NCBI GenBank assembly: GCA_964512765.1
Contig: CAZEKF010000003.1
Location: forward strand, 5,249-69,248
DNA length: 64,000 bases
DNA from: an uncultured Methanosarcinales archaeon
GTDB lineage: Archaea; Nanobdellota; Nanobdellia; Woesearchaeales; GW2011-AR15
Direction: 5' to 3'
Part shown: positions 1 through 64,000 of the stretch, in pieces
How positions within the stretch are numbered: the first letter of the stretch is position 1
How the letters are laid out: each line of letters starts with the position of its first letter
Made by a program: the position numbers and the translations under genes
The notes under the pieces: generated by a model
The model's input: the letters and a program-made list of their open reading frames with translations, nothing else
Database searches by the model: none
What the model was told of the DNA's origin: nothing

Positions 1-547
1 TTATAGTAACTATGTCTCTGATTACGGGATTGTTACTTCTAATGACTTGTTTAAATATGGATTACCTTCTCCGAGACATTTTGATTATGAACTTGACAGG
101 ATAACAAGCACAATTGTTAATAACACTGATAAACATAATTCATCAATTTTAATCATACCAAACTCTGAACTGTTAGATGCTTTATACCATAAAATATTGT
201 TAAAAAGATTATCATACACTATAGATAGAGGCATTTTTTGCATTGGTTCAGGAGGTAGTACAAACTGTGACCCATTGGATAATACTCAATATAGAAATAA
301 AGAATATATTTGTAACCAAGATTTCGTGATTGATTACGATGGCAAATTTAGCTATGACAAGTATAGTGTAATCTTTCTTCCTAAAGAATCAGAAGTGCAT
401 ACTCAAATTATTCAGCCGTTGATAACAAACTGGAACATGTGCAAAGGTAATTTCAAAATTATTGAAAAGATTGAAAATAAAACTGATACAACCACTCGGT
501 ACAGAGTTAATATTAACATCCACAAAAAAGTAAATCCGTATGACTAA
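1..547 (+). CDS. hypothetical protein, probably 5'-truncated by the window edge
   Basis: The reading frame is open from base 2 to the TAA at 545-547. The track start at 47 is only a TTG. No recognisable catalytic motif. Confidence 0.4.
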   Translation, partial: YSNYVSDYGIVTSNDLFKYGLPSPRHFDYELDRITSTIVNNTDKHNSSILIIPNSELLDALYHKILLKRLSYTIDRGIFCIGSGGSTNCDPLDNTQYRNKEYICNQDFVIDYDGKFSYDKYSVIFLPKESEVHTQIIQPLITNWNMCKGNFKIIEKIENKTDTTTRYRVNINIHKKVNPYD

Positions 548-597
548 ATAGAATGTTAATCAAGATTATTGCAAAAAGATTACTTTTTTGGGATCCC

Positions 598-668
598 AGA
601 AATCCAATTATACATTGTAAGGAACAAGCATAAAATGAACAAAAGAAATCCTAATTTATTGGATTTCT
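598..668. promoter_or_regulatory. perfect 11-bp inverted repeat AGAAATCCAAT (598-608) / ATTGGATTTCT (658-668) with a third direct AGAAATCC copy at 644-651, upstream of the gene starting at 682
   Basis: Read directly from the sequence. It lies in the 134-nt spacer between the stop at 547 and the ATG at 682. Confidence 0.3.
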
Positions 669-681
669 ATGATATACAAGA

Positions 682-2169
682 ATGAAAAAATTTAAGATAA
701 TAAGTATAATTTTATTAATTGCGTTTGTTACCAGACTATATTTTCTAACAACAACTGAAAACTATTACAATGAAGAATCTCCTGCATATGTCAGAGATGC
801 AATGAGAATTGTTAAAACTAAACATTTTCCTGTCTGGCACAACCATCCGGGTGGTTATCAGTACATACTTGCGTTCTTACTATTTATGTTCAAACCAATA
901 ATTAGCGCTGTTTTAATGCCTAGATTGTTTAACTTTATTCTTGGCATGTTTACTATCTATTTCTATTTCCTATTGTCTAGGAAATTGTTTGGAAAAACAA
1001 CAGCGATTGTTTCAAGTGTAATACTCTCTTTGAGCATACAACATATTATGCTAAGTATTAACACTTTAAGTTATGGTCCTATGTATTTTGGATTGATAGC
1101 AGGATTGTATTATTTTATTAGTTATTTGGGTTCTAACAAAAACAAACAGTTTGTTTTGTCAATGATTTTCATTGCTTTTGCTAGTATGATGAGACAGGAA
1201 GCATGGTTAATAATTCCTGTGTTAGCCCTTGTTTTATTATTAAGAAAAAAATTGATCCGACTAATCTGGTTCATAATTTTAACATCAAGTTTTCCAGTTT
1301 ACTATATGACAAAACTATTTTTCATGTATAAAAACCCGTTTGAATTTTATTATGTAGGCGGTGGGTTTGATTCATTAGTAAATTATTTTGACTGGAAAAT
1401 GTTTTTAACTTTCACTAAATATTTGATAGCAAACTACCCGTTGTTTTTGTTTGTTGCTGGATTATTAGGGATGTTACTGTGTTTTAAACATATAAAAAAG
1501 TACAAGCACAAATACCTAATGATTGCTTTTTTTGTTCTGAACTATATTTTTTATCAAATAATGGTCATGAGCCATAACTTTATCTTTATTAGTTCCTACG
1601 GTGATGAATATACAAGGTATAGTGTAATTTTTATTATTTTTTTAATTCCATTTACTGTTGATTTTTTTAACAAGAGTTTTACAAAAATAACTAAAAATAA
1701 AATTGTAGCAACAGTTTTAATAACTCTTCTCATGATTCCTTTTTTAACAGTTACTTACAACAATTATAGCAAATATAAACAAACCAAATTTATACCACCT
1801 GGTGAATATTACGAACTAAGAGATTTCTTAGTAAACAACATTCCAGAAGATACTAAATTATACATTGCCACAGATCTTCCACAAAGAATATCATTCGCTG
1901 TCACTGAATCAAACAATGCTTACCAATTAAGTTATTTTATTACGCCTGAAATTTTTAACCAATTGAATAATTTTAATGCTAAGTCCTTGTATGAAATCGC
2001 AGAGGATCACATTAAAGAAGACACTTATTCAGGAGATTATATATTAATAATTGACCAAGCTGTTACAAGATTAATCAATATGGAACAATATGAACAGTAT
2101 TATGATGATACTAAGTTTGAAAAAACTAAGATAAACCGTGTATTAATTCTTAAACCTGTAAAAGAATAG
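682..2169 (+). CDS. polytopic membrane protein, GT-C-fold glycosyltransferase-like (ArnT/PMT-like architecture)
   Basis: Hydrophobic helices span roughly the first 360 aa and are followed by a soluble C-terminal domain of about 130 aa. The gene sits next to a polyprenyl-phosphate-sugar-type GT2. No exact family motif is claimed. Confidence 0.45.
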   Translation: MKKFKIISIILLIAFVTRLYFLTTTENYYNEESPAYVRDAMRIVKTKHFPVWHNHPGGYQYILAFLLFMFKPIISAVLMPRLFNFILGMFTIYFYFLLSRKLFGKTTAIVSSVILSLSIQHIMLSINTLSYGPMYFGLIAGLYYFISYLGSNKNKQFVLSMIFIAFASMMRQEAWLIIPVLALVLLLRKKLIRLIWFIILTSSFPVYYMTKLFFMYKNPFEFYYVGGGFDSLVNYFDWKMFLTFTKYLIANYPLFLFVAGLLGMLLCFKHIKKYKHKYLMIAFFVLNYIFYQIMVMSHNFIFISSYGDEYTRYSVIFIIFLIPFTVDFFNKSFTKITKNKIVATVLITLLMIPFLTVTYNNYSKYKQTKFIPPGEYYELRDFLVNNIPEDTKLYIATDLPQRISFAVTESNNAYQLSYFITPEIFNQLNNFNAKSLYEIAEDHIKEDTYSGDYILIIDQAVTRLINMEQYEQYYDDTKFEKTKINRVLILKPVKE

Positions 2170-2823
2170 TTTTGACAACATAACAAATCCATCTTTCAAT
2201 CTAATTTTTTTACCTTGTTTTCTAGACCGTGGTTTAAATGTTATTGGAATTTCTTTTATCTTGAAATTATTCTTACAAACATAATTTGTAAATTCTGTTT
2301 CAAAACCAAAACCTTTCTCTTTTAAACAAAGTTTTTGTTTTACTTTTTTAGTAAACGCTTTGTAACATGTTGTAACATCTGTAAATTTTCTATTATAAAG
2401 TAAATTCGCTGTTTGTGTTATTATTTGGTTTCCAAAATAATAAATTATATTATGTTGGTTACATTTTATAAATCTTGTACCAAAAACCACATCACATTGG
2501 TTTTTTATTAAATGTTTTATTAATTTAGGAATCTCTTTTGGATCATATTCAAAATCTGCGTCTTGTATAATAAAAAAGTCTGCTTTAGCAAGTTTTAACC
2601 CTTGTTGAATTGCATAACCTTTGCCAATGTTTTTAGTGTAAGAAATTACTTTGATTTTATTTGATTTTACTTTTTTTATTTCGTCTAGTGAACCGTCTGT
2701 TGATCCGTCATTAACAACAATGATCTCATATGTAACAGGAAATTTAACTTTTAAAATAGATTCAAGAACTTTCTTAATATGGTTCTCTTCATTATAAACT
2801 GGTACAAGAATTGATAATTTCAT
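2143..2823 (-). CDS. GT2 glycosyltransferase, polyprenyl-phosphate sugar synthase-like (DPM1/GtrB/ArnC type)
   Basis: Motifs LSILVPVYNEE, IVVNDGSTDGS and the DxD-type QDADFEYDP. Soluble, 226 aa. Confidence 0.85.
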   Translation of the reverse strand: MKLSILVPVYNEENHIKKVLESILKVKFPVTYEIIVVNDGSTDGSLDEIKKVKSNKIKVISYTKNIGKGYAIQQGLKLAKADFFIIQDADFEYDPKEIPKLIKHLIKNQCDVVFGTRFIKCNQHNIIYYFGNQIITQTANLLYNRKFTDVTTCYKAFTKKVKQKLCLKEKGFGFETEFTNYVCKNNFKIKEIPITFKPRSRKQGKKIRLKDGFVMLSKLFFYRFKN

Positions 2824-3923
2824 TTTTCAATAATTTCTATTAACGCATTATACAAAACATCTCCAATAATTGCATGTCCTTTATTGTTCAAATGTGAATA
2901 ATCATCAGGTGCAAGTCTTATAGATTCCCAGTCTACATCTTTTTCATCTATTAAAGGATATAGATCAATAGTTGTTATGTTATATTCTGATTCAGGGTAA
3001 GTCAAAATCCATTCATCATTAACATTACTATCTTTAATTAAATTTGGGAATGAAACTATTATTAATTTAAATCCGTGTTTCTGAGACAATGAATGAAATT
3101 TACCTATTGAATCTCTATTATAATCTATATTTGTATTGCCACCAATCAATTTGTATATCTCTGACGGATATTTGATTGGATCGATTCGTGAAAGCATATT
3201 GTATATTCTTAGATTTATAAACCTGTAGAACGCAGAATATCTTAGTAAAAACATATTTATTTTTTTAGAAACAGGAAAAACACTTGGCATGTTAACACTG
3301 AACAATTCATACTTGTTTGTTACAGGTTTGCTGCCTTCTGACCCGTCTTTTGAATATTTTAACACATTTGTAGGTCCATAATCATCTTGCACAAAGTTCA
3401 CCAAGACCATGTCTGGTTTATATTCAATTAACTTTGTTTCAAGAAAAATGTATTTTTGTACTAAGTTATATGCACTAACTCCTGCATTCATAACTTCATA
3501 TTCACTATCAAAATTGTTATTAAGTTTTGATTCAAGTATTTTTAAAAATGTATCATTAAGCAAAGTTGCTTGACCAAAAGTAACAGAATCTCCAAGAGCA
3601 ATTATCCTGTAAGAATTTTCTGGTTTATTTTTTGAAAATTCTCTATCACGAATGCCGAACGAGTTAATATTAATATCAATGTTTTGCCAGTCTAGATTTA
3701 CTCCTGAATTTAATTCATAGCTTAACCCTGGTATGTCTGAATGAACGTGCACTCTTTTTCTTAGATCACCTTTGTATTGGTTCTCAGAATCAATTGTGTA
3801 ACCTGTACTTGAATAAAAATCAATGTCTTCTATCAATAAAAATATAATTTCAAAAAAAATTATCAGAAAAAGAACAGTGAAAATTAATAACATTATATTT
3901 TTCAGTCTTTTTTTTAACTTCAT
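2820..3923 (-). CDS. membrane-anchored SGNH/GDSL-family hydrolase
   Basis: N-terminal TM helix. Block I is IIALGDSVTFG and block V-like is DDYSHLNNKGH. 4-nt overlap with the downstream GT2. Confidence 0.65.
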   Translation of the reverse strand: MKLKKRLKNIMLLIFTVLFLIIFFEIIFLLIEDIDFYSSTGYTIDSENQYKGDLRKRVHVHSDIPGLSYELNSGVNLDWQNIDININSFGIRDREFSKNKPENSYRIIALGDSVTFGQATLLNDTFLKILESKLNNNFDSEYEVMNAGVSAYNLVQKYIFLETKLIEYKPDMVLVNFVQDDYGPTNVLKYSKDGSEGSKPVTNKYELFSVNMPSVFPVSKKINMFLLRYSAFYRFINLRIYNMLSRIDPIKYPSEIYKLIGGNTNIDYNRDSIGKFHSLSQKHGFKLIIVSFPNLIKDSNVNDEWILTYPESEYNITTIDLYPLIDEKDVDWESIRLAPDDYSHLNNKGHAIIGDVLYNALIEIIEK

Positions 3924-3995
3924 GATCTCCTAATATACAACTCCCTTTATATTTTTTCTGTCACATGTTTTTAAATTAACTTTTACGTGTAAACA

Positions 3996-4003
3996 TTTAT
4001 ATA
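3996..4003 (+). promoter_or_regulatory. TATA-box-like element TTTATATA about 30 nt upstream of the ATG at 4033
   Basis: Sequence and spacing fit an archaeal TATA box with a short leader. In DNA this AT-rich such matches also arise by chance. Confidence 0.2.
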
Positions 4004-4032
4004 GTATAATTTCAATAGAAAAAAATATAAAA

Positions 4033-5784
4033 ATGCGTTTAACAAAGTATGAGCATGTTATTCTTATTGGAGTTATTTGTGTATTCTTGACTGGATTATT
4101 TTTAAGTGTCAAAAATACTGTCTATACAGGAAAGGTTACAGATGATATTCTTAAAAAAGCATCTGTAGTATATTCTAAAGGAGAGTATAAAGATGCAGAA
4201 AAAATGTATGTTTCTATCCAAAAAAAGAATCCTAAGATTGATATTGTTTATTCTCATTTATTCTGGATATATTACCAAAATCCGCTCAAAGACCATGAAG
4301 ATGCTCAAGATGTTATTGACAAATACTTATCCCATTTTCCTGACAGCGTAAAAGCGCATAGTTACCAAGTAATACTGTTCTTAGATTTAAATGAGCTTGA
4401 TAAAGCAAAAAATCATATCAAACATATCAAAGGTTTAGATTATTCAGTAAGTCACTGGGCACAAGCATATTATTACAGCAAAATTGGTAAAGAATTAAAA
4501 ACAATGGAAATGCTACGAAAATATCTTAACTCAGAAAAAACTTATCACCTTGATCACTTGGAAAGAAATATATTTATTACTCTCTTACATCATCTTAAGT
4601 TCAATCATGATGTTAATGATGTTAAATGGTTTTTTGATTATTTGATTAATGAGCAGAACAATACTTATTATATTTCTGAAGCAAAACAAGCACTGTCCAA
4701 GATGTATTTAGCCAAAGGTGATTATGAAAAAGCTGAAAGAATAATAATGGATATTAACAACGCATGCTCGTATCAAGCTCTCGGTGTTTTATATTCAAAA
4801 ATGAATCAGTTTGACGATGCATTAGAGTTCTATAAAGAATCTGCTGACAAAAAGCCAGAAGATCATGGATATCAGTCAAGAACAGCTCTGAAATGTTTCA
4901 ATTACGGTGATTATGACTGTGCATTAAAATATGTTAATAATGCTATTAACCTGAAACAAGACGCTATTGTTTATAGCGAACTCAAAGGATATGTTTTTCT
5001 TGCTCTTAATAGAAGAGATGATGCCGAACAAATTTTTAATGAGTTAAAGAATAACCAAGCAAGTATCATGTCAAAAATTGGGTTAGCTCATATTCATATA
5101 ATTGACAAAGACTACTCATTGGCAATTGAATTACTGAATAAAGGTTTAAAAGAATTAAAAACAATTGAGGGTCATGAATATGAAAAAAAATATTTGATAC
5201 CTTACATTGGCTCATTTAAGGAAATTTCAGAGGACATGGCTAATCTCGGACTAGGTTGGGTACATGCTAACCAGAATCTGCATGATAATGCAATTGAATA
5301 TTATAATAAGATCCTAAACATAGATTCTAAACATTTGTTAGCAATAACCAGCAAAGCCAACTCATTAATGGCTCTTGGTAGAACAAAAGAAGCTTCGCAG
5401 TTATTACATGGCGCTTTAGAAATCTACCCCGACAACATTTATTTGATCGAGGCCAGCGGACTAGTTGATTACAATCTGGGCCAGTATGACGAAGCTGAAC
5501 AAAAGTTTAAGAAAGCACTTACTTTTAACAATGAAACATACACTTGTCCATACGAAGGTCTTGGCATGATTTATTATAAGACAGGTGACTATGACCAAGC
5601 AAAAAAGAATTTGTTAAAATCCATTGAAATTAATCCTGATATTGAATACAGGAAATATAACACCTTAGCCAAGATCTATATTAATGAAGGAAAAATAGAT
5701 GAAGCAAAAAAATTATTAGAAAAATCAATAGAAAATTTTCCGTATGATAATGAAGCTAGTGAGTTCTTAAATAACCTAAAATGA
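4033..5784 (+). CDS. membrane-anchored TPR repeat protein, CPY-GLG family
   Basis: N-terminal TM helix (VILIGVICVFLTGLFL) and many 34-aa TPR-like repeats. The C-terminal module is ETYTCPYEGLGMIYYKTGDYDQAKKNL...YNTLAKIYINEGKIDEAKKLLEKSIE, shared with six other genes in the window. Confidence 0.85.
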   Translation: MRLTKYEHVILIGVICVFLTGLFLSVKNTVYTGKVTDDILKKASVVYSKGEYKDAEKMYVSIQKKNPKIDIVYSHLFWIYYQNPLKDHEDAQDVIDKYLSHFPDSVKAHSYQVILFLDLNELDKAKNHIKHIKGLDYSVSHWAQAYYYSKIGKELKTMEMLRKYLNSEKTYHLDHLERNIFITLLHHLKFNHDVNDVKWFFDYLINEQNNTYYISEAKQALSKMYLAKGDYEKAERIIMDINNACSYQALGVLYSKMNQFDDALEFYKESADKKPEDHGYQSRTALKCFNYGDYDCALKYVNNAINLKQDAIVYSELKGYVFLALNRRDDAEQIFNELKNNQASIMSKIGLAHIHIIDKDYSLAIELLNKGLKELKTIEGHEYEKKYLIPYIGSFKEISEDMANLGLGWVHANQNLHDNAIEYYNKILNIDSKHLLAITSKANSLMALGRTKEASQLLHGALEIYPDNIYLIEASGLVDYNLGQYDEAEQKFKKALTFNNETYTCPYEGLGMIYYKTGDYDQAKKNLLKSIEINPDIEYRKYNTLAKIYINEGKIDEAKKLLEKSIENFPYDNEASEFLNNLK

Positions 5785-6485
5785 AAAAAAGATTATTTCA
5801 TGTTTTCATAATTCTTGTTTTCTTATCTTCAAGTTATTTTTTCTTTAAAACATATTTGGTCTGGGAATGTCCTTCTGATATGGTCTACGTTCCTGCTGGA
5901 AAGTTTTTAATGAGATGGACAGGTGAAAGATACAACGGATCCACTGAAAACAGTGTTTACACAAACCATTATTGTATTGACATTTATGAATTTCCAAACA
6001 TAATAGGTGAATATCCAAGATCAGCAAACTGGACAGACGCAAAAAAAATGTGCAAAGAACATAAAAAGAAATTATGCACAGAATATGAATGGCAGAAAGC
6101 TTGTCAAGGACCTAACAATTATTTATATCCTTACGGGAATGAGTTTGACGAATATAAATGTAACACACACACCAATAATACTCCAAGAAAACCTGTACCA
6201 ATTGGTTCATTTCCTGAATGTGTAAGCGGTTACGGTGTTCATGATATGAGTGGAAGTCTAAGTGAATGGGTTTTTAACACCTGGCACAATGATCCTAACA
6301 TAAAAACAATAAAAGGAGGGTCATATAATATCAATATTAATAATATGCAAAAATGGTTTAATAACACCTGGGTTTTTGTATTATATTCCAATGCCTGTGA
6401 CTCGATTCATCATCATACTATAAATAACTGGATTGCTGACGACGGGTTCAGATGTTGTAAAAATCCAAATATTAGAATTAATTAA
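5781..6485 (+). CDS. membrane-anchored FGE-sulfatase (SUMF1-like) domain protein
   Basis: N-terminal TM helix. Motifs YCIDIYEFPN, WTDAKKMC, LCTEYEWQKAC and GVHDMSGSLSEW are typical of the formylglycine-generating-enzyme fold. ATGA start/stop overlap with the upstream TPR gene. Confidence 0.7.
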   Translation: MKKRLFHVFIILVFLSSSYFFFKTYLVWECPSDMVYVPAGKFLMRWTGERYNGSTENSVYTNHYCIDIYEFPNIIGEYPRSANWTDAKKMCKEHKKKLCTEYEWQKACQGPNNYLYPYGNEFDEYKCNTHTNNTPRKPVPIGSFPECVSGYGVHDMSGSLSEWVFNTWHNDPNIKTIKGGSYNININNMQKWFNNTWVFVLYSNACDSIHHHTINNWIADDGFRCCKNPNIRIN

Positions 6486-6494
6486 AAATTAGCT

Positions 6495-7901
6495 CTACTT
6501 GTTAAAATACATTGATAATCCTGCCTTAGCATACCTTCTCAATTCTTTAAATGATTTAATGTTTGACAATGTGTTAACAATAAACCTTGGTCTAAAGTAA
6601 AATTCTTTGTACGCTTTTTTAATCCATTTATTAAGTTCCTTATCACTTAAGTTACAGTTTATCCTTGGAAGTGGTTTAACATGAGTTTTATCTTTTACAT
6701 ACTCCTGCCAATAATCATAACCTATTATTTCTTTAAGATCATCATAATTTCCTGTCCCTGGTAAATTACTGAACCTGTTAAACTGCGCATAATCCAATGG
6801 CAATGATTTTGCTAAATTAATTGTTCTTCTTATGGAAGATCTAGTTTCGCCAGGGCAACCGAACATGAAATAGCCGAACGCTAGTATCTTATGTTTTTTT
6901 GTTAAATAAATTGATTTCCTGATTTGTTCAATTTTTGTGAATTTTTTTATGTTTTTCAGTATTGTTTCATCGCCTGATTCTATGCCGTAATAAATCCTGT
7001 AACACCCTGCTTTTTTCATTTCAATTAACATTTCTTCATCAATTGTATCGACTCTTGACCTGCAAGACCACGCTAACTTAAATTTTCTTTTTTGGATTTC
7101 ATTACAAATTTCAATAACACGTTTTTTGTTAATAGTGAACAACGGATCAAAAATATCTATCTCACGAACCTTGTATCTATGGTAACACTCATCAATTTCT
7201 TTAACAACATTACCAGCTGACCTATACCTTATATCTCCTGTGCGTTGTTCACAAAAACTGCAAGAAAATGTGCAACCTCGACTTGTTATCATGATTGCAT
7301 AATTTTTATACTTAGAAATAAACGAATAATATTTCTTCATTGGTAAAAGGTTTCTGGCTGGGAATGGTATTTTATCAAGATTTTTAATTTTAGGCCTTGG
7401 TTTTGTTATTATGATTTTATTCTTATTTTTGTACACCATTCCTTGTACTTTTGACAAATCATTATTATTTTCTAACGCATCTAATAACTCAACAACAGTT
7501 TCTTCAGCTTCGCCAATTATTCCAAAGTCAATATCATCATATTCCAAAGTTTCTTTAGAAAATAAACCAACGTGCTGCCCGCCAATGATAACTTTTGCTT
7601 TTACTTGATTTTTAAAATATCTAATAACTTGAATTGTCTCATGAAACAAATAAGTTGTAATTGTAAACATCATGATGTCTGGCTGGAACTTCTTAACAAT
7701 CCTTACCATATCATTTAATGAATACCCAGACGCCATTGCGTCAAGAAAAATAATATCATGATTTGCTCCCTGTAACGCACCTGCAACGTATGCAAGGCTC
7801 ATGTTAGGATAAACACCGTAATTATCTGCAACAGCTTTAATGTTTGGCTGGTTAACCTTAGAAACAACTCCAAACGAAGGATAGATAATAGCTATTTTCA
7901 T
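6495..7901 (-). CDS. B12-binding-domain radical SAM protein (class B type)
   Basis: N-terminal Rossmann-like B12-binding region (KIAIIYPSFG...LDAMASG), then ITSRGCTFSCSFCEQ (CX3CX2C). 468 aa. Confidence 0.85.
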   Translation of the reverse strand: MKIAIIYPSFGVVSKVNQPNIKAVADNYGVYPNMSLAYVAGALQGANHDIIFLDAMASGYSLNDMVRIVKKFQPDIMMFTITTYLFHETIQVIRYFKNQVKAKVIIGGQHVGLFSKETLEYDDIDFGIIGEAEETVVELLDALENNNDLSKVQGMVYKNKNKIIITKPRPKIKNLDKIPFPARNLLPMKKYYSFISKYKNYAIMITSRGCTFSCSFCEQRTGDIRYRSAGNVVKEIDECYHRYKVREIDIFDPLFTINKKRVIEICNEIQKRKFKLAWSCRSRVDTIDEEMLIEMKKAGCYRIYYGIESGDETILKNIKKFTKIEQIRKSIYLTKKHKILAFGYFMFGCPGETRSSIRRTINLAKSLPLDYAQFNRFSNLPGTGNYDDLKEIIGYDYWQEYVKDKTHVKPLPRINCNLSDKELNKWIKKAYKEFYFRPRFIVNTLSNIKSFKELRRYAKAGLSMYFNK

Positions 7902-7934
7902 TTATTTAATTGATTATTTCTATTATTATAAAGA

Positions 7935-8756
7935 TTATGTGTGTTTTATGAAATAATTAAGATCAAAGAACTGATTATAAAAAAAAGTAAGAGTTGTAAT
8001 TAAAACTAAACTCAGTTTAAAGTTAAGGATATCTTTGATTAAATAATTAACAAACAAATAAGGATTATATAAAACAATTCGTTTTACTAAGTTAATAAAA
8101 TTGTTTGGAAGGTCATAACTAAAAAAACTCCAGTTTCTTGCAGTTTTAATAACAGAAATAAGAATGTCTTTTTTAAGATGATAACATACTGCTTTTGGTT
8201 CATATACTAAATGATAACCAGATTTTTTGAGTTTATTAGAAATGTCAACGTCTTCATAGTTAGTTTTGTATTTTTCATTGTAACCATTAACTTTTTTCAA
8301 TGCCGAAATTTTGAATATTGTGTTTGAACCAAACAAGAACTCTGGGTTTTTGATTAAGTTATTTCCCCAGTGTTGTTTTAAGTGAAATGAACGCCATTTA
8401 TCTGGTAGTGACTTTGTGTTTTTTTCAATTAACTTGCCACCAACTCCAACAACATTTCTTTTGTTAAAATGCTTTGTAATATGCTTAAACCAGTCTTTGG
8501 AAACAAGAACATCTGCGTCAATAAAACCAATAAACTCAGTTTTACAATGGTTTAAAGCAATATTTCTTGCGTTTGCCAGGTGTTTAGCTTTTTTGTTAAG
8601 AATTTTTATTTTATATTTTTTAACAAGGTTCAAAGTATTATCTGTTGACCCAGAATCTATCACATAAACATTTTTACTAATTTCAAGAACACTACTTATA
8701 CATTGTTCAATAGTTTTCTCAGCATTTAATGTTGGTATATAAATATTAAATTTCAT
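7935..8756 (-). CDS. GT2 family glycosyltransferase
   Basis: Motifs [29 protein letters not shown] and FIDADV (DxD). Confidence 0.8.
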
Positions 8757-9798
8757 ATGCTTTAACTAATTCTTTTAATATCATGTCAATATCATACTTG
8801 TATTTCCACTCAGGATAATGTTTCTGGAATTTTCTAACATCTGATATGTACCAGATATGGTCACCTGTTCTATGATTGTCATCAGTGGTTATTATTGCTT
8901 TTTTATTACTTAGCTTTTCAATCTTATCAACGGCTTCAAGTATGGATATGTTTGAATATCGTGACCCGCCCATGTTATAAACTTCTCCTTGTTTAGGATC
9001 TTTTGAAAATTCTTCAAATGCATTAACTAGATCATACGAATGTATGTTATCACGTACTTGTTTACCTTTATAACCCAGTATTTTGTATTCTTTGTCTTGG
9101 ACAATACATTTAACTAAATATGATAAAAATCCATGGAGTTTAGCACCTGAATGCATTGGCCCTGTTATACAACCGCATCTAAAAATTCCAGTTTTCAAAC
9201 CAAAATATTTTGCATATTCCTGTGCCATTATATCTGCAGATAATTTAGAAGCACCCATTAAACTATGCTTTGAATTATCTATCTGCATTGACTCGTCAAT
9301 ACCATGTTCAGAAAACTTATGCCCTGAATCAAGTTCAAACCTGGTTTCCTTTTCAACAATTGGCAATTTGTTAGGCGTATCTCCATAAACCTTGTTAGTT
9401 GATAAATGTATAAAAACAGCATTTGGCGAAAACTGTCTAGTGTTTTCTAATAAAACAAGAGTGCCGTTTGCATTCACACTAAAATCTGTCTGCGGTTCTT
9501 TAGCAGCCCAATCATGAGACGGTTGTGCAGCTGCATGAACTATTAAATCAAACGGAGCATGTTCTTCAAATATTTGTTTGATTGTATCTTTATCCCTTAT
9601 ATCTTCTGAATAATGTTTGTAATTGTTTAAAGATTCTAGTTGTTGTCTAACTTTACTGGTACTAGCTTCTTTACCAAAGAAATAAGCTCTCATATCATTA
9701 TCTATACCAATAACTTCACAACCTTTATCTGCATAAAACCTTACAGTTTCAGAACCAACTAATCCTGTTGAACCTGTTACCAATACTTTCTTAACCAA
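8746..9798 (-). CDS. NAD-dependent sugar epimerase/dehydratase (extended SDR, CDP-paratose-2-epimerase-like)
   Basis: Motifs [12 protein letters not shown] (Rossmann), STNKVYGD and GKQVRD. The expected Y-x3-K site reads LMGASK (see findings). Confidence 0.8.
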
Positions 9799-9839
9799 AT
9801 TAAACCCCCTTATAATACAGTAAGATTAAGGAATTTGAT

Positions 9840-10994
9840 TTAAAGATTTCGATTCAGAGAATAAGTATTAAGAATATTTTGTGCTGTTCTATCCCATGTA
9901 AAATACTTCTCAGCTCTTTTCCTAGCTTTTTTTTCAAGTGATTTTCTTAGTTTGTTATCTTTCAACAATTGTACAACAGCCTCTGCAATCGCTGTACTAT
10001 TCCCTGGCTCAACTAAGACACCAGCATCACCAATCATTCGTTTAACTTCGCCAACATCACTGGCAACAATTGCTTTTCCACTTCCTAGATATTCTACAAT
10101 CTTAAGAGGTGACTTACACTCAGTGATTTTATTTTTTTCAAAACTAGCAACTGCAACGTCTGCACATGCAATATATTTAGGAATATCCTGCTTTTTAACA
10201 AAACCTGTGAATACAACACTATCTGAAATCTCAAGTTTCTCAGACAATTTAATAAGTTCTTTTAAATTAGAACCTCCACCAACAATTAACAATGAAACTT
10301 CCTTTTTTTTCTTTAAAACATCTTTAAACGCCCTAAGAACAAGTTCAACATACTGGCCACCGTGTAACTGTCCTAAATACAATACAACATTTTTCTTGAG
10401 TTTATACTTTTTCTTTACCCTATCTCCTTTTAGTTTATGACTAAACATGTCAAGGTTAACACCAACAGGTGCCATAACTATTTTATTGCGATCAAAACCT
10501 GATTTAACAGCTAATTCTCTTAACTTAAAACTCGCAACAGAAATACTATCAATAAGTTTAGGAATGCTTTGTTCCATTGTATTAATGTAAAACCCGAACA
10601 GTTTTGACGGAGGATCATGGTTATATATTTCATACTCCCAATCATCCCAGTCATAATGAACAGGTTTATTATACAAATACGCGCCAAACAATGCAGGAAA
10701 GATCGCGTTTGGAAAACATTTCTGGACATGGATAATGTCCGCCCATCTAGCATATTTTCTGAACCTTAACATGTTCTTAAAAATATGATAATTTCTCCTA
10801 CTAAACGGTATTGTTTCAAACTCTATTATCTTACCAAAACTTAAACTACCACGTTCTTTTTTTGGCAATGGAAAATATATTAGTTTAACATCGTGACCTA
10901 ATCTAGTAAAAACCTTAGCAAGTTCAATTATCCGTATTGTCCAGGGTTCTTTTAAAGAATAAATATCGTGCGGGTGTACCATTACAATTTTCAT
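9840..10994 (-). CDS. GT4-type (GT-B fold, Glycos_transf_1) glycosyltransferase
   Basis: 384 aa. The C-terminal half carries LLIVGGGSN...VVFTGFV...PLKIVEYLGSGKAIVASDVGE, an EX7E-like motif. Confidence 0.8.
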   Translation of the reverse strand: MKIVMVHPHDIYSLKEPWTIRIIELAKVFTRLGHDVKLIYFPLPKKERGSLSFGKIIEFETIPFSRRNYHIFKNMLRFRKYARWADIIHVQKCFPNAIFPALFGAYLYNKPVHYDWDDWEYEIYNHDPPSKLFGFYINTMEQSIPKLIDSISVASFKLRELAVKSGFDRNKIVMAPVGVNLDMFSHKLKGDRVKKKYKLKKNVVLYLGQLHGGQYVELVLRAFKDVLKKKKEVSLLIVGGGSNLKELIKLSEKLEISDSVVFTGFVKKQDIPKYIACADVAVASFEKNKITECKSPLKIVEYLGSGKAIVASDVGEVKRMIGDAGVLVEPGNSTAIAEAVVQLLKDNKLRKSLEKKARKRAEKYFTWDRTAQNILNTYSLNRNL

Positions 10995-11240
10995 TTTTAC
11001 TATTAACCGCCTGGCAAAAGTTTATAGCCCATTACCTTGTTCCAAAAATACAAAAATAAATCAATGCAAAGTGTAAAAATTAACAAGTAAAAGAGTAAGA
11101 TTAATCTAAGGAAAGTTTTCATGATTATTGTTCAGAATTAAACTAAATTTAAAAAAACTATGTGAACAGGAAAAACCTTATAAATGATTTTTTATTTTAG
11201 AATGGTAAAATATCGGGGGACTTAATTATAATACATAAAA

Positions 11241-11513
11241 ATGGCATCTGAGACATTAGAATCATTAAAAATAAAATCTGAATTTTACGAAAAATTGGTT
11301 CATGAAAAAAAACTGAAAAATGATTCCATGAACAAAATATTGTATGAAAAAAATAAACATATAATAGAACTTAACAGAAAAATTGAGTATCTTCTTCAGG
11401 AACAAAAATATGAAATCATAGAAATATTACAATCACTTAGAAAAAACGGTTTTGACGAGAACTTACTTTCACATTTCATTGAAAAATATGACATATCCGA
11501 AATTGACAAATGA
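11241..11513 (+). CDS. small K/E-rich coiled-coil protein, first gene of the rSAM operon
   Basis: 90 aa with heptad-like charged composition and no Cys. The stop overlaps the next start (ATGA). Confidence 0.5.
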   Translation: MASETLESLKIKSEFYEKLVHEKKLKNDSMNKILYEKNKHIIELNRKIEYLLQEQKYEIIEILQSLRKNGFDENLLSHFIEKYDISEIDK

Positions 11514-12004
11514 GAAAAAAACAATCATCAAAAATAGAAAAAGAAAGAGTATTAGAAAAAATCCAATTGTATAAAGAGACCATAAACGAACAAGATGATT
11601 ATTCTGGTCATTTAAACAAATTAATACTTGACAAAGATAAAGAAATTCAGAAGTTAGAAAGTAAGATACAGACTTTGATTAATAAACAAGAAAAAGAGTT
11701 GTACACTATTTTGAACCCTGTACTAAAAAAATTTTTAAAAGACCGTACTGCTGTTAAAGAAAAAGAACATGAAATGCAAGAGTTACATCTTAAAATTGAG
11801 TCAATTGAAGAAACACATAAGGAAATGATCCAGTCGCTTGAAGAAGAACATAAAAAAGAAATTGAAAAATATGAAAATATATTACGTAAAGAAAGAAAAA
11901 CTATTGGTGAGTTTAAATCATCAATATCTTACCCAATATACCAAATGTCTAGTTCTATGGGAAGAACTCAACTCGGGAAGGTTCTTCAGAAACTTTTAAA
12001 ATAG
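11510..12004 (+). CDS. K/E-rich coiled-coil protein
   Basis: 164 aa with long predicted coiled-coil segments (KEIQKLESKIQTLINKQEKEL, EEEHKKEIEKYENILRKERK) and no Cys. Confidence 0.5.
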   Translation: MRKKQSSKIEKERVLEKIQLYKETINEQDDYSGHLNKLILDKDKEIQKLESKIQTLINKQEKELYTILNPVLKKFLKDRTAVKEKEHEMQELHLKIESIEETHKEMIQSLEEEHKKEIEKYENILRKERKTIGEFKSSISYPIYQMSSSMGRTQLGKVLQKLLK

Positions 12005-12056
12005 TCAATAATATTTATAAATCATCAGAATTGATTTAGTCAGGGGGAGATATGTT

Positions 12057-13601
12057 TTGTTAAAGAAATTAGTGTATAAAACTAGTAAGAATAAAGAGTC
12101 TCTTGTTATACTTGGACATAATGCTGAACTGCACGATAGAATTTGTAAAACACAAGGTGATTTTGAATCTAAACTTGAAAATTTAAAAACAACATTATCT
12201 CAACCAATAACAATAGGAATTACAAGACATAATTTCTTTCTATTAGGAGAAATAATTGACTTCATTAACAAGTTCTATTATCAAGAAACTATGTTCAGGA
12301 AAGTTAAAATAACACTTTTCCCTGTGCAAGAACTAAAAACTAATTTCCTCGCATATCTAAAATACCTTAAACAAAAGTCTGGAGATAAGTTCGAGTTCAA
12401 GATAATGGACTCAAAATTGATTGAGTTGTTTGAAACTTTAGGAAATAATTCAACAGGTGATAAATATCAAGACAGAGAACTAATTAGACTGCTCGGAATT
12501 ATATCAGAACATACGTTCATTGGCCCTGAACAAATTGTAATAGATCCATTTCATAAATGTAATACTAATTGTGTACATTGTTGGAACCATGCGCCTACAT
12601 TAGATCTTACAAAAGAATGGAAAGATCAAATATTGAAACCTGATTTTTTAAAACGTTTAATAGACGACGCTGCCAGGTTAAAAGTTGATCTGTTAGTGTT
12701 CGGCGGTGCAGGTGAACCATTAATGTATCCGAAAATAATCGAAATATTTGAATACGCGTCTCAACAAGGGTTAAAGATTATTGTGTCTACCAATGGTATT
12801 AACTTAACAAAAACCATGACAAACAGGTTGTTAAATTGTAACCTGTCAGAGTTAATATGCAGTCTGCCTGCTGCTTCTAATGCAACATATGAAAAAGTTA
12901 ATCCCATGCATAAAAGTAAAAAAACTTTTGAAACAGTAGTTAAGAATCTTAAATATTTCACCAAACAAAAAACATTACTTAGCAAAAAATCAAAACTTAG
13001 CATGTACCATGTAATACATAACCTTAACTACCATGAGATTAAAAACATGGCAAAGCTTGACCTTGATATAGGTGTTGACATTGTTAGATTTAATTTAATT
13101 AGATTACAAAAAGAATTCATGCACTTGAAACTTAACAAAGCTCAATTGAATTCAATAAAAAACAGTATTGATTTTGTTAAAGCATATTACACAAATAAAC
13201 CAATAATATTACAAAACAATATACATTTCCAGATCAAGAATTTCAAGCCAGAAACAGGTGAATGGTCAGGTTCAATATTAAATGACTGGGGTTGTAAGCT
13301 TGGCTGGTTTTTTTCGTTAGTATTAGCGTCCGGCCAGTTAAGCTTGTGCTGCCATGTTAGAGAGATTGAAAATTTGAAAAATAACAATAGTTTCAAAGAA
13401 GCATGGCTTTCAAAACAATACTCAGATTACAGGTTCAAAGCTAAATATATTAAAAATCATAAAAATACAGAGTTTAAAAATAAAGTAAAGTTGTATGATG
13501 ATAAATGTGAAAATTGTGATAATCATGTTACTTTAATAAAAATTGAAGAAAAAATAAAAAAATACAATCTTGGAGAATTTTTTGAGTATAATGGCAGCTA
13601 A
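12057..13601 (+). CDS. radical SAM protein with an N-terminal extension of about 165 aa (array head gene, outlier)
   Basis: TTG start preceded by GGGGGAG. Motifs DPFHKCNTNCVHCWNH, FGGAGEPLMYP and STNG. C-terminal GCKLGWFFSLVLASGQLSLCC (Cx12Gx4C) and CENC. Confidence 0.8.
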   Translation: MLKKLVYKTSKNKESLVILGHNAELHDRICKTQGDFESKLENLKTTLSQPITIGITRHNFFLLGEIIDFINKFYYQETMFRKVKITLFPVQELKTNFLAYLKYLKQKSGDKFEFKIMDSKLIELFETLGNNSTGDKYQDRELIRLLGIISEHTFIGPEQIVIDPFHKCNTNCVHCWNHAPTLDLTKEWKDQILKPDFLKRLIDDAARLKVDLLVFGGAGEPLMYPKIIEIFEYASQQGLKIIVSTNGINLTKTMTNRLLNCNLSELICSLPAASNATYEKVNPMHKSKKTFETVVKNLKYFTKQKTLLSKKSKLSMYHVIHNLNYHEIKNMAKLDLDIGVDIVRFNLIRLQKEFMHLKLNKAQLNSIKNSIDFVKAYYTNKPIILQNNIHFQIKNFKPETGEWSGSILNDWGCKLGWFFSLVLASGQLSLCCHVREIENLKNNNSFKEAWLSKQYSDYRFKAKYIKNHKNTEFKNKVKLYDDKCENCDNHVTLIKIEEKIKKYNLGEFFEYNGS

Positions 13602-15759
13602 GACCGAAATTAATGCGCATGTAATATCTAAGCTTTTAGATAGAATTAATAATAATACAAAACAAAACTTTGTTTTGCCAAAAAAATACGTGTTTTGTAT
13701 AAATGATTCATGTTCATTCAGGTGCAAAATGTGTTTCAACTGGACTAATAAACCCCACCCTGAGTTAACATATGATGACTGGATAAGGAAACTCGAAGAA
13801 ATAAATGAATATGGTTCTGAAAATGTTGAGATTAACATTATTGGTGGTGAACCTTTAGAAATACCTTGGGTGATTGATTTAATAAAACACGCGAAACAAC
13901 TAGGTTTTATTGTAAGTTTGTCAACAAACGGGTATCATCTTAATAAAACAATGGTTAAGAAATTGTGTAACTCTGGTCTTGATGATATATCCATCTCATT
14001 AGACGGGTTTAAAGCGTCCACGCATGACTATGTAAGAGGCATAAATGGATCTTATGATAAACTTATGGAAGGTATGAAACTGTTACAATTGTATTCAAAC
14101 AGGCCTAGAATAAACATTCAAACTTTAATCATGGGATATAACATAGATGAAATTATAGATTTAACAAAGTTTGTTTCAAAATCAAAATTAGTTGATAAGG
14201 GAATAACGTTCATGGCTGTAATGAAACCTAATGATAATGTTTCTGGTAACTGGAGAACGAATTCTGAACTATGGCCAAAAGATATACCTAAAACACTAAA
14301 GACAATTAAAAAATTAATAGAGTTGAAGAAGAAAGGTTACAGAATCCTTAACTCAAATAAACAGTTAAAGGGATTTTATAATTATTTTAAAGAGCCTGAT
14401 TTGTTTGTTAAAAACAAACCATGTAATGTTAAAGATTTTGGCGCGTTCCTTGAAACAACCGGAAATGTATACATATGCCGAGAACTAGGTGAATTAGGAA
14501 ATATTAAACAAGAAAACATAATTGATGTTCTTAATTCTGACATTTCAGATATTACAAGACTAAGCATGGAAAAATGCACAGAAAATTGTAATTATCTAAT
14601 AAACTGTTTTTACCAGGACGAAGATGAAAATAATGATCCTGTTGTAAGTGTAACAAAACCTGTTAGTAAATCTGTATTACTACAACCAGACAAAAAAATT
14701 AAGTTACATACTAACCTGAAAAACGAATTACTCAATAAAAGTTACAAACCTAATTTCTGCTTGTTAATTATATCTAGGGGGTGTCATTACAAGTGTAAGA
14801 TGTGCAATTATTGGAAAGAAGATAAAAAAACTACTCCAACGTTAACTTATGACGAAATAACTACTATTGTTGATGATCTCAAAAGAATAACTGACGAAGA
14901 TATTGTTGTTCATTTAATAGGCGGTGAGTCAATGCTGTTCCCAAGGTTTGTTGATGTTGTAAAATACATACGGTCAAAAGGGTTCAGGTGTTCAGTTTCT
15001 ACTAACGCAAGTTTATTAACAAAGTCAATGGCTAAAAAATTAATAGACGCTGACATGACAGGAATTTTTGTATCCTTGGACAGTCTTGATGAAAAAAAGC
15101 ATGATTATTTACGAGGTACAAAAGGCGCGTATAAAAAAGTAATGAACGCTATTGATAACTTGTACGAGTACAAGGAAAAGGTGAAATCAAAGTTATGCAT
15201 TGGCGTAACTGTTACTATTATGCAACACAATCTCCATGATGTTATCCCAATTGTTGACTGGGCAAATGATAACCCTAAGATAAATGATGTTTTTTTTAAC
15301 GCTGTCATGCAACCGTTTGAAAATCAAGACCAGTCAAAAGACTGGTATAAAAAAGAACAGTATGAAATGATCTGGCCGCAAGATCTTAACGAAGTTCAAG
15401 AAGTTATTGAACAATTAAGAGAGCGTAAGAAAAAAGGTTGGAAAATATCTAACCCTTCATCTCAATTAAAAGTTGTTAAACAATATTTCAAAACACCGTG
15501 GAGTTATGTGAAAAATCTTGGTATTAAATGTCCGAGGGGTGATTTAGCATTAGAAGTTGACGCTTGTGGTAATATTAACATGTGTTTTTATGACGACCCA
15601 ATCGGTAACATTAGAGAAACTAACCTGTACAATGCATGGTATTCACAAAAAATGTTAGAAATCAGGGAAAGGATTAACACTTGCAGTAAAGACTGTGATC
15701 TTGCAGTGAACTGCTTTTACATGTTAAAAAATATTACAGATTATATTAGTGAGGATTGA
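13570..15759 (+). CDS. fused double radical SAM protein (two complete family modules, subgroup D)
   Basis: Module 1 has INDSCSFRCKMCFNW, IIGGEPLE and CTENCNYLINC. Module 2 has ISRGCHYKCKMCNYW, LIGGESML and CSKDCDLAVNC. The ATG at 13591 is a more likely start than the TTG at 13570. Confidence 0.85.
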   Translation: MENFLSIMAAKTEINAHVISKLLDRINNNTKQNFVLPKKYVFCINDSCSFRCKMCFNWTNKPHPELTYDDWIRKLEEINEYGSENVEINIIGGEPLEIPWVIDLIKHAKQLGFIVSLSTNGYHLNKTMVKKLCNSGLDDISISLDGFKASTHDYVRGINGSYDKLMEGMKLLQLYSNRPRINIQTLIMGYNIDEIIDLTKFVSKSKLVDKGITFMAVMKPNDNVSGNWRTNSELWPKDIPKTLKTIKKLIELKKKGYRILNSNKQLKGFYNYFKEPDLFVKNKPCNVKDFGAFLETTGNVYICRELGELGNIKQENIIDVLNSDISDITRLSMEKCTENCNYLINCFYQDEDENNDPVVSVTKPVSKSVLLQPDKKIKLHTNLKNELLNKSYKPNFCLLIISRGCHYKCKMCNYWKEDKKTTPTLTYDEITTIVDDLKRITDEDIVVHLIGGESMLFPRFVDVVKYIRSKGFRCSVSTNASLLTKSMAKKLIDADMTGIFVSLDSLDEKKHDYLRGTKGAYKKVMNAIDNLYEYKEKVKSKLCIGVTVTIMQHNLHDVIPIVDWANDNPKINDVFFNAVMQPFENQDQSKDWYKKEQYEMIWPQDLNEVQEVIEQLRERKKKGWKISNPSSQLKVVKQYFKTPWSYVKNLGIKCPRGDLALEVDACGNINMCFYDDPIGNIRETNLYNAWYSQKMLEIRERINTCSKDCDLAVNCFYMLKNITDYISED

Positions 15760-15765
15760 AAACTT

Positions 15766-16746
15766 ATGAAACAATTATTAAAATCTCCTGAACTAGTTGA
15801 GATAGTCCTTAACTATAACTGTAATTTAAAGTGTAGAATGTGTTATATTTGGAAAAGTAAAGCATTGGCAAATATTTCAATAGCTAGTTTAAAAAAAGTG
15901 ATTGACCAGATTTCTTTGTTCAAAAATAAACCAAAAATTCAGTTCTTAGGCGGTGAAACATTATTATATAAAGACCTGGTAACTGCAATTAAACATGCAT
16001 CTTATAATAAAATAAAAACTTCTGTAATAACAAACGGATTTCTACTAACAAAAGAAAAAATAATTGAGTTATCAGAAGCTGGGTTGTCAGAGATTATTCT
16101 GTCACTGGACTCGACTGATGAAAAAGTACATAATTATTTAAGGGGAAATTCGAAAAGTTATGAAAAAGTTATGAATGCTCTTACCCTGTTAAAAAAGCAC
16201 GGGCCTAGCATTAATGTGTCAATAAACTCAGTTATTACTGCTGTGAATTTGTACAATTTGATAGATTTGCACAAGTATGTTCTAAAAAAGGATCATATAT
16301 CACAGAATTATTTTGTTGTGCTTGAAAAACCGTACAATTCTAATTACAAACATAACTGGAGACATTCAAGCCCTGTTTCATATCTATGGCCGGATGATAT
16401 AAACTTGGTTAACCAGGTGTTTAACGAATTAATAAAGCTAAAACAAGAAACTAATAAAATAGGTAACACTAAATCACAGTTAAAGAAATACAAATCATAC
16501 TATCTTAACCCAGATAATTTCATTAAAAAATCTGGGTGTATGTTTGGTCATGACCATGTACTAATTAACAACAAAGGTGAAGTTTCGTTATGCGGCGGAA
16601 GCAAAGAAATTGGTAAAATTAATTCAGAAAACATTATTGAGTTATGGAACTCTGACAAAGCAAAAGTACGTAGAAAAGAAATGTTAAACTGTAAACAAAA
16701 CTGTGTCCAGATTTTAAGTTGCGTGTATAAAGATGAAGATGCTTAA
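15766..16746 (+). CDS. radical SAM / partial-SPASM paralog, subgroup A
   Basis: Motifs NYNCNLKCRMCYIW, LGGETLLYKDL, ITNG, LEKPYNSNYKHNW...YLWP, GCMFGHDHVLINNKGEVSLC and CKQNCVQILSC. Confidence 0.88.
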   Translation: MKQLLKSPELVEIVLNYNCNLKCRMCYIWKSKALANISIASLKKVIDQISLFKNKPKIQFLGGETLLYKDLVTAIKHASYNKIKTSVITNGFLLTKEKIIELSEAGLSEIILSLDSTDEKVHNYLRGNSKSYEKVMNALTLLKKHGPSINVSINSVITAVNLYNLIDLHKYVLKKDHISQNYFVVLEKPYNSNYKHNWRHSSPVSYLWPDDINLVNQVFNELIKLKQETNKIGNTKSQLKKYKSYYLNPDNFIKKSGCMFGHDHVLINNKGEVSLCGGSKEIGKINSENIIELWNSDKAKVRRKEMLNCKQNCVQILSCVYKDEDA

Positions 16747-17761
16747 CAAATTAATAGGAAAAACCAAGAAAAAGATAATCCAAATAGAACCGCATCTTGA
16801 AAGTGTATCTATTGTAGTCACTAACATGTGCAATTTTAAGTGTAAGATATGCAATTTCTGGAAAAATACTAACAAAGAAGAAATATCTATTACTGATTTA
16901 AAGAAAATTCTTGACAGTGTAGAAAAATTAAATAACGATAAGTTAGTTGTACAGTTCCACGGCGGTGAAACATTATTATATAAAGATTTGATCAAAGCTG
17001 TCCAGTACGCTACGTCTAAAGGTATAAAAACGTCTATTGTTACAAACGGATATTTTCTTAATGAGGAAAAAATTAACCAGTTAAGCAATGCAGGATTGCA
17101 TGATTTAAACATATCTCTTGATTCTATTAACAAGAACCATCATACTTTTCTTAGAGGAATACCGAACAGTCATGATAAAATAATGGATTGTATTAATTAT
17201 ATGAATAATCATCCAGAGAAACTTAATGCTAACATCAACACAGTTATTACCTCTGTTAATATAAAGAGTATTATTGCAACTTCTAGGTTTGTAAATCATC
17301 AAAAAGGTCTGAAAAACATTTATTTTATAGCTTTAGAAAAACCGTATCTAACAAATTATGACAAGAACTGGAGAAAAACAAAACAAGTTGGTTATCTCTG
17401 GCCAAAAGATAAGAAACTAATTAAGAACGTGTTCAAAAATCTTATTACTGAAAAAAAACAAAACAATAAAATCAGTAACTCTATCACACAATTAAAAAAA
17501 TATTGTTCGTATTACTTAAACCCAAGCAAGAACCTGGCAACTCATGACTGTATTTTCGGATACCTTCATTTACATATAAACAGTCTAGGCCAGTTCAGGT
17601 TATGTGCAAACAGGCATGATCTTGATCCAATCGGATTTTTGCCAGAATCTAATATTTACGACGCATGGAAGTCTGGTAAAGCGCAATGGATCAGGAAAAG
17701 AATGCAAGAATGCAAACAAAATTGTGTGTTAAATTTAAGTTGTGTGTATAAAGATGAGTAA
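16733..17761 (+). CDS. radical SAM / partial-SPASM paralog, subgroup A
   Basis: Motifs TNMCNFKCKICNFW, HGGETLLYKDL, LEKPYLTNYDKNW...YLWP and CKQNCVLNLSC. Confidence 0.88.
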   Translation: MKMLNKLIGKTKKKIIQIEPHLESVSIVVTNMCNFKCKICNFWKNTNKEEISITDLKKILDSVEKLNNDKLVVQFHGGETLLYKDLIKAVQYATSKGIKTSIVTNGYFLNEEKINQLSNAGLHDLNISLDSINKNHHTFLRGIPNSHDKIMDCINYMNNHPEKLNANINTVITSVNIKSIIATSRFVNHQKGLKNIYFIALEKPYLTNYDKNWRKTKQVGYLWPKDKKLIKNVFKNLITEKKQNNKISNSITQLKKYCSYYLNPSKNLATHDCIFGYLHLHINSLGQFRLCANRHDLDPIGFLPESNIYDAWKSGKAQWIRKRMQECKQNCVLNLSCVYKDE

Positions 17762-18827
17762 CAGGTTAAAATTATTTCAAAAAATGTATAATCTTACTAA
17801 AAAACCAGATATCTTTTCACAAGATAATTTAACAGAACCATTACCTGCTCCAAGACATGTGTTAGTAGTGTTGCATAATTATTGCAATTTTAAGTGTAAG
17901 ATGTGTAAAGTATGGGACAAAAAAGATTCTGAAAAAATGTCTTTAAAAACATTGTATAAAATAATAAAAGACATTAGTAAATTCAAGAGTAAAGATTTAA
18001 TACTTCATTTTATTGGCGGTGAAACTTTGTTGTTCAAAGACCTTGATAAAGCTATCGCGTATGCTATGCGTAACAGGTTAACTGTTGATATCACTACAAA
18101 TGGGTATGCTCTTAATAAAAATAAAATAATAGCATTGTCTGAAGCAGGTTTAAGAAATATTAATCTTTCCCTTGATTCAAATGAAAAAGAAGTTCATAAT
18201 GAATTAAGAGGTGTCAAGGATAGTTATCAAAAAATTATGAAAGCTATTCCTCTTCTTGGAAAATACGGGAAAAACATTAATGTTAGCATTAATACAGTTA
18301 TTAATTCATTAAACCTTTCCACATTAATCTCGTTATGTAAATATGTTAAACAGGAAAAACATCTTAAAAATTTATATTTTATTGCAATGGAAAAACCGTT
18401 TGAATCAAATTATGATAATGATTGGAGAAAAACAAGCGATGTTGCATATCTATGGCCAGATAATCCAGATAAAATTAATTATGTTTTTGATGCATTGGTC
18501 AAAGAAACGCAAATTAATGAAAAAATTGGGAACACAGTTTCCCAGTTAAACGCGTATAAAAGTTATTACATTCACCCTGATAAATTCATAAAAAAGCTCG
18601 GGTGCAGGTCAGGTTGCACAAACCTTGAGATTAACATGCTCGGTGAAATTTTTCTTTGTGTCCCTAACCCAAAACTTGGAAGATTAGGTAACATTGATTC
18701 AGAAAACATAGTTCAGTTATGGAACTCAGAAAAGGCTTTCCTAATAAGGCAGGAAATGATGTTATGCAAGAATAATTGTTTGCAAGTGTTAAGCTGTGGC
18801 GAGTATGATGAAGAGGTGTTGACATAA
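17742..18827 (+). CDS. radical SAM / partial-SPASM paralog, subgroup A
   Basis: Motifs HNYCNFKCKMCKVW, IGGETLLFKDL, MEKPFESNYDNDW...YLWP and CKNNCLQVLSC. An alternative ATG at 17754 is in frame. Confidence 0.88.
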   Translation: MCIKMSNRLKLFQKMYNLTKKPDIFSQDNLTEPLPAPRHVLVVLHNYCNFKCKMCKVWDKKDSEKMSLKTLYKIIKDISKFKSKDLILHFIGGETLLFKDLDKAIAYAMRNRLTVDITTNGYALNKNKIIALSEAGLRNINLSLDSNEKEVHNELRGVKDSYQKIMKAIPLLGKYGKNINVSINTVINSLNLSTLISLCKYVKQEKHLKNLYFIAMEKPFESNYDNDWRKTSDVAYLWPDNPDKINYVFDALVKETQINEKIGNTVSQLNAYKSYYIHPDKFIKKLGCRSGCTNLEINMLGEIFLCVPNPKLGRLGNIDSENIVQLWNSEKAFLIRQEMMLCKNNCLQVLSCGEYDEEVLT

Positions 18828-18831
18828 AAAA

Positions 18832-19833
18832 ATGATATTAAAAAAAGGTTTAATGTCTAAACAATCTTTATCAGATAAAATTAATGTTTACATATACTTT
18901 GACAAAGCTTGTTTGTTTAAATGCAAACATTGTTTTTTATGGAAAAAAGATATTGGGTTTAACACGATAAAAACTAATGATTGGATGATGATTTTAGAAG
19001 ATATTTTTAGTTTGTTTCACAGCAATATCAGAGTCTGTTTAGGCGGAGATGGTATGTCCCTTACAGAAGAACTGTTCTTTCCAATTATTAAAAAATGTAC
19101 TGAACTTGGTTTTGAAACTGAGTTAGCATCAAATTGTTATCTAATCAATGATAAAATACTTAAGAAATTAATTGCATACGGACTTGACACACTTGTAATT
19201 TCACTTGACTATTTAACAGAAGAAAAACACGATCTTCAGAGAGGTGTCCAAGGAAGTTATCGTCATGCTATTAAGATAATTAAAAAGAGTAAAAAACTTC
19301 CTTTAAAGATTCAATCTAACTGTATCATTATGAAACCAAATCTTGATGAGATAATACCACTTGCAAAAAAAATTGCTTCAATTAATAATGAAATTACACT
19401 TCATTTCCAGGCATTAGTACAACCTTTCAATACAGAATGCAATGAAAACTGGCATGAAACGTTTAGTGATTTATGGCCAAATAACGACACAACTGTCCTT
19501 GAAGTACTTGATGAGTTAATTAAATTAAAAATGTCAGGATATAAAATAGGTAATAACACAGACCAGATCAACTCTTTTAAATCTTATTTTAAAGATCCTA
19601 GTAAAAGCATAAGAACAAAATGTAATGTTAAAGATGTTAGTTTTCACATTCATTCTAACGGAAGATTACGAAAATGTGATTATATGGAAGATATTGGTTT
19701 TATTAATAAAGACAATTCTTTTAAGGATTTAATATTTTCAAACCAGTATAAAAAAGTCACTGAAAAAATGAGGAACTGTACAAAAAATTGTATATTAATG
19801 GTGAATTGTAACTATGAAAAAGAAAAAAGTTAA
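18832..19833 (+). CDS. radical SAM / partial-SPASM paralog, subgroup B
   Basis: Motifs DKACLFKCKHCFLW, LGGDGMSL, IIMKPNLDE, QALVQPFN...LWP and CTKNCILMVNC. Confidence 0.88.
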   Translation: MILKKGLMSKQSLSDKINVYIYFDKACLFKCKHCFLWKKDIGFNTIKTNDWMMILEDIFSLFHSNIRVCLGGDGMSLTEELFFPIIKKCTELGFETELASNCYLINDKILKKLIAYGLDTLVISLDYLTEEKHDLQRGVQGSYRHAIKIIKKSKKLPLKIQSNCIIMKPNLDEIIPLAKKIASINNEITLHFQALVQPFNTECNENWHETFSDLWPNNDTTVLEVLDELIKLKMSGYKIGNNTDQINSFKSYFKDPSKSIRTKCNVKDVSFHIHSNGRLRKCDYMEDIGFINKDNSFKDLIFSNQYKKVTEKMRNCTKNCILMVNCNYEKEKS

Positions 19834-20680
19834 ACTAATTCCAACACTGGAAACTAATTGTAAAAATGTTTTGTTTATTGATAAAAAAGTAGAAAAAACT
19901 ATGTTGAAACTAAGTGACTGTGCAAGTTTATTCAAGTCACTGTCTAATCATAAAGATCAGTTTAACATTATCATTGGCGGTGGCGAACCTTTATTGCACC
20001 CAGAAATTATGGACATGGTTAAATTATGCAAAAAGAATGGCTTAAATTGTTCTTTAGAAACAAATGGGTTATTACTTAAAAAAAATATTATTGATCAGTT
20101 AATTAAACACGGTTTGGATACTCTCATCCTCCCGCTTGAATCTGTTAACCCAAGAACGCATAATTTTATCTGGAACAACCAAGATCTGTTTGAAATTATC
20201 TGGGAAGCTATAGATCATTTATCATACAAGTATGAAAACAGTGCAAAACTAATTTTTAAATGTACAATAATGAAACAGAACTTGCGTGAAATATTACCTA
20301 CTATGGGCTGGGTCATTAACTTTAATTATGCAAAAATAAAATTTTTGCCTATCTCACCAGATTCTAGCAAAGACAAGGAATGGCACACTAAAAAACCTTA
20401 CATCAGCGCCTGGCCAAAAAACAAAGAGATATTTGAAAAAACAATGGATTATTTAAATAAAACAAAACTAAATTATCCGGGTATATTAATTAATGAATTA
20501 GATGATTTTTATAGTTTCAAAAAATATTATTTTGACCATAAAAACTGGGTAATGACACCGGGTTCTTTTGAAGATGATACAATGTATGTTAATCCAGACA
20601 GTTCTGTACTATTTCAAAACAAAACTATCGGAAACATTAGTAAGGAATCATTAATAAAAATATTACAAAAAATAAAATAG
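19814..20680 (+). CDS. pseudo-radical-SAM paralog (family fold retained, all Fe-S Cys motifs absent)
   Basis: Intact 288-aa ORF with IIGGGEPLLHPE, ETNG, LPLESVNPRTHNF and EWHTKKPYISAWP. It has no CX3CX2C, no Cx12Gx4C and no C-terminal Cx3Cx5C. Confidence 0.8.
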   Translation: MKKKKVKLIPTLETNCKNVLFIDKKVEKTMLKLSDCASLFKSLSNHKDQFNIIIGGGEPLLHPEIMDMVKLCKKNGLNCSLETNGLLLKKNIIDQLIKHGLDTLILPLESVNPRTHNFIWNNQDLFEIIWEAIDHLSYKYENSAKLIFKCTIMKQNLREILPTMGWVINFNYAKIKFLPISPDSSKDKEWHTKKPYISAWPKNKEIFEKTMDYLNKTKLNYPGILINELDDFYSFKKYYFDHKNWVMTPGSFEDDTMYVNPDSSVLFQNKTIGNISKESLIKILQKIK

Positions 20681-20690
20681 TTTCATAGTT

Positions 20691-21785
20691 ATGAATTTTA
20701 CAATTAAAAAACGTTTGATAACAGAATTTGCAAAAAGAGCATATGATAGCCAAGTATACAGTCTTGATTATTTGAATGTTAATATCATTGAAGGTTGTAT
20801 TTCAAAGTGTATTATGTGTGATTTATGGAAAAATAAAGTAAAAAAACTCAGCTTTGCTGATTTTTCAAAAGCGCTCGACATTATTTCATCTCATCTTTCT
20901 TTATCAAAAGATATTATGATTAGCATTGGCGGCCACGGAGAACCAATGATGAACTCTGATATTTTTGAAATTATTAAATTATGCAAAAATAAAGGATTCT
21001 CTACTAGCTTGGTAACAAATTCATTGTTAATAACAAAAAATAGTGCGTATAGCTTGATATCAAGTGGGTTGGCACATATAAATTTCTCATTTGAAAGTAT
21101 AGACACTAAGATTAATGATCTGATTAGAAATGCCAAAGGCCATCATAAAAAAGTTTTGAAATCAATCGAACTTTTGCATAAGTTAAAGCAAAAACATAAT
21201 AAAAAATGTGATCTTGGTTTTCTAACAACTGTTTGTGCAAAAAATATCTGTTCAATTCCAGATTTAGTTAGGTATGTGAACAACAATCCAATGATATCTT
21301 CTATAAGGTTCCAAGCAATTACCCAACCTTTTGGCGCGTCGCCTGTTAAAAACTGGCACACCAACCAAAAATATGCGTTCCTATGGCCTAAAAAATCTGA
21401 TGTGGAAAAAGTGTACAATTTTTTAATTAAAATAAAAAATAGTTCAAAAATTGAAAATTCGTTAAGGTCATTAAAAACTCAGAAAACGTACTTTTTAAAT
21501 CCTGGTAAATATAACAAACATATATCCAAAACTTGTAATGTTTACCAAGGTGCTATAATGAATGTTAATGGTGATATAACAGTATGTCCTATGGGCGAAA
21601 ATATTTTTACTCCTATTGGAAAAAATGTGATTATTAATATTAATAATGAAAAACCAAACGTATACTTGATTAGGAAGAGATTGCTTAAAATTCAAAATCT
21701 TGTTAAAAAATGCAGCATGAACAATTGTCATATAATGTTAAACTGTAATTATACAGGCAAAGAACAATTTTATGATAAGATTTAA
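20691..21785 (+). CDS. radical SAM / partial-SPASM paralog, subgroup C
   Basis: Motifs IEGCISKCIMCDLW, GGHGEPMMN, VTNSLL, QAITQPFG...FLWP and CSMNNCHIMLNC. Confidence 0.88.
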   Translation: MNFTIKKRLITEFAKRAYDSQVYSLDYLNVNIIEGCISKCIMCDLWKNKVKKLSFADFSKALDIISSHLSLSKDIMISIGGHGEPMMNSDIFEIIKLCKNKGFSTSLVTNSLLITKNSAYSLISSGLAHINFSFESIDTKINDLIRNAKGHHKKVLKSIELLHKLKQKHNKKCDLGFLTTVCAKNICSIPDLVRYVNNNPMISSIRFQAITQPFGASPVKNWHTNQKYAFLWPKKSDVEKVYNFLIKIKNSSKIENSLRSLKTQKTYFLNPGKYNKHISKTCNVYQGAIMNVNGDITVCPMGENIFTPIGKNVIININNEKPNVYLIRKRLLKIQNLVKKCSMNNCHIMLNCNYTGKEQFYDKI

Positions 21786-21799
21786 CCGAGGATGGACAT

Positions 21800-22861
21800 A
21801 TGACAGTTCTTAAAACAAAAAAAGTTGTAAGGTTAGAAAATAAGTTAACAAAAAACCTTCAATCTAATACATTATTGTATAATAAAGAAGTTAAAAAAGT
21901 CACGCTTCTTTTTGGTTCGCGATGTGTTTTCAAATGTAAGCATTGTTTTAATTGGCGGTTTAAAAATAATTTTGACAGGATATCACTTGAAGAATGGATA
22001 TCTTTACTTGAAAATATTAAGAAGCTAAACAAAGGTAAGGTAAAAATCGATATTGGTGCTAGTGGTATGGCATTGTTAAGCGAATATTTAATACCTGTTG
22101 TAATGAAATGCAATCAACTTGGGTATAAAATTTTATTGAACACTAACGGTTATCTTTTTAATGAAAGAATTGTAAAAAAGCTTGTTAAATCTGGTTTAAA
22201 CAAATTTTCAATATCAATAGATTTTTTTTCTCCGAAAAAACATGATGATCAAAAAGGCATGGTGAACAGTCATAAACACGCACTTAATTTAATCAGATAC
22301 GTAAAAAAACACAGCGGTTCTAACAGGATCAGTATAAGTACGATTATTATGAAACCAAACCTTAACGAATTAGTTCCCTTGATAAAATGGACAAATTCAA
22401 TGAACATCCCAATTTTTTTTCAAGCAATTACGCAACCTTACAATACACCAGATCAAAAGTATTGGTATAAAGATAATAAGTATAAAAACCTGTGGCCAGG
22501 TGATAGCAAGAAAATGTCAACCATTCTTGATAAAATCATTGAACTCAGAAAAAAAGGTTATAACGTTGGGAATGATGTTAACCATTTACATGCTTTAAAA
22601 AAATATTTTTTATATCCTCAAAAAAGAATAATGCCAACTTGTAACATAAACAATGTTGGGTTATTGATTGACTCTTCAGGTTGCGTGAAAGCATGTCCAT
22701 ACATGGAAAATATTGATAATCTGCGCAATGTTCCAATAACTTCACTGGTTGAGTCTCAAAAATATATAAAAACTATAAATAAAATGTGTGACTGTCCAAC
22801 AAATTGTGCGCAAATGATAAACTGTAGTTATAAAGATTATCCTGTTTCATTAATAGAGTAA
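21800..22861 (+). CDS. radical SAM / partial-SPASM paralog, subgroup B
   Basis: GAGGA about 12 nt upstream of the ATG. Motifs GSRCVFKCKHCFNW, IIMKPNLNE, QAITQPYN...NLWP and CPTNCAQMINC. Confidence 0.88.
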   Translation: MTVLKTKKVVRLENKLTKNLQSNTLLYNKEVKKVTLLFGSRCVFKCKHCFNWRFKNNFDRISLEEWISLLENIKKLNKGKVKIDIGASGMALLSEYLIPVVMKCNQLGYKILLNTNGYLFNERIVKKLVKSGLNKFSISIDFFSPKKHDDQKGMVNSHKHALNLIRYVKKHSGSNRISISTIIMKPNLNELVPLIKWTNSMNIPIFFQAITQPYNTPDQKYWYKDNKYKNLWPGDSKKMSTILDKIIELRKKGYNVGNDVNHLHALKKYFLYPQKRIMPTCNINNVGLLIDSSGCVKACPYMENIDNLRNVPITSLVESQKYIKTINKMCDCPTNCAQMINCSYKDYPVSLIE

Positions 22862-22866
22862 TAAAA

Positions 22867-23886
22867 ATGCTAAGAAAATTATTAAAACATAAAAGAAAAG
22901 TAAAACCTTTAGTTCCTGCACCTCAATCTGTTGTTATTGGTTTGAATAACGCCTGTAACTTCAAATGCAAAATGTGCCATATTTGGAAAAATAAAAATGT
23001 TATTGAGATTCCTTTAAAAAAAATTATTAATATCATTGACCAAGTAAGTTTGTTTAATAATAAAGATTTAGTGTTACAGTTTCATGGTGGAGAAACTTTA
23101 CTTTATAAAGATTTAACAAAAGCAATTTCTTATGCATCAAAAAAAAATATTAAAACTGCTATTGTAACAAACGGATTTTTTCTTGACCAAAAAAAGATTA
23201 TTGAGTTAAATCAAGCAGGATTACACAGTTTGAACATTTCACTGGATTCAATTGAAAAAGATGTTCATAATGAGTTGAGAGGAATAAAGAATAGTTATCA
23301 AAAAATTATGCAAGCCATTGAATTCCTCGGTGAATATAATCACAACATGATTGTTGGAATAAACACAATTATTCATTCTTTAAACATTACAAAACTAGTT
23401 GAGATTAGTAGATTTGTAAAAGATAACCAGAATGTTTCAAACCTTTATTTCATATCACTGGAAAAACCTTATGAATCTGATTATGACAATTCGTGGTATG
23501 ATAGCAGTCCTGCATCTTATTTATGGCCTACAAATAAAGATGTAATCAATCAAGCGTTTGATGCATTGAAAATTGAGAAATTCACTAATAAAAAAATTAC
23601 TAACAAAAGCACTCAACTTGAAAAGTATAAAGAATATTATCTGAACCCAGATAATTTCATTAAAAAGTACGGGTGCAAATTTGGTCAGATTCAGATTCAC
23701 ATTAATTATTCCAATGAAGTACGATTATGTACTATCAGGCCTGAACTGGAACCAATTGGAACAATAGATGATAACCTTATCACTATCTGGAACTCTGAAA
23801 AAGCAAAACTGATCAGGCGTCAAATGACAAACTGTAAAAAAAACTGTATATTAATCTTAAGTTGTGGGTTTGAAGATGAGGAATAA
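22867..23886 (+). CDS. radical SAM / partial-SPASM paralog, subgroup A
   Basis: Motifs NNACNFKCKMCHIW, HGGETLLYKDL, LEKPYESDYDNSW...YLWP and CKKNCILILSC. Confidence 0.88.
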   Translation: MLRKLLKHKRKVKPLVPAPQSVVIGLNNACNFKCKMCHIWKNKNVIEIPLKKIINIIDQVSLFNNKDLVLQFHGGETLLYKDLTKAISYASKKNIKTAIVTNGFFLDQKKIIELNQAGLHSLNISLDSIEKDVHNELRGIKNSYQKIMQAIEFLGEYNHNMIVGINTIIHSLNITKLVEISRFVKDNQNVSNLYFISLEKPYESDYDNSWYDSSPASYLWPTNKDVINQAFDALKIEKFTNKKITNKSTQLEKYKEYYLNPDNFIKKYGCKFGQIQIHINYSNEVRLCTIRPELEPIGTIDDNLITIWNSEKAKLIRRQMTNCKKNCILILSCGFEDEE

Positions 23887-23947
23887 ATTATCAACTGAAG
23901 ATTTAAAAACAAATACCTTATCTGTTAAAAGAAGATAAAATACAAAA

Positions 23948-25051
23948 ATGAATCAAACAAAACAGTTCAAAAATAAAATAAAACCTGAGTTTGCATGTAT
24001 TGGGATAACAGATTATTGTTTTTTCAAGTGTAAAATGTGCAATAAATGGCAGGAAGATATAAAAGTTATAAAAGGCACGCCTCGTCCAACATTTGAACAA
24101 TATAAACTGTTCATAGAAGATCTTGCATATTTAGTAAGAGACGATCTAAAAGGACCAGTTGACAACAGGTTCACGTTAAACTTTGCCGGTGGTGAAGCAT
24201 TGACACATTCAATGACTCTTCCTCTTGTTGAATATGCTGCTAAATTAGGGTTTAAAACACTTATTGCTACAAACGGAAGTATGCTCACTGAACATATGAT
24301 AAAAAGACTTAACCAAGCTAAACTTACCTCTCTAAGCATATCATTAGACAGTTTAGATCCAGAAATACATGATTCATTACGAGGTTACAAAGGCGCGACA
24401 AAATTTATCATGGCTGCTCTTGAACATTTAAAAAAGTATGAATATCCAAAAGTTGGAATTTGTACAGTAATAAACAAAAAAACATACAAAGGAATTCCTG
24501 AACTTGTTAACTGGGCGAGAAAACATGAAACTGTAAAATGGCTTTATTTCATGGCAGTCATGCAGCCTAACAACACAGTTTTTGAACCAGGATGGTATAA
24601 AACTGATCAGTTTAAGTTTTTATGGGAAAACAAGTCAGAGAAAGTTATTGAAATTATTGATTATCTTATCAAAGAAAAGATTGTTGAAGATGAAGCTGTA
24701 AAAAATAATAACCTCAAACAACCTTTGTTAACAAACAACTTCTCTCAGTTAAAAGCTTTCCGGGATTATTTCGCTAATCCTGAAACGTTTGTAAAAAGCA
24801 ACTCGTGTTGTAACATGGACCTGGCAATACAAACAACTGAAGTAGGCGATATTTTCATGTGTTTTCATAAAAAAAGGATAGGTAACATACGGGAAAATAG
24901 ATTAAAAGATGTTTGGAATACTGATGGATCTGATGTGACAAGAGAAGATATTAAATCATGCACAACAAACTGTCACACTCTTTTAAACTGTTACTATGAA
25001 AATGAATATCCTTTTGAAATTATCAAAACCATAAAATCCAGTTTAAAATAA
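23948..25051 (+). CDS. radical SAM / partial-SPASM paralog, subgroup D
   Basis: Motifs TDYCFFKCKMCNKW, AGGEALTH, ATNG, MAVMQPNN...FLW and CTTNCHTLLNC. Confidence 0.88.
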   Translation: MNQTKQFKNKIKPEFACIGITDYCFFKCKMCNKWQEDIKVIKGTPRPTFEQYKLFIEDLAYLVRDDLKGPVDNRFTLNFAGGEALTHSMTLPLVEYAAKLGFKTLIATNGSMLTEHMIKRLNQAKLTSLSISLDSLDPEIHDSLRGYKGATKFIMAALEHLKKYEYPKVGICTVINKKTYKGIPELVNWARKHETVKWLYFMAVMQPNNTVFEPGWYKTDQFKFLWENKSEKVIEIIDYLIKEKIVEDEAVKNNNLKQPLLTNNFSQLKAFRDYFANPETFVKSNSCCNMDLAIQTTEVGDIFMCFHKKRIGNIRENRLKDVWNTDGSDVTREDIKSCTTNCHTLLNCYYENEYPFEIIKTIKSSLK

Positions 25052-25056
25052 AAAAA

Positions 25057-26049
25057 ATGCAAGTATTAAAACCTGTTTATTCAGATATTGGTATCATTGA
25101 ATCGTGTAATTTTAAATGCATTATGTGTAAAATGCACGAAATACCTTTTCCAAAAAAAGATGCAATGATTCCAATACAAAGATGGAAACTTTTTTTTCAA
25201 CATATGAAAGAAATAGCGGGTGAAGGGTTTGTGTTTAATATGCCAGGAGGCGAACCTTTGTTACATCCAGACGTGTTTGATATCATAAAAATCGCGTCAA
25301 CTAATGGTCTGAAACCATTGTTATCAACAAACGCGTTTTTAATTAACAAACAAATAGCTGATAAACTCATAAAAAACGGTTTATTTGGAGTTACAATTTC
25401 TTTAGACAGTTCAATTCCAGATGTACATGATCAAATAAGAGGAGTGAGAGAAAGTTTTGATAAAGTTGAACAAGCAATAAGATACCTTGATTTTCACAGT
25501 AAAATCTACAACGCAAAGGTTAGTATTGGCATCCAGTCAGTTATACAAATGTCTAACCTGGATAATATTCCTGATTTGGTTCAGTATGTTGAAAACAATC
25601 CTTTGATTGAAAGAATTAATTTAAACTTATTAATGAGACCTAACAATTCTAAGGAGGATAAGGAATGGTACAAGAACGAGTTCAAGGAATTGTGGCCTGA
25701 TGATTCTGATAAAGTTGATCAGATAATAGATGAATTAGTTGAATTAAAAGCTAAAAATAAAGTTCAAAAATTGTTGAACACAATAACACAGCTTAAATCA
25801 TACAAAGAATATTTCCGTGATCCAAAAAAAACACCAAAATTGTTAAGTTGCAATTATGACAAAGCCATCTGTACAAATAGTTCAGGCGACATTCATCTGT
25901 GCTTTCATTATGATAAGATAGGTAATATCAATACAGACAGGTTAATTGATGTCTGGAATTCAAAACAAGCAAAAACTGTTCGTGAAAAAATTAAGAATTG
26001 TCACGTAACAGACTGTTGGTTCAGATTAAATTGTTTATACAGTGATTAA
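25057..26049 (+). CDS. radical SAM / partial-SPASM paralog, subgroup D
   Basis: Motifs IESCNFKCIMCKMH, PGGEPLLHPD, STNA, LLMRPNN...ELWP and CHVTDCWFRLNC. Confidence 0.88.
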   Translation: MQVLKPVYSDIGIIESCNFKCIMCKMHEIPFPKKDAMIPIQRWKLFFQHMKEIAGEGFVFNMPGGEPLLHPDVFDIIKIASTNGLKPLLSTNAFLINKQIADKLIKNGLFGVTISLDSSIPDVHDQIRGVRESFDKVEQAIRYLDFHSKIYNAKVSIGIQSVIQMSNLDNIPDLVQYVENNPLIERINLNLLMRPNNSKEDKEWYKNEFKELWPDDSDKVDQIIDELVELKAKNKVQKLLNTITQLKSYKEYFRDPKKTPKLLSCNYDKAICTNSSGDIHLCFHYDKIGNINTDRLIDVWNSKQAKTVREKIKNCHVTDCWFRLNCLYSD

Positions 26050-27118
26050 TAAAATGTTACAATATTTACAAACAGAGGTTAATAAGTTCTTAGCAAACAT
26101 TAGAATGACAAATCAAGCTTCCGGTGTGAAAAAAGAAATTATCTTTCCCGTAAGTAACAAACCAAAACAAATTTCATTATTATTTTCGCATCGTTGTTTG
26201 TTCAAGTGCAAACAATGTTTTCTGTGGAAAAGAGAAAATAATTATGAACCGTTAAAGTTAGACACGTGGAGTACATTATTAAAAGATCTCAAAAAAATAT
26301 ATGGTTCTAACTTAAATATTCAAATTGGTGGAGACGGTATGGCAGAGATAAATGAAAAACTTATCACAATAATAAAAACCTGTTCTGAACTTGGACTTCA
26401 TACTGTATTCACTACCAATGCTTATTTAGTTAATAGAAGAATCCTAAAACGAATAGTTGATGAAGCTGGTTTGAAAAATCTGTTATTTTCACTTGATTAT
26501 ATGGTAGCTGAAAAACATGATAATCAAAGAGGAATAAAATATAGTTATAAGCATGTGCTTGATTTACTAGAACATGTTGAAAAATATGAAAATCTAGAAA
26601 TTGTTTTAAGTTGCATTATAATGAAACCTAATCTTGATGAAATATTAGATATTGTTAAATTTGTTGATCAGTTAAAACAAGTGGATAGGGTCTTTTTTCA
26701 GGTAATTTCTCAACCTATGGGCTTAAACTTTGACTATAATTGGTATAAAGATAAAAAATTCTGTTTTCTCTGGCCTGATAAAGATAAAGCTGCCCGGATC
26801 ATTGATGAACTTATTACGTTGAAGAAAAATGGTTCAAAGATAGCTAATTCACTCAATCATTTAAGATATTTTAAATATTATTTTTTGAATCCTAACAAAT
26901 ATATAAAAGACAACAGATGCAATGCTGAAGACCTTGGCATGGAAATTGGCATTGATGGCAATGTCAGTATATGTAACAAAATGAGAAATCTGGGTTCTTT
27001 AAAAAAACATTCAATTTCAGAGTTATTAGCCATGAACTATAAAAGTATTGCTGGAGAGATATCAAACTGTTCTCTAAACTGTCATCAGGTTATGAATTGC
27101 AGGTTTTCAGAAGAGTGA
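26042..27118 (+). CDS. radical SAM / partial-SPASM paralog, subgroup B (tandem duplicate copy 1)
   Basis: Motifs SHRCLFKCKQCFLW, IGGDGMAE, IIMKPNLDE and CSLNCHQVMNC. The track start is a GTG. The in-frame ATG at 26054 (MLQYLQ...) is more likely. Confidence 0.88.
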   Translation: MINKMLQYLQTEVNKFLANIRMTNQASGVKKEIIFPVSNKPKQISLLFSHRCLFKCKQCFLWKRENNYEPLKLDTWSTLLKDLKKIYGSNLNIQIGGDGMAEINEKLITIIKTCSELGLHTVFTTNAYLVNRRILKRIVDEAGLKNLLFSLDYMVAEKHDNQRGIKYSYKHVLDLLEHVEKYENLEIVLSCIIMKPNLDEILDIVKFVDQLKQVDRVFFQVISQPMGLNFDYNWYKDKKFCFLWPDKDKAARIIDELITLKKNGSKIANSLNHLRYFKYYFLNPNKYIKDNRCNAEDLGMEIGIDGNVSICNKMRNLGSLKKHSISELLAMNYKSIAGEISNCSLNCHQVMNCRFSEE

Positions 27119-28191
27119 TTAATAAAATGTTACAATATTTACAAATAGAGGTTAGTAAGTTTTTAGCAAATATTGGAGTAACAAAACCTGCTTCATTTAT
27201 TAAAAAAGAAATTATCAATCCAGTAAGCGAAAAACAAAAGCAAATTTCATTATTATTTTCGCATCGTTGTTTGTTCAAGTGCAAACAATGTTTTCTGTGG
27301 AAAAGAGAAAATAATTATGAACCGTTAAAGTTAGACACGTGGATTACATTATTAAAAGATCTTAAAAAAGTGTATGGTCATAACCTAAAAATTGAAATTG
27401 GTGGAGATGGTATGGGTGAGGTAAATGAAGGTCTTCTCACAATAATAAAAACCTGTTCTGACCTAGGATTTAATACAACGTTCACAACAAATGCTTATTT
27501 AATAAACAGGAGGATCCTAAAACGAATAATTGATGAAACAGGTTTGAAATGTCTAGTGTTCTCTCTTGACTACACGACTCCTGAAAAACATGATAATCAA
27601 AGAGGCATGAACAATAGTTATAAGCATGTGCTTGATTTACTTGAACATGTTAAAGCGTTTGAAGTACAAGAAGTTGTATTAAGTTGTATTATCATGAAAC
27701 CTAATCTTAGCGAACTAATACAAATTACAAAGTTTGTTGATCAATCAAAACAAATAACACAAGTACAGTTCCAGGCTATTGCTGAACCTCTTGGGCTTGC
27801 ATTTTCTGAACCTTGGTTCCAAGATAAAAACTACAGTTATTTATGGCCTGGCACATCAAAAGTTACAAAAGTTATTGATAATTTAATTGAAATGAAAAAA
27901 AAAGGATCAAAAATTGCTAATTCTATTAGTCAGTTAAATTATTTTAAACATTATTTTAAACATCCTTTAAAATACGCAAAAAAAAATAGTTGTAATGCTG
28001 AAAATCTTGGCATGGAAATTGATGTTGATGGTCAAGTGAGTATTTGTAACAGAATGAAAAAGTTGGGTTCATTAAAACAACATTCAATCTCTGAGTTGTT
28101 GGCAATAAATTATAAAATATTAGCTAAAGAAATATCAAACTGTTCTCTGAACTGTCACCTCATCATGAACTGCAGGTTTTCAGAAGAATAA
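27097..28191 (+). CDS. radical SAM / partial-SPASM paralog, subgroup B (tandem duplicate copy 2)
   Basis: Motifs SHRCLFKCKQCFLW, IGGDGMGE, IIMKPNLSE and CSLNCHLIMNC. By homology with copy 1 the real start is probably the ATG at 27127 (MLQYLQ...). Confidence 0.88.
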   Translation: MQVFRRVINKMLQYLQIEVSKFLANIGVTKPASFIKKEIINPVSEKQKQISLLFSHRCLFKCKQCFLWKRENNYEPLKLDTWITLLKDLKKVYGHNLKIEIGGDGMGEVNEGLLTIIKTCSDLGFNTTFTTNAYLINRRILKRIIDETGLKCLVFSLDYTTPEKHDNQRGMNNSYKHVLDLLEHVKAFEVQEVVLSCIIMKPNLSELIQITKFVDQSKQITQVQFQAIAEPLGLAFSEPWFQDKNYSYLWPGTSKVTKVIDNLIEMKKKGSKIANSISQLNYFKHYFKHPLKYAKKNSCNAENLGMEIDVDGQVSICNRMKKLGSLKQHSISELLAINYKILAKEISNCSLNCHLIMNCRFSEE

Positions 28192-28223
28192 TTATATAAA
28201 ACAATAAATAATGTACAAAAACA

Positions 28224-29231
28224 ATGATTAATCAAATCTTACAACCGGAATTTTGCAACATTAGTGTTAATGAAGAATGTTTTTTTAAGTGTAAAATGTG
28301 TTATAAATGGCAACCTGATAAGTTTATACCTAAAGATGCGCCAAAATTATCAACTGATGATCTAAAAAAATTCATATTTGGTTTAAGAAAAACTGTTGAT
28401 AAAGAATTCTTGATTAATTTTGCAGGCGGTGAAACTCTTCTTAGAAAAGATATGTTTGAAGTTATTAAATATGCTCATAACTTGGATTTCACAACAAACC
28501 TTGCGTCTAATGGTTGGTTGATTAATGAAAACATTGCTAGAGATATGATTGATTCTGGGCTAGATAGTATTAATTTCTCAATAGATGGATCAACTAAAGA
28601 AATTCATGATAACATGCGAGGTAGGAACGGTTCGTTTGACAAACTAATGACTGCTATTAATCATTTAGTGAATTATAGAGATCAGAAAGGTCTTGATAAA
28701 ATGCAGTTCAGGATAGCTGCACAGGCAGTAATCTGCGCTTTAAATCTAGAAGATATGCCGAAGTTAGTAAATATGATAGATAACCATCCTGACATCTTAT
28801 CAATTAAATTTAATGTTGTCATGGAACCCAACAATACTGGACCTAATCAGAACTGGTATAAAGAAGAATATAGTTATTTATGGCCAAATGACCTGGATCT
28901 GGTTGATGATGTTTTTGACAAACTAATAGAAATGAAAAAAAATAATTCGAAAATACCTGACAAACTATACCAGTTAGAAGCTTACAAAAGATATTTTAAA
29001 GATCCAACAACTTTTGTTAAACATGGACATTGTAACTTTGACAAAGCTATTAACTTAAGTTCAACAGGTGACATGTTCCTATGTTTTAATTATGCGTGTA
29101 TTGGTAACATTAAAAACACAGACTTTGTAACTGCATGGAACTCTGATAAAGCAAACAAAGTAAGACAAGAAATTATAAAATGCGAAAAAAATTGTCATTT
29201 TCTTATTAATTGCAACCTAGAAGAAGATTAG
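28224..29231 (+). CDS. radical SAM / partial-SPASM paralog, subgroup D (last gene of the array)
   Basis: Motifs NEECFFKCKMCYKW, AGGETLLRKD, ASNG, VVMEPNN...YLWP and CEKNCHFLINC. Confidence 0.88.
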   Translation: MINQILQPEFCNISVNEECFFKCKMCYKWQPDKFIPKDAPKLSTDDLKKFIFGLRKTVDKEFLINFAGGETLLRKDMFEVIKYAHNLDFTTNLASNGWLINENIARDMIDSGLDSINFSIDGSTKEIHDNMRGRNGSFDKLMTAINHLVNYRDQKGLDKMQFRIAAQAVICALNLEDMPKLVNMIDNHPDILSIKFNVVMEPNNTGPNQNWYKEEYSYLWPNDLDLVDDVFDKLIEMKKNNSKIPDKLYQLEAYKRYFKDPTTFVKHGHCNFDKAINLSSTGDMFLCFNYACIGNIKNTDFVTAWNSDKANKVRQEIIKCEKNCHFLINCNLEED

Positions 29232-29240
29232 ATTATTGAA

Positions 29241-31277
29241 TTAAAGTTTCTTAGTAAAAATTATTATTCCTACAATAAAATAAATAAAAAAAGATAGAAT
29301 TAATAAATAATCTAAATTCGGGATTAAAACTATTACAAAAAGTGAAAAAACTGATCCAATATAATCTATAAAAAGTGCTGGATAAATTTTTTTAGTCTTT
29401 ACTATAAGGTATCCAAAAGGAAATGTAATTATAAAACTTGTAATAATAAAAATTAAGATTATTAAAATCAAAGTAAACATTGTTCGTGTGTAAGAATAAA
29501 GTAAATTAGTCTGTAAAATAAATATAGTAATAAGAGATATAGCTAAACAAGAAATGAGTACATGCGTTTTATGTAATTTTTTTGAAACTAAATATCCAAT
29601 ACTTCCAAATAAATAATAAATAATAAGGACAATTGGCATAAGTTTAATAAAATTAGAAATAAAATAAGGTAGCCATAAAATAAGAAACAATAAAATTATT
29701 TCATAACCTAAACCAACATAAAAATATAAAGAATATTGAATGGAATTATTAAATATAATTAAAGTAGCTAACAATATAATAAGTATTAAGATTAAATTTT
29801 TATTCAGTTGTTTATTACTATATAATCCATAGTTTTGTTTTTTTGTTAAAAAAGCAGCATTAATTTGTCTGTCAATGTTTGGTTGATCTTTTTCTCGCGA
29901 AAATAAAACTTTTGTAATATTATTTTTTTCAGTTATTCCAGGATAATAATAAAACTGATGAATATTTTTATTTGATTGATAAAAGTCACTAAAACTAAAA
30001 TTCTTACTCATTAAAAACAAGAAATAATTATTATTCTCATTCAAAGTGAATATTAATAGGTTATTCTCCAAAATATCCATTCTATTTTTTATTGAATATA
30101 AATACCTTTCATATAATGAACCTCCCAGAGGCAATCCCCAAAAAATCACACCTTCATCAGTTATAGAATCTAAATATTTATCTAATGCATTCTGTGTAAA
30201 TAGTTCTCCGCTTGTGTCATAAAAATATGAGTTAATTATTTTTTCTGTCCAAGGCCTTTGAATTACAATCAAATCAAATTTTTTTTTTTTATCCCTCAAG
30301 AAAGATCCTGCACTATCAGCTACAACATTTAATCTTAGATCAAATAATAGATTATTTGAATATTCTCGAAAATCATTTTTCAATAAACTAATTCTTTGTT
30401 TATCAATCTCAAGAGCAGTTATATTTGCAGTATTATAATACAATGCAGCAACAAGATCTTGGCCACCTCCAAACCCAATAATTAATGATGTATTATAATT
30501 TTTAACTTGATACGGTATTATTACATGTTCTTGTATATTTTGTATGTTGCCTTTTATAGCTATATGAGAAGGACTTACTTTATCTGATAATGTATCTATT
30601 ATACCAGAGGGCGATTTAATAATATCAAGTATGCCATATGGACCCATCACAGTTTTAATATGTTCGTATCTATCATATGACAATGGTAAAGGATCTATTT
30701 GTCCAAAATTATGAAACTGAAAGGCTATCATTATAAAAATGATAGTGACATACAAATGGACAAATAGATATTTTTTAATAAATATTAAAGTAAATATAAG
30801 AAAAATAATTAAGTACGCTAGTGGAAAAGCCAAGTACACTAAAAAATAATTATAGAATATTGCAGAAAAAGTCGATCCAATCAATAGATAAAACAATATT
30901 TCTGAATAATCTACTTTTAATTTTTTAATACTATTTGCAAATAAAAATCCAAACAACAAAGATGGTATAAAAATCACAAGAAAACTTATAATATATTTCA
31001 GATAAGTCATATGGATTTGAACATAATTAATTAAGACTGCTAAACCAATTGAAATCATAGTAGTATTTGACAGTTTATTAATATTAAGTTTATATAAGAC
31101 CTTAGAAAGCAATAAACCTAATGAAAAACCAATAAAACTCAGTTTTAGTAATATAATAAAAGATAAAGGATATCTAAAAAACACATCTTGATAAACATAA
31201 GATATATTTTTATAAACTAATAAAAAGTATAATAAATTAAGAAATGAGACAGATATGGCACGTAATTTGTTAACCAT
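29241..31277 (-). CDS. polytopic membrane protein with an embedded spermidine-synthase-like (class I methyltransferase fold) domain
   Basis: Hydrophobic helices at both ends. The central soluble region carries LIIGFGGGQDLVAALYYNTANITALEID, which resembles the SAM/dcSAM-binding glycine motif. Confidence 0.5.
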   Translation of the reverse strand: MVNKLRAISVSFLNLLYFLLVYKNISYVYQDVFFRYPLSFIILLKLSFIGFSLGLLLSKVLYKLNINKLSNTTMISIGLAVLINYVQIHMTYLKYIISFLVIFIPSLLFGFLFANSIKKLKVDYSEILFYLLIGSTFSAIFYNYFLVYLAFPLAYLIIFLIFTLIFIKKYLFVHLYVTIIFIMIAFQFHNFGQIDPLPLSYDRYEHIKTVMGPYGILDIIKSPSGIIDTLSDKVSPSHIAIKGNIQNIQEHVIIPYQVKNYNTSLIIGFGGGQDLVAALYYNTANITALEIDKQRISLLKNDFREYSNNLLFDLRLNVVADSAGSFLRDKKKKFDLIVIQRPWTEKIINSYFYDTSGELFTQNALDKYLDSITDEGVIFWGLPLGGSLYERYLYSIKNRMDILENNLLIFTLNENNNYFLFLMSKNFSFSDFYQSNKNIHQFYYYPGITEKNNITKVLFSREKDQPNIDRQINAAFLTKKQNYGLYSNKQLNKNLILILIILLATLIIFNNSIQYSLYFYVGLGYEIILLFLILWLPYFISNFIKLMPIVLIIYYLFGSIGYLVSKKLHKTHVLISCLAISLITIFILQTNLLYSYTRTMFTLILIILIFIITSFIITFPFGYLIVKTKKIYPALFIDYIGSVFSLFVIVLIPNLDYLLILSFFIYFIVGIIIFTKKL

Positions 31278-31323
31278 TTACTTTCTAAAATAATTAGAAT
31301 TTAATAAGTTTGTTTAATTAATA

Positions 31324-32064
31324 TCAACTCCTAAAAAAATTATTCATAACCATTAAGTTTCCAATACATAATCCTATTCTTACAGAAATTAATAGAAATA
31401 ATCTCTTAAAAAAATTCAATTCCACATAGTTTATATTTTCAAGAACCCATTTATCAAAAAAGTTGTTAATTTCAACATAATCTTTGAAATATACTTTGCT
31501 TTTTCCATATTTGTTTGATTTAACAGGAAGTGAAGTGATTTTAATGTTTTGTTTGTAACATTCAAGAATAAGTTCCAGGTCAATTTCAAACTTGTTAGAT
31601 TTTAAACTGAGTTTTTTTAATGATTTAATGTCAATTGCTCTGAACCCGCAACTCACGTCTTTTATTGAAGTGATTTGATTAGCCCAGAAGTTTGTCCAGA
31701 AATTAAGAATAGTTCTAATGAATGACCGATGTTTTTTCCGTGTTCCGATGACTAAACCTTTTTTATGTTTCAACCCTTTTAATAGAACAGGAATTTCTCT
31801 TGGATCATGTTCACCATCTCCGTCCATTGTAATAACTACATCATAATTGTTTTTTATTGTATAATCAAATCCTTTTCTTATAGAATAACCTTTACCTTTA
31901 TTTTCATTGTTTTTAAGAAGTATGCAATTCCTTAGATCAAGTTTATCATCTGATCCATCATCAATAACAACAACTCTATCAACATACTTTTTTGCTATAT
32001 TCACAAAATATTGCAATTTAACAGAATTTTCATTATACGCGGGAATAATACAAATAGTGTTCAT
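31324..32064 (-). CDS. GT2 glycosyltransferase, polyprenyl-phosphate sugar synthase-like
   Basis: Motifs ICIIPAYNE, VVVIDDGSDD and MDGDGEHDP. One C-terminal hydrophobic segment. Confidence 0.8.
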   Translation of the reverse strand: MNTICIIPAYNENSVKLQYFVNIAKKYVDRVVVIDDGSDDKLDLRNCILLKNNENKGKGYSIRKGFDYTIKNNYDVVITMDGDGEHDPREIPVLLKGLKHKKGLVIGTRKKHRSFIRTILNFWTNFWANQITSIKDVSCGFRAIDIKSLKKLSLKSNKFEIDLELILECYKQNIKITSLPVKSNKYGKSKVYFKDYVEINNFFDKWVLENINYVELNFFKRLFLLISVRIGLCIGNLMVMNNFFRS

Positions 32065-32066
32065 TT

Positions 32067-32774
32067 TTAATACAGGTCAAACGAAATTTTAATATTTTTT
32101 TTATTTAAGTTAGAGATTATTCTAAAATCTTTCCTATTTCCTACAATCTCCTTAATATCTTCAATATACTTTGAAAAGATCCAGGGGTGTAACAATAACG
32201 TACCTGGATTGTTTTTCCATTCTTCAATAATTTCGTTAATTGTCATCTTATTAACAACTAACCCGTGCCAGTCAGACGGCCAGGATATGTGGTCAGAAAA
32301 CACGTTATAATGTTTCTCTGGTTCTTCATACCTGAAAAATCTGTTTGAAACATATTCAAAATTTAACTCGTCCAATATTTCATACAGTAAATCGTTCTCA
32401 GACAAAAAAGGTGATCTAAACCCCTTCAATTTGACATTAAATTTACTGAATTGTCTCAAACACTGTTTAAGTTCTCTTCTAAGCCACTGCCTATTTTTAT
32501 TCTTATACCTAACATGACTATGACCGTGGCATGCTATTTCATGGCCTTGATTCTTCAGTTGTTTAATAATCCCTGTTTTTTTGTGCAAATCATAAGTTCT
32601 AATAAAAAAGGTAAACCTTAACCTGTTTTCATTAGCAAAATCTAGAATCTTGTTAATATACTCTTTTTTATTGTAAAGCTTGTTTATTTGAATAAGATCA
32701 TATAGTAACACTCTTAACCCAAACTTTCTTTCGTATTTAATAAAGTCTGAAAACTCTTTCAGTTTAGTTATCAT
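32067..32774 (-). CDS. polysaccharide deacetylase (CE4)-like protein
   Basis: FTFFIRT...GHEIACHGHSHV matches the CE4 His-His metal motif region. 235 aa. Confidence 0.65.
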   Translation of the reverse strand: MITKLKEFSDFIKYERKFGLRVLLYDLIQINKLYNKKEYINKILDFANENRLRFTFFIRTYDLHKKTGIIKQLKNQGHEIACHGHSHVRYKNKNRQWLRRELKQCLRQFSKFNVKLKGFRSPFLSENDLLYEILDELNFEYVSNRFFRYEEPEKHYNVFSDHISWPSDWHGLVVNKMTINEIIEEWKNNPGTLLLHPWIFSKYIEDIKEIVGNRKDFRIISNLNKKNIKISFDLY

Positions 32775-32810
32775 ATATTAATATAAATATGAAATTATTA
32801 TTAAAAGTTA

Positions 32811-34112
32811 ATGAAAGTTTGGTTATTAAACCCGCCATATAAAGAAAAAGTAATTAGAGAAGGCAGATGCGAACAAGAAATTGGTTTGTTTCAAACAACA
32901 TATCCTCCACTAACTCTTTCTCAGCTTGCTTCAATACTAAAACCAAAATATGAACCTGTATTAATTGATGCTGTTGCAGAGAGTATAACAGAAACATATC
33001 TTATTAACAAAATTAACCAAGAAAAACCAAGACATGTTTTCGTAAACACTTCCACACCAACTTTTGACAATGATTTATCAATTACTAAAACCTTATTAAA
33101 GAATTCACCAGAAACTAAATTTTACATGTTTGGTGTTCATGCAAAATATTTTTCTGGAAGAATAAATTTACCTAAACATATTATATTACTTAACAAAGAA
33201 CCAGAAAAAAAAGCATTTGAACTTATTGGGAAAAAAAAGGTTAAGTTCAAAGAATATCCTATACCTTCTTGGGATCTTATTAATTTAAACAATTATAAAA
33301 TTCCGTTAAAAAACAAACCATTTTTAATTGTTCAAACCTCGAGAGGTTGTCCATATTCTTGCACATTTTGCACAGCTCCTTTCTATTATGGAAAAAAATA
33401 CCGGATGAAAACCGTTAATTATACTATAAAAGAAATACAGAACATAACAAAACTGGGCATTAATGAAATTTTGTTTTATTCTGAGACTTTTACTTTGAAT
33501 AAGGAATATGTGAAAGAAATATGTAATATAATCATCAAAAACAAATTAAACATAAACTGGATGTGTAACTCGCGTGTTGACACTGTTGACTATGAGTTAT
33601 TAAAATTAATGAAAAAATCTGGTTGCTGGCTAATTTCGTACGGTATAGAAAGCGCTTCTCAAGACATTCTTAACAAATCAAACAAGAATTATAAACTTTA
33701 TCAGGCAAAAAATGCAATTAAGTTAACAAATAAAGCAGGGATTTTATCATTAGGTCATTTTATTCTAGGATTACCAGGAGAAACTAAAGAATCATTACAA
33801 AAAACTATTAAATTGTCACGAAAAATAAATCTTGACTTTGCATTGTACTATGTTGCCACACCTTTTCCAGGGTCTCAGTTGTACGAAAAAAATAAAGATT
33901 CTGTTAAAAATGTGTCAAGTTTAAGTTATTCAAAGAATAATATTAACAAAGACCTTGATTTGGAAAAAAGTTTAAAGAACGCTTACACAAAATTTTATTT
34001 CAATCTAAACAGATTAAAAACAATTTATAAATTAACTAAAGTTACAAACATTACATCATTACCAAGTATTTTACAATCTGGAATTAAAACAGCAAAAATA
34101 TTGTTAAAATAA
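32811..34112 (+). CDS. B12-binding-domain radical SAM protein
   Basis: N-terminal KVWLLNPPY...LIDAVAE region, then QTSRGCPYSCTFCTAP. 433 aa. Confidence 0.85.
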   Translation: MKVWLLNPPYKEKVIREGRCEQEIGLFQTTYPPLTLSQLASILKPKYEPVLIDAVAESITETYLINKINQEKPRHVFVNTSTPTFDNDLSITKTLLKNSPETKFYMFGVHAKYFSGRINLPKHIILLNKEPEKKAFELIGKKKVKFKEYPIPSWDLINLNNYKIPLKNKPFLIVQTSRGCPYSCTFCTAPFYYGKKYRMKTVNYTIKEIQNITKLGINEILFYSETFTLNKEYVKEICNIIIKNKLNINWMCNSRVDTVDYELLKLMKKSGCWLISYGIESASQDILNKSNKNYKLYQAKNAIKLTNKAGILSLGHFILGLPGETKESLQKTIKLSRKINLDFALYYVATPFPGSQLYEKNKDSVKNVSSLSYSKNNINKDLDLEKSLKNAYTKFYFNLNRLKTIYKLTKVTNITSLPSILQSGIKTAKILLK

Positions 34113-34114
34113 AA

Positions 34115-35197
34115 ATGGAATATGCAACACGAGTAAAACGGCGCTTGGTAAATTCTTTAATAGAACAACATACAATTAACAAAAACTATCCAATAGAAGT
34201 TATCCAATTAAATTCTACAAGAGGTTGTAACTCAAGGTGTATCACTTGCCATCTCTGGAAAAAAAAGCTAACTAAGTTAACAATGGATAATTTTGAAAAA
34301 GGATTAGATATTATAAGTCTGTTCACCAGTAAATCAAAAAAAGTTTCTGTTAATTTTACAAGTGAAGGTGAAGCCTTATTAAATGAAAAAATATATGACA
34401 TGATGAAAGTTTGTTCAAGTAAAGGATTTGAAACATTATTAACAACAAATTCATTGTTAGTTACTGAACATAACGCTGAAAAAATATTAAAGTCTGGAGT
34501 GAAAAATGTATGTTTTTCGCTTGAAAGCACAACACCTGAAGTTAATGATAAAATAAGAGGTGTTAAAGGCCATTATGACAGTGTTATGAAATCCATACAG
34601 TCAATTGATTTGTTAAGAAAAAAATATAATATTGACTGCAACATGAGCGTTCTAACTACTGTGTCATCTTATAATATTTCTGGTCTATTAGACATTGTTA
34701 AATGGGTCAATATTAACCCTAAACTAGCATCTATAGGTATACAAGCTGTTTCTCCTATATTTGGTGCAAAAACTTCATTACCCATTAAAGATAATCCTTT
34801 ACAAAACCATTTATGGCCAAAACAACCTGAACAAGTAGAAAAAGTGTACAATGAACTAATCTCTTTAAAAAAATCATTGTCAAAGTTATCAAACACAACT
34901 AAATCATTAATGAAACATAAAGAATATTTCTTAAACTCCAAAATTCTGCCAGAACCTACAAGAATGTGCAACATATACAAATCCACTACTATGAACCCGG
35001 ACGGGCAGATTTTCCTTTGTCCAATGATAGACACCGAAAGTATGCCTTTCAAAAATATAATTTTAACTAAAGTTAGTAAAGATAATCACGATACAGAGTT
35101 ATTGAAACAAAAAATTGTGGAGATCCAAAACAAAATAAGAAGTTGCAATGCAAGTAACTGTCATGTTTTGTTAAACTGTCAAAATGAAGATGTGTAA
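34115..35197 (+). CDS. radical SAM / partial-SPASM paralog, subgroup C (satellite copy outside the array)
   Basis: Motifs TRGCNSRCITCHLW, TTNSLL, SLESTTPEVNDKIRG, HLWP and CNASNCHVLLNC. The closest relative by motifs is 20691-21785. Confidence 0.88.
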   Translation: MEYATRVKRRLVNSLIEQHTINKNYPIEVIQLNSTRGCNSRCITCHLWKKKLTKLTMDNFEKGLDIISLFTSKSKKVSVNFTSEGEALLNEKIYDMMKVCSSKGFETLLTTNSLLVTEHNAEKILKSGVKNVCFSLESTTPEVNDKIRGVKGHYDSVMKSIQSIDLLRKKYNIDCNMSVLTTVSSYNISGLLDIVKWVNINPKLASIGIQAVSPIFGAKTSLPIKDNPLQNHLWPKQPEQVEKVYNELISLKKSLSKLSNTTKSLMKHKEYFLNSKILPEPTRMCNIYKSTTMNPDGQIFLCPMIDTESMPFKNIILTKVSKDNHDTELLKQKIVEIQNKIRSCNASNCHVLLNCQNEDV

Positions 35198-36350
35198 CAT
35201 GAAAAACGCTGTTAAGATAATGGCGCTCTTTGTCTTTGCTTTTATTATAGTCAAACCTGTAACTGCGTTCATTTCTCCAGACACAATTTCACTAATAGTA
35301 CACAGTATTGGAAGTATCCTTTGGAACTTAATTATAATAGTTGCTGCAAGTGTTTTGGTTTTTGTTGTAAATACGTCAAAAAAAATAAAAAAAGTTTGGA
35401 TATTGATTATTATTTTTTTCCTTGTTGTTACGTTTGTTATTTATGTCAACAAGTTAACTGAGTTAAAACAATTAAACCTAGCTTATGAGAACAAAGAAGA
35501 CATCAACCTGTACTTAAGAACATATATGAAAGAAAGATTAATTGATTTTGAAAATATAAATAACAAAAGTATAATGAATAGAACACAAAAAATAAACATT
35601 TATAATGCGCTTGAAAATAAAAACATTACAATATTATCCTTTTTTCCGTATAATATAACTGGAACTCTTCCAATAAACCGGTTATTATTCTTTTATTATA
35701 TTGGCAACAAAACTAAGATTGACAGCTATTTATTGTCAATGAACATATCTAAAAAAGATGATCTTGTTTTATTCTGTGAGACTGGTCTGATGTCAAGCAA
35801 GATATCTATGGTATTAAATAAATACGGTTATAACACAAAATACGCAACATTATATACTGGTGAGAATGAAAATAATTTTGATTATAAAAAATATCTAGCT
35901 TATGATTTTAACTCAAACACAATCAGTACAGACATTATCATTGATGATATTAAATATAATAAAAAAAGTGATTACATTTATTTAGTATTTAACACTATGG
36001 ACTACAGCACACCCATGAATGTAAATCTGATCAAGGATATTAATAAAAAAATAATAGTTGTTAGTTATAAAGACGATTTTCCAGATTGGTTTACCAAAGG
36101 CCTGGATGATGATAGATTGTTATCTGATAATGAATTTCATAATGCCCTCTTTGATAAAGAAGTTAAAATCATATGCGAAAATATTTTACACTGTGTACTA
36201 ACCCGAGAATTTTTAGAATATAATAATCTAGATTATAACAAAATAATTTACCATGTTAGTAAAAGTGAAGAGTTATTTGGTAAAGGTGTAAAAAGTATTC
36301 CTGAACTTGATGACAAAATTTTTTATTATAAATGGAATCCAGAAGAATGA
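35184..36350 (+). CDS. membrane protein with a possible rhodanese-like domain
   Basis: Three N-terminal hydrophobic helices. DDLVLFCETGLMSSKISMVLNKYGYN resembles the rhodanese active-site loop region (C-x4-S/R followed by a helix and G-Y). The ATG at 35199, just after the upstream stop, is the likelier start. Confidence 0.4.
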   Translation: MKMCNMKNAVKIMALFVFAFIIVKPVTAFISPDTISLIVHSIGSILWNLIIIVAASVLVFVVNTSKKIKKVWILIIIFFLVVTFVIYVNKLTELKQLNLAYENKEDINLYLRTYMKERLIDFENINNKSIMNRTQKINIYNALENKNITILSFFPYNITGTLPINRLLFFYYIGNKTKIDSYLLSMNISKKDDLVLFCETGLMSSKISMVLNKYGYNTKYATLYTGENENNFDYKKYLAYDFNSNTISTDIIIDDIKYNKKSDYIYLVFNTMDYSTPMNVNLIKDINKKIIVVSYKDDFPDWFTKGLDDDRLLSDNEFHNALFDKEVKIICENILHCVLTREFLEYNNLDYNKIIYHVSKSEELFGKGVKSIPELDDKIFYYKWNPEE

Positions 36351-37756
36351 AACAAAAAGTTATGTTCATCAACCCGAACTTCCAATCTAAAATTAGATCG
36401 ATTTCACAAATTACTGTTGGTCCTCCATTAGGCATGGCATACCTGGCAGCAGTGCTTGAAAAAGATAATTTTAATGTAAAGATACTTGACGCGAACGCAT
36501 ACGGTTTAAACATAAATAACGTATTGTTTAATGTTAAGAAATTTAATCCTGATATTATTGGGTTATCGGCTGTGACACCTACAATATACACTGTCCATGA
36601 TCTTATCTTAAAGATTAAAAAAAGCCTGCCAAACGTGAAAATAATCATTGGCGGTGTTCACGCATCTATACTACCAGAAGATACTTTAAAAAGATTTCCT
36701 AGTTTTGACGTGGTTGTCTTAAACGAAGCAGAGTCAATAATTTCCAAGTTATGTAATCATTTGTTAAGTGGAACAAGATTAGACAATGTTCAAGGAATAG
36801 GTTACAGAACCAAACAAGGTAATGTTAAAGTTAACAAAAACAACACATTCATCAAAAACTTGGACAAAATACCTTTTCCTGCTCGTCATCTATTACCAAT
36901 GCACATGTACAGGTCTGTTGTTTCTGACAAGTTCACAACTATGATTGCTATGCGCGGTTGTTACGCAAACTGTAACTATTGTTCTGTCCCGTTTTTTTCT
37001 GGAAAAATTATTAGAAGAAGATCTCCTAATAATATTATTAGTGAAATGATTGAATGTTATGATACATATGGTACCAAACATTTTTCTTTTCTTGATGACA
37101 CATTCACAACAGATAAAAAATGGGTGCACAGGTTCTGTGATTCACTAAAAAAGTCAAAACTACATAAAAAAATATCGTGGATGTGTCTAACAAGAGTTGA
37201 TAACATTGACGAACATTTATTAAAAAATATGAAACAGTCAGGATGTATAAAAATCGAGTTTGGCATAGAAACCGGATCACAGAATCTGCTTGATTTTTCA
37301 AAAAAAGGCGTTAATAAAAACCAAATCAGGAACGCGTTCAGACTTGCAAAAAAAGTTGGTCTGCCAACTCTTGGCTTCGTTATATTGAACATGCCACTGG
37401 AAACTGTACAGAGTATTAAAGAAACTAAAAAGTTCGTATTAGAGCTTGATCCTGATTTTTTACAAGTATCTTTTGCCACTCCTTATCCAGGCACAGAACT
37501 TGAAAAGTACGCAAAAAAACATAACCTGAAACTAGACAAAGACTGGTCAAAATATTTATTTTTAAAGGAAGTTGTAATGGAAAATAAAAATTTATCAAAA
37601 AAAATGTTAATTAAACTAAAGAAAGAACTTGAAAGAGCGTTTTATCTAAGACCTAAATATTTTTTCAGGTTACTTAAGTTCATGATACAGTATAAAGCAT
37701 ACAACTCTATTATCTGGTCTGTTAAAAAAGGAATCATGGAAATAATTAAATTTTAA
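36332..37756 (+). CDS. B12-binding-domain radical SAM protein
   Basis: Motifs GPPLGMAYLAAVLEKDNFNVKILDANAY and AMRGCYANCNYCSVP. The ATG at 36347 forms an ATGA overlap with the upstream stop and is the likely start. Confidence 0.85.
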   Translation: MESRRMKQKVMFINPNFQSKIRSISQITVGPPLGMAYLAAVLEKDNFNVKILDANAYGLNINNVLFNVKKFNPDIIGLSAVTPTIYTVHDLILKIKKSLPNVKIIIGGVHASILPEDTLKRFPSFDVVVLNEAESIISKLCNHLLSGTRLDNVQGIGYRTKQGNVKVNKNNTFIKNLDKIPFPARHLLPMHMYRSVVSDKFTTMIAMRGCYANCNYCSVPFFSGKIIRRRSPNNIISEMIECYDTYGTKHFSFLDDTFTTDKKWVHRFCDSLKKSKLHKKISWMCLTRVDNIDEHLLKNMKQSGCIKIEFGIETGSQNLLDFSKKGVNKNQIRNAFRLAKKVGLPTLGFVILNMPLETVQSIKETKKFVLELDPDFLQVSFATPYPGTELEKYAKKHNLKLDKDWSKYLFLKEVVMENKNLSKKMLIKLKKELERAFYLRPKYFFRLLKFMIQYKAYNSIIWSVKKGIMEIIKF

Positions 37757-37771
37757 TTGTGCGTCAAAACT

Positions 37772-39097
37772 TTACAAGTTTTTTTTCTTGAAATCATAAA
37801 TACAAGTATCTTTGTAATAATACGGGAATTCATTACAATAAACTGAATCTTCAGCTGTCAAATATATTTGGTAATCAAATAAATTATTCACAAGAGTCAT
37901 ATAACAAATATCGTTTATTATTTGCTTACTATTATCGCAAGTTTTAATTGACATTAAAAAATTTCTTTTTTCAAATATTATTCCACCCATTTTTGAACCA
38001 TCTTCACAAGCTGTTCTATCCAGATTAAAGAAATTATCGCAGTTATGCAACTCAGTGTCTTTGTTTAATAATCTCGGATTTTTGAGCATTAATCCTATCT
38101 TAAAAAAACAAACATGTCTTAGTTCACCAGATAATGATGTACACAAGCCTGAAAATGCTTTAACTTCATTTGAATTTTTTGCAATGGCACCACGCAATAA
38201 CCCAATAATACATGGCTTGAAATTATCAGAAAAATAAACATTACAAATAAATAAAGAACTATCTGACAAGTTAATATTATGCCCTATAAAAGTCAGTGAC
38301 CTTCTTAAAAAATAGTTATAACTATATCTTTTTGGTATAAAAGTTCCAAAATATTTGGACATGTTTAATGACATGTAAAATGCAACATGGTGAAAACATC
38401 CATAATCCTTATTATCTGAAGATTTTGTGCATAGACCAGAAATATTACCTATGAAGTTATAATGATCAGATAAGAATACGACTTCATCTGCAAGCAAAAA
38501 ATAGCATTCTGATTTCATATCTGGTTGCACAATTGTATCACAATGGTTTGATATTAACTTAATTTTTTCTTGTGGATTTTTTTCTAATTGTGATATCAAA
38601 TAAATTGCTAAATAGTATTTACATTCATCAGCTTTTGAAACATCTAGCAATGAATCACACATCATAAGCGCAGTGTCATAATCCTCTCTTGCAATATCAA
38701 CCCCTTTCTTAAACGTGTTCAAGGCGTCGTTAAATAAAATAATATCTTCATGTGTTAATTCATCATTATCTTGTTGGCCGGAGATTTTATAAGGGCTAAT
38801 AAGTAACTCTAAAATATGTATCCTTTGGTGAATTCTCCTGCACAAATATGATTGTTCCTGATTACTAATTTCTTCACAATCTCTTAAAAAAAAGTAACAA
38901 TTATCTTTTTCTTTTTCAGATGGTATTTTTTTACATTGGTCAGGATCATTTGATGTAATCGCATTATGAAAAATGAAGCTAGAATTAATATTAATATCAG
39001 TTGAATCTGTAATTGATTTATTAGGTTTTATTGAAAAAAGCAGTCCCAACAAAACCATCAAATAAAATACTATTAATATTTGTGTTTTAAGTTTCAT
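37772..39097 (-). CDS. secreted or membrane-anchored cysteine-pair repeat protein
   Basis: N-terminal hydrophobic signal/anchor (ILIVFYLMVLLGLLF). All 20 Cys are arranged as ten C-x10-11-C pairs, most followed by aromatic/hydrophobic residues. Confidence 0.6.
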   Translation of the reverse strand: MKLKTQILIVFYLMVLLGLLFSIKPNKSITDSTDININSSFIFHNAITSNDPDQCKKIPSEKEKDNCYFFLRDCEEISNQEQSYLCRRIHQRIHILELLISPYKISGQQDNDELTHEDIILFNDALNTFKKGVDIAREDYDTALMMCDSLLDVSKADECKYYLAIYLISQLEKNPQEKIKLISNHCDTIVQPDMKSECYFLLADEVVFLSDHYNFIGNISGLCTKSSDNKDYGCFHHVAFYMSLNMSKYFGTFIPKRYSYNYFLRRSLTFIGHNINLSDSSLFICNVYFSDNFKPCIIGLLRGAIAKNSNEVKAFSGLCTSLSGELRHVCFFKIGLMLKNPRLLNKDTELHNCDNFFNLDRTACEDGSKMGGIIFEKRNFLMSIKTCDNSKQIINDICYMTLVNNLFDYQIYLTAEDSVYCNEFPYYYKDTCIYDFKKKNL

Positions 39098-39192
39098 TTT
39101 TCTACAAAATATAAACTGATTTATATGTTTATTAAAATAATAAATACGATTAAATATCTATCGAAAAAGATTTGCGATTTAAAAAAAACATA

Positions 39193-40440
39193 TTATGTCA
39201 AGAAGTCGTGCCCTGCACTTATTGTTCCATCTTCTATACTTTGAAGTATATCACTAGCTTCTGTATAGTTTGGTTCATTTTCCAGAGACTTTAATAACAA
39301 TTCTTTTGCCTCTTCCATTTTCCCTTCGTAAATGTATATTTTTGCAAGAGAACCGTAGTTTTCATAGTTAACATGAGGTCGCAAATCTATAGATTTAAGT
39401 AAATACGGTTTAGCCTCTTCAAACTTACTTTGTTTATAATATACGATACCCAACCCATTGTAAGGAGCAGGTGAAGATTTATTATTTATACTTAACACTT
39501 TCTTAAAATAAAACTCTGCATTCTCTAAGTCATCTTGTGCTAAGTAAATTCTAGCTAAAGTAATATGAGCCCATAGTTCTTTTGGACCAAGTTCAATTGC
39601 TTTATTAATATATTCAATTGACTTATCATACTCTTTTTTAACAAAGTATAAATTACCTAACTGGGTATATACACCAGGTTCGTTTTCATCAATCTCCATA
39701 GCTCTATTAAAAGTTTCTTCTGCTTTATCATATTCACCCATTCTTTCATACAACCTTCCTAGTGTTATGTATAAATCAACCCCATCTGTACTTTTTTCAA
39801 ACACAGAGTTGTTTAGTTCATAAATTTCTATTGATTTCAATATATAAGTTTCTGCTTTATCATATTCGGCCAGGTACATGTAAGCCATTCCCATTCCATT
39901 AACCGCAAAGATTTGGTTTGAGTCTACCTCAAGTGCGTTCTCATAAGCTTGTTGTGCTTGGTCAAATAGTGACACTTCAAGGTAAACATCTCCAAGATAG
40001 GTATGGTAGTCTGCGTTACCTGGATATATCTCTATTGCTTGCTTAATCAACTCTATTGACTTATTTTTGTCATAATTGTGGTAATATTCAATTCCTTTTT
40101 GATACAATTCAAAAGATTGATTAACCTCTTCTTCTGACACAAAATCTTCAGGGAGATCGACTTCTTCAATTTGTTCTTCATCAAACAGAAACATATAGCC
40201 TAGAATCACAGAAAGTAGAATGAACACTATAGCAACTGAAACAATCACGATTTTTGGATTTATCTTAGGTTTTTTTTTAACTTTTACTTCCTTAAACACT
40301 TCATCAATTAATTTTTGATTAACATTAGACTGAATTAATTTAAGCTCAATAACGTCTTTTGAAAAACCCTTTTCCAAACTGGACTTGACATAAGAAATCA
40401 GTTTCTTTTTATGTAAATTTCTAACAATTTTTTTGTCCAT
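39193..40440 (-). CDS. TPR repeat protein with an internal TM helix, CPY-GLG family (Cys replaced by Ala)
   Basis: Cytoplasmic N-terminal region of about 60 aa, then TM helix IVIVSVAIVFILLSVILGYMFL, then TPR repeats. The C-terminal module is PAPYNGLGIVYYKQ...YGSLAKIYIYEGKMEEAKELLLKSLE. Confidence 0.85.
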   Translation of the reverse strand: MDKKIVRNLHKKKLISYVKSSLEKGFSKDVIELKLIQSNVNQKLIDEVFKEVKVKKKPKINPKIVIVSVAIVFILLSVILGYMFLFDEEQIEEVDLPEDFVSEEEVNQSFELYQKGIEYYHNYDKNKSIELIKQAIEIYPGNADYHTYLGDVYLEVSLFDQAQQAYENALEVDSNQIFAVNGMGMAYMYLAEYDKAETYILKSIEIYELNNSVFEKSTDGVDLYITLGRLYERMGEYDKAEETFNRAMEIDENEPGVYTQLGNLYFVKKEYDKSIEYINKAIELGPKELWAHITLARIYLAQDDLENAEFYFKKVLSINNKSSPAPYNGLGIVYYKQSKFEEAKPYLLKSIDLRPHVNYENYGSLAKIYIYEGKMEEAKELLLKSLENEPNYTEASDILQSIEDGTISAGHDFLT

Positions 40441-40513
40441 CCCTTCATCAGTTAAGTTAATATCCTTTATTAATTTTTTTATAATGTGCTAAAAAAACAA
40501 TAAGTTATTATAA

Positions 40514-41677
40514 CTAAACATCTGATTCCAGGTTATTCAAAATATCATAAGCTTCATTTTTGTTGTATGGAACATTTTCAATTGATTTTAAAAGCAATTG
40601 CTTAGCTTCTTCAATCTTTCCTTCAGTTATATAAATTTTTGCAAGAGTGTTATACTTTTTATATTCAGCGTTAGGATTAATGTCTATGGCTTTCTGCAGA
40701 TATTTTTTAGCACTTTCGAAATTGCCCTGTTCGTAATAAAGAATACCTAAACCTTGGTAAGGACATGTAATTGTTTCATTATTGATTTTAAGGGTTTTGA
40801 TAAAAAATTCTTCAGTTTTATTAACATTTCCTGTGTCTTCATAATATTCTGCTATTGTGTTATACACCCATTCATTATCTGGTTCAATCTCAACTGCTTT
40901 ACTAAACATCTCCAATCCTTTATCATATTCTTCTTGTTCATGATAAAGCATGCCTAAATATACGTAAGGCTCGTATTCTTGATTATTTATCTCAATTACC
41001 CTATTCAATATTTTTTCTGCGTTACCATAGTCATTCATTTCAGTCAAAAGATAACCGTATCCTAAAAGTGTCCTCCAATCATCAGCATCAATTTCAAGAG
41101 CATTCTCAAACATCTTCTTTGACTCTTGGTATTTCTCCATCTTGTGAAGCTGTACTCCGTATTCCACATAAATCCATTCATCTTCTGGGTTGAGATCCAA
41201 TGCTTTTTTTAGCATCTCATTAGCATTTTCTGTTTGATTATCAACCAAAAAAAGTTTTCCCAACCCAACATATGCTCTGTAATTAAGACTGTCCAATTCA
41301 AGTGATTTTTTAAACATTTCTTCAGCATGTTTAAACATATCCCATTCAAAATAAACCCATCCTAACTCACATAGATTATCTGAATTATTAGATTCAAGGT
41401 CAACTGCATTTTTATAAGCTTCAATTGCCTCTAAATAATCACGTTGGCTAAAATGAGTAGAACCTAATTGTACATGATAAACTACATTATTCTGGTCAAG
41501 TTCAATTGCTTTTTTTAGCATCTCAATTGCTTTTTCATTTTCATTAATTGCGTGATATTCCATACCTTTTTTATAATATCTTAATGCTTGATCAGTTGGA
41601 TGACTTGGTTCTGAAAAAATAATTATTAAAACAACTATAACAAATAAGCTTAATAGAACATATTTATTCAGTTTCAT
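40514..41677 (-). CDS. membrane-anchored TPR repeat protein, CPY-GLG family
   Basis: N-terminal TM helix and TPR repeats. The C-terminal module is ETITCPYQGLGILYYEQ...YNTLAKIYITEGKIEEAKQLLLKSIE. Confidence 0.85.
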   Translation of the reverse strand: MKLNKYVLLSLFVIVVLIIIFSEPSHPTDQALRYYKKGMEYHAINENEKAIEMLKKAIELDQNNVVYHVQLGSTHFSQRDYLEAIEAYKNAVDLESNNSDNLCELGWVYFEWDMFKHAEEMFKKSLELDSLNYRAYVGLGKLFLVDNQTENANEMLKKALDLNPEDEWIYVEYGVQLHKMEKYQESKKMFENALEIDADDWRTLLGYGYLLTEMNDYGNAEKILNRVIEINNQEYEPYVYLGMLYHEQEEYDKGLEMFSKAVEIEPDNEWVYNTIAEYYEDTGNVNKTEEFFIKTLKINNETITCPYQGLGILYYEQGNFESAKKYLQKAIDINPNAEYKKYNTLAKIYITEGKIEEAKQLLLKSIENVPYNKNEAYDILNNLESDV

Positions 41678-41766
41678 ACGATATCATAAATAACTTCTAT
41701 ATTTATTAACCTTGTCAAAGTTTATTCTAATAATACTTGAATAAATACTTTTATTAATAAATTTAA

Positions 41767-42818
41767 GTTATAATAACTCTATTTGTTCCTATAAATAAAA
41801 AAAAAATATTTCAATCATTAAAAGGACCTGAAAAAGACTATTTATATGTAAAAAAACCTTCTTTTTATTCTCTCCTTGTATTATACTCATGCAATTACAA
41901 GTGTAAGATGTGTTACCTGTGGACTCATCAAAGACAACAAAACGAATTATCAATTGATGAATGGAAGAAAGTCATATTTGAAATTAAAAAATTTTCTGGT
42001 TTGCATGTGCCAATAAATATAATGGGCGGAGAACCAATGCTTAAAAAAAACATTCTTGATTTGATATCTTTTACTGTTAACAAAGGTTTTGCTGAAGTTT
42101 CTATGACAACAAATGGTTCGTTAATCACTAAAAATGTAGCTGAACAAATTGCTGCATCAGGTCTTCAGATTCTTAACATTTCCCTAGACAGTATAGATGA
42201 AAAAACTTACGAGTTTATCAGGGGAAGAAAAAATAGTTTTAAAAAAGTAATGAACGCTATTCATCACGTTCAAAAGTACAGAGATAAGATCAGATACTTT
42301 AGCATCCAGACATTAATCATGGAACAGAACATGAACGGAATTATGGAGTTGATACAATGGTCAAAAAAAAAAATATTGCTGTTTGGATCAGTGCTTTAAT
42401 GCCACCTTTAGATTCAGATGCCAAAACCGGATGGCACATTGATTCAAAGTATAGTTTTTTATGGCCAAAAAACATGAATAAACTTAGTTCATTAATTGAC
42501 CAATTAATAAAAGAAAAAGAAAATGGAACCCTGATCATTAATTCCGCAAGACAGCTTGGGTTATATAAAAAATACTACAATAATCCTATGAGTTTTGTCT
42601 TTAAAGACAGAGAATGCAATATGGTAGATATCAGGATTACGATTGGGTCAGAGGGCGAAGTGTCACTTTGTTCAGAGTTTGGACCAATAGGAAATATAAA
42701 GTCAAACACCCTTTCTGAAATATGGTATTCAAATGAAGCTCGTCGAGTCAGGCAAAAAGTTAAAAAGTGCAGGATAAATTGTTGCCAGGCGTTGCATGAA
42801 GGAGTGTTGTATGAATAA
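41767..42818 (+). pseudogene. disrupted radical SAM / partial-SPASM paralog (subgroup D): no usable start codon and a frameshift in an A11 run
   Basis: The frame is open from 41767 and encodes ...LYSCNYKCKMCYLW. The first in-frame ATG (41908) falls inside the CX3CX2C motif. Frames 41908-42399 and 42357-42818 rejoin as LIQWSKKK(K)NIAVWISALMPP...FLWP if one A is added. The C-terminal motif is degenerate (CRINCCQALHEG). Confidence 0.7.
42363..42373 (+). other. A11 homopolymer at the frameshift point of the rSAM pseudogene
   Basis: Counted directly. A12 or A9 would restore a continuous reading frame. Confidence 0.85.
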
Positions 42819-42906
42819 AACTGGTATAATTTTTGCGTTTTAAAATAAGTTGTTGCTTCTTGTTCAAGACAAAGCTTAAAAACTTATTATTCATTATAAA
42901 TTACAA

Positions 42907-43614
42907 ATGAGGAAAAACATATCACTAATGTTCTCAGGCGGAATTGATTCTACAATGACTGCTGTTCTGCTTGCTGAGAAGTATGATTGTATACATTTAT
43001 TAACATACAACAACGGTTACGGGCACATGTTCATGAAAACTGTAAAGAAAAGAGTAAACGAACTTAACAATAAGTTAGGTAACAAGTTTATTTATTCTAT
43101 AACATCAACTAAAGATTTGTTTGAAAAAATTACAGTTAACAATGTTGCAAAAGAAATTAAAGAACATAAATCAGGTTTTGTATGGTGCATGGGATGTAAA
43201 CTTGCTATGCACGCTCAAAGTATAGTTTATAATAAGAAACATAAAATCAAAGAAATGACTGACGGTTCATCTTATAGCACAAAAGAAATGGTTGAACAAA
43301 AACCGTTTAGTATCAAACTAATAAAATATTTGTATAAGAAACACGGGATTAAGTTTCACACGCCAGTGTACAATCTGCCCAGGAAAGAATCTATTAAAAA
43401 GTTAGAAAGTATGGGATTTAACATGGGCTGGTTCAAAATAATGGACCGTTTTGTTGGTATACAACCTAAATGTTTAGCTGGTGAAATATATTACTTGCCA
43501 AACATATTATTTAAAACTAAACCAAAGCATAAGAATAAAGAAATCTATAAATTTTTTAACAAGAAACTAAAATTAATTAACTCATATATTGAAAATGGGA
43601 TGCTGCAATCTTGA
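42907..43614 (+). CDS. PP-loop ATP pyrophosphatase superfamily protein (adenine nucleotide alpha-hydrolase fold)
   Basis: N-terminal SLMFSGGIDST (SGGxDS PP-loop). A CxxC follows at WCMGCKLAMH. 235 aa. Confidence 0.65.
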   Translation: MRKNISLMFSGGIDSTMTAVLLAEKYDCIHLLTYNNGYGHMFMKTVKKRVNELNNKLGNKFIYSITSTKDLFEKITVNNVAKEIKEHKSGFVWCMGCKLAMHAQSIVYNKKHKIKEMTDGSSYSTKEMVEQKPFSIKLIKYLYKKHGIKFHTPVYNLPRKESIKKLESMGFNMGWFKIMDRFVGIQPKCLAGEIYYLPNILFKTKPKHKNKEIYKFFNKKLKLINSYIENGMLQS

Positions 43615-43787
43615 ACCTAAAGCAAAGAAGTTAAACAAAAAGGAATTTTTTGTAAAAAGTATTATAATGCAGATTATCAATTTCTGTTTTAAATCTGTAA
43701 TATTATTTGTATCATTGAAAAATAAAAAATATTCAAAAATCTTAAAAGCATTTTTACTGTTTGAAGATTATAACATGAAAGATGTTT

Positions 43788-44858
43788 CTAAGTTAAAGAA
43801 GAATTAAGCTTGTTAAGTAATTGGATAGCTTCTTTATTATTAGGATCTTTGTCTAACACTTTTTCTAAATAGTCTATAGCACATGAATGTTTACCTGCTT
43901 TGAAACATGCTTGAGCAGCTTCTAACTGCGATTGTATCCTGTAAGGTGTTATATTTGCATATTTTTCATAATATTCACTTGACTTGTCATAATTCTCTGT
44001 CTGGAAATATAGTAAGCCTAAAGCTTGATACGGGCAGTCTAACCCGAACCCGCGTTCTTCTTCAAAGTTGGTTTCAAGGTCAAGCAATATTTTTTCAGCT
44101 TCGTCATACTCTCCTAGCTCCATGTGTATCTTTGCAAGGTGATGGAAAAGGGTTAAAGGAGTTCCTTGCTCAAGCGGGTACACATTGAACTCTAGTTTAT
44201 TATTTAAGATGTCTTGAATAAGTTTCTTACATTTATCATACTGTTCGTGTTCAATTAAGGTTGTTAAAATTTTATCAATTTTTTCTATTCTAAAAAACGG
44301 ATCAGGTTCTTCTAATATTAACAATTTCTTTGTTGTCATTGCACGTTCAAACATCTCGTCACCTTTTTCAAAATTATCTGTTTTATAATAATAAATGCCT
44401 TTTGCAAGGTATGTGAAATCATACGGTTCGTTTTCAATATTATTTAAATCTGATTCTATTAGGTCAAGATGATCTTGTTCAATATAAATAAAAGATCTTA
44501 GTGAGAATCCTATTTCTTTGTTAGAGGTAATATTAACATATCCATTAATTGTTTTAAGCGCATCTTCAAAGTTACGTTCAATTATGTAATAATAATGGAA
44601 TAACATTAGATACGATTTTTCAAACATTGGGTCTAACAGGATAGATTCTTTAAAGTACATCACACTTTTGTCAAAATCATTGATGTAATGTTTCTGGGCT
44701 TTAATATACAATGATTCAGCATTTGTTCCAGAAATCTGTAAAAAGATTATGACAGTAGTCAAAATAAAAAATACTAAAAAGATTATTTTTTTATGTATGT
44801 CATCCATAGATATATCTCCAGATTGCAAGCGGTCTAATGTTATCTTTTGATAGTTCAT
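43788..44858 (-). CDS. membrane-anchored TPR-like protein, divergent CPY-GLG family member
   Basis: TM helix IIFLVFFILTTVIIFL. The C-terminal module is GLDCPYQALGLLYFQTENYDKSSEYYEK. The ATG at 44807 (MDDIHKK) would reduce the overlap with the upstream gene to 8 nt. Confidence 0.75.
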   Translation of the reverse strand: MNYQKITLDRLQSGDISMDDIHKKIIFLVFFILTTVIIFLQISGTNAESLYIKAQKHYINDFDKSVMYFKESILLDPMFEKSYLMLFHYYYIIERNFEDALKTINGYVNITSNKEIGFSLRSFIYIEQDHLDLIESDLNNIENEPYDFTYLAKGIYYYKTDNFEKGDEMFERAMTTKKLLILEEPDPFFRIEKIDKILTTLIEHEQYDKCKKLIQDILNNKLEFNVYPLEQGTPLTLFHHLAKIHMELGEYDEAEKILLDLETNFEEERGFGLDCPYQALGLLYFQTENYDKSSEYYEKYANITPYRIQSQLEAAQACFKAGKHSCAIDYLEKVLDKDPNNKEAIQLLNKLNSSLT

Positions 44859-46512
44859 TTATTAAATGTTCATAACTAACAAATTTGAAGTTTGTAAAGT
44901 ATGGTATTATTGGAATCGTAGTGAGCTCGTTTTTTTGTAACTCAATCTCTTGTTGTGTTTCTTGACTTTGAAAAAATTTCAAATCCTTATGTTCAATGCC
45001 TTCATATGCCTTATGGTATGTGTTATTGTATGCTTTCGGAAATCTTTGGTACCATCGTTCATCAACAGGAACATCAACTTTTCTTGCAATGTTCATGGTA
45101 ATTATAATCAGAACAAAAATAGTTAATATTTTCCATAAATGTTTTTTATTCTTAAAAACATGGTTAATACCTGAACCCATGAAAATAAACAAAATAGGTA
45201 GTACAAGCAAAATAAACGTTGTTTTAGCAACTTCCCAGTTTTCTTGAAATAATAAGAACAACATAAAAGGCAAGAACCATAACAGTAAAAGGAACTTCTT
45301 GTTTAGTTTTTTAAACAGTCCATAAATAACAAACGGAGTAAACATTCCAAAAATCTTTATTAATAATAAAGGTAAATATAGGAAAACAGGGAATGCATAA
45401 TGCGGTGTTCTAACAATTTCTGTGTGTAAGGGATAATTGAACAATCCATTAAACTTAAACTCATGGCCAAATAAAGAATGTGTAAATTCAGGCCGGTGTC
45501 CTTCAAAATCACTGTATTGAGAAGAATGTATTAAATAATTTCCAAACGCGTAGTTGTTCCAATACAAAGTCGGGATTAACACCAAGACACAAATACTAGA
45601 AAAAATAAGAGTTTTTTTAAAAAAATCTTTTTCTCTTAATAAAATAAAACCAATTGCTAATCCAAACAACAATGCAGTATTTCTTAATGATCCATAAATT
45701 CCATAGGTTAACCCTAGTATGACCCAATTATGTTTTTTTTGAACAAGTAAATAAATCATTATTATTGTAAGAATCATGCCAAGCAGGTTCGGGTTAAGTG
45801 TGTTTATTCCAAGTACATATCCGTTCAAAAACATAAAAATAGAAGTTATCAAAGAAAGTGTTTTATTTTTTATTAAAGTGTTGATTAGTCCATACAATAG
45901 AATAAACCCAAACATTACAAACAATGCATAGTACAACCTGAACCCGAACAAACCAAAAAATAAAAACGGGATAGAAAACACAATACCTGTACCAAGCCTT
46001 TGATCCTTTGAAATAATGCCGTATGCTTCTTTGTTAACCAGGTCATCTGGTAACTGGTTCTGAAGTTCGTACTCATATAGCAGGTTATTGTTTACATCAA
46101 CAAAATCAACGTTATTACCTGTCATGATTATTGCAGGCGAAGAAATGTAAGTGTCCCAGTAACCGAGAAAAGGTCCGGAATAATTCATAAAAAAAATCAA
46201 GAAAATAATAATAGAAAAGAACATAAGTGTAATCTCTTTCCCTGATATTGCTAGTTTTTTAACTTTTTTATTATTGAGGATTGAAAATAGAGAGAGTAAA
46301 ATTACTGAACCAAACACTGTAAAATGATTGATGTTTGTTTTTAACAATATTGCAAGTGAAAATGCTATAAACGGTATGATAAAATTCACTAACAAAAAGC
46401 CAAGTGATAATGCAAATAGTTTTTTTATTGACGTGTATTTTCTAAATATATTATATCCTAGTAACGCTGTCAAAAATAAATAAACCCCTCCTAGAAACAC
46501 TGAAAATAGCAT
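44800..46512 (-). CDS. large polytopic membrane protein, possible GT-C-fold glycosyltransferase
   Basis: 570 aa with about 14 or more hydrophobic helices. Coupled to the downstream TPR gene. The functional call rests on architecture and context only. Confidence 0.4.
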   Translation of the reverse strand: MLFSVFLGGVYLFLTALLGYNIFRKYTSIKKLFALSLGFLLVNFIIPFIAFSLAILLKTNINHFTVFGSVILLSLFSILNNKKVKKLAISGKEITLMFFSIIIFLIFFMNYSGPFLGYWDTYISSPAIIMTGNNVDFVDVNNNLLYEYELQNQLPDDLVNKEAYGIISKDQRLGTGIVFSIPFLFFGLFGFRLYYALFVMFGFILLYGLINTLIKNKTLSLITSIFMFLNGYVLGINTLNPNLLGMILTIIMIYLLVQKKHNWVILGLTYGIYGSLRNTALLFGLAIGFILLREKDFFKKTLIFSSICVLVLIPTLYWNNYAFGNYLIHSSQYSDFEGHRPEFTHSLFGHEFKFNGLFNYPLHTEIVRTPHYAFPVFLYLPLLLIKIFGMFTPFVIYGLFKKLNKKFLLLLWFLPFMLFLLFQENWEVAKTTFILLVLPILFIFMGSGINHVFKNKKHLWKILTIFVLIIITMNIARKVDVPVDERWYQRFPKAYNNTYHKAYEGIEHKDLKFFQSQETQQEIELQKNELTTIPIIPYFTNFKFVSYEHLINELSKDNIRPLAIWRYIYG

Positions 46513-46555
46513 GATAAACTAGATAATTCACAGATATTAAAAGTTATTTAAAATA

Positions 46556-46565
46556 TTTTATATAT
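46556..46565 (+). promoter_or_regulatory. TATA-box-like element TTTTATATAT centred about 27 nt upstream of the ATG at 46588
   Basis: The spacing matches an archaeal TATA box with a near-leaderless transcript. A chance match is possible in AT-rich DNA. Confidence 0.2.
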
Positions 46566-46587
46566 TCCTAATACATCTAAGTTAATT

Positions 46588-47814
46588 ATGGGGGATAAAA
46601 TAAAGTTAGTATTTGCCATGTTCATGTTCAGTATTATTTCTATTTTAATAACATGGCCCTTGGTTCTTAACATGAACGGGTTTTTATTAACACCTGAATA
46701 CCCTGACATATCACATTCAGACGCGCCTGTTCATATTGAACATATGCAACAAACAAGGTTAAGTTTATTAAATAAAACAGGTATTGTAATAAACCCAGGG
46801 TTTGGGAACGCACAAACATATGCATTATCAGGTGCTTTTATTACATTCGTGTTTGATGTAAAAGATGTTATGTTTCATAATCTATATCTCCTAGGAAGCA
46901 TTTTTCTTGCAGGTATTTTCATGTTCTTGTTAGTGTATGAATTATTCAAAGATTATTACACTGCAATGTTCAGTGGCATTATTTTTATAACATCAAACTT
47001 TTTTGTACAACAATATGTCTGGGGCCATGCAAACACATGGCAAATACAATGGATACCGTTAACATTTTTATTTCTTGAAAGAACATTAAAAAATAAGAAA
47101 ATTCAAGATTCTTTGCTATTAGGCATTGCACTAGCATTACAATTATTATCATCGACACAGATTATTGTTTATCTAAGTGTTTTGATTCCCTTATATCTGT
47201 TGTCCAGATATTTGTTTGTTGAAAAGAATAAATTACTTGATAAAAAAATCATAGTCAGGTTCATTGTATCTGGTTGTATTGCTCTGGTTTTATCTGGTTT
47301 TTATTTAATCAAGAGAATATCCCTACCACATTCAATTAGACTAATTGAATCAACTTACATTTACTCATGGGGCTTAACAAAACTTCACCCTATAACTGAA
47401 TATTTATCTGTAAATTCAAACATTTACATTGGTTTAGTTCAGTTTATTCTTGTTCTTGTATCAATATGTCTTATTCTGAAAAACATTAAATCATACAGGC
47501 AATTTCTTTCTTATGTGATACTAGGCATTTGTTTAGTTGTTTTATTAATGGGTCCAGTTTACAAGTTTTTACCTTACTTTTGGTTATATCATCTATGGCC
47601 GTTCTTCAAACATTTTATTGTAATTGAATATTTTTTTCCTTATTTGTTAATGTGTATAAGCATACTCTCAGGTTTTCCATTTTATTATCTTAAACAAAAA
47701 AAAGTTAAGGAAAAACACAGAATCTTAGTCATTGTTATGATTGTTTTGTTAATAATTTCCACACAAATAATAAAATCTGTATGGTTAACACAGCATCATA
47801 TTTATTTTCCTTGA
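46588..47814 (+). CDS. polytopic membrane protein, possible GT-C/YfhO-like glycosyltransferase
   Basis: 408 aa. N-terminal helix followed by ITWPLVLNMNGFLL, a pattern common in uncharacterised GT-C-like proteins. Multiple TM helices. Confidence 0.4.
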   Translation: MGDKIKLVFAMFMFSIISILITWPLVLNMNGFLLTPEYPDISHSDAPVHIEHMQQTRLSLLNKTGIVINPGFGNAQTYALSGAFITFVFDVKDVMFHNLYLLGSIFLAGIFMFLLVYELFKDYYTAMFSGIIFITSNFFVQQYVWGHANTWQIQWIPLTFLFLERTLKNKKIQDSLLLGIALALQLLSSTQIIVYLSVLIPLYLLSRYLFVEKNKLLDKKIIVRFIVSGCIALVLSGFYLIKRISLPHSIRLIESTYIYSWGLTKLHPITEYLSVNSNIYIGLVQFILVLVSICLILKNIKSYRQFLSYVILGICLVVLLMGPVYKFLPYFWLYHLWPFFKHFIVIEYFFPYLLMCISILSGFPFYYLKQKKVKEKHRILVIVMIVLLIISTQIIKSVWLTQHHIYFP

Positions 47815-47870
47815 CCTCTTCATTAATCAAAAACAAAGAATTATAATATTTATAGCTATTTAATTTAATA

Positions 47871-48950
47871 ATGGTAGATTTGTCATTAATAAAATTCTGT
47901 TCTAATTTAATTCATAAAAAAAATAGTATGCCGTTGTTTGTAACGTTTTTTGTTACAAATAAATGTAATTTAAGTTGTACGCATTGTTTTTATTCCTCTG
48001 AATTAAATAAACCTATCAAAGAATTGACTTTAAAAGAAATTAAAAACTTAGCAAAGTCAATGGACCATTTCCCAGTTTTGTACATTGGCGGCGGTGAACC
48101 GTTCCTTAGAAAAGATCTTGTAGAGATATGTTCTTATTTTTACAATTATAATAAAATCAAATATCTAGTTATTCCAACAAATGGATCATTTCCTAATCAA
48201 ATAAGTAAAACCATGGATGAAATATCTAACCTGTGTCCGAAAACAAGTGTTTTGTTAAATGTGTCAATCGACGGTGTTGAAAAAGAACATAATAAAATAC
48301 GAGGGAATAGTAAGTCATACGATCAAGCCATCAAAACATATAACTTAGCTAAATCATTAAAACCAAAACATGATAATTTAAAAGTTGGGTTTACAGTAAC
48401 GTTTACTGCTACTAACCAAAATAATATTTTAAGATGTTACAACCAGTTAAAAAAACTTAACCCAGATAATATACAATTAAATCTTATCAGAGGTTCACCA
48501 AAAAATCCAAAAGAAAAAGTTGTAAACATAAATAAATTCAAAAAACTTACTCAACAATTTCATAAAGATGTTAAAAATAAAGTTATACCTGGTTATGATC
48601 CTATCCATGTTTCAGCAGCAAGTTACCGCCATGAAATGATAATAAAGACATACAAAGAGAATACGTTTCAAACATTATGCTATGCATCACAGTTATCATG
48701 TGTAATTTATCCAGATGGTGAAGTTTATCCCTGTGAATTACTTGACAAAAGAATTGGCAATGTTCATGATTATAACTATAATTTCAAAGAGTTATGGTAT
48801 TCTGAAAAAAATAAAAAATTGTCTAATTGGATTAAAAAAACAAAATGTTATTGTACACATGAGTGTAATGTAACTTGTAACACGTTTCTTAACCATAAAC
48901 ATTTCACAAAAATTATTTCTAAATCTTTACTTAAACAAGTAACCAAGTAA
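47871..48950 (+). CDS. radical SAM protein with SPASM/twitch-type C-terminal domain (a different family from the array)
   Basis: Motifs TNKCNLSCTHCFY, GGGEPFLRKD, PTNG, CVIYPDGEVYPC (Gx4C) and CYCTHECNVTC. Confidence 0.85.
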   Translation: MVDLSLIKFCSNLIHKKNSMPLFVTFFVTNKCNLSCTHCFYSSELNKPIKELTLKEIKNLAKSMDHFPVLYIGGGEPFLRKDLVEICSYFYNYNKIKYLVIPTNGSFPNQISKTMDEISNLCPKTSVLLNVSIDGVEKEHNKIRGNSKSYDQAIKTYNLAKSLKPKHDNLKVGFTVTFTATNQNNILRCYNQLKKLNPDNIQLNLIRGSPKNPKEKVVNINKFKKLTQQFHKDVKNKVIPGYDPIHVSAASYRHEMIIKTYKENTFQTLCYASQLSCVIYPDGEVYPCELLDKRIGNVHDYNYNFKELWYSEKNKKLSNWIKKTKCYCTHECNVTCNTFLNHKHFTKIISKSLLKQVTK

Positions 48951-49880
48951 AAAGCTGCAACCATAACTTAGGTGTGCCATGAACGCACTTAAAACAGTAA
49001 AAGGAATTTCAATTAGTCTTACTTTGATTATTGTTTCAATGGTTATTATAAAAAAATAAATACTCATTACTGCTAAAAATATTGTTCTAAACAACATTGA
49101 AAATAATGAACTAACAAACCCAGTTATGACAAAAATAAAAAACAAGCAAGGTAACACATAATATTTGTAAATAACTTTCTTATCCTTGTACAATTTGCCG
49201 TTAAACAAACCATAATTAAACATTTGATTCATAAAAGGTAAGAATGATTTTTTTCTATGATGATAAACAATAACTTTTGGTGAGTATAATATCTTATATC
49301 CATTTTTAATAATATCATAACAAAATTTAGTATCTTCGCCAGTTTCAAGAGTTTCATCAAATCTAATCTTTTCAAAAGCCTTATATCTCACAATCAAATT
49401 ACATGTAGGAAGCTCGTTAATGTACTGTTTTTTTGATTTTGTTTGTCTAATGTATCCTTTTCCAAACCCAAATTTAAGTTTCATGACATTACCAGTAATT
49501 TTTTGAAAAAAAGTATCAGTATCAGGAGTTAGGTTAGGCCCGCCTACTGCCAAGATTTTCTTGTTTTTAAACAAAGGTACTGCGTTCTTTAACCAGTTTT
49601 TATCAGGAAACGCGTCTGAGTCAATGAACGCAATATATTCAGATGTTGTTTCTTTAACTGCAATGTTTCTTTTCTCAGGTATGTTCTTTGGTCCTGTTGG
49701 TTTAATAATCAATCTAGATTGTTTTTTATATTCTATTAATCGCTGACTAGGTTTATTATCTGGAAAAATACGAATTATGTAATTAGTATAATCTAGTTTT
49801 AAGCATTTATCAAGACATTCAAATAAATACTTATTCTCTTCTTTTACTACAACTACTATATCAATCAATGGTTTCATCAT
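48927..49880 (-). CDS. GT2 family glycosyltransferase with C-terminal TM helices
   Basis: Motifs IDIVVVVKEEN, AFIDSDAFP (DxD) and GEDTKFCYD. The last roughly 90 aa are hydrophobic. Confidence 0.8.
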   Translation of the reverse strand: MMKPLIDIVVVVKEENKYLFECLDKCLKLDYTNYIIRIFPDNKPSQRLIEYKKQSRLIIKPTGPKNIPEKRNIAVKETTSEYIAFIDSDAFPDKNWLKNAVPLFKNKKILAVGGPNLTPDTDTFFQKITGNVMKLKFGFGKGYIRQTKSKKQYINELPTCNLIVRYKAFEKIRFDETLETGEDTKFCYDIIKNGYKILYSPKVIVYHHRKKSFLPFMNQMFNYGLFNGKLYKDKKVIYKYYVLPCLFFIFVITGFVSSLFSMLFRTIFLAVMSIYFFIITIETIIKVRLIEIPFTVLSAFMAHLSYGCSFLLGYLFK

Positions 49881-51217
49881 ATGCTCTTTGTTATTATTGA
49901 AAATTTTGCTAGTTTATATATGTCCCAGACAGATAATATCCTCAGTATTCTTAACATTTTCTTTGGGTTCAAGTAAAAACTGCGATATGCTTTTTTTATA
50001 AGAATTTTTATATCTGAATTGGAGATGTTTGAAAATGCGTTATGATACGCTGTTCCATAAAAATATGCTTTTTCAGCATTAAAGTTATAGTTTCTATCAA
50101 CTGACTTGATTTGGTTGTACAGCTCTGTTCCAATCATTGGTATTAACCTACTAAACTGAGCAAAATCTGTGTCAAGTCTGCACGCAAATTTGATAGTTTG
50201 CTCAATATCTTTCTTTGTTTCCCAGGGAAACCCGATCATGTAGAAAGCAAACGTGTTCAAACTCAATTTCTTGCACCAGTTTACTACTTTAAAAAACTGT
50301 TCAAGTTCAATGTTTTTTTTAATCTTTTTCTGAATTTTTTTACTTCCTGTTTCAGGAGCAATGGCTATTAACCAAAACCCTGCATTTTTCATTTTTCGTA
50401 AAAGATTATAATTAAGTCTATCTGCTCTAACACCGTTAAACGCTTGTAATCTAAGTTTAATTTTTCTTTTAATGATTAAGTCACAAATCTCTTCTACTCT
50501 ACTCATATCATGTGTAAAATTATCGTCGCTTATTGCAATTTCTTTAACACCTAGTTTTTTGGCTTGCCATTCTATCTCATCAACAACATGCTCAGGGCTT
50601 CTTGGTCTCCATACAATATCATGGAAACAAAATACACATTTCTGCGGACATCCTCGAGATGTAACTATGCTAGAAATTGGCCTTTTTTTCTTTATCGGGA
50701 CATCGTATCTTTCAATAGGTACTTTGTCAAGAGCAGGAAAAGGAAGACTGTCAAGGCCAAACATTTGTTTTCTTTGGCCAGAATATACAATCTTCCCATT
50801 TTTTTGTTTAAAACATAATCCTTTTATTGATTCAGGTTTTTTTCCTTGCAAATATTCAAACATAGACTGTTCTGCCTCCCCTATTAAAACAACATCTGCT
50901 TCACTTTGTTCTAAATGGTTTTTTGCAATATCTAATGTTATTGGTCCGCCCAGGATCACTTTTTTGTTTGGATATTTAGTCTTAATAACAGATATAGTTC
51001 TATAAGTGTTTTCAATGTTAGATACATTAATACTAAAACAATAAAAATCATATTTGTCATAATCAATGTCATTTTTCTGAACATTACCATCAAAAATATC
51101 AATATCATAACCTTTTAACTCAAGAAAAGATGCAATGCCAAGTATACCTAGAGGAGGTAAAGTACTAACATAATGCTGCGGTGTGCTAGGCGGTAAAAAT
51201 GCAATTATTCCTTTCAT
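49877..51217 (-). CDS. B12-binding-domain radical SAM protein
   Basis: Motifs PPLGILGIASFLELKGYDIDIFDGNV and VTSRGCPQKCVFCFH. 446 aa. Confidence 0.85.
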   Translation of the reverse strand: MKGIIAFLPPSTPQHYVSTLPPLGILGIASFLELKGYDIDIFDGNVQKNDIDYDKYDFYCFSINVSNIENTYRTISVIKTKYPNKKVILGGPITLDIAKNHLEQSEADVVLIGEAEQSMFEYLQGKKPESIKGLCFKQKNGKIVYSGQRKQMFGLDSLPFPALDKVPIERYDVPIKKKRPISSIVTSRGCPQKCVFCFHDIVWRPRSPEHVVDEIEWQAKKLGVKEIAISDDNFTHDMSRVEEICDLIIKRKIKLRLQAFNGVRADRLNYNLLRKMKNAGFWLIAIAPETGSKKIQKKIKKNIELEQFFKVVNWCKKLSLNTFAFYMIGFPWETKKDIEQTIKFACRLDTDFAQFSRLIPMIGTELYNQIKSVDRNYNFNAEKAYFYGTAYHNAFSNISNSDIKILIKKAYRSFYLNPKKMLRILRILSVWDIYKLAKFSIITKSI

Positions 51218-51233
51218 GTTATTTTTGATCCTA

Positions 51234-52925
51234 TTATGAATTTGTTTTCTTAAAATAATAAATTAACAAAAAGACTGTTAACATTGAAGTTATTAAACCT
51301 ATCACATAGCTTGTTGGCAAATAATAAAATTCAACTGTTGTTTCATTTGAATTTACATGAGTTGAGAATAAACCATTTGTATCAATCACATCATGTGTCT
51401 TTGACTTCCATCCTTTGTGATAATTCTGGTTTAATACCAAAACATCATCATCTGTTAAATTAATGTTTACAATAACTCTGTTCGGTGAAAAATAATCAAT
51501 TGAAGCTTGTCCATTATCATGTAAAAGATACGCTTCTCCCCTATACCAATCATTCTCCTTCGGAATCACTGCAGTATCTAATTTAAGGTTTTCATAACAA
51601 TCAACATTACCAACATTTTTCAGGAAGTTAGGATATTCTGAATTGTCATAATCATATTTAACACTTGTTTGGTAAAATTCTTTCTCAGGTTGGATTTTGA
51701 TTGGTTCTATGTCAAAGGTATTGTTAATAATTGGGTAACTAACTGTGCCAAGATCTATTAATATAATAAAGACAAATAAATAAAAAATGAATTTCATTAT
51801 ACAATTTTTTTTAATTCTTTTATGAAGTTCATTTAAAAAAAAACCAGTTGTAACTGCAAAACAAAACAAAAACATAATGTTAAACCTTGACGGTAACCTT
51901 AGCGAACTAAAAACTGGAAACATGTGCAACAATTTCCACAGTCCAAATTTAACATTACCCAAGAATAAATTAAAAAATACTGCAGTTAACAAAACAAACT
52001 TCCAGGCTTTTTTATAAAAAAAAGGCAAACATAATAAAAAAAGTATGACAGGCAGGAACCCAACATATGTACCATACTCATGCCACCAGTACGGTGTAAT
52101 ATCAGAAAATTTCATATGATTCTGATCCCTGGACAATATTGAATGGTATACCAGGTTAAGGTCAAGTTTCTGATTCAGTTCTGTTTTTCTAGGATGTTCA
52201 GACATTATTTCTAGCATTGGTAAAATTTTAACAGAACCTAGTAACAAAAAGATCAAAGTGACAAAAACCAAATTCATTACAGGCTCAATTTTCCTCTTTT
52301 CAACTGACTCAAAAACCGCATACATGAACAATAACAAAAGAGTAAATGGAAGTATTGTATAAGAACCACTGAATAACATTAGCAATAAAACTAATGAACA
52401 ATAAACAATGTTAATCTTATTTTCTTGGATCCTGAGATAAAATAACATTGCCCAAGGTATAAATACTATTGACCAATAAGATTGATGACCTTCTATTACT
52501 CGTAAAGCAAATGTACTTGAAAACATAAAAATAAAAGATGAAATTATAGAAGCTAAGTCTGATAGTTTTAATTGTTTGCATAGCACATACATTCCGAGCA
52601 AACCTGTAAAGAAATATAACAAGAGTTGCACCTTAAGTCCTAAGTCAACCCCTAACATAAGTGTAAAAACAAAAAAAGGTGATAAGGATAATGAATGAGG
52701 AAGTGCTAAATATACATTCCCTCCACAGTAATACGGGTTCCATAACGGCATTTGACGATATTCTAATATTGTTTTCCTGGGAACAGCATTAAAAAAACTT
52801 AACTGGTTCCAGTCACGGTCGCCCCATTTATCATAATTCTGAAAAACAGGTGATAAATAAAGTAACGAAACAATTGCAAAAAAATACAACATTTGTTTAG
52901 TTTTATTACGCATTTTATTAACCAA
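51234..52925 (-). CDS. polytopic membrane protein, YfhO-like/GT-C-like
   Basis: 563 aa. The N-terminal loop DRDWNQLSFFNAVPRKTILEYRQMPLWNPYYCGG resembles the conserved first loop of YfhO-type proteins. About 12 or more TM helices plus a C-terminal soluble domain and a final TM helix. Confidence 0.45.
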   Translation of the reverse strand: MVNKMRNKTKQMLYFFAIVSLLYLSPVFQNYDKWGDRDWNQLSFFNAVPRKTILEYRQMPLWNPYYCGGNVYLALPHSLSLSPFFVFTLMLGVDLGLKVQLLLYFFTGLLGMYVLCKQLKLSDLASIISSFIFMFSSTFALRVIEGHQSYWSIVFIPWAMLFYLRIQENKINIVYCSLVLLLMLFSGSYTILPFTLLLLFMYAVFESVEKRKIEPVMNLVFVTLIFLLLGSVKILPMLEIMSEHPRKTELNQKLDLNLVYHSILSRDQNHMKFSDITPYWWHEYGTYVGFLPVILFLLCLPFFYKKAWKFVLLTAVFFNLFLGNVKFGLWKLLHMFPVFSSLRLPSRFNIMFLFCFAVTTGFFLNELHKRIKKNCIMKFIFYLFVFIILIDLGTVSYPIINNTFDIEPIKIQPEKEFYQTSVKYDYDNSEYPNFLKNVGNVDCYENLKLDTAVIPKENDWYRGEAYLLHDNGQASIDYFSPNRVIVNINLTDDDVLVLNQNYHKGWKSKTHDVIDTNGLFSTHVNSNETTVEFYYLPTSYVIGLITSMLTVFLLIYYFKKTNS

Positions 52926-55407
52926 TTTCCTGAATCATCTCATGTGCCAGGTCATAATATGGACAAGTTTGAATCATGGATAAGTTTGTCATTGAAATAA
53001 AGCGCTCAGCTTTTTCATAATCTTGTTGGTTATACTCAAATAAAGCTAGCATCATGTACGTACATTCAACATCATCCTGGTTCAAATCTTCTCCTGGTGA
53101 TGAATCAGTAACATTTAGAAACATGTTAAACATATTTTTTGATTCGCTATATTTTGACTGGTTAAAATAAATTAAACCCAGGTGGTAATGTGCTATGTAA
53201 AACTCCGGGTCAATATTTAGTACTTCAACAAACATTTCTTCAGACGATTCATAGTCTCCTTCTTTAAAATAAATTAAACCTAGTCCTTCATACGGACACG
53301 TGTACGTGTTGTCACCTTTTTCAATTGCTTCAGAATATTTTTGTTCAGCGTATGTGTAATTACTCAAATGATAATTAAATTCTCCAATTTCAGCAATAAT
53401 GTACTGGTTATCTTTGTAAAGAGATTCTGCCTCATATAGCAGTAAAAGTGCTTGAGATGATTTGTTTTGATCAAAATAAAATCTTGCCAGTTCAAGATAT
53501 ACCATATAATCTTTATTTTCACTCTTGTACGCATTGTCAAAATAGATTTTAGCTTTTAAGAACTTTTCTTGACCAGTTAAGATTTTACCATAGCCAATGT
53601 TTGCTAAATAATTGTTTGGTTCTTTTTCCAGTACATTAATAAACAATTGTTCAGCATTTTTAAACTCATTATTATCATAATACACCCATGCTAAATCTGT
53701 AAGAACATTTAGGTTATCCGGGTCAAGTTCCTGTGCTTTAAGATACATACCTTTTGATTCTGGTAACCTGGCCAATTTATAGAATATTTTAGCAAGTGTA
53801 ACATAAGATTTTTTTAAAATATCAACATTATTACTCTCACCGCTCTCCGTGGAACTTGTCATAATTTCCACTGCTTTCAATAAAGAGTTTACTGCTTTAT
53901 CATATTCTTCTTGTTTATAATAAGCATGACCTAATCTGCTATGTATATCTCCTCTTCCGGGACTTATCAATAAAGCTTTCTCATACAATTCTATAGATTT
54001 ATCATAGTTACCTTCACTAAAATATATTAACCCGAGACCGTCATATGGGCATGTGTACGTATCGTCACCTTTTTCAATTGCTTCAAGATATTTTTCTTTT
54101 GCATAAGTATAATTTTCAAAATGTAAATTAAACTGACCTATCTCAGCTATAATATACTGATTATCTTCATACAGAGACTCTGCTTCATAAAGCATGTCAA
54201 ACGCGTCTTTAGTTTTGTTCTGGTTAAAATATAATCTTGCAAGTTCAAGATATATTAAAAAATCTTTATTATCATTATTATAAGCACGAGAAAAATATGT
54301 GTGTGCTTCTTTGATGTTACCTTCATTAACCAATATTTTACCATATCCAATGTTTGCCAAATAATTGTTCGGATCTTGGTTCAATGCTTCAATAAACAAT
54401 AATTTTGCATTTTTAAATTCATTATTATCATTATACACCCAACCAAGGTTTGCTAAAATTTCAGTGTTATTGGGATCAAGTTCAAGCGCTTTAAGATACA
54501 TATGTTTTGATTCACTGAATCTGGCTTGATTAAAATATATTTTTCCAAGCATAATATAAGTTTGTTCAAGACTTTTTTCATGTTTTTCTTTATGAATTAT
54601 TTCAGAAGTTAAAGCAAGTTCCAATGTTTTTTTTAAAGAAGAAACAGCATCATCATACTTTTCTAAATTAAAATAGATTTTTCCCAATTTATAATGAGCA
54701 TATTTTTGGTCAGGTTCTAATGATAAAGATTTTTTAAAATAATCTATTGCTTTATCATTGTTTTTTTGTTCATAATAAACAGATGCAAGCCCTGAATACG
54801 CATACACATTATTGTTTGTTATTTTGAGAGATCTTCTAAAAATAATTTCAGCATTTTCATAATCTTTTAACTCGTAATATGTCCAACCAAGTTCATTAAG
54901 AATTTCCTGATTGTTTGATTCAATTTCTACAGCTTTTGTAAAAATATTTTTAGCTTCATGATATTTGTCAAGTCTAAAAAGAGTAATTCCATAGTCCATG
55001 TACACCCATGCATTGTTAGGGTCTAGTTCAAAAGCTTTCTGAAAATATTTTTCTGCTTCAGTAGTGTCATTATCTAAAAGAGAAAGTTTTGCCAAGCCTA
55101 AATAACCTAAAGAATCGTTATTGTTAAGTTCCAAAGATTGAATAAACATTTTTTTTGATTCATTAAATTTATTGATTTCAAAATACGCCATTCCAAGTTC
55201 TGAATAAACCTTACTATTATTTTGGTTGATTTCAAGTTCTTTTTTGTAAAGTTCAATTGCTGTATGGATATTACCTTTGTTAAATTCTGTTAAACCCTGT
55301 CTAAAATAGCTCTTATCTGTTTTTTGATAGATTATAACCAATAAAGAACCAAATAGTACTAAACAAAGTAAAATTAACACTCTTTTCTGATAAATACTTT
55401 TTCTCAT
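52918..55407 (-). CDS. membrane-anchored giant TPR protein, CPY-GLG family, with an internal tandem duplication
   Basis: 829 aa with an N-terminal TM helix. Motifs DTYTCPYDGLGLIYF (res ~449) and NTYTCPYEGLGLIYF (res ~700), plus a degenerate QTCPYYDL near the C-terminus. Confidence 0.85.
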   Translation of the reverse strand: MRKSIYQKRVLILLCLVLFGSLLVIIYQKTDKSYFRQGLTEFNKGNIHTAIELYKKELEINQNNSKVYSELGMAYFEINKFNESKKMFIQSLELNNNDSLGYLGLAKLSLLDNDTTEAEKYFQKAFELDPNNAWVYMDYGITLFRLDKYHEAKNIFTKAVEIESNNQEILNELGWTYYELKDYENAEIIFRRSLKITNNNVYAYSGLASVYYEQKNNDKAIDYFKKSLSLEPDQKYAHYKLGKIYFNLEKYDDAVSSLKKTLELALTSEIIHKEKHEKSLEQTYIMLGKIYFNQARFSESKHMYLKALELDPNNTEILANLGWVYNDNNEFKNAKLLFIEALNQDPNNYLANIGYGKILVNEGNIKEAHTYFSRAYNNDNKDFLIYLELARLYFNQNKTKDAFDMLYEAESLYEDNQYIIAEIGQFNLHFENYTYAKEKYLEAIEKGDDTYTCPYDGLGLIYFSEGNYDKSIELYEKALLISPGRGDIHSRLGHAYYKQEEYDKAVNSLLKAVEIMTSSTESGESNNVDILKKSYVTLAKIFYKLARLPESKGMYLKAQELDPDNLNVLTDLAWVYYDNNEFKNAEQLFINVLEKEPNNYLANIGYGKILTGQEKFLKAKIYFDNAYKSENKDYMVYLELARFYFDQNKSSQALLLLYEAESLYKDNQYIIAEIGEFNYHLSNYTYAEQKYSEAIEKGDNTYTCPYEGLGLIYFKEGDYESSEEMFVEVLNIDPEFYIAHYHLGLIYFNQSKYSESKNMFNMFLNVTDSSPGEDLNQDDVECTYMMLALFEYNQQDYEKAERFISMTNLSMIQTCPYYDLAHEMIQEIG
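52993..54702 (-). repeat. intragenic tandem repeat: 753-nt (251-aa) unit, about 2.3 copies
   Basis: Residues ~236-486 align with ~487-737 at a constant 251-aa offset. For example, ATTTTACCATAGCCAATGTTTGCTAAATAATTGTTTGG at 53582 matches a near-identical string at 54335. A partial third unit follows. Confidence 0.8.
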
Positions 55408-56192
55408 GTTTGCTCAGTTTGATTTAATAAATTTAATGCTTCATTATTATAAGGATCATATCTTAACCATAACCCAAGTATTTTGTTTGCTTCATCATAA
55501 TTTTGTTCAGACATGTGAATATCATACAACAGTTTATATTTTTCATTAATAATTCCAGGTCTAAAATTTATTGAACTATTCAAATAGTACTTTGATTTTT
55601 CAAAATTGTTTTGCTTATAATAAACCATCCCCAGTCCTTCATACGGGCACGCAAACGTTTCACCTTCTTCTGCACCAGATTCAACTAATCTTAATGATTC
55701 GTTAAGATATTTTTCAGAATTTTCATAATCTCCAGTAAAATAATATACAAATCCAAGGTAATTATAAGCATATGGATCATCTGGATTATCTTTAATTATT
55801 TCTTTGAAAACAGAGATAGCTTCTGCATAGTTTTTTTTATGCATGAATAGTTTCCCGAAATCTACTCTTGTCCTTGTTTTATTAGGTTCCAAGCTATGTG
55901 CTTTAGCTAATGCTTTTTCTGCCATTTCTGGCATATTTTTTCTTAGAAATATGTCAAACAATAAATTGTAAGAGTCTGTATGTTCAGGATTTATTTCTAA
56001 TGCTTTCAATACATAAAACTCTGATTCGCTAACATTGTTAGAATCATATTGTTGCTGCGCATGAAGATATAATGATGTTACGTTCATCAATTCGTTGTCA
56101 GATTTTGATACATTCACTAAAACACCAATAAAAAGTAATAAAAAGACAAAACAAAAGCATACAACTAATATTTTTCTTACACTTTCCCCCAT
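55404..56192 (-). CDS. membrane-anchored TPR protein, CPY-GLG family
   Basis: TM helix ILVVCFCFVFLLLFIGVLV. The C-terminal module is ETFACPYEGLGMVYYKQNNFEKSKYYL. 4-nt overlap with the next TPR gene. Confidence 0.85.
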   Translation of the reverse strand: MGESVRKILVVCFCFVFLLLFIGVLVNVSKSDNELMNVTSLYLHAQQQYDSNNVSESEFYVLKALEINPEHTDSYNLLFDIFLRKNMPEMAEKALAKAHSLEPNKTRTRVDFGKLFMHKKNYAEAISVFKEIIKDNPDDPYAYNYLGFVYYFTGDYENSEKYLNESLRLVESGAEEGETFACPYEGLGMVYYKQNNFEKSKYYLNSSINFRPGIINEKYKLLYDIHMSEQNYDEANKILGLWLRYDPYNNEALNLLNQTEQT

Positions 56193-56239
56193 GTCTACAA
56201 TAAAATGATGTATATATTTAAGAATATTTATTTATGGAA

Positions 56240-56803
56240 TCACGCAATTGGACAGAGAGTTTGTTTCACAATTGACTCATAACGTTCTAAATCAACATCC
56301 AATGGTAAAAATAGTTCAATAAAATACAATCCATCATTCTCACAATATTGGAACTGTAATATGCTATTATACTTAATTAAGTCCTGTGAGCATGCTCCGT
56401 AGGTTAACCTGTCAGTTGCTTGTATTATATAATAACTATGTGGCGTGTTTTTAATCTCAATTGGTGTAAACTCGCTGCTGCATTCCACTTTATTAGATAA
56501 CAGGCCAGGGTAAGGCGAGTGAACTTCTCTATACAATGAAAAAATAAAAAACATTTTCTCAGAAATATACTCGTCAACTTTATCTTGTTGAACATTGTCA
56601 AATTTTTTAACCTTAAGAACCATGTTATTATGAGTTCCTTTATATGTGACAGAGTTATAATCGTCAGATACCTCAACTAAATCAAAATTATTAAAAAAAT
56701 CGTTTGAAGTTCTTAAATAAGTTTTATCACTCGGTGTGCAACTCATTAAAAAAAGTATGACTGTAATCATAACAACAAAATAATTTTTCATATCTTCAAA
56801 CAA
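56240..56803 (-). CDS. putative lipoprotein or secreted protein of unknown function
   Basis: Signal-like N-terminus ending in the lipobox-like LFLMSC. Four further Cys residues. Confidence 0.4.
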   Translation of the reverse strand: MFEDMKNYFVVMITVILFLMSCTPSDKTYLRTSNDFFNNFDLVEVSDDYNSVTYKGTHNNMVLKVKKFDNVQQDKVDEYISEKMFFIFSLYREVHSPYPGLLSNKVECSSEFTPIEIKNTPHSYYIIQATDRLTYGACSQDLIKYNSILQFQYCENDGLYFIELFLPLDVDLERYESIVKQTLCPIA

Positions 56804-56814
56804 TATTAAATACC

Positions 56815-57612
56815 TTAAATTGTTTTCGTATAGTCTTTAATAGATACAAACTTTTGTTTCTTAAGCAATTTTTCAAAACTATTTTTAATATTAACTGAAT
56901 AAAACAGCCATTTAGGATTTTTTATTAAATATTTTAAACTAAGAAAGTATGATTTTGACCTATAAATTTGCCACGGGTGAACAAACAAAAGATTGTATTT
57001 TCTTTTATTCATGAGAAAACCTGTGTTAAACTTTGCAAAATAACCTGAACCGTACGGAAAACCTTGTAACAAAAGGTTAAGGTTAAGGTTTCTTGGTATT
57101 TTTTTAGGATTTATTTTGTAAAACGGAAATAATGAAACAGGAATTTCATCAATACCACATAAAAAATTAGTTATTGGTTTAACATAATAAATTGAAGAAT
57201 CATATTCAAGCCCTGTTTGTTTCAACACACTAAACATTTTTTTGTTAATTATCATGAACGGTGCCCTGAATCCTTTTGGTTTGTATTTGTTAAGGAATTT
57301 TTTTGAATATTGAATTTCTTTTTTCAAATCTTTTGTATTATTCAATATTTTATGTGTATTCGTGTGGTAAGCTATTTCATGGCCTTGTTTTTTTATTTTA
57401 TCAATTAATTCAGGGTACCAATCATATATTTCTGACACAATGAAAAACGTTGCTTTATTCTTGCTCTTTTCCAACATTTCAAGTATTATTTCTGTTCCTT
57501 TTACAATGTCTCTGTTGTCAATAGTTTTACGATCTTCAGAACTCAAGTTAGGATCAAGATCAGGGTTTGCGTGTACCCATGATTCCAAGTCAATCGTAAG
57601 AATGTTTACCAT
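56815..57612 (-). CDS. polysaccharide deacetylase (CE4)-like protein
   Basis: N-terminal LTIDLESW and GHEIAYHTNTH motifs, typical of CE4/DUF3473-type deacetylases. Confidence 0.7.
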   Translation of the reverse strand: MVNILTIDLESWVHANPDLDPNLSSEDRKTIDNRDIVKGTEIILEMLEKSKNKATFFIVSEIYDWYPELIDKIKKQGHEIAYHTNTHKILNNTKDLKKEIQYSKKFLNKYKPKGFRAPFMIINKKMFSVLKQTGLEYDSSIYYVKPITNFLCGIDEIPVSLFPFYKINPKKIPRNLNLNLLLQGFPYGSGYFAKFNTGFLMNKRKYNLLFVHPWQIYRSKSYFLSLKYLIKNPKWLFYSVNIKNSFEKLLKKQKFVSIKDYTKTI

Positions 57613-58280
57613 TTTCTAACATATTTCATTTTTAATAATTTAATAAGTAATAACAATGGGTCTATTAGTTTAAACTTAGTACCTTTATTTGTTTTTAGTT
57701 TGACAGGAACTGATGTAATTTTGCACTTTTTTCTCCTAGCTTTTATCAACAGTTCAACATCAAACAACCATCTACTATGGATTAGATCTTTGAACAACAA
57801 GTCCGCAACTTTTTTATTATATCCTTTTAATCCTGAGAAACAATCATTTATGTTTAGGTTAAACAGCATATTAACAATTGTGTTAAATGATTTACCTAAC
57901 ATAAGTCTAAAATTTAATTTCCTTTTATTACTATATTTATTTCCAATTACAATATCATAATTGTTTAGTTTATCCTGGATTTTCAAAATATCAGTTAAAT
58001 AAAAAGAATCATCTGCGTCAATCCAAATTATATTTTTTCCATTAGCTTTTGAAACTGCTTTTTTAACTGCATAACCTTTACCTTTATTTTCTTTGTAAGA
58101 AATTAATTTAATGTTTTTATTAACATATTTTTTGACAATAGTTTCTGTGTTGTCAGTTGAACCGTCATTAACCAGTATTACTTCAAGATCATGTTTTTTT
58201 GAAAATTTTGATAATAATCCAAGAAATGACAAAACTCTTTTTTCTTCGTTATACATAGGAACTATTAAAGTGGTTTTCAT
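57606..58280 (-). CDS. GT2 glycosyltransferase, polyprenyl-phosphate sugar synthase-like
   Basis: Motifs TLIVPMYNEE, ILVNDGSTDNT and WIDADDS. Confidence 0.8.
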   Translation of the reverse strand: MKTTLIVPMYNEEKRVLSFLGLLSKFSKKHDLEVILVNDGSTDNTETIVKKYVNKNIKLISYKENKGKGYAVKKAVSKANGKNIIWIDADDSFYLTDILKIQDKLNNYDIVIGNKYSNKRKLNFRLMLGKSFNTIVNMLFNLNINDCFSGLKGYNKKVADLLFKDLIHSRWLFDVELLIKARRKKCKITSVPVKLKTNKGTKFKLIDPLLLLIKLLKMKYVRKW

Positions 58281-59983
58281 TTCAGTGTAACATAATAATT
58301 TCCAATAAACAAGTGTTGATTACGTGTTTTTAGCTGTGTTATAACAGCATCCTCAGGTGTGTTAACAATTGGACTTCCATGGATGTTAAAGCTTGTATTT
58401 AATACAATACCGTGACCGGTTTCTTTTTTTACTTTTTTTAGCACAGACTCATACTTTGGATTTTCTTTACCTAATATTTGTGGCCTAATAGATTTGTCAA
58501 CATTCATAACAGATCTTGCGTTCTTAACAGAATTTGGTTTCAACATGTAACCCATTGTCATATATTTGTCATAATAAACTTTATTTTCATTAATGAATTT
58601 TGATGCATCTTTTTCTAAAATAGAAGGGCAAAAAGGTTGGTACCATGACCTTTTCTTAATCTGTAAATTTAACTCATTTTTAACTTCAAGATTTGAAGCA
58701 GATGTTAATACACTTCTATTGCCTAACGCTCTTGGACCAAATTCCATCCTACCTTGGTGCCAGAACACAATTTCATTATTAGTAATAAGTTCACCTGCGT
58801 GATTAGAAACATCTTTTTCTAGCTTATAATTAAGCTTATTTTTGTATTTCTCAAGTGTTTCAAGTATTTCATTGTCACTGTATTCTGGTCCGAGATAAAC
58901 ATTTTCCATTCTGTACGGTTTTGTTCCGTATAGTTTATTAGAAACTAACAAAGCAGCACCTGCTGATAACCCTGTATCACCCATTGCAGGAAACACGTAA
59001 CATTTGTTTACGTTTTCAAGCTGTCTAATTTTCATGTTCATTTTAATGTTTGAAGCAATGCCACCTGCTAGTACAACATCTGGAATACCTGTTCTTTCTA
59101 TAGAGTTTTTAACAAATTTTGTAGTGAAATACTCTAATGCAGTTTGTGCCATGTGCGCAAAGTTTTCTGGCTTGTTCTTCCACAACAAATTCTTTAGAAA
59201 ATAATATCTTTTGTACAAAGGATAGTTTGACTTAATCCTTGTACCTCTAACAGAAAACAGTTTCAGCATTGGATTCTTACTCTTTTCATTACTGTAAGCA
59301 TAATCTGACAATGCCATTACTTTACCTTCATCTTCAAGAATTCGCATGCCCATTATTGATGTAACTTCTTGAAAAAATAATCCTAACGAATCTTGTGTTG
59401 TGTTTTTTGAAATTGTTTTGATTGAATTATTGTCACAAACACTAACTGTTGACGAATATCCGTCTCCCAGTGCGTCCATTGTTACAGAAGTTGCTCTTTT
59501 TAATCCTGAAGTATAATACGCAGACGCTGCGTGTGCTTTATGATGATCAACTAAATGCAACCTTGTCTTGTTCATGTCAAAACCAAGTTTAGAAAGGTAT
59601 TTAGTCAGAGCATATCTTGAAAATTTCCTAAAAATAGAATTAGACTTTAGTTTTCCTGTCTGGTTCAATATTTGTAAATCAATGTCCCAAGTAATAGGTT
59701 TATCTACAAGATGTCTTCTTCGTTTGTACCAAAAATCGTTTTTTAACCATGACACTCCTCTTGTTAATGTAGCTGCCCAGTCTGACGTTGAGAATGCAAT
59801 GTCTTTGATATCTTTTGGGTTTAAATTATTAGATGAAAGACAATACTTAATTGAATTGTACGGAAACAAAATTTCAAGCTTTCGTCTTGTGAACCTTTCT
59901 TCACTAACAGCTGATTTTATCTTGCCATTTTCAATTAAACAAGCGCTTGAATTATGCCCGTCCCATATGCCTAGAACCTTCAT
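58277..59983 (-). CDS. carbamoyltransferase (NodU/CmcH family)
   Basis: Motifs KVLGIWDGHNSSACLIENGKIKSAVSEERFTRRK, VDHHKAHAASAYY and NTSFNIHGSPIV. 568 aa. Confidence 0.85.
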   Translation of the reverse strand: MKVLGIWDGHNSSACLIENGKIKSAVSEERFTRRKLEILFPYNSIKYCLSSNNLNPKDIKDIAFSTSDWAATLTRGVSWLKNDFWYKRRRHLVDKPITWDIDLQILNQTGKLKSNSIFRKFSRYALTKYLSKLGFDMNKTRLHLVDHHKAHAASAYYTSGLKRATSVTMDALGDGYSSTVSVCDNNSIKTISKNTTQDSLGLFFQEVTSIMGMRILEDEGKVMALSDYAYSNEKSKNPMLKLFSVRGTRIKSNYPLYKRYYFLKNLLWKNKPENFAHMAQTALEYFTTKFVKNSIERTGIPDVVLAGGIASNIKMNMKIRQLENVNKCYVFPAMGDTGLSAGAALLVSNKLYGTKPYRMENVYLGPEYSDNEILETLEKYKNKLNYKLEKDVSNHAGELITNNEIVFWHQGRMEFGPRALGNRSVLTSASNLEVKNELNLQIKKRSWYQPFCPSILEKDASKFINENKVYYDKYMTMGYMLKPNSVKNARSVMNVDKSIRPQILGKENPKYESVLKKVKKETGHGIVLNTSFNIHGSPIVNTPEDAVITQLKTRNQHLFIGNYYVTLK

Positions 59984-60049
59984 TTTTAATTTTTTGTAAA
60001 TAAAAACCTCAATAAAACCCCTTAAAAAAGAATAAAAATAAACCTTTTA

Positions 60050-60856
60050 TTAAACTTTGTGCAAAGATTCCTGCATCCGTATAAGCTGGTCATTGTTCGG
60101 TTCAATATTTAAACCTTTTATTATTATTTTTTCTGCATCCTCTGTCCTGTTCTGACTAATGTATATCTCCACAAGTTGAATATATTGCAGAATTCCTCCG
60201 TAAGGTTGAATACTTAAAGATTCTTCCAAATATGTTTGAGATTCGTTGAATTTACCTAATTCATAATATACCATGCCTAATCCTTTGTATGGACACTCAT
60301 AATGTTCATAGTTATATCCTATTGCTAATTCTTCTGACTTTTCAAAATATTCTTTAGCCCTACTATAGTTCTTTAAATCATAATACATTTGACCTAGCAA
60401 CCAGTATGTTTCTGATTTGTCTGGAAAAGTTTTATTTAACTCATCCAAAATATCAATCATTTTTTCATGTTCCTGCAAAATTTGGTATACATGAGCAAGT
60501 TCAAAATTTGGTTCAAAGTTTGATGAATTATAAGCTATCAACAAAGTTTCAGCTTTACTGTAAGATTTCTCATCAATGAATATTTTTGATTTTAATACAA
60601 TTAAATCTTCATTATTTGGTTCTGTTTTTAACAAAGTGTTGACTATAGTAAGAGCGTCTTCGTATTTTCCAGATTCAAATTTATTAGTAGCAACAAGTTT
60701 TAAAGAAGAAAATGAAGAAATGTCTATAATTTTTTCAGGTTTATTATCATTTAATTTGAACATGTCACGGTTAAATAATTGGAAAACGAAAAATAGTGTA
60801 ATAATAAAAATGAACAAAACAAACATTGTTTTTTTAGATGTGGTTTCTTGTTCCAT
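60050..60856 (-). CDS. membrane-anchored TPR protein, CPY-GLG family
   Basis: TM helix MFVLFIFIITLFFVF. The C-terminal module is HYECPYKGLGMVYYELGKFNESQTYL. Confidence 0.85.
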   Translation of the reverse strand: MEQETTSKKTMFVLFIFIITLFFVFQLFNRDMFKLNDNKPEKIIDISSFSSLKLVATNKFESGKYEDALTIVNTLLKTEPNNEDLIVLKSKIFIDEKSYSKAETLLIAYNSSNFEPNFELAHVYQILQEHEKMIDILDELNKTFPDKSETYWLLGQMYYDLKNYSRAKEYFEKSEELAIGYNYEHYECPYKGLGMVYYELGKFNESQTYLEESLSIQPYGGILQYIQLVEIYISQNRTEDAEKIIIKGLNIEPNNDQLIRMQESLHKV

Positions 60857-61221
60857 AATGTATTATCACGGTCTTTTGCAGAGAAATATCATTTTTTCTC
60901 ATTAACTTTATCAACTAATTTATCCATTAATCTAAGAAATTCTTTCTTAGTTTTTCTTACTTCATACACTGCTAGTAAAATAGCAAGCGCTATCGGTACT
61001 TGTGTTAAGATAATAGATGTTGTTGTACTTATTTGCATTTTTCCACCTTTTTCCTGATTTTAATAAAAATCTTTTTAATAGAGATAATTTCATACAGTAA
61101 CCATACACATACCAATAAATAAGGAAAATGTGTGTAGATTAAAGCTTGAGCAGTGTTCAAATTATCACCCCAGTAACATGTTCAAATAGAGAATAATTTA
61201 TTAAGTTTTCTGAATGAAGTT

Positions 61222-61389
61222 CTAGAACAACACATAAACAAAAGGTGACACTGCACTACTTTGGCCAAAAATTATCAAAACTCCAACTAAAAGTAGCATT
61301 ATGATTATAGGTGTTAACCACCATACTTTCCTGACTTTAAGAAAGTCCCATATTTCTATTAAAATTGGTTTGTTTGATTTCATTTTCAT
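61222..61389 (-). CDS. small (55 aa) single-TM protein, DUF5989-like carbamoyltransferase companion; absent from the ORF track
   Basis: Hand translation: MKMKSNKPILIEIWDFLKVRKVWWLTPIIIMLLLVGVLIIFGQSSAVSPFVYVLF, then TAG. The start abuts the carbamoyltransferase stop. The W-F-L-K-x-R-K-x-WWL...PF-x-Y-x-LF pattern matches my recollection of DUF5989 proteins. Confidence 0.6.
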   Translation of the reverse strand: MKMKSNKPILIEIWDFLKVRKVWWLTPIIIMLLLVGVLIIFGQSSAVSPFVYVLF

Positions 61390-63126
61390 TTATGTTCTTA
61401 AGTTATGTCTTCTGTTTATTAAAAAGTTTCCCATGATTAAATAATCTATTTCAGTTTTTTTCATACATTTCATAGCGTCATTAGGTGTGCAAACAATAGG
61501 TTCTCCTCTTACGTTAAAAGAAGTGTTTATTAAAATTGGAATCCCTGAGAATCTTCCAAACTCTTTTATTAAATCATAATACAATGGATTTTGTTCTCTT
61601 TTTATTGTTTGCAATCTACCAGTACCATCAACATGCGTAACACTTGGTAATTTAGTATGATATTTTTTCTTAATAGGATATACCATTAACATGTAATCTG
61701 TAGGTTCTGGAACAGGTTTATCTGTTTCAAAATATTTACTAGCATCTTCATAACAAACCACAGGTGCAAACGGTCTAAAAGATTCCCTGTGTTTAACTTT
61801 TTCATTTAAAATGTCCCGCATCTTTTGGTTACAAGGATTTGCCAAAATGCTTCTGTTGCCCAATGCTCTAGGTCCATATTCCATTCTATCTTGGAACCAT
61901 GCAATAATTTTATTTTTATAGATTATCTCTGCTGTTGTTTTAATTAATTCTTGATCTGTTCTAAATTCTTGATATTTCACATTGTTTTTTTCTAATAAGG
62001 TTTTAATGTCATCATTGTCAAATCCCGGGCCTAAGTACGGGTTACTAAAACAAGATGTTCTCTTTTTTCCTAATATAGAATGATAAACATAAGCTGCTAC
62101 ACCAACACTAGTTCCTCCATCTCCTGGATCAGGTTGTATCCACACGTTCTTGAATGGAGTATTCTTTAGAACTTTCCCATTAGCAACACTGTTCAAGCTA
62201 CAACCTCCTGACAATACTAAGTTTTTGCATTTAGTCTTAGAATAAACATGGTTAAATATTTTAAACAAAGTTTCTTCATAAATCATTTGCAAGGCTGCTG
62301 CTAAATCTTTATGTTTTTGTTTAATTGACTCTCCAAATTTTCTTTCACATCCTAATAACTTGACTAGTTTTTTTGAATACATTGTGTCTTTGTAATGATA
62401 AACAAAATAATCCATGTTTAACCTGTAACTACCGTCATCTTTAATGTCAATAATCTTCCTTAATTTATGATAAAATTTGTTTGATTTAGTATTGTTACCA
62501 TATGCTGCTAACCCCATTACTTTGTACTCTGAATTATTAACTTTAAAACCTAAAAACGCAGTTATTGTAGAATATAATAATCCAAGTGAAGAAGGAAACT
62601 CTATCTTTTTCTTTAACTTAATATTATTTCCATCACCAATTCCGTAAACTGTTGTTGTCCATTCACCAACACCGTCTATGGATAATATTGCTGCTTTATC
62701 AAACGGACTCAATAAAAATGAAGATGCATGCGCTAAATGATGTTCAATAAAAAAAACATCTTTCTTATACTTTAATTTTTTTTTAATTGTTTTTAATATT
62801 CTTAACTTATCGTTTATCCAGGACGGCATTGAACTAACAAATGTCTTTAAACTTAACGGAAACAGTTCAAGATGTTGAAATAAAACACGCTCAAATTTTA
62901 GTAAAGGTTTTTCATAAAAGCCAATATGGTCAATTTCATTGATTGTAATATTTCGAGAATCTAAACAATATTCAATTGCATTAATTGGAAAAGAAAAATC
63001 ATGCTTTTTTCTTGTAAACCGTTCTTCCTGAGCTGCTGCTACTATTTCTCCGTTTTTCAACAATGCAGCTGACGCGTCATGATAATAGCAGCTTATCCCT
63101 AACACATACATTTTTTGTTTCCTCAA
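61390..63126 (-). CDS. carbamoyltransferase (NodU/CmcH family)
   Basis: Motifs VLGISCYYHDASAALLKNGEIVAAAQEERFTRKKHD, EHHLAHASSF, GPRALGNRSI and NTSFNVRGEPIV. 578 aa. Confidence 0.9.
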   Translation of the reverse strand: MRKQKMYVLGISCYYHDASAALLKNGEIVAAAQEERFTRKKHDFSFPINAIEYCLDSRNITINEIDHIGFYEKPLLKFERVLFQHLELFPLSLKTFVSSMPSWINDKLRILKTIKKKLKYKKDVFFIEHHLAHASSFLLSPFDKAAILSIDGVGEWTTTVYGIGDGNNIKLKKKIEFPSSLGLLYSTITAFLGFKVNNSEYKVMGLAAYGNNTKSNKFYHKLRKIIDIKDDGSYRLNMDYFVYHYKDTMYSKKLVKLLGCERKFGESIKQKHKDLAAALQMIYEETLFKIFNHVYSKTKCKNLVLSGGCSLNSVANGKVLKNTPFKNVWIQPDPGDGGTSVGVAAYVYHSILGKKRTSCFSNPYLGPGFDNDDIKTLLEKNNVKYQEFRTDQELIKTTAEIIYKNKIIAWFQDRMEYGPRALGNRSILANPCNQKMRDILNEKVKHRESFRPFAPVVCYEDASKYFETDKPVPEPTDYMLMVYPIKKKYHTKLPSVTHVDGTGRLQTIKREQNPLYYDLIKEFGRFSGIPILINTSFNVRGEPIVCTPNDAMKCMKKTEIDYLIMGNFLINRRHNLRT

Positions 63127-63356
63127 AATTGTCTATAATATGATTCTTTTTTATGCGGTTTAACATCTGACCAGTAACTTTGTTTTTTTTTGAAGATTTT
63201 ATAATCTAAAAACTGTTTCTTGAACAATTTAGCAATCAATGATGTTAAACCAATACCTAACAAATAAACAGGCAATAGTAAAACAAAGTTAACAATTTTA
63301 CTGACAAATTCTCCTAATTGTTTTATTACTTTAACAAAATCTGCAATAAATTTCAT
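63123..63356 (-). CDS. small membrane protein (possibly an SxtJ-like fragment) upstream of the carbamoyltransferase
   Basis: 77 aa with one hydrophobic helix (IVNFVLLLPVYLLGIGLTSLIA) and a basic tail. 4-nt overlap with the downstream gene. Confidence 0.4.
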   Translation of the reverse strand: MKFIADFVKVIKQLGEFVSKIVNFVLLLPVYLLGIGLTSLIAKLFKKQFLDYKIFKKKQSYWSDVKPHKKESYYRQF

Positions 63357-63359
63357 TTT

Positions 63360-64000
63360 CTAAAGATAACTTTCGGGTTCATTATATTGGAACTTAACAA
63401 CAGGTTTATTGTTTTTTAAAGTTATATGCCAACTATCAATTTTAAATGGTTGTGAATTTGCTCCGTTAACAAACCAGTTCCTGATAACAATCTTTGATTC
63501 CTTTGGAACTTTAATTGTAATTTCACTAAAATCATTAAACTGTGGAAATCCAAACATTCCTGTTTGTTTTGCAAACTCTCTTGCTTCTGGATAAAAAATA
63601 TAGTGAATAGAATTAATTTTCCTGAACCCGAATTCATCCTCACCATAACTAATAAATGAGTTCAAATCAAGATAAATTTCGTTCAAGAAAACAGTATCAG
63701 GAAAATTTGGAAATATTATTAAAGGCAACAGTTCATTTTGCCAGTCAACGTTAAACTCTTTATAATATACGTCTAACAATTCTTCTTTGTTTGACAAATC
63801 AAGGAACAAGTTATCCTCTTTATCTACTATTGAAACAGAGTTATCTAAATCAGTAACTAGTTTATCAATATTTATTTTTAAAGTGACAAATTCATTAGCA
63901 TTAATATCTGGCAATTCAGGTTTCTGTATTTTCACATTATTTTCTTCAACATAACCTAAAACACTCTGTCTGTTAAAAATATTATAAATAACTGCTTGCT
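63360..64000 (-). CDS. hypothetical protein, start possibly beyond the window end
   Basis: The track start at 63935 is a GTG. The same frame stays open on the minus strand up to base 63998, at the window edge. No recognisable motifs. Confidence 0.4.
   Translation of the reverse strand, partial: QAVIYNIFNRQSVLGYVEENNVKIQKPELPDINANEFVTLKINIDKLVTDLDNSVSIVDKEDNLFLDLSNKEELLDVYYKEFNVDWQNELLPLIIFPNFPDTVFLNEIYLDLNSFISYGEDEFGFRKINSIHYIFYPEAREFAKQTGMFGFPQFNDFSEITIKVPKESKIVIRNWFVNGANSQPFKIDSWHITLKNNKPVVKFQYNEPESYL

Follow-up and report, generated by a model that had tools for sequence, protein, structure and literature searches.

The seven TPR proteins encoded in the window, the 64,000-nucleotide stretch of DNA analysed here, are members, or shortened and duplicated derivatives, of one exported TPR family that lacks a name, and most likely they act outside the cell as helper subunits and are not targets of radical SAM (rSAM) enzymes. 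On balance, and with a chance slightly better than even, we consider the exported TPR proteins to be non-catalytic partners of GT-C transferases and of other enzymes that tailor envelope glycans. The C-terminal module defines a distinct, widespread and hitherto undescribed family. An alignment and HMM of the module, as an earlier note on this DNA had proposed, recovered this family beyond generic TPRs; the HMM was trained solely on sequences from outside the window, and membership was assigned where the single-domain score was well above that of generic TPRs and the module ended at the C-terminus. Matches of the profile search were re-scored per domain, the whole-protein ranking being dominated by giant generic TPR proteins. 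The resulting scores are clearly bimodal: per domain, generic TPRs reach at most 50 bits and the family's 67 representatives (clustered at 50% identity) 74-143 bits. The module was found at 63 independent loci in 28 MAGs of 22-74% GC, the taxa including Woesearchaeota-labelled archaea, Omnitrophota and Myxococcota. A word-indexed protein search with the module only returned fragments of at most 160 aa, which served to describe the motif and not the domain architecture, and the same kind of search with full-length protein A as query gave three matches. Pfam and NCBIfam hold no model specific to the module, no solved structure covers it (a PDB sequence search with the module returned consensus TPRs only), and a literature search found no description of it.

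All seven open reading frames listed in the earlier note are present, and each encodes, as described there, TPR repeats preceded by one hydrophobic helix at the N-terminus; all lie above the cut-off on Pfam TPR_1/TPR_2/TPR_8. Their source is a marine microbe, on whose lineage Rfam and tRNA scans gave no clue. The module of about 80 residues that had been ascribed to all of them is complete in A, C and B and divergent in F and G, while E retains its first repeat only and D carries another type of repeat. Protein A (4033-5784, plus strand, 583 aa) is the full-length archetype, with an N-terminal transmembrane (TM) segment, an upstream Cys-repeat (ACSYQALG, C245; 90.8 bits on the upstream-repeat HMM) and the C-terminal module (TCPYEGLG, C505; residues 488-583), which scores 144.8 bits on the HMM built from outside sequences. 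The upstream repeat of A at residue 245 is absent from the earlier note. The other six genes lie on the minus strand. Protein B (39193-40440, 415 aa) comprises a 57-residue Lys-rich cytoplasmic tail, a TM segment, TPRs and a C-terminal module at residues 308-404 (94.4 bits) in which, as had been pointed out, Ala replaces Cys (PAPYNGLG); the whole protein has no Cys, and because B retains the module nonetheless, the fold is independent of the Cys. Protein C (40514-41677, 387 aa) has a TM segment, TPRs and the C-terminal module in full (TCPYQGLG, C305; residues 289-385, 121.3 bits). Protein D (43788-44858, 356 aa) carries an upstream-type Cys-repeat, DCPYQALG with C275, and no C-terminal module, scoring 67.5 bits on the upstream-repeat HMM vs 34.5 on the module HMM, a value within the range of ordinary repeats of the same proteins (at most 37.8 bits). 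The giant protein E (52918-55407, 829 aa) does contain two Cys-repeats (C453 and C704), which arose through an internal duplication of 248 aa (residues 260-507 vs 511-758, 55% identical); it retains the first module repeat only, in two copies whose scores of 48 and 56 bits are borderline and internal, and a third motif, TCPYYDL, is found near the C-terminus. The gene of F (55404-56192, 262 aa) overlaps that of E by 4 nt, and that of G (60050-60856, 268 aa) is flanked by two carbamoyltransferase genes; both proteins have a TM segment and a divergent C-terminal module, ACPYEGLG with C182 in F (residues 174-261, 68.4 bits) and ECPYKGLG with C188, the sole Cys of G (residues 177-266, 56.4 bits).

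The string PY.GLG is located at A506, B326 (with Ala before it, not Cys), C306, E454, E705, F183 and G189. A consensus with invariant GLG had been proposed; [CA]PYx[GA]LG occurs in every protein, and it is D, with CPYQALG, that departs from GLG. Much of the longer consensus, GLG..YY..G.....A......K.I...P, is plain TPR consensus, with which the consensus TPRs (CTPR) in the PDB align from the 'LG' of the first module repeat on. The family-specific part comprises Y-[TS]-C-P-[YHF]-E-G, IEYKKYN.LAKIYI and LL.KSIENYPYD.EA..LL; CTPR and all other PDB matches reach at most 35 bits per domain, and none aligns across Y-T-C-P-Y-E-G, IEYKKYN or ENYPYD. The Cys-motif repeat aligns to positions 4/5-33 of the 34-residue Pfam TPR models, and the Cys of [ST]-C-P-[YHF]-E-G-L-G occupies TPR position 2 in A, C, F, G and, twice, E, not in B.

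That a Cys within a TPR helix is unusual, as previously remarked, is borne out, far beyond chance, by the numbers: generic TPR helices have Cys at position 2 in 2 of 830 cases (0.24%) and Cys-Pro in one of 830, vs 8/22 with Cys at this position in the seven window proteins, whose residues overall are 0.65% Cys. Of the 67 representatives, 66 retain the Cys, and among 61 sequences from outside the window C, P, G, L and G are 100% and E 98% conserved. Cys, Pro and Glu surpass the canonical TPR residues in conservation, the position after Pro is Y, H or F only, and T or S stands N-terminal to the Cys in 60/61 sequences. Full-length members keep both Cys residues without exception (40/40), including those whose first motif has otherwise degenerated, at a distance of 243-363 residues that varies by whole repeats. 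The AF2 model of A (pLDDT 91.5) consists of all-alpha helical pairs, with C505 at the start of a helix, and its Foldseek search returned generic superhelix matches only. General TPR position rules, taken together with the AF2 secondary structure, suggest that the Cys lies in the concave groove.

A single N-terminal TM segment with K/R on its N-terminal side, that is, with positive-inside bias, characterizes these proteins as having a signal anchor; in B, 17 K/R precede the TM segment, and no K/R and 7 D/E follow it. Lipoprotein signal peptides (lipobox L-x-[AGS]-C) occur in 18/67 representatives, and no lipobox is found in the window TPR proteins, whose anchors are of the uncleaved type. Judged from their sequences, the members of the family are exported via signal anchors or lipoprotein signal peptides, and the topology analysis asked for in the earlier note predicts an extracytoplasmic TPR side. 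No signal or TM segment was found in the rSAM proteins of the window.

This bears on the suggestion that the Cys is a site of modification or cofactor attachment served by about 20 neighbouring rSAM enzymes. The enzymes are there, as 19 rSAM/SPASM and 4 B12-rSAM ORFs in the window; in 8 MAGs one rSAM/SPASM gene and the TPR gene form part of one cassette, and short rSAM paralogues with CX3CX2C at residues 17-58 leave no space for an N-terminal recognition domain, a layout which we take to resemble that of anSME, the modifier of Cys in proteins before export. An rSAM/SPASM enzyme might accordingly modify the Cys covalently in the cytoplasm ahead of export (by a thioether cross-link, formylglycine or similar), a reading we hold to be very unlikely. 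When co-occurrence was checked, an rSAM/SPASM gene lay within ~10 kb at just 8 of the 63 module loci (a B12-rSAM gene at 9/63; 28 MAGs), and the Cys is invariant at the 55 loci lacking one as well, in proteins that are exported. The target site of anSME and FGE is C-x-P-x-R, to which C-P-Y-E-G does not conform, and on the rSAM paralogues every NCBIfam model for peptide maturases or anSME stays below its cut-off. Moreover, the conserved cassette (GT-C, carbamoyltransferase, B12-rSAM, rSAM/SPASM, QueC-like and GT2 genes) combines rSAM with carbamoyltransferase, QueC-like and B12-rSAM genes, company that would fit the tailoring of sugars or small molecules. Since modification before export is possible, as by anSME on sulfatases, the idea is unsupported rather than refuted; the Cys would be a free thiol or a ligand contact and not an rSAM cross-link site. 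An FGE-like neighbour was also considered as modifier of the module Cys. The gene 5781-6485 (plus strand) overlaps the end of A by 4 nt and encodes a Cys-rich, predicted secreted FGE-sulfatase-like protein (234 aa, 10 Cys; PF03781, E = 1.8e-17) with an N-terminal hydrophobic segment, and a TPR-FGE gene pair recurs at locus L014. This candidate was rejected, the motif not being C-x-P-x-R and the protein showing, by eye, a single Cys where FGE has a pair.

An extracytoplasmic Cys could also form a disulfide, either with a partner (a TPR paralogue, a Cys-rich secreted neighbour or a GT-C enzyme) or between the two Cys-repeats, and to this we assign a small though appreciable chance. The two invariant Cys of the 40/40 full-length members and the Cys-rich secreted neighbours at 5781-6485 (10 Cys) and, next to B, at 37772-39097 (20 Cys) would suit such a bond, but a conserved partner Cys did not emerge; the short paralogues C, F and G each possess just one motif Cys (in G the only one overall), and B has none. 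A fixed intramolecular disulfide between the Cys-repeats is unlikely because the Cys-Cys spacing of 243-363 residues varies by whole repeats, which from TPR geometry would ill suit one fixed bond.

Thiols at a helix N-terminus are subject to helix-dipole activation, and in the AF2 model of A the helix opens with the Cys. It is conceivable, with a small chance, that this TPR Cys on the outer face is chemically active, as a nucleophile, covalent tether or redox switch, and not a passive contact. The more specific proposal that it acts as a reactive nucleophile or binds a metal or haem, the module being catalytic or a sensor and not a passive binding surface, is unlikely in our estimation. It draws on the conservation of Cys, Pro and Glu beyond the canonical TPR residues and on the restriction of the third position to Y, H or F, and we take C-P-[Y/H/F]-E to recall the CPYC/CPHC active sites of glutaredoxin and DsbA and the Cys-Pro haem-regulatory motifs. 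This likeness spans three residues only, however; neither a second set of catalytic residues nor homology to any enzyme was identified, and B again does without the Cys.

The evidence for a role as partner subunits comes from the GT-C neighbours. Directly upstream of D lies a gene for a polytopic glycosyltransferase (44800-46512, minus strand, 570 aa, ~13 TM), whose GT-C fold is confirmed by the predicted structure only (AF2, pLDDT 88.3, pTM 0.92). Its top Foldseek matches include ArnT (5ezm/5f15), ALG9, AglB, EmbB, PimE and AftD; ranks 1-9 (probability >=0.9) are all GT-C (ArnT, ALG9, AglB, EmbA/B, PimE, AftD, ALG3), and the top five have a probability of 1.00 and TM-scores of 0.34-0.45. On PMT_2 the protein scores 22.8 bits, below the cut-off of 26.1; some of its homologues match PF13231/PF09594, an invariant YWD120TY motif, a candidate for the catalytic acid that GT-C enzymes carry in their first outer loop, runs through the family, and a PDB sequence search with the GT-C alignments gave no match. 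The D gene overlaps the end of this gene, and the two are translationally coupled. Overlaps likewise join F, E and the gene directly downstream of them (51234-52925, minus strand), which encodes a polytopic membrane protein of 563 aa with ~10 TM; it has no match on PMT_2, but it is paralogous to 46588-47814, itself a weak PMT_2 match (E = 3e-5), and is probably GT-C-like. A 191-aa ORF (63360-63935, minus strand), in whose gene the window ends, matches the C-terminal part of a 724-aa membrane protein called at the corresponding position of locus L071 (gene 5323-7497). The latter belongs to a '730-aa family' that is homologous to the 44800 family (hhalign, A3 vs A4, probability 99.8%, E = 7e-29) and has no match in Pfam or NCBIfam.

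At 14/63 loci (13/28 MAGs) a member of these two GT-C families is found no more than 10 kb away from a module-TPR gene, at 12 no more than 3 kb and at 7 no more than 300 bp, raw counts that would argue for enrichment. In one MAG contig, L007, a GT-C domain, TPRs and the module form a single 1109-aa ORF whose TPR part has no anchor of its own and whose N-terminal half is homologous to 44800-46512; this fusion is the only one, and the 67 representatives include none. The seven window proteins each have one TM segment only, so that the single-polypeptide layout of GT-C and TPR is not found there. Fold, adjacency and the one fusion speak for the alternative in the earlier note, that the TPR proteins are substrate-recognition subunits of neighbouring GT-C-like transferases, as far as a physical or functional partnership, itself inferred, is concerned; the TPR part may in addition recognise the acceptor substrate. 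The five short GT2 genes of the window would fit the synthesis of polyprenol-P-sugar donors.

Conversely, the TPR proteins might themselves be GT-C acceptor substrates, glycosylated at the [ST] beside the Cys or at an upstream N-x-T sequon, which we regard as extremely unlikely. T or S does precede the Cys in 60/61 sequences, and low-GC members have N-x-T five residues upstream (NNETYTC, NNKTYTC), but high-GC members lack it (DDKNYTC, GGEGYTC). T or S is the usual N-cap residue at a helix start and is expected at this place, and the GT-C-TPR fusion points to a subunit rather than a substrate.

At about three quarters of the loci no GT-C gene lies within 10 kb, and the neighbours are Abhydrolase_2 esterases, LRR proteins, a CDP-alcohol phosphatidyltransferase and FGE-like or methyltransferase proteins; naive neighbour clusters in high-GC loci were discounted, being contaminated by antisense shadow ORFs. 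Given so mixed a neighbourhood, the family could also serve more generally as an envelope adaptor. As partner subunits, the TPR proteins would be tethered to the membrane's outer face through a signal anchor or, in the bacterial members, a lipid anchor, and would serve GT-C-fold, polyprenyl-phosphate-sugar-dependent glycosyltransferases and other envelope-glycan tailoring enzymes in the way the lumenal TPR domain serves the GT-C domain to which it is fused in TMTC-type enzymes. In the signature repeat [ST]-C-P-[YHF]-x-[GA]-L-G helix A starts with the Cys (TPR position 2), and the concave groove in which ligands bind would be lined by this Cys together with the invariant Glu (position 5) and with KKYN from the following repeat. 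Two Cys-repeats, 243-363 residues apart, probably represent two separate sites along the superhelical groove, which may bind an extended ligand, be it glycan chain or acceptor polypeptide, or else dock the enzyme.

In TMTC enzymes the GT-C domain is N-terminal and the TPR domain, at the C-terminus, faces the lumen; full-length prokaryotic homologues exist (PMC7801869). Both TMTC1-4, which like the fusions are O-mannosyltransferases, and the prokaryotic PMT_2-TPR fusions resemble the present system in pairing a GT-C transferase with a long non-cytoplasmic TPR superhelix (PMC7801869), and the L007 relative shares their fused layout. They differ in that the Cys-TPR protein is usually a separate gene product with its own anchor and the GT-C partner families have no or a sub-threshold PMT_2 signal. 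We know of no report of a Cys-repeat signature in TMTC. OGT, whose long TPR superhelix binds acceptor substrates by its concave face, and SPINDLY rank near the top when the AF2 model of A is compared with solved structures (1w3b, 6eou, 7y4i); this match is generic to long TPR arrays, however, APC/C, IFT-A and Ski3 being equal in score, and OGT and SPINDLY are cytoplasmic GT-B enzymes without the Cys signature. The periplasmic TPR scaffolds of polysaccharide secretion (BcsC, PgaA, PelB, AlgK) and PrsT of the PEP-CTERM system likewise are exported or carry a lipid anchor, and their genes belong to clusters for glycan biosynthesis, but the Cys-TPR family has no porin domain and other partners, and its weak NCBIfam matches to PrsT, PgaA and BcsC are far under the curated cut-offs (PrsT 112.7 vs 312.2 bits).

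TPR domains are usually viewed as passive, sequence-variable binding scaffolds, whereas here a Cys-Pro signature outdoes the canonical TPR residues in conservation, from archaeal MAGs of 22% GC to bacterial ones of 74% GC. Should the Cys prove to be chemically active, the TPR module would be a catalytic or covalent-capture part of a glycan-assembly machine in DPANN archaea and many bacterial phyla. Through the link to GT-C it becomes possible to test how the stand-alone GT-C enzymes found in uncultured microbes select or hold their acceptors. If the organism is a DPANN archaeon, a surface-glycan island of at least 76 kb would make up a large share of a small genome and would bear on the interaction of these cells with their host.

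The seven genes for membrane-anchored TPR proteins, A (4033-5784), B (39193-40440), C (40514-41677), D (43788-44858), E (52918-55407), F (55404-56192) and G (60050-60856), were confirmed as open reading frames, and each translation has a single hydrophobic helix near its N-terminus and, after it, TPR repeats, as the earlier note had described. Their common mark is the sequence PY.GLG, at residue 506 in A, 326 in B, 306 in C, 454 and 705 in E, 183 in F and 189 in G, preceded by cysteine at every site except that of B, where the alanine pointed out before is indeed present; in D the motif reads DCPYQALG. On the 34-residue TPR the cysteine occupies position 2, proline position 3, tyrosine position 4 (usually Trp or Tyr), Gly-Leu-Gly positions 6-8 and a further tyrosine position 11, and the repeat is aligned by Pfam as an ordinary TPR_1, TPR_2 or TPR_8 unit. 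That a cysteine in a TPR helix is unusual was borne out by a survey of 81 unrelated TPR proteins, in which 2 of 830 helix-A starts (0.24%) carry it at position 2 and a single one carries Cys-Pro, compared with 8 of 22 helix-A starts in the seven window proteins, whose overall cysteine content is only 0.65% of residues. The cysteine motif is a real, non-random feature. At about 5458 in gene A, a 1-nt deletion in the assembly variant L076 (10593) splits the protein into products of 476 and 72 aa just upstream of the motif; either a true polymorphism or an error in sequencing may lie behind it.

Pfam and NCBIfam gave generic TPR matches only for the module proteins, and specific NCBIfam models (PrsT, MamA, PilW and others) remained far under their cut-offs. 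Searched with a profile, 1.84 billion representatives yielded 195,854 TPR proteins; upon re-scoring per domain, the best 150 of these separated cleanly into 67 at 74-143 bits and a remainder at no more than 50 bits, so that the C-terminal module defines a distinct family and not the common generic TPR consensus which the earlier note had considered. This family is undescribed. In nearly all of these 67 proteins the module ends at most 24 residues from the C-terminus, and the cysteine is absent solely from the window's own B. Within the motif, all of 61 non-window sequences share C, P, G, L and G, and 98% share E; conservation is as high further along, at K54, N56 (98%), L58 and A59 (in IEYKKYN.LA), at the L74-L75 pair and at N81 (in ENYP). 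A species scan (one genome per species) located 65 module loci in 28 MAGs with a GC content of 22-74% and up to six loci per MAG; because its search pattern demanded the cysteine, the scan is silent on cysteine conservation, which rests on the profile search, run free of that requirement. As to lineage, the protein P0111, 40% identical to A, has NCBI cluster members labelled "Candidatus Woesearchaeota archaeon" or "archaeon", and the archaeon-labelled MAGs SI037_bin40 and SI047_bin43 (22-24% GC) hold modules of 55-61% identity, among the closest matches found. The match reported as the single closest (58% identity) belongs to a MAG labelled Planctomycetales, and further members are labelled Omnitrophota and Myxococcota, several of the submitter labels on the MAGs looking unreliable. 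The window itself, from marine metagenome assemblies, has about 29% GC, and no rRNA, tRNA or Rfam feature was found in it or its reachable flanks; a DPANN archaeal origin is likely.

When an HMM of the module, built solely from non-window sequences, was scored per domain, C-terminal matches were obtained in A (144.8 bits), C (121.3 bits), B (94.4 bits), F (68.4 bits) and G (56.4 bits), internal ones limited to the first repeat in E (48.4 and 55.8 bits), and one of 34.5 bits near the C-terminus of D (residues 274-353). Since ordinary repeats of the same proteins reach up to 37.8 bits, D is inseparable from them on this HMM. It scores 67.5 bits on the HMM of a related, upstream Cys-repeat with the consensus gCPYQALG.LY...G...KA.....KAAD, which is also present in A (ACSYQALG at C245, 90.8 bits). 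The single shared module of about 80 aa proposed earlier thus contains a real motif, but merged two related repeat types, D representing the upstream one. The consensus written for it is in part that of any TPR, since consensus-TPR proteins of the PDB can be aligned to it beginning at "LG", with up to 35 bits; Y-T-C-P-Y-E-G is spanned by none of them. The two copies recognized in the giant protein E (52918-55407) result from a tandem duplication of about 248 aa (residues 260-507 and 511-758, 55% identical), which takes in the Cys-repeat and roughly seven repeats upstream of it. In 40 aligned full-length members the upstream and the module cysteine are both invariant, the former being kept even in an otherwise degenerate motif such as GCMFHARAMMY. 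The two lie 243-363 residues apart, and this variable spacing, together with short paralogues that hold a single cysteine, favours independent cysteine sites over one fixed disulfide; a disulfide role is regarded as unlikely.

The AF2 model of A, computed from a 40-sequence alignment (pLDDT 91.5, pTM 0.84), consists of paired helices throughout, and Foldseek relates it to generic long TPR superhelices (OGT, SPINDLY, APC/C subunits, IFT-A, Ski3). The upstream motif helix comprises residues 244-256 and the module motif helix residues 505-516, which makes C505 the first helix residue and T504 its cap. The concave surface of a TPR array is formed by positions 2, 5, 6, 9 and 12-13 of helix A; on these position rules, C2 and E5, along with the K and N that follow in the next repeat, would point into the ligand groove. 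In the reading favoured below, the Cys-repeats are the conserved working part. A reactive or ligand-binding thiol is rated as quite unlikely. In the window TPR proteins, K/R lie ahead of the single helix, B being the extreme case with 17 before and none after it; across the family, K/R on the N side outnumber those on the C side in 25 of 39 cases, with the reverse in 7, and 18 of the 67 proteins separated from the best 150 begin with a typical lipoprotein signal peptide that closes with L-x-[AGS]-C. Helix-flank charge and lipoprotein signals therefore point to a TPR domain, with its cysteines, outside the cytoplasmic membrane.

The window represents a glycan-type island with 19 rSAM/SPASM ORFs, four B12-rSAM genes, five short GT2 genes, several polytopic PMT_2-like proteins, two polysaccharide deacetylases, two carbamoyltransferases, and one each of a GT4, an epimerase, a GDSL protein and a QueC-like protein. 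It extends beyond both window ends (L074 1-5993 and L071 1-7497), with a PMT-type GT-C, a third carbamoyltransferase and an asparagine synthase at one end and, at the other, the 724-aa membrane protein together with proteins of the phosphodiesterase family and of 1220 aa. In all it measures at least 76 kb; should a DPANN archaeon be the source, this would take up much of the genome. Fifteen of the rSAM/SPASM paralogues form an uninterrupted same-strand array at 12057-29231, an unusual length for such a tandem arrangement, and further copies lie at 34115-35197 and 47871-48950. Thirteen array members have 326-367 aa; 19814-20680 encodes 288 aa and lacks CX3CX2C, and 13570-15759 encodes 729 aa with two such motifs. 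Most share C[NLF]FKCK[MHQ]C, and no NCBIfam model matched array members at any cut-off. Where the array ends, the other strand carries 29241-31277, whose 678-aa product has about 13 TM helices and weakly matches a spermine/spermidine synthase-like domain (PF01564, E = 4e-7). The overlapping ORFs 41908-42399 and 42357-42818 are two halves of one rSAM/SPASM gene, intact as a 303-aa ORF in the population variant L004 (2728-3639), so that the window copy must contain either a frameshift or an assembly error. Directly downstream of C and B, on the same strand, 37772-39097 encodes a 441-aa protein with an N-terminal anchor, 20 cysteines and no Pfam match.

Early on it was suggested that the cysteine is a modification or cofactor-attachment site of the roughly 20 rSAM enzymes clustered with the TPR genes. 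This clustering holds for the window, but around 63 non-redundant module loci (0.92 Mb, local HMMs, within about 10 kb) rSAM/SPASM genes were found at only 8, B12-rSAM genes at 9, carbamoyltransferases at 13, and either of two homologous polytopic families at 14 (13 of 28 MAGs), the polytopic gene lying within 3 kb in 12 loci and within 300 bp in 7. No signal or TM segment was detected in any window rSAM protein. Export alone does not refute rSAM modification, because anSME-type enzymes modify proteins before export; co-occurrence gives it no support, however, and it is judged very unlikely. A role of the TPR proteins as substrates is likewise rated very unlikely. A cassette of Cys-TPR, 730-aa GT-C-like protein, carbamoyltransferase, B12-rSAM, one rSAM/SPASM, QueC-like protein and GT2 recurs in about eight MAGs of 24-74% GC (loci L006, L011, L012, L023, L029, L033 and L036; window 56240-63935), the carbamoyltransferase coming with DUF5989 in the window strain variants L071-L073 and a small 3-TM protein in L011, L012 and L058. 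Other loci have mixed neighbours, including Abhydrolase_2 esterases, LRR proteins, a CDP-alcohol phosphatidyltransferase, and FGE-like domains, some of them with a methyltransferase. Secreted, Cys-rich FGE-sulfatase-like domains recur beside module-TPR genes in MAGs of 22-73% GC (window 5781-6485; L014 4174-4905; L010 10277-11911; L053 1054-3066; L064 3058-4260; L066 7711-8850), some fused to eight TM helices or to a SAM methyltransferase; they may be non-catalytic, since by eye they hold a single cysteine where true FGE has a pair.

The other suggestion of the earlier note, that the TPR proteins are substrate-recognition subunits of the neighbouring GT-C-like transferases, gained support, as regards a partnership, from the neighbour at 44800-46512, which overlaps D. 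Its model (pLDDT 88.3, pTM 0.92) retrieves GT-C enzymes at Foldseek ranks 1-9 (probability at least 0.9), namely ArnT, ALG9, AglB, EmbA/B, PimE, AftD and ALG3. The 730-aa family (10-16 TM helices, usually followed by a carbamoyltransferase gene) proved homologous to this protein by hhalign (probability 99.8%, E = 7e-29), and Pfam, NCBIfam and PDB sequences gave no match for the family; members are L071 5323-7497, L011 10270-12489, L012 1589-3757 and window 63360-63935, the latter matching only the C-terminal part, as the window ends inside the gene. F, E and the membrane protein 51234-52925 likewise form an overlapping or tightly spaced run. In locus L007 of SI037_bin40, a single 1109-aa ORF joins a GT-C domain, 52.5% identical to 44800-46512, to a TPR region with both Cys-repeats and the C-terminal module, its own anchor being gone. 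In the best-supported reading, the A-G family would consist of exported TPR proteins that serve GT-C transferases, and related enzymes of the envelope glycan, as partner subunits, with the short GT2 genes presumably supplying polyprenol-phosphate sugars, as assumed from family knowledge. TMTC-type enzymes carry a lumenal TPR domain fused to the GT-C part (PMC7801869), and the proteins described here may be the unfused counterpart. The family is best filed as a TPR adaptor of GT-C glycosyltransferases. An invariant cysteine at a helix start in an exported TPR protein is an unusual feature, and an easily testable one, but the data so far contain no sign of unusual chemistry.

Follow-up and report, generated by a model that had tools for sequence, protein, structure and literature searches.

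A sixteen-module array of radical SAM enzymes among glycan genes of a DPANN-type archaeon

Fifteen consecutive head-to-tail ORFs exactly fill positions 12057-29231 (+ strand) of a 64,000-nucleotide stretch of DNA from a DPANN-type archaeon (hereafter the window) and encode 16 radical SAM modules, gene 2 (729 aa) consisting of two. The array, first noted in a preliminary description of this DNA, is not a one-off: its modules belong to a large family that normally occurs in this form in Woesearchaeota and Omnitrophota. Our best explanation, held with moderate confidence, is that the array constitutes a cytoplasmic battery of site-specific radical enzymes tailoring a polyprenyl-phosphate-linked glycan or its sugar precursors.

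The array and its modules

ORF coordinates confirm the reported run of 15 consecutive + strand ORFs with gaps of at most 61 nt; junctions between neighbours range from -32 to +61 nt. A radical SAM core is present in all 15 genes (Pfam Radical_SAM, 39-153 bits), and 11 of them match Pfam SPASM weakly (17-35 bits, with the cut-off at 21.5). The family members of the window are listed below with their family HMM scores; L007 and L009 are syntenic arrays of other genomes, with conserved gene order.

12057..13601 (+): g01, 514 aa, long radical SAM/SPASM-like enzyme of a separate lineage, co-conserved with arrays; 82 bits
13570..15759 (+): gene 2, two fused modules; domains of 352 and 383 bits
13570-14664 (+): g02a, module without clear ortholog
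14665-15759 (+): g02b, conserved core type; orthologs 76-78% identical in L007 and L009
15766..16746 (+): g03, variable-copy group A; 345 bits
16733..17761 (+): g04, group A; 324 bits; 45-49% identity to g03 and g10
17742..18827 (+): g05, group A; 329 bits; 50% identity to g03 and g10
18832..19833 (+): g06, group B, GGDGM for GGE; 319 bits
19814..20680 (+): g07, degenerate module, 288 aa; 163 bits
20691..21785 (+): g08, conserved type; 259 bits; orthologs 46-49% identical in L007 and L009
21800..22861 (+): g09, group B, GASGM motif; 326 bits
22867..23886 (+): g10, group A; 328 bits
23948..25051 (+): g11, conserved core type; 368 bits; orthologs 71-73% identical; Omnitrophota members in its clade
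25057..26049 (+): g12, conserved core type; 358 bits; orthologs 66-67% identical
26042..27118 (+): g13, group B; recent duplicate of g14
27097..28191 (+): g14, group B; 335 bits
28224..29231 (+): g15, most conserved core type; 398 bits; orthologs 77-79% identical
34115..35197 (+): 17th family module, outside the array and more divergent; clusters with g08; 236 bits over full length
41908..42818 (+): split family member; N-terminal half 41908-42399 (173 bits), C-terminal half 42357-42818 (146 bits)

One signature unites 14 of the 16 modules. It consists of CxxxCxMC-xx-W, GGE, W…LWP and, in the C-terminal part, five invariant Cys in the pattern C-x12-G-x4-C ... C-x3(4)-C-x5-C. In g03 numbering, C19/C23/C26, G63, N90, S113, P189, W198, W208, Y245 and P249 are invariant in these modules, as are C258, C276, C309, C313 and C319 in the C-terminal part. 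Across 106 diverse relatives, CxxxCxxC and the five C-terminal Cys are at least 90% conserved; the Met position of CxxxCxMC is occupied by Met in 101 of 121 modules and by an aromatic residue in one. GGE[PT]L had been regarded as common to all modules. Group B (g06, g09, g13, g14) departs from this, having GG[DS]GM and thus no GGE Glu, a change kept also in group B of L007 and L009. Similarly, the common layout ascribed to all genes applies to the 14 modules, but neither to gene 7, which has no cluster Cys, nor to gene 1.

Because both CxxxCxxC and the C-terminal Cys are absent from g07, this module is probably non-catalytic. Its counterparts (164-211 aa, 37% identity), likewise without cluster Cys, are retained in L007 and L009. 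Gene 1 carries the cluster motif CNTNCVHC, a 165-aa N-terminal beta/alpha extension and a C-terminal Cys pattern different from that of the family, and its HMM score contrasts with 259-398 bits for the others (degenerate g07 excepted). Most of the arrays examined have full-length orthologs of g01 (33-60% identity), which are encoded on their own or make up the last ~500 aa of larger proteins (832-1291 aa); the N-terminal domain of g01 gave no RRE, Pfam or PDB match. In strain variant L004, two separate ORFs take the place of gene 2, and the split copy at 41908-42818 has a frameshift in an A11 run and an N-terminus truncated within CxxxCxxC.

To speak of one diversified battery, as was done at first, is too simple. 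Among the paralogs of the array, about seven types are conserved and have 1:1 orthologs, and two groups (A and B) vary in copy number; orthologs of the core types in L007 and L009 are 66-79% identical and conserved in order.

In agreement with the original reading, the modules are supported as radical SAM enzymes whose C-terminal domain is a truncated, twitch-like SPASM domain: the first SPASM element is present, the second is altered, and the sole PDB match of a C-terminal-domain profile is the twitch domain of BtrN, at a marginal score (E 0.012, 19 bits). Family C258 and C276 align on the Cys of the BtrN SC...PC motifs, which we take to be auxiliary-cluster ligands C169 and C188. The five C-terminal Cys fit neither the twitch nor the SPASM ligand set cleanly. 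Judging from the invariant Cys, the orthologs and the dN/dS of g13/g14, the modules have kept an intact catalytic machinery that is maintained by selection.

The array is genuine, neither chance nor artefact. Over 21 kb, independent JGI and ENA assemblies made from different samples are 100% identical, and an array protein is present on at least 24 contigs. Since the paralogs are mutually only 18-50% identical at the protein level, repeat collapse is impossible. DNA-level resemblance is confined to g13 and g14, the youngest pair (72% amino acid identity; dN 0.19, dS 0.64, ratio 0.29).

None of the curated families in Pfam and NCBIfam captures the full length of these proteins, every NCBIfam match lying far below cut-off, and we found no description of the family or of its arrays in the literature.

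Array loci and their glycan genes

The family exceeds 150 clusters at 50% identity and usually occurs as arrays, each with 4 to 15 modules. Its members come from Woesearchaeota/Nanoarchaeota and Omnitrophota. Relatives of g15, from Candidatus Woesearchaeota and Omnitrophota, bear only the name 'radical SAM protein'. In more than 10 independent loci of two phyla, glycan assembly/export genes adjoin the arrays, suggesting that radical chemistry is probably performed on cell-surface glycan. The gene types concerned are WecA-like, Wzm/Wzt-like, GT1/GT2/GT-C, GDSL, deacetylase, carbamoyltransferase and B12-binding radical SAM (B12-rSAM).

In L011, L014 and L016, a flavoprotein, a Wzm-like permease and a long Wzt/TagH-like ATPase are followed by the radical SAM array, and a WecA-like gene heads the operon in L011 and L014. 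Neighbours are GT4 in L010, GT2 and deacetylase in L009, GT1 and GH5 in L095, ABC ATPase, GDSL, GT2 and GT1 in L012, PMT_2, ABC ATPase and GDSL in L096, and Alg9-like and PMT_2 GT-C, GT2 and carbamoyltransferase in L021. GDSL genes lie within or next to the arrays of L012, L014, L015, L016, L027 and L096. B12-rSAM accompanies arrays in L007/L008, L010, L011, L016, L021, L026 and L096, L012 giving a faint B12 match only. In L095, TPR domains are fused to family enzymes, and in L027 to a GDSL protein, which suggests scaffolding.

The glycan genes of the window comprise GT4, GT2, PMT_2 GT-C, deacetylases, carbamoyltransferases and a sugar epimerase; no Wzm/Wzt exporter was seen in it. Features outside the array are:

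682-2169 (+): PMT_2-type GT-C (Pfam)
2143-2823 (-): GT2 (Pfam)
2820-3923 (-): GDSL/SGNH protein (Pfam)
5781-6485: FGE-sulfatase-domain protein
6495..7901 (-): B12-binding radical SAM enzyme, class B, methyltransferase-like (Pfam B12-binding and Radical_SAM)
7935-8756 (-): GT2 (Pfam), divergent from the array; syntenic in L007/L008
8746-9798 (-): NAD-dependent sugar epimerase/dehydratase (Pfam), divergent from the array
9840-10994 (-): GT4-type glycosyltransferase (Pfam), divergent from the array; syntenic in L007/L008
11241..11513 (+): 90-aa coiled-coil ORF, paralogous to the N-terminal portion of the following ORF; no Pfam match
11510..12004 (+): 164-aa coiled-coil ORF with conserved C-terminal tail FKSSISYPIYQMSSSMGRTQLGKVLQKLLK
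29241..31277 (-): 678-aa membrane protein, ~11 TM helices, spermine/spermidine-synthase-like domain (Pfam Spermine_synth 30 bits)
31324-32064 and 32067-32774 (-): GT2 and polysaccharide deacetylase (Pfam)
32811-34112 (+): class-B-like radical SAM enzyme, related to B12-rSAMs
36332-37756 (+) and 49877-51217 (-): further B12-binding radical SAM copies (Pfam)
44800-46512 (-) and 46588-47814 (+): further PMT_2 GT-C genes (Pfam)

The membrane protein is found directly downstream of archaeal arrays also in L007 and on a 57.7-kb contig. The pairing of GT2 with deacetylase is, in our reading, reminiscent of ArnC/ArnD; the same two genes come straight after the array in L009 and on a 41-kb contig. Best NCBIfam matches of the B12-rSAMs of the window are BchE/HpnJ/PhpK, all under cut-off.

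While it is correct that no small Cys-rich ORF adjoins the array, two conserved small coiled-coil ORFs lie directly upstream of it. The shorter corresponds to an 85-aa ORF that precedes the array in L007 and L008. The longer one's tail motif is found again in L007 (140 aa) and, inside arrays, in L012 (125 and 113 aa) and L015 (130 aa). It also forms the C-terminus of a 535-aa GT1-family glycosyltransferase (L012:17600-19204), which ties the small ORFs to glycan machinery and not to a peptide substrate. The 164-aa protein is probably a docking or membrane-association module of this machinery.

Candidate substrates and reactions

Of the substrates proposed initially, glycan or lipid-linked sugar is the best-supported class on the basis of gene neighbourhood and fold similarity, whereas there is no indication in favour of the TPR or Cys-repeat proteins. 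We propose that CxxxCxMC of each module would hold the SAM-cleaving [4Fe-4S] cluster and that four of the five invariant C-terminal Cys probably hold one auxiliary cluster. The 5'-deoxyadenosyl radical would then abstract an H atom from a sugar residue, either of the polyprenyl-phosphate-linked surface glycan or of its nucleotide-sugar precursors, at the cytoplasmic side of the membrane. On inspection, neither a TM segment nor a signal peptide was apparent in the array proteins, which fits modification before export. Each of the conserved paralog types and variable-copy groups may serve a separate site or step, with epimerisation, dehydrogenation, deoxygenation, decarboxylation and cross-linking as candidate reactions, and C-methyl groups could come from the co-encoded B12-rSAM enzymes. 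The polymer would be built by the glycosyltransferases, the machinery being probably organised at the membrane by the coiled-coil 'tail' proteins. Export or transfer would fall to Wzm/Wzt-type ABC exporters in Omnitrophota and probably to GT-C enzymes in the archaeon.

The structural neighbours BlsE, DesII and BtrN act on sugars, in line with a sugar substrate; the conserved amine-oxidase/CrtI-like flavoprotein and the polyprenyl context would fit a lipid substrate equally. Lipid tailoring, in which successive positions of isoprenoid chains (polyprenyl/dolichyl phosphate carrier or membrane lipids) are modified, is nevertheless rather unlikely. Its enzymes would be akin to GDGT ring synthases, Tes/GDGT-MAS or hopanoid radical SAM enzymes, and profiles do match GDGT-MAS (7tol, 71 bits) and NCBIfam Tes in the N-terminal core only, while the best matches of the accompanying B12-rSAMs are HpnJ, BchE and a 'lipid biosynthesis B12-rSAM' model. 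All these matches, however, are far below cut-offs and extend over the shared radical SAM core only. Conservation of the flavoprotein in the Omnitrophota operon and a paralog number that could correspond to the repeated isoprene units of long chains have to be set against the invariant neighbours, which are glycosyltransferases and glycan exporters, and against the best fold match, a sugar enzyme. Prenyltransferase, GGGP/DGGGP synthase and other lipid-synthesis genes are absent from ~10 annotated loci.

It is unlikely, too, that the enzymes are RiPP-like maturases introducing cross-links, epimerisations or similar changes into a ribosomal product (the coiled-coil ORF tail, TPR or Cys-repeat proteins), by a logic like that of proteusins/polytheonamides, where a radical SAM epimerase works with B12-rSAM methylases. 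B12-rSAM companions exist here as well, Foldseek matches include anSME, SuiB, CteB, SkfB, ChlB and EpeE, and small conserved ORFs with an invariant ~30-aa tail adjoin or sit in low-GC (archaeal-like) arrays. Yet this tail ends a glycosyltransferase, as a docking motif and not a core peptide would, and Omnitrophota arrays have no tail-motif ORF or obvious precursor, save one unremarkable 47-aa ORF. In agreement with the preliminary description, we detected no RRE or PqqD domain in the array proteins (leaders 15-55 aa), even in the g01 extension, although anSME handles a peptide substrate without RRE. No precursor-peptide ORF was found at the array, and a protease and a PCAT-type exporter are absent. 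The Cys-rich protein of the window combines a signal/TM segment with regular C-x10-11-C pairs typical of disulfide repeats.

A viperin-like nucleotide-modifying antiviral battery or other defence system is very improbable. Prokaryotic viperin models are partly matched (NF038283 up to 89 bits per module, PADLOC pVip 40-92 bits) and viperin is among the Foldseek matches (TMt 0.68-0.74), but the matches span profile positions ~4-170 of 257-281, the common radical SAM core, below the NCBIfam cut-off of 180, and viperins have no Cys-rich C-terminal domain. Defence genes are absent nearby; the arrays are syntenic and, in different phyla, form part of glycan operons rather than of defence islands.

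Still less probable are anSME-like maturases of sulfatase-family or FGE-linked enzymes, suggested by the second-best fold match, the FGE-sulfatase-domain protein and Pfam 'Sulfatase' genes interspersed in the arrays of L025, L026 and L095. The 'sulfatases' checked, those of L025/L026, have no C/S-x-P-x-R motif (the site of formylglycine conversion) but Thr-containing LtaS/EptA-like sites and signal peptides. Moreover, one anSME serves many sulfatases, most arrays have no sulfatase gene, and the family falls short of both the anSME model and the Cys complement of a full SPASM domain (see below). Finally, an assembly artefact or decaying pseudogene array, to which the frameshifted copy and split genes in some strain variants might point, is a negligible prospect given the independent assemblies, paralog divergence, intact array ORFs with conserved catalytic residues and low dN/dS, and syntenic arrays in other genomes.

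Comparison with known systems

In Foldseek searches with AF2 models, g03 (pLDDT 89.8, pTM 0.89) is nearest to BlsE (PDB 7vob; E 4.8e-15, TM 0.72/0.72, 327 vs 326 aa). BlsE, the radical SAM cytosylglucuronate decarboxylase of the blasticidin S pathway (TIGR04466), acts on a sugar ring and shares with the family the unusual CxxxCxMC motif, GGEP, a single domain and lack of an RRE; its cluster motif is C31xxxC35xM37C38 (PMC3715490). Identity is 17%, and the BlsE family model gives 38-57 bits per single-module gene and 100 for two-module gene 2, against a cut-off of 400. BlsE is a lone gene in a nucleoside-antibiotic cluster, whereas the family forms arrays in polysaccharide loci.

The search with g03 also returns DesII and, at TM 0.60-0.69, the peptide-modifying anSME, SuiB, CteB and SkfB. 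The prototype full SPASM enzyme anSME (PDB 4k36-4k39; TIGR03942) is the second-best fold match (TM 0.64-0.67) and is similar in size, without RRE and with the Cx9-15Gx4C element. It has 7-8 auxiliary Cys and two auxiliary clusters; the family has five C-terminal Cys and reaches 48.6 with TIGR03942 (cut-off 349). BtrN (2-deoxy-scyllo-inosamine dehydrogenase, PDB 4m7t), the prototype twitch-domain radical SAM enzyme, has a carbohydrate-like substrate and an auxiliary cluster in a truncated SPASM fold, but differs in its low whole-model TM (0.46/0.60), its length (250 aa) and its later ligands, placed in CxxC rather than C-x3-C-x5-C.

DesII is the top match of g01 (pLDDT 66), followed by BlsE. 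Enzymes of the DesII/AprD4/NeoN type abstract H from sugar carbons (deamination, dehydration, epimerisation) in nucleotide-sugars or pseudo-oligosaccharides of antibiotic pathways, with one enzyme per step. The desII model scores 20-34 bits for the family against a cut-off of 450, so there is no membership at the sequence level.

We know of no described polysaccharide pathway using even a few such enzymes. Many positions of a finished polymer are edited by paralogous or iterative enzymes in the case of the AlgE1-7 mannuronan C5-epimerases and of the polytheonamide radical SAM epimerase PoyD with PoyB/C. These are functional analogies to the array, with no homology claimed: AlgE enzymes are secreted and non-radical, and Poy enzymes act on a peptide substrate with an NHLP leader. 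PoyB/C, being B12-rSAM methylases, parallel the B12-rSAM companions of the arrays.

The array and its modules

Fifteen ORFs (g01 to g15) succeed one another on the + strand between 12057 and 29231, with neighbouring genes overlapping by up to 32 nt or lying up to 61 nt apart, which confirms the tight run noticed in the preliminary description. Gene 2 (729 aa) contains two modules, g02a and g02b. After a leader of 15-55 aa, a module typically shows the succession CxxxCxxC-xx-W, GGE, TN, SLD…H..RG, W…LWP, C-x12-G-x4-C and C-x3(4)-C-x5-C. In an alignment of 14 modules, C19, C23, C26, G63, N90, S113, P189, W198, W208, Y245, P249, C258, C276, C309, C313 and C319 (numbering of g03) are invariant. 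The GC content of the array is uniform with the rest of the window (~29%), where no tRNA or Rfam feature was detected.

That all the genes encode this same layout, as first stated, is true of 14 modules and untrue of two genes. One, g07 (19814-20680), the only one of the 16 modules devoid of CxxxCxxC, has also lost every C-terminal Cys. The other, g01 (12057-13601), bears a 165-aa N-terminal extension and a Cys pattern different from that of the other modules, and scores 82 bits against the family HMM, compared with 259-398 bits for the remaining modules. Similarly, the GGE motif is found in most modules but is replaced by GG[DS]GM in group B of the window (g06, g09, g13, g14), one of two paralog groups of variable copy number. 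Throughout group B, including its members in two related archaeal-type loci, L007 and L009, the SAM-binding motif takes the form GG[DSE]GM (window 18832-19833, 21800-22861 and 26042-28191; L007 at 10067, 12213 and 16067; L009 at 3277), and H or Q, not M, precedes the third cluster Cys. The motif change is a lineage-specific alteration of the SAM pocket in otherwise intact enzymes.

Pairwise identity between modules amounts to 18-50%, g13 and g14 alone reaching 72%; long similar stretches at the DNA level occur only between these two, whose dN/dS is 0.29. The 21 kb surrounding g03 are 100% identical in a JGI assembly (3300007511, 123.6-kb contig) and in ENA assembly ERZ23498639, and the protein is found on at least 24 contigs. 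With divergent paralogs and identity between independent assemblies, an assembly artefact can practically be discounted.

Two further loci (L003 and L004) are strain variants of window 5756-26711, with 99.8-99.9% identity and indel differences. A 42-bp in-frame insertion in g04 occurs among them, g01 and g06 are split in L003, and in L004 the two modules of gene 2 are separate ORFs, 385 and 319 aa long. Such differences may reflect variation within the population or noise in the assembly.

More than 20 radical SAM genes in total are present in the 64 kb. Those discussed here that lie outside the array are the following.

Family members and other radical SAM genes outside the array (window coordinates)
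6495-7901, - strand: B12-binding radical SAM gene
32811-34112, + strand: class-B-like radical SAM gene flanking the 34115-35197 member; best partial matches HpnJ, BchE and PhpK
34115-35197, + strand: divergent family member, 236 bits with the family HMM
36332-37756, + strand: B12-binding radical SAM gene flanking the 34115-35197 member
41908-42818, + strand: family member split into two ORFs by a frameshift in an A11 homopolymer (about 42342-42352)
47871-48950: radical SAM/SPASM gene
49877-51217, - strand: B12-binding radical SAM gene

The three genes between 32811 and 37756 form a second small radical SAM cluster downstream of the array. The N-terminus of the split copy begins at the third Cys of CxxxCxxC; this copy may represent a pseudogene, an error of sequencing or a site of slip-strand phase variation. 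B12-binding radical SAM genes accompany most arrays (three to four in the window). The same applies to long radical SAM proteins of g01 type, present in most arrays examined, where they either stand alone or form the C-terminal ~500 aa of larger proteins (832-1,291 aa).

Relationship to known radical SAM families

Membership in the radical SAM superfamily (PF04055) implies a CxxxCxxC motif for the SAM-cleaving [4Fe-4S] cluster and a partial TIM barrel with GGE and other SAM-binding motifs. All 15 genes score above the gathering threshold (39-153 versus 29.5 bits) and the AF2 model of g03 contains the beta/alpha core; the modules are members of the superfamily. The first element of the SPASM signature, Cx9-15Gx4C, is represented by C258-x12-G271-x4-C276, invariant or nearly so in 14 modules. 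This pattern is at least 90% conserved among 106 relatives, and the signature is likewise retained in those diverse members. A full SPASM domain (PF13186/TIGR04085) has as its second element Cx2Cx5Cx3C plus a downstream Cys, at least seven Cys in all, and two auxiliary [4Fe-4S] clusters. The modules possess only C-x3(4)-C-x5-C, lacking the fourth and the downstream Cys, which leaves five invariant C-terminal Cys and places them outside the full-SPASM definition, just as the earlier reading of a partial SPASM domain had it. Weak Pfam SPASM matches appear in 11 of the 15 genes (17-35 bits versus a cut-off of 21.5), and the other four give no match.

In the Pfam and NCBIfam scan proposed at the outset, Pfam returned only generic Radical_SAM and weak SPASM assignments. 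NCBIfam yields 16-66 partial matches per gene (GeoRSP, W_rSAM_matur, AhbD, NirJ, MoaA, viperin, PTO1314 and N_Twi_rSAM among them), none near its own cut-off. BlsE, anSME, viperin, MoaA, every RiPP maturase model and the twitch model N_Twi_rSAM (NF033640, 51-83 bits versus 170) all remain below threshold. Readings as AhbD/NirJ, MoaA or tungsten maturases were set aside, since tetrapyrrole, Moco and AOR genes are absent from the neighbourhood.

The g03 model is confident (pLDDT 89.8, pTM 0.89), and the Foldseek comparison suggested earlier places it nearest to BlsE (E 4.8e-15, TM 0.72 both ways), a radical SAM enzyme that decarboxylates a sugar nucleoside, followed in order by anSME, SuiB, CteB, viperins, ChlB, DesII, SkfB and EpeE. 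Besides the fold, the family shares with BlsE the motif CxxxCxMC, in which, unusually, Met precedes the third cluster Cys. The residue at this position is Met in 101 of 121 modules and aromatic in one; the BlsE motif reads C31xxxC35xM37C38 (PMC3715490). Scores against the BlsE model TIGR04466 reach only 38-57 bits per single-module gene and 100 for gene 2, whereas the equivalog cut-off is 400. By these scores the modules are not BlsE members, yet the common fold and motif indicate that they may work in a BlsE-like manner.

At the sequence level, PDB matches are limited to the N-terminal core. The only PDB match of a C-terminal-domain profile is the twitch domain of BtrN, and it is weak (E 0.012); in it, C258 and C276 are aligned on the Cys of the BtrN SC...PC motifs, which we take to be the auxiliary-cluster ligands C169 and C188. 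A twitch domain is a truncated SPASM fold with a single auxiliary cluster, and the five invariant Cys would fit one four-Cys auxiliary cluster plus one spare Cys. Some radical SAM epimerases use a Cys as H-atom donor, and one may speculate, by analogy, that the spare Cys plays this part.

For g01, a model based on a four-sequence AF2 run (pLDDT 66) lies nearest to DesII and BlsE. At this confidence, its N-terminal domain is modelled as alternating beta/alpha units, not as a winged-helix RRE, and it has neither a Pfam match nor a PDB sequence match. An RRE therefore finds no support in Pfam, PDB or the model. The idea that the domain is a relic half-module was also abandoned: same-register matches reached 3-8 bits only and were not confirmed by hhalign.

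Paralog types and distribution

A word-indexed homolog search gave only eight matches, a sensitivity artefact; an exhaustive profile HMM search revealed a large family, with 1,994 representatives at E < 1e-30 and more than 150 clusters at 50% identity. The best 150 of the 1,994 are all full-length (at least 270 bits) and include fusions of two to four modules up to 1,493 aa long. Named relatives, labelled nothing more than 'radical SAM protein', belong to Woesearchaeota/Nanoarchaeota and to many Candidatus Omnitrophota; the L007 ortholog of g15, for example, is a 'radical SAM protein [Candidatus Woesearchaeota archaeon]'. A genome-contig search with g03 alone found no match, and an alignment-based query led to one archaeal MAG. 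The archaeal relatives identify the window as DNA of a low-GC DPANN archaeon, and study codes in the sample names hint at an origin in anoxic marine water, perhaps of the Cariaco Basin.

The family HMM was scored on about 90 loci, with a bimodal distribution of scores and a gap at 175-250 bits. Arrays proved to be the rule. The window contains 15 family modules (14 in the array, one outside), an Omnitrophota locus (L010, GCA_028716965.1) 13, L007 11, L027 9-10, L009 and L012 8 each, L015 7, L016 6, and L011, L014, L025 and L026 4-5. Singletons were found in L021 (GC 52%) and in a distant high-GC clade. Domain fusions are extensive in Omnitrophota and relatives (L011 12177-20100; L014 12143-21110; L026 1328-7398; L095 2812-6499; proteins P0029-P0153): a 700-aa uncharacterised N-terminal region joined to a g01-type radical SAM (1,185-1,291 aa), a B12-binding radical SAM joined to radical SAM/SPASM (1,401 aa), family modules with TPR repeats, and chains of two to four modules.

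Syntenic arrays, the search for which had been advised, are present in L007/L008, L009 and a 41-kb contig, where they are ~50-79% identical at the protein level, and a syntenic relative occurs in 'MAG: archaeon isolate SI037_bin40'. The former share flanks as well: GT4, GT2 and B12-binding radical SAM genes upstream, two small coiled-coil ORFs, a polytopic spermine-synthase-like membrane protein and a downstream GT2-deacetylase pair. Reciprocal comparison identified 1:1 orthologs of g01 (60% identity), g02b (76-78%), g08 (46-49%), g11 (71-73%), g12 (66-67%) and g15 (77-79%), along with degenerate counterparts of g07 (37%). Copy number varies in group A (g03, g04, g05 and g10 in the window), with 4, 3 and 2 copies in the compared arrays, and in group B, with 4, 3 and 1. 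Gene order is kept as g01-g02b-A(n)-B-[deg/g08]-g11-g12-(B)-g15. Evidently, the array is composed of about seven functionally distinct paralog types and two expandable groups, and not of redundant copies.

In a rough NJ tree without bootstrap, Omnitrophota and archaeal members fall together within the g02b and g11 types, which suggests that the multi-paralog cassette is older than its spread between the two phyla. In the same unbootstrapped tree, the g12 and g15 types cluster with other low-GC loci to which no origin was assigned (L012, L015), and groups A and B and g08 are confined to low-GC loci.

Glycan neighbourhood and possible function

Glycan genes occur in every annotated neighbourhood. 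The window contains GT4, several GT2, three PMT_2 GT-C enzymes, a sugar epimerase/dehydratase, two GT2-deacetylase pairs, two carbamoyltransferases and a GDSL protein; L021 has Alg9-like and PMT_2 GT-C enzymes, GT2 and a carbamoyltransferase, and L095 has GT1 and GH5. A conserved Omnitrophota operon comprises, in this order, a WecA-like phosphoglycosyltransferase, a flavoprotein, a Wzm-like ABC-2 permease, a long Wzt/TagH-like ATPase, the long radical SAM, B12-binding radical SAM and radical SAM/SPASM genes, and then the array. Wzm/Wzt export was defined as a polyprenyl-phosphate GlcNAc-1-P transferase, an ABC-2 permease and a Wzt/TagH-type ATPase in one operon. Beside Omnitrophota arrays, L011 and L014 have candidates for all three genes, L016 for the permease and the ATPase, while L027 and L096 each carry an ABC ATPase; the highest NCBIfam scores (WecA 97, Wzm/KpsM 57, TagH/Wzt 152-194 bits) are all under cut-off. 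Wzm/Wzt genes were not found in the window, which has the PMT_2 GT-C enzymes instead.

Further features beside the arrays
Window 5781-6485, + strand: FGE-sulfatase-domain protein (234 aa, 10 Cys, no NCBIfam match) upstream of the locus
Window 29241-31277, - strand: spermine/spermidine-synthase-like (aminopropyltransferase) fusion, ~11 TM, 678 aa
Window 31324-32774 and 56815-58280, both - strand, and L009 9330-10758: GT2 and polysaccharide deacetylase pairs, recurring beside arrays
Window 58277-63126, - strand: two carbamoyltransferases (568 and 571-578 aa) and a DUF5989 mini-ORF, downstream

The GT2-deacetylase pairs resemble the logic of ArnC/ArnD, where synthesis of a polyprenyl-phosphate aminosugar is followed by its deacylation. 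By this analogy the pairs, together with the three PMT_2 GT-C enzymes, suggest that lipid-linked aminosugars may serve as donors for extracytoplasmic transfer. The FGE-sulfatase-domain protein and the carbamoyltransferases probably represent further glycan-tailoring functions. The aminopropyltransferase-like fusion is conserved, and directly follows the array on three or more related archaeal contigs.

From neighbourhood, fold and motif, we on balance favour, by a modest degree of confidence, a battery acting on sugars of a polyprenyl-phosphate-linked glycan or on nucleotide-sugar precursors in the cytoplasm. Site- or step-specific radical enzymes, with B12-binding radical SAM C-methylases alongside, would act there before the glycan is exported.

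The alternatives rank in the order lipid tailoring, peptide or protein maturation, viperin-like defence, anSME-like maturation and assembly artefact. Lipid tailoring, which we regard as improbable, can point only to similarity at the level of the core and to the CrtI-like flavoprotein of the Omnitrophota operon.

Maturation of a peptide or protein appears slightly more improbable still. No array gene has a Pfam match to an RRE/PqqD-like domain, no small Cys-rich or repeat ORF that might encode a precursor lies in or beside the array, protease and exporter are likewise missing, and the RiPP models of NCBIfam all score far under cut-off. Both earlier statements, that the short leaders harbour no RRE and that small Cys-rich ORFs are wanting, are upheld by these searches. 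The only small ORFs are the two coiled-coil proteins upstream of the array, with a conserved C-terminal tail that recurs inside other low-GC arrays and, contrary to a peptide substrate, at the C-terminus of a GT1 glycosyltransferase. The tail, ~30 aa following the coiled coil, reads F[KR][SG]S[IV]xYP[FI][FY]…G.T.[IL]G..[IL].K[IL][IL]K.

Tail-bearing proteins
Window 11510-12004
L007 3739-4161
L012 7380-7757, 16394-16735 and 17600-19204
L015 4884-5273

The tail belongs to no Pfam family, and its profile gave one uninformative match among 5.8 billion proteins; we interpret it as a motif of the glycan machinery with a docking or membrane role. Elsewhere in the window, 37772-39097 (- strand) encodes a 441-aa protein that has an N-terminal signal/TM segment and no Pfam or NCBIfam match. 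Its 20 Cys make up ten C-x10-11-C pairs, of which the last six are spaced ~34 residues apart. It is probably the 'Cys-repeat protein' mentioned in the preliminary description and, from its sequence, looks like a disulfide-stabilised extracellular repeat.

Viperin-like defence draws on a similar N-terminal core, but the likeness ends there: viperin model NF038283 (PADLOC pVip) gives at most 89 bits per module versus 180, over profile positions ~4-180 only, and the PADLOC search returned N-terminal pVip similarity only. We consider this reading very unlikely. An anSME-like function is still harder to credit and was rejected, because those of the interspersed 'sulfatases' that were checked (L025 and L026) lack the C/SxPxR formylglycine motif; moreover, the anSME model TIGR03942 scores 48.6 bits versus a cut-off of 349, and the family has five Cys, not a full SPASM. 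GDSL or LtaS-like 'sulfatase'-family genes are scattered within Omnitrophota arrays, and Pfam 'Sulfatase' proteins lie at L025 3465-6465, L026 11036-14066 and L095 7685-8974 and 14253-16499. The L025 and L026 copies, devoid of the motif and equipped with N-terminal signal/TM segments, look like LtaS/EptA-type phospho-transferases or phosphodiesterases.

The favoured glycan reading can be extended to a bolder one, which as a whole we hold to be rather doubtful: the arrays would be an assembly line of site-specific radical 'editors' of sugars in an already polymerised lipid-linked glycan, altering stereochemistry, oxidation state or carbon skeleton of single residues, and the multi-paralog cassette would have been transferred as a whole between Archaea and Bacteria. 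If so, Woesearchaeota and Omnitrophota, ultra-small organisms of reduced genome, could make a chemically exotic polymer for their surface out of one or two common sugars. Theirs would be the first polysaccharide pathway in which radical SAM chemistry predominates, and the enzymes would be a new functional class of twitch type.

Should the glycan reading itself be right, envelope polymers would be modified at unactivated carbons, for which we know of no pathway, and about seven new reaction types would become testable with clear orthologous sets. An uncharacterised subfamily forms conserved arrays of 4 to 15 paralogs, with B12-binding and long radical SAM partners, inside surface-glycan assembly/export operons of an archaeal and a bacterial lineage, both enigmatic. 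Both consist of very small, probably host-dependent cells, and the arrays bear on how DPANN archaea and Omnitrophota construct the surfaces by which they contact hosts, as well as on the transfer of a large multi-gene cassette between domains.

A search of open-access full text found neither the family nor its arrays described; what the Cariaco BGC paper and the Omnitrophota giant-protein preprint say of radical SAM is generic only. SPASM/twitch radical SAM enzymes are known as single tailoring enzymes of peptides, cofactors and a few antibiotic sugars. The modules resemble BlsE, BtrN and DesII in their likely way of working and are members of none of these families; they represent a new, probably twitch-type subfamily, in an array architecture without precedent and in the context of a polysaccharide pathway.

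Follow-up and report, generated by a model that had tools for sequence, protein, structure and literature searches.

A two-module radical SAM gene in an archaeal paralog array and its apparent origin in an overlapping gene junction

The second gene of a densely packed array of radical SAM paralogs in an archaeal genome reads as one polypeptide with two enzyme modules, which raises the questions of whether the join exists in the organism, how it arose, and whether it means that members of this family work in pairs. The first-pass annotation of the window (the whole stretch of DNA analysed here, 64,000 nucleotides) had argued from the fusion that at least two family members act together, as a heterodimer or on the same substrate molecule, and had hinted that the unfused neighbours may also work as complexes. 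We conclude that the fusion is real but of an ordinary kind. The host is a marine, uncultivated archaeon (SSU rRNA scoring 645 bits on the archaeal model) with a genome of 1.5 Mb, a GC content of about 29%, and about 21 paralogs of the family. The fused gene lies in one array:

12057..29231, + strand: head-to-tail array of 15 radical SAM genes (16 modules), the fused gene being the second

Intergenic gaps in the array range from -20 to +61 nt, and it is flanked by genes for GT2, GT4, an NAD-epimerase, a CE4 deacetylase, a PMT_2 membrane protein, and B12-type radical SAM proteins. A Pfam scan gave no family for the small upstream ORFs at 11241..11513 and 11510..12004, and a bacterial promoter and terminator scan found no excess over shuffles, its model being bacterial and not applicable to an archaeon.

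Two modules in one chain and their nearest known relatives

A single open frame on the forward strand, 13570..15759, encodes 729 aa from a TTG at 13570. The in-frame ATG at 13591 is the likelier start and gives a protein of 722 aa, the form also reported by JGI gene callers (P0001) and the one to which our residue numbers refer. The features of the gene and its two modules are as follows:

13570..15759, + strand: fused ORF; its ATG at 13591 overlaps the upstream gene's stop by 11 nt (ATGGCAGCTAA)
13591..14622, + strand: module 1 (residues 1-344), radical SAM core plus five-cysteine partial-SPASM domain
13711..13734, + strand: CX3CX2C of module 1 (CSFRCKMC), the radical SAM [4Fe-4S] ligands, in columns invariant in alignment A4
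14422..14607, + strand: auxiliary-cluster cysteines of module 1, CX13GX4C (residues 278-296) and CX3CX5C (residues 329-339)
14683..15756, + strand: module 2 (residues 365-722), radical SAM core plus five-cysteine partial-SPASM domain
14782..14805, + strand: CX3CX2C of module 2 (CHYKCKMC), from a motif scan and alignment A4
15529..15714, + strand: auxiliary-cluster cysteines of module 2, CX12GX4C (residues 647-665) and CX3CX5C (residues 698-708)

That two full family modules share this polypeptide, as the first-pass annotation held, is borne out at several levels. Pfam places both Radical_SAM (PF04055; 153.5 bits against a cut-off of 29.5), which assigns the protein to the superfamily, and SPASM (PF13186; 34.9 bits against a cut-off of 21.5) in two stretches each. 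A model of 334 positions, made from the window's single-module paralogs, matches module 1 at residues 20-352 (298 bits, model positions 13-333) and module 2 at residues 375-721 (310 bits, model positions 4-330); the two modules are 31% identical to each other. All seven motif types that had been listed for both halves occur twice, namely CX3CX2C (starting at residues 41 and 398), GGE (85 and 444), SLD..HD..RG (136 and 495), W..WP (221 and 585), CX(n)GX4C (278 and 647), CX3CX5C (329 and 698), and TNG (112), although module 2 reads TNA at the corresponding place (471). The invariant cysteines, three plus five, are all present in both modules, and module 1 ends in CFYQDE, the usual C-terminal tail of the family. 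A linker does follow, and the stretch that had been put at about 50 aa (residues 343-387, nt 14617-14751) is 45 aa as written. No usable in-frame start for module 2 was found: the only candidates are a TTG at 14761, seven residues ahead of its first cysteine, and an ATG at 14800, within the CX3CX2C motif itself.

Among solved structures the best profile match is SkfB (1.8e-26), while by fold SuiB, SkfB, and BlsE match at TM 0.69 and anSME at about 0.6; the nearest structures form a generic set of SPASM/twitch enzymes that modify peptides, sugars, and nucleotides (SuiB, SkfB, BlsE, DesII, anSME, viperin, and MoaA). The modules share a partial TIM-barrel core and a Cys-rich auxiliary-cluster domain with SkfB, SuiB, CteB, anSMEcpe, BlsE, DesII, and BtrN, but identity to the SPASM/twitch enzymes with solved structures is only 13-24%, and none of those is a two-module chain. 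Canonical SPASM domains have seven cysteines (CX9-15GX4C - CX2CX5CX3C - C) and two auxiliary clusters, a pattern found in neither module. Only five C-terminal cysteines are invariant in the family here (CX12-13GX4C ... CX3CX5C), so partial SPASM, or twitch-like, is the better name for the domain. RiPP-type SPASM maturases of the SkfB, SuiB, and CteB class are marked by an RRE (PqqD-like) domain and a nearby gene for a precursor peptide; Pfam scans of eight array proteins found no such domain, and no precursor peptide was noticed. None of the NCBIfam equivalogs NirJ2, AhbD, TIGR04053, W_rSAM_matur, MoaA, prokaryotic viperin, GeoRSP, and BlsE reached its curated cut-off with the fused protein; the top one, NirJ2, scored 162.8 bits against 500, summed over both modules, viperin 133.6 against 180, and MoaA 139.7 against 284. 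No named families score higher with the modules and their neighbours than the multi-rSAM cassettes of NCBIfam (GeoRSP TIGR04303, SynChlorMet ScmE/ScmF, and NirJ2/AhbD), but because the scores lie far under the cut-offs (162.8 of 500, 97.6 of 400), the fused gene falls outside all of them.

A known protein with a comparable layout is FbiC, the F0 synthase of Actinobacteria, a CofG-CofH fusion with two complete radical SAM domains and a CX3CX2C in each; other lineages encode the two halves as separate genes, and the protein is usually taken to carry out two radical steps in one pathway. The likeness is in architecture only. CofG and CofH are non-SPASM and non-paralogous, have a defined joint reaction, and are joined in an old fusion conserved across a phylum, whereas the halves here are paralogs from a tandem array and their fusion is confined to one population; neither CofG nor CofH is among the best 25 of 51 NCBIfam matches to the fused ORF. 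Literature searches on the family, on radical SAM arrays of DPANN or Omnitrophota, and on proteins with two radical SAM domains turned up nothing relevant beyond a mention of the two such domains of F0 synthase (PMC11917521).

The join and its apparent origin

The open frame hangs on one base in a homopolymer-rich region of 29% GC, and an assembly in which a base was missed in an A-run, or paralogs were mis-joined, could make one gene out of an organism's two. We regard such an artefact as scarcely credible. Resequencing that revealed a stop codon or frameshift between the halves had been named as the finding that would undo the fusion, and contigs from eight Logan runs (eight samples, two studies) contain neither, with 0 differences and 0 gaps over 14300-15000. 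Four of the eight are identical over 12000-17000, and all carry one genotype, the sampled population being clonal. Word depths of these eight run-level assemblies are about 4-14, and further contigs from JGI, NCBI, and ENA agree with the join base for base. In the artefact's favour, the join was inspected on assembled contigs, which hide minority alleles. Against it, the RNA libraries of both studies are Illumina paired-end (the platform is recorded for the RNA and not the DNA runs), the A4 run in question is short, a near-identical 354-aa split product is absent from 5.8 billion proteins, and the assembly had no repeat to collapse because the halves are only 31% identical. Pattern scans of genome and metagenome contigs for an unfused A5 or other-length allele at the junction were also negative, a weak result given that the organism's own or a near genome was possibly omitted. 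None of the words sampled from the stretch occurred in metatranscriptome runs of the same two studies, which counts against the reading favoured below. One protein, P0055 (319 aa), was considered as a split allele and rejected, since its contig has a scaffold gap of Ns at 14708-14710 and is otherwise identical. The join is genuine and not an assembly error.

The fusion appears to be a recent event, particular to this lineage, that joined two adjacent genes, and to judge from the letters at the junction, it looks like a collapsed start/stop overlap from which one base was lost:

14623..14682, + strand: disordered tether (residues 345-364, DENNDPVVSVTKPVSKSVLL), pLDDT below 50
14624..14647, + strand: likely relic of the module 2 start, a +1-frame ATG within the D-E tail codons (GAT GAA)
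14627..14630, + strand: A4 run, the simplest place for a restoring base
14686..14733, + strand: leader helix (residues 366-381) of module 2, corresponding to N-terminal helix 2-21 in module 1

The frame of the relic ATG now closes after seven codons (MKIMILL*), and its layout is like that of the live overlapping junctions at 16733, 17754, and 19814, where the next ATG lies inside the upstream tail codons. One extra A in the A4 run yields a first gene of 354 aa ending in QDEDEK* and a second of 378 aa starting with MKNNDPVV, which would overlap by 11 nt (ATGAAAAATAA); two full genes are restored by a +1 insertion anywhere in 14627-14645 and nowhere else. In keeping with such an origin, 15 of the 44 junctions between family genes in five arrays overlap and a further 23 leave 0-15 nt between the genes; a frameshift in another paralog of this genome, described below, also favours it. 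The ancestor may thus have had two neighbouring, overlapping, and translationally coupled array genes, the ATG of the downstream one lying inside the conserved D-E tail codons of the upstream one, and loss of one base within the overlap would have merged the frames, removing the stop of the first gene and the start of the second together. Since a one-base deletion in an overlapping stop/start junction suffices, no selection is needed to explain the join. A larger out-of-frame deletion is an equally legitimate origin, because the leader of module 2 falls about 37 residues short of those of its orthologs; its helix corresponds by homology to the end of the 80-90-aa leaders found in the stand-alone proteins P0002, P0003, and P0006. 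The D-E tail might also contain its ATG by chance, since every GAT GAx includes an ATG and the genome is rich in A and T.

Relatives, recurrent fusion, and the question of partnership

Each half has its own stand-alone relatives. Module 1 forms a clade with L1_6956/P0056 and P0007 (support 100/100), and module 2 with P0002 (77% identity), P0003 (73%), and P0006 (62%) (support 100/99). The search for homologs with the halves as separate genes, proposed in the first-pass annotation, found them in contigs L001, L002, and L003, of which only L001 is informative as holding both, at 6956-8017 and 10001-11251, two genes apart. The pair is therefore fused here and separate elsewhere, as in a Rosetta-stone case; steady co-occurrence, the other mark of such a case, was not found, G010 (a genome 89% complete) having an ortholog of module 2 (76% identical) and, as its best match to module 1, a protein at only 33%. 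Open frames of 704 aa and 848 aa in G010 and G003 were considered as further fusions and rejected, ORF analysis resolving them as single genes. The pairing of module 1 with module 2 was found only in this clonal population.

Multi-module chains as such are common in the family, which comprises about 2,500 clusters at 50% identity with E <= 1e-30. Among the 150 best-scoring representatives, 31 are chains of two to four modules; the tree shows at least six double-module combinations that arose independently, and two members (P0020 and P0022) are fused to GT2 glycosyltransferase domains. The chains from Omnitrophota and metagenomes (P0004, P0005, P0008-P0017, P0020, and P0066-P0203) belong to the same family (E 1e-78 to 1e-261) and are likewise multi-module, with two to four modules, linkers of 30-60 poorly conserved residues and, in some, GT2. 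They differ in being bacterial where the window is archaeal, and none has a half of the module 1 type; the module 2 type occurs only N-terminally, with a different partner, in P0004, P0005, and P0067, so fusion partners are interchangeable. In alignments A1 and A2, MAFFT aligned the module 1 orthologs with the C-terminal half, and the N-terminal half of the resulting model therefore draws on only 13 double-module sequences.

The recurrence of fusion is an argument for an obligate partnership, in which modules 1 and 2 would form a heterodimer, the array neighbours would also be complexes, and the fusion would have been selected to stabilise the pair. Also in its favour are an Omnitrophota clade (P0011-P0017, 72-84% identical among themselves) that fuses a module without CX3CX2C to an active one, an arrangement sensible mainly if modules cooperate in cis, and a stand-alone cysteine-less paralog retained in the array at 19814..20680. 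We nevertheless consider this partnership unlikely, given that the pairing is confined to one clonal population, that the orthologs lie two genes apart in L001 and G010 has module 2 without a detectable module 1, and that the module 2 type takes other partners elsewhere. The SPASM enzymes that have been characterised, anSME, SuiB, and CteB among them, are not known to depend on a paralogous partner. AlphaFold2 predicts two well-folded modules (core pLDDT 90-96) on a disordered tether with no confident arrangement between them (pTM 0.51), and this speaks against a fixed pair only weakly, as P0013, an older, conserved fusion run as a control, scored alike (pTM 0.54) and the interface test was without power. 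The structure prediction that had been proposed thus gave folding of both halves and no confident interface. Of the earlier claim of joint action, the weak version, a shared pathway or substrate, is modestly supported; a heterodimer or complex is not supported here.

A fusion so restricted, for which a single-base origin is enough, might also be a recent accident, neutral or mildly harmful, with one half heading for inactivation and the gene amounting to a single enzyme with a passenger domain. In another paralog of this genome a frameshift at an A11 run disrupts the gene, reproducibly across sequencing runs, so the array evidently tolerates such lesions, and redundancy is plausible with about 21 paralogs in 1.5 Mb. 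Such decay is very unlikely, however, in view of what both halves have kept. Every invariant cysteine and motif type is present in each, both fold with high confidence, the 58-residue spacer between the last cysteine of module 1 and the first of module 2 should allow them to fold freely, and no acceleration is visible in either, because their branch lengths (0.27 for module 1 and 0.15 for module 2) resemble those of the stand-alone orthologs (0.23-0.29 and 0.12-0.18).

Function and meaning of the fusion

The reading that we favour, with moderate confidence, is of a genuine bifunctional two-module gene, born by a base loss that collapsed an overlap, with independent sites and a role in glycan tailoring. 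Each module is predicted to hold a SAM-cleaving [4Fe-4S] cluster on its CX3CX2C and one or more auxiliary clusters on its five C-terminal cysteines, the two being joined by a disordered tether of about 20 residues and then the leader helix of module 2. The two active sites may act independently, each catalysing a different radical tailoring step on one shared pathway intermediate. This intermediate is most likely a sugar or lipid-linked glycan made by the surrounding glycosyltransferase, deacetylase, and epimerase genes; in favour of a glycan context are those flanking genes, the family members fused to GT2 domains, and the lack of an RRE hit in the Pfam scans of eight array proteins. Fusion would fix the ratio of the modules at 1:1 and hold them together; it does not require a specific interface and could be neutral under selection. 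By Rosetta-stone logic it modestly supports a shared pathway or substrate, a weak claim already implied by the position of both modules in one tightly packed operon and gaining some support from the frequency of fusion in the family (31 of 150 representatives, the GT2 fusions, and the cysteine-less plus active pair). That shared pathway is probably glycan tailoring.

A bolder idea, which we hold to be quite unlikely, is that the array encodes a production line of several physically associated radical enzymes that tailors a surface glycan, in which neighbours dock and fusions capture their contacts. If this were true, the line would be shared by marine DPANN-like archaea and Omnitrophota bacteria, the present fusion would be a very young capture seen just after a one-base deletion, and a map of fusions across genomes could be read as the machine's wiring diagram.

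The fusion alone matters little, as about one-fifth of the top family representatives are multi-module and a single base change explains this one. Its value is as a clean, datable case of how packed, overlapping operons turn neighbours into bifunctional proteins. It also offers a handle on a large, uncharacterised radical SAM family that takes up as much as 17 kb of genomes of 1-2 Mb, in glycan loci: one expressible protein supplies two modules at a fixed 1:1 ratio, with P0056 and P0002 as natural split controls.

Two modules in one reading frame

The fused gene is a single open frame on the + strand (13570..15759), which the ORF listing of the window reads as 729 aa from a TTG. The in-frame ATG at 13591, in an 11-nt overlap with the upstream gene that takes in its stop (ATGGCAGCTAA), is the likelier start, and gives the 722-aa product reported by the JGI gene callers (P0001), whose residue numbers are used here. 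Pfam finds two stretches each of Radical_SAM (153.5 bits, cut-off 29.5) and SPASM (34.9 bits, cut-off 21.5), and a family profile of 334 positions, made from single-module paralogs in the window, matches residues 20-352 with 298 bits and residues 375-721 with 310 bits, almost the whole model being covered each time. The first-pass annotation had described two full motif sets in one polypeptide, and all of its motifs do occur twice, far beyond chance, although the C-terminal half (module 2) has TNA where TNG was listed. In both halves the three cysteines of the radical SAM site are intact, as are all five C-terminal cysteines found invariant in 20 family members; since the auxiliary domain has these five rather than the canonical seven, "partial SPASM" is the better label. 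Module 1, the N-terminal half, is 31% identical to module 2 over 336 columns. No usable in-frame start exists for module 2 alone, so it can be produced only within the fusion.

An AlphaFold2 model, resting on a 20-sequence alignment, has a mean pLDDT of 83.5, with the cores of both modules at 90-96, and predicts two features between them:

residues 345-364 (nt 14623-14682, + strand): tether, pLDDT <50
residues 366-381: helix mirroring the N-terminal helix of module 1

The pTM of 0.51 means that the relative placement of the modules is not confident. A control fold of P0013, from an older clade of fusions (72-84% identical to it), gave a pTM of 0.54 and a disordered linker, so at such alignment depth AlphaFold2 does not distinguish an interface from none.

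Authenticity and origin of the join

The stretch is present in 8 public runs from 8 samples of 2 studies (marine and seawater metagenomes), all of one clonal genotype and hence not evolutionarily independent; none of its sampled words occurred in metatranscriptomes of the same two studies. Independently assembled contigs match the window over 14300-15000 with no letter differences and no gaps, so that at contig level resequencing shows neither a stop nor a frameshift between the halves, and over 12000-17000 four of the eight runs are identical to it. The fused product is recorded in the protein collection as 722 aa (13 contigs) and 729 aa (11 contigs), and a search with module 1 alone as query returned no near-identical product of ~354 aa, the top match being 60% identical. 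The sole database entry seemingly split, P0055 (319 aa), was rejected as a split allele: its source scaffold has ten Ns at 14708-14710 and is elsewhere identical. The halves are also too dissimilar to be collapsed repeats. On these comparisons, made between contigs rather than raw reads, an assembly or sequencing artefact is very unlikely, and the fusion observation as a whole is confirmed.

In a maximum-likelihood tree of 62 modules, drawn from the window, relatives' contigs, and database matches, the halves fall in separate supported clades. The module 1 clade (support 100/100) holds the stand-alone proteins L1_6956, a gene on the relative's contig L001 (= P0056, 353 aa, 58% identity), and P0007 (401 aa, 60%); that of module 2 (100/99) holds P0002 (416 aa, 77%), P0003 (411 aa, 73%), and P0006 (401 aa, 62%). 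The halves are thus distinct orthologous groups rather than recent duplicates of one another, and neither branch is longer than those of the stand-alone orthologs. Homologs with the halves as separate genes, which had been proposed as a check, do exist: L001 carries both orthologs with two other genes between them. On L003 the module 2 ortholog keeps its adjacency to a gene like the array gene beginning at 15766, and is the first gene of an operon, preceded by 159 nt of non-coding DNA. A genome of the same family (G010, 89% complete) has a module 2 ortholog that is 76% identical, and its top match to module 1 reaches only 33%. No database protein pairs a module-1-type half with a module-2-type half; among other fusions the module 2 type is confined to the N-terminal half of P0004, P0005, and P0067, with another partner. 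The combination of modules 1 and 2 occurs in this population alone, and neither module is an obligate partner of the other.

Module 1 ends in the family's usual C-terminal tail (CFYQDE...), after which stand-alone paralogs stop within a few codons. Here the tail codons GAT GAA hold a +1-frame ATG (14624), and that frame closes after seven codons (MKIMILL*). Live junctions of the same array at 16733, 17754, and 19814 are laid out alike, the downstream ATG sitting inside the tail of the upstream gene and the genes overlapping by 8-20 nt; across five arrays, 15/44 family-gene junctions overlap and 23/44 have gaps of 0-15 nt. Adding one A in silico to the A4 run at 14627-14630 gives a first gene of 354 aa ending QDEDEK* and a second of 378 aa starting MKNNDPVV..., overlapping by 11 nt, and when a one-base insertion was tried at all positions, two complete genes were restored only within 14627-14645. 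The opening of the P0002 gene (ATGAAAAAAATG) is similar to ATGAAAATAATG in the window; the likeness is suggestive as to origin but not significant in such A-rich sequence. Two genes with a start/stop overlap would have their frames merged by loss of one base inside it, and such a deletion is the simplest history and probably the correct one. The alternative is a larger out-of-frame deletion, which would account for a module 2 leader ~37 residues shorter than in the orthologs; an ATG within GAT GAx is, moreover, cheap in this genome.

Fusions across the family

In a full HMMER scan, the family profile matched 2,523 proteins at E <= 1e-30 among 1.84 billion representatives. Chains of two to four matched modules make up 31 of the 150 best-scoring of these, a ranking by total bits that favours multi-module chains and is not a frequency estimate.

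Fused proteins of the family in the database and on relatives' contigs
P0004, P0005: two modules, 718 aa
P0008-P0010: two modules, 691-718 aa, Omnitrophota
P0011-P0017: N-terminal module without CX3CX2C plus intact C-terminal module, 669-671 aa, conserved clade of Candidatus Omnitrophota
P0020: GT2 plus two modules
P0022: GT2 plus one module
P0052 (L001:17013-19202): 729-aa double, unrelated to the window's fused gene
L024:2110-4959 (G001, window's genus): 949 aa, array-type module joined to other radical SAM domains, two Radical_SAM stretches
L021:2249-6544 (G012, window's family): 1431 aa, array-type module joined to other radical SAM domains, three Radical_SAM stretches and a B12-binding domain

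The N half of P0052 is paralogous to its immediate upstream neighbour, and the C half belongs with the window's 15766 type. This fusion is independent of the window's and lies in an array of the same kind; L001 also has the stand-alone orthologs of both halves of the window's fused gene. Multi-module architecture is a recurrent habit of this radical SAM family, and a literature search found no publication describing it. P0011-P0017 are the fused counterpart of a stand-alone cysteine-less paralog at window 19814..20680.

The modules share sequence and fold with SkfB, SuiB, CteB, anSME, BlsE, DesII, viperin, MoaA, and PqqE at 13-24% identity; they resemble generic SPASM/twitch enzymes, and none of these points to a substrate. 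The nearest architectural precedent is FbiC (the CofG-CofH fusion), which likewise carries two radical SAM domains on a single chain, with halves that are separate elsewhere. Unlike the window's protein, FbiC is an old and conserved fusion whose two enzymes are not paralogs and cooperate obligately.

The array and its meaning

The source genome (1.53 Mb, 97% complete, GC ~29%) has an SSU rRNA fragment scoring 645 bits on the archaeal model; the nearest named relative with a module 2 ortholog is archaeon isolate SI037_bin40 (MAG). Some 21 strong family members occur genome-wide, and among members tested no NCBIfam model was at or above its cut-off.

Array and other loci in the window
12057..29231: array of 15 head-to-tail radical SAM genes (16 modules), fused gene in second place
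12057..13601: head gene, 514 aa, extra N-terminal domain of ~150 aa
34115..35197: satellite radical SAM copy
Array flanks: GT2 and GT4 glycosyltransferases; NAD-dependent epimerase; CE4 polysaccharide deacetylase; PMT_2-type membrane protein; GDSL hydrolase; B12-binding radical SAM enzymes; large membrane protein with a spermine-synthase-like domain
11241..12004: two overlapping K/E-rich ORFs ahead of the array, 90 and 164 aa, no Pfam family
41908..42399 and 42357..42818: overlapping frames of a split paralog, frameshift at A11

A module-1-type gene directly follows the head gene (window 12057..13601, L001:5383-6954, and L002:191-1492) at all three loci having module 1, a pairing better conserved than the fusion of module 1 with module 2. 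On L001, ORFs of 84, 164, and 134 aa adjoin the array on the opposite strand. At 16736-16829, a contig in four runs bridges both points with 125 other letters (replaced, not excised) and flanks of only 20 nt; this is probably a cross-match between paralogs where the gene at 16733 begins, not a real variant.

In another paralog (41767-42815) an A11 run (42363-42373) carries a frameshift that breaks the gene in two, reproducibly in contigs of four runs, and ten further consecutive A's lie at 41797-41806. The gene may be a pseudogene, or the tract may be slippage-prone (phase-variable-like); A-run indels do shape the family in this genome.

The family (with L026-L028, P0008, P0010, and P0017 among its loci) is common to this marine archaeal lineage and bacterial Candidatus Omnitrophota at ~30-35% identity, and its copies are patchy within the archaeal genus (1-9 in five congeners versus 21 in the window's genome). 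This sharing and patchiness suggest transfer between domains with rapid gain and loss. A glycan role is a reading based on gene context and the GT2 fusions. The proposal that family members act together is partly supported: the fusion is real and, taken with the many others in the family, fits modules that share a substrate, but no result shows a heterodimer. The pairing of modules 1 and 2 is unique and young, and an accident to one base, in an operon rich in overlaps, can explain it; the surrounding array and its radical SAM family are a more interesting object than the fusion itself.
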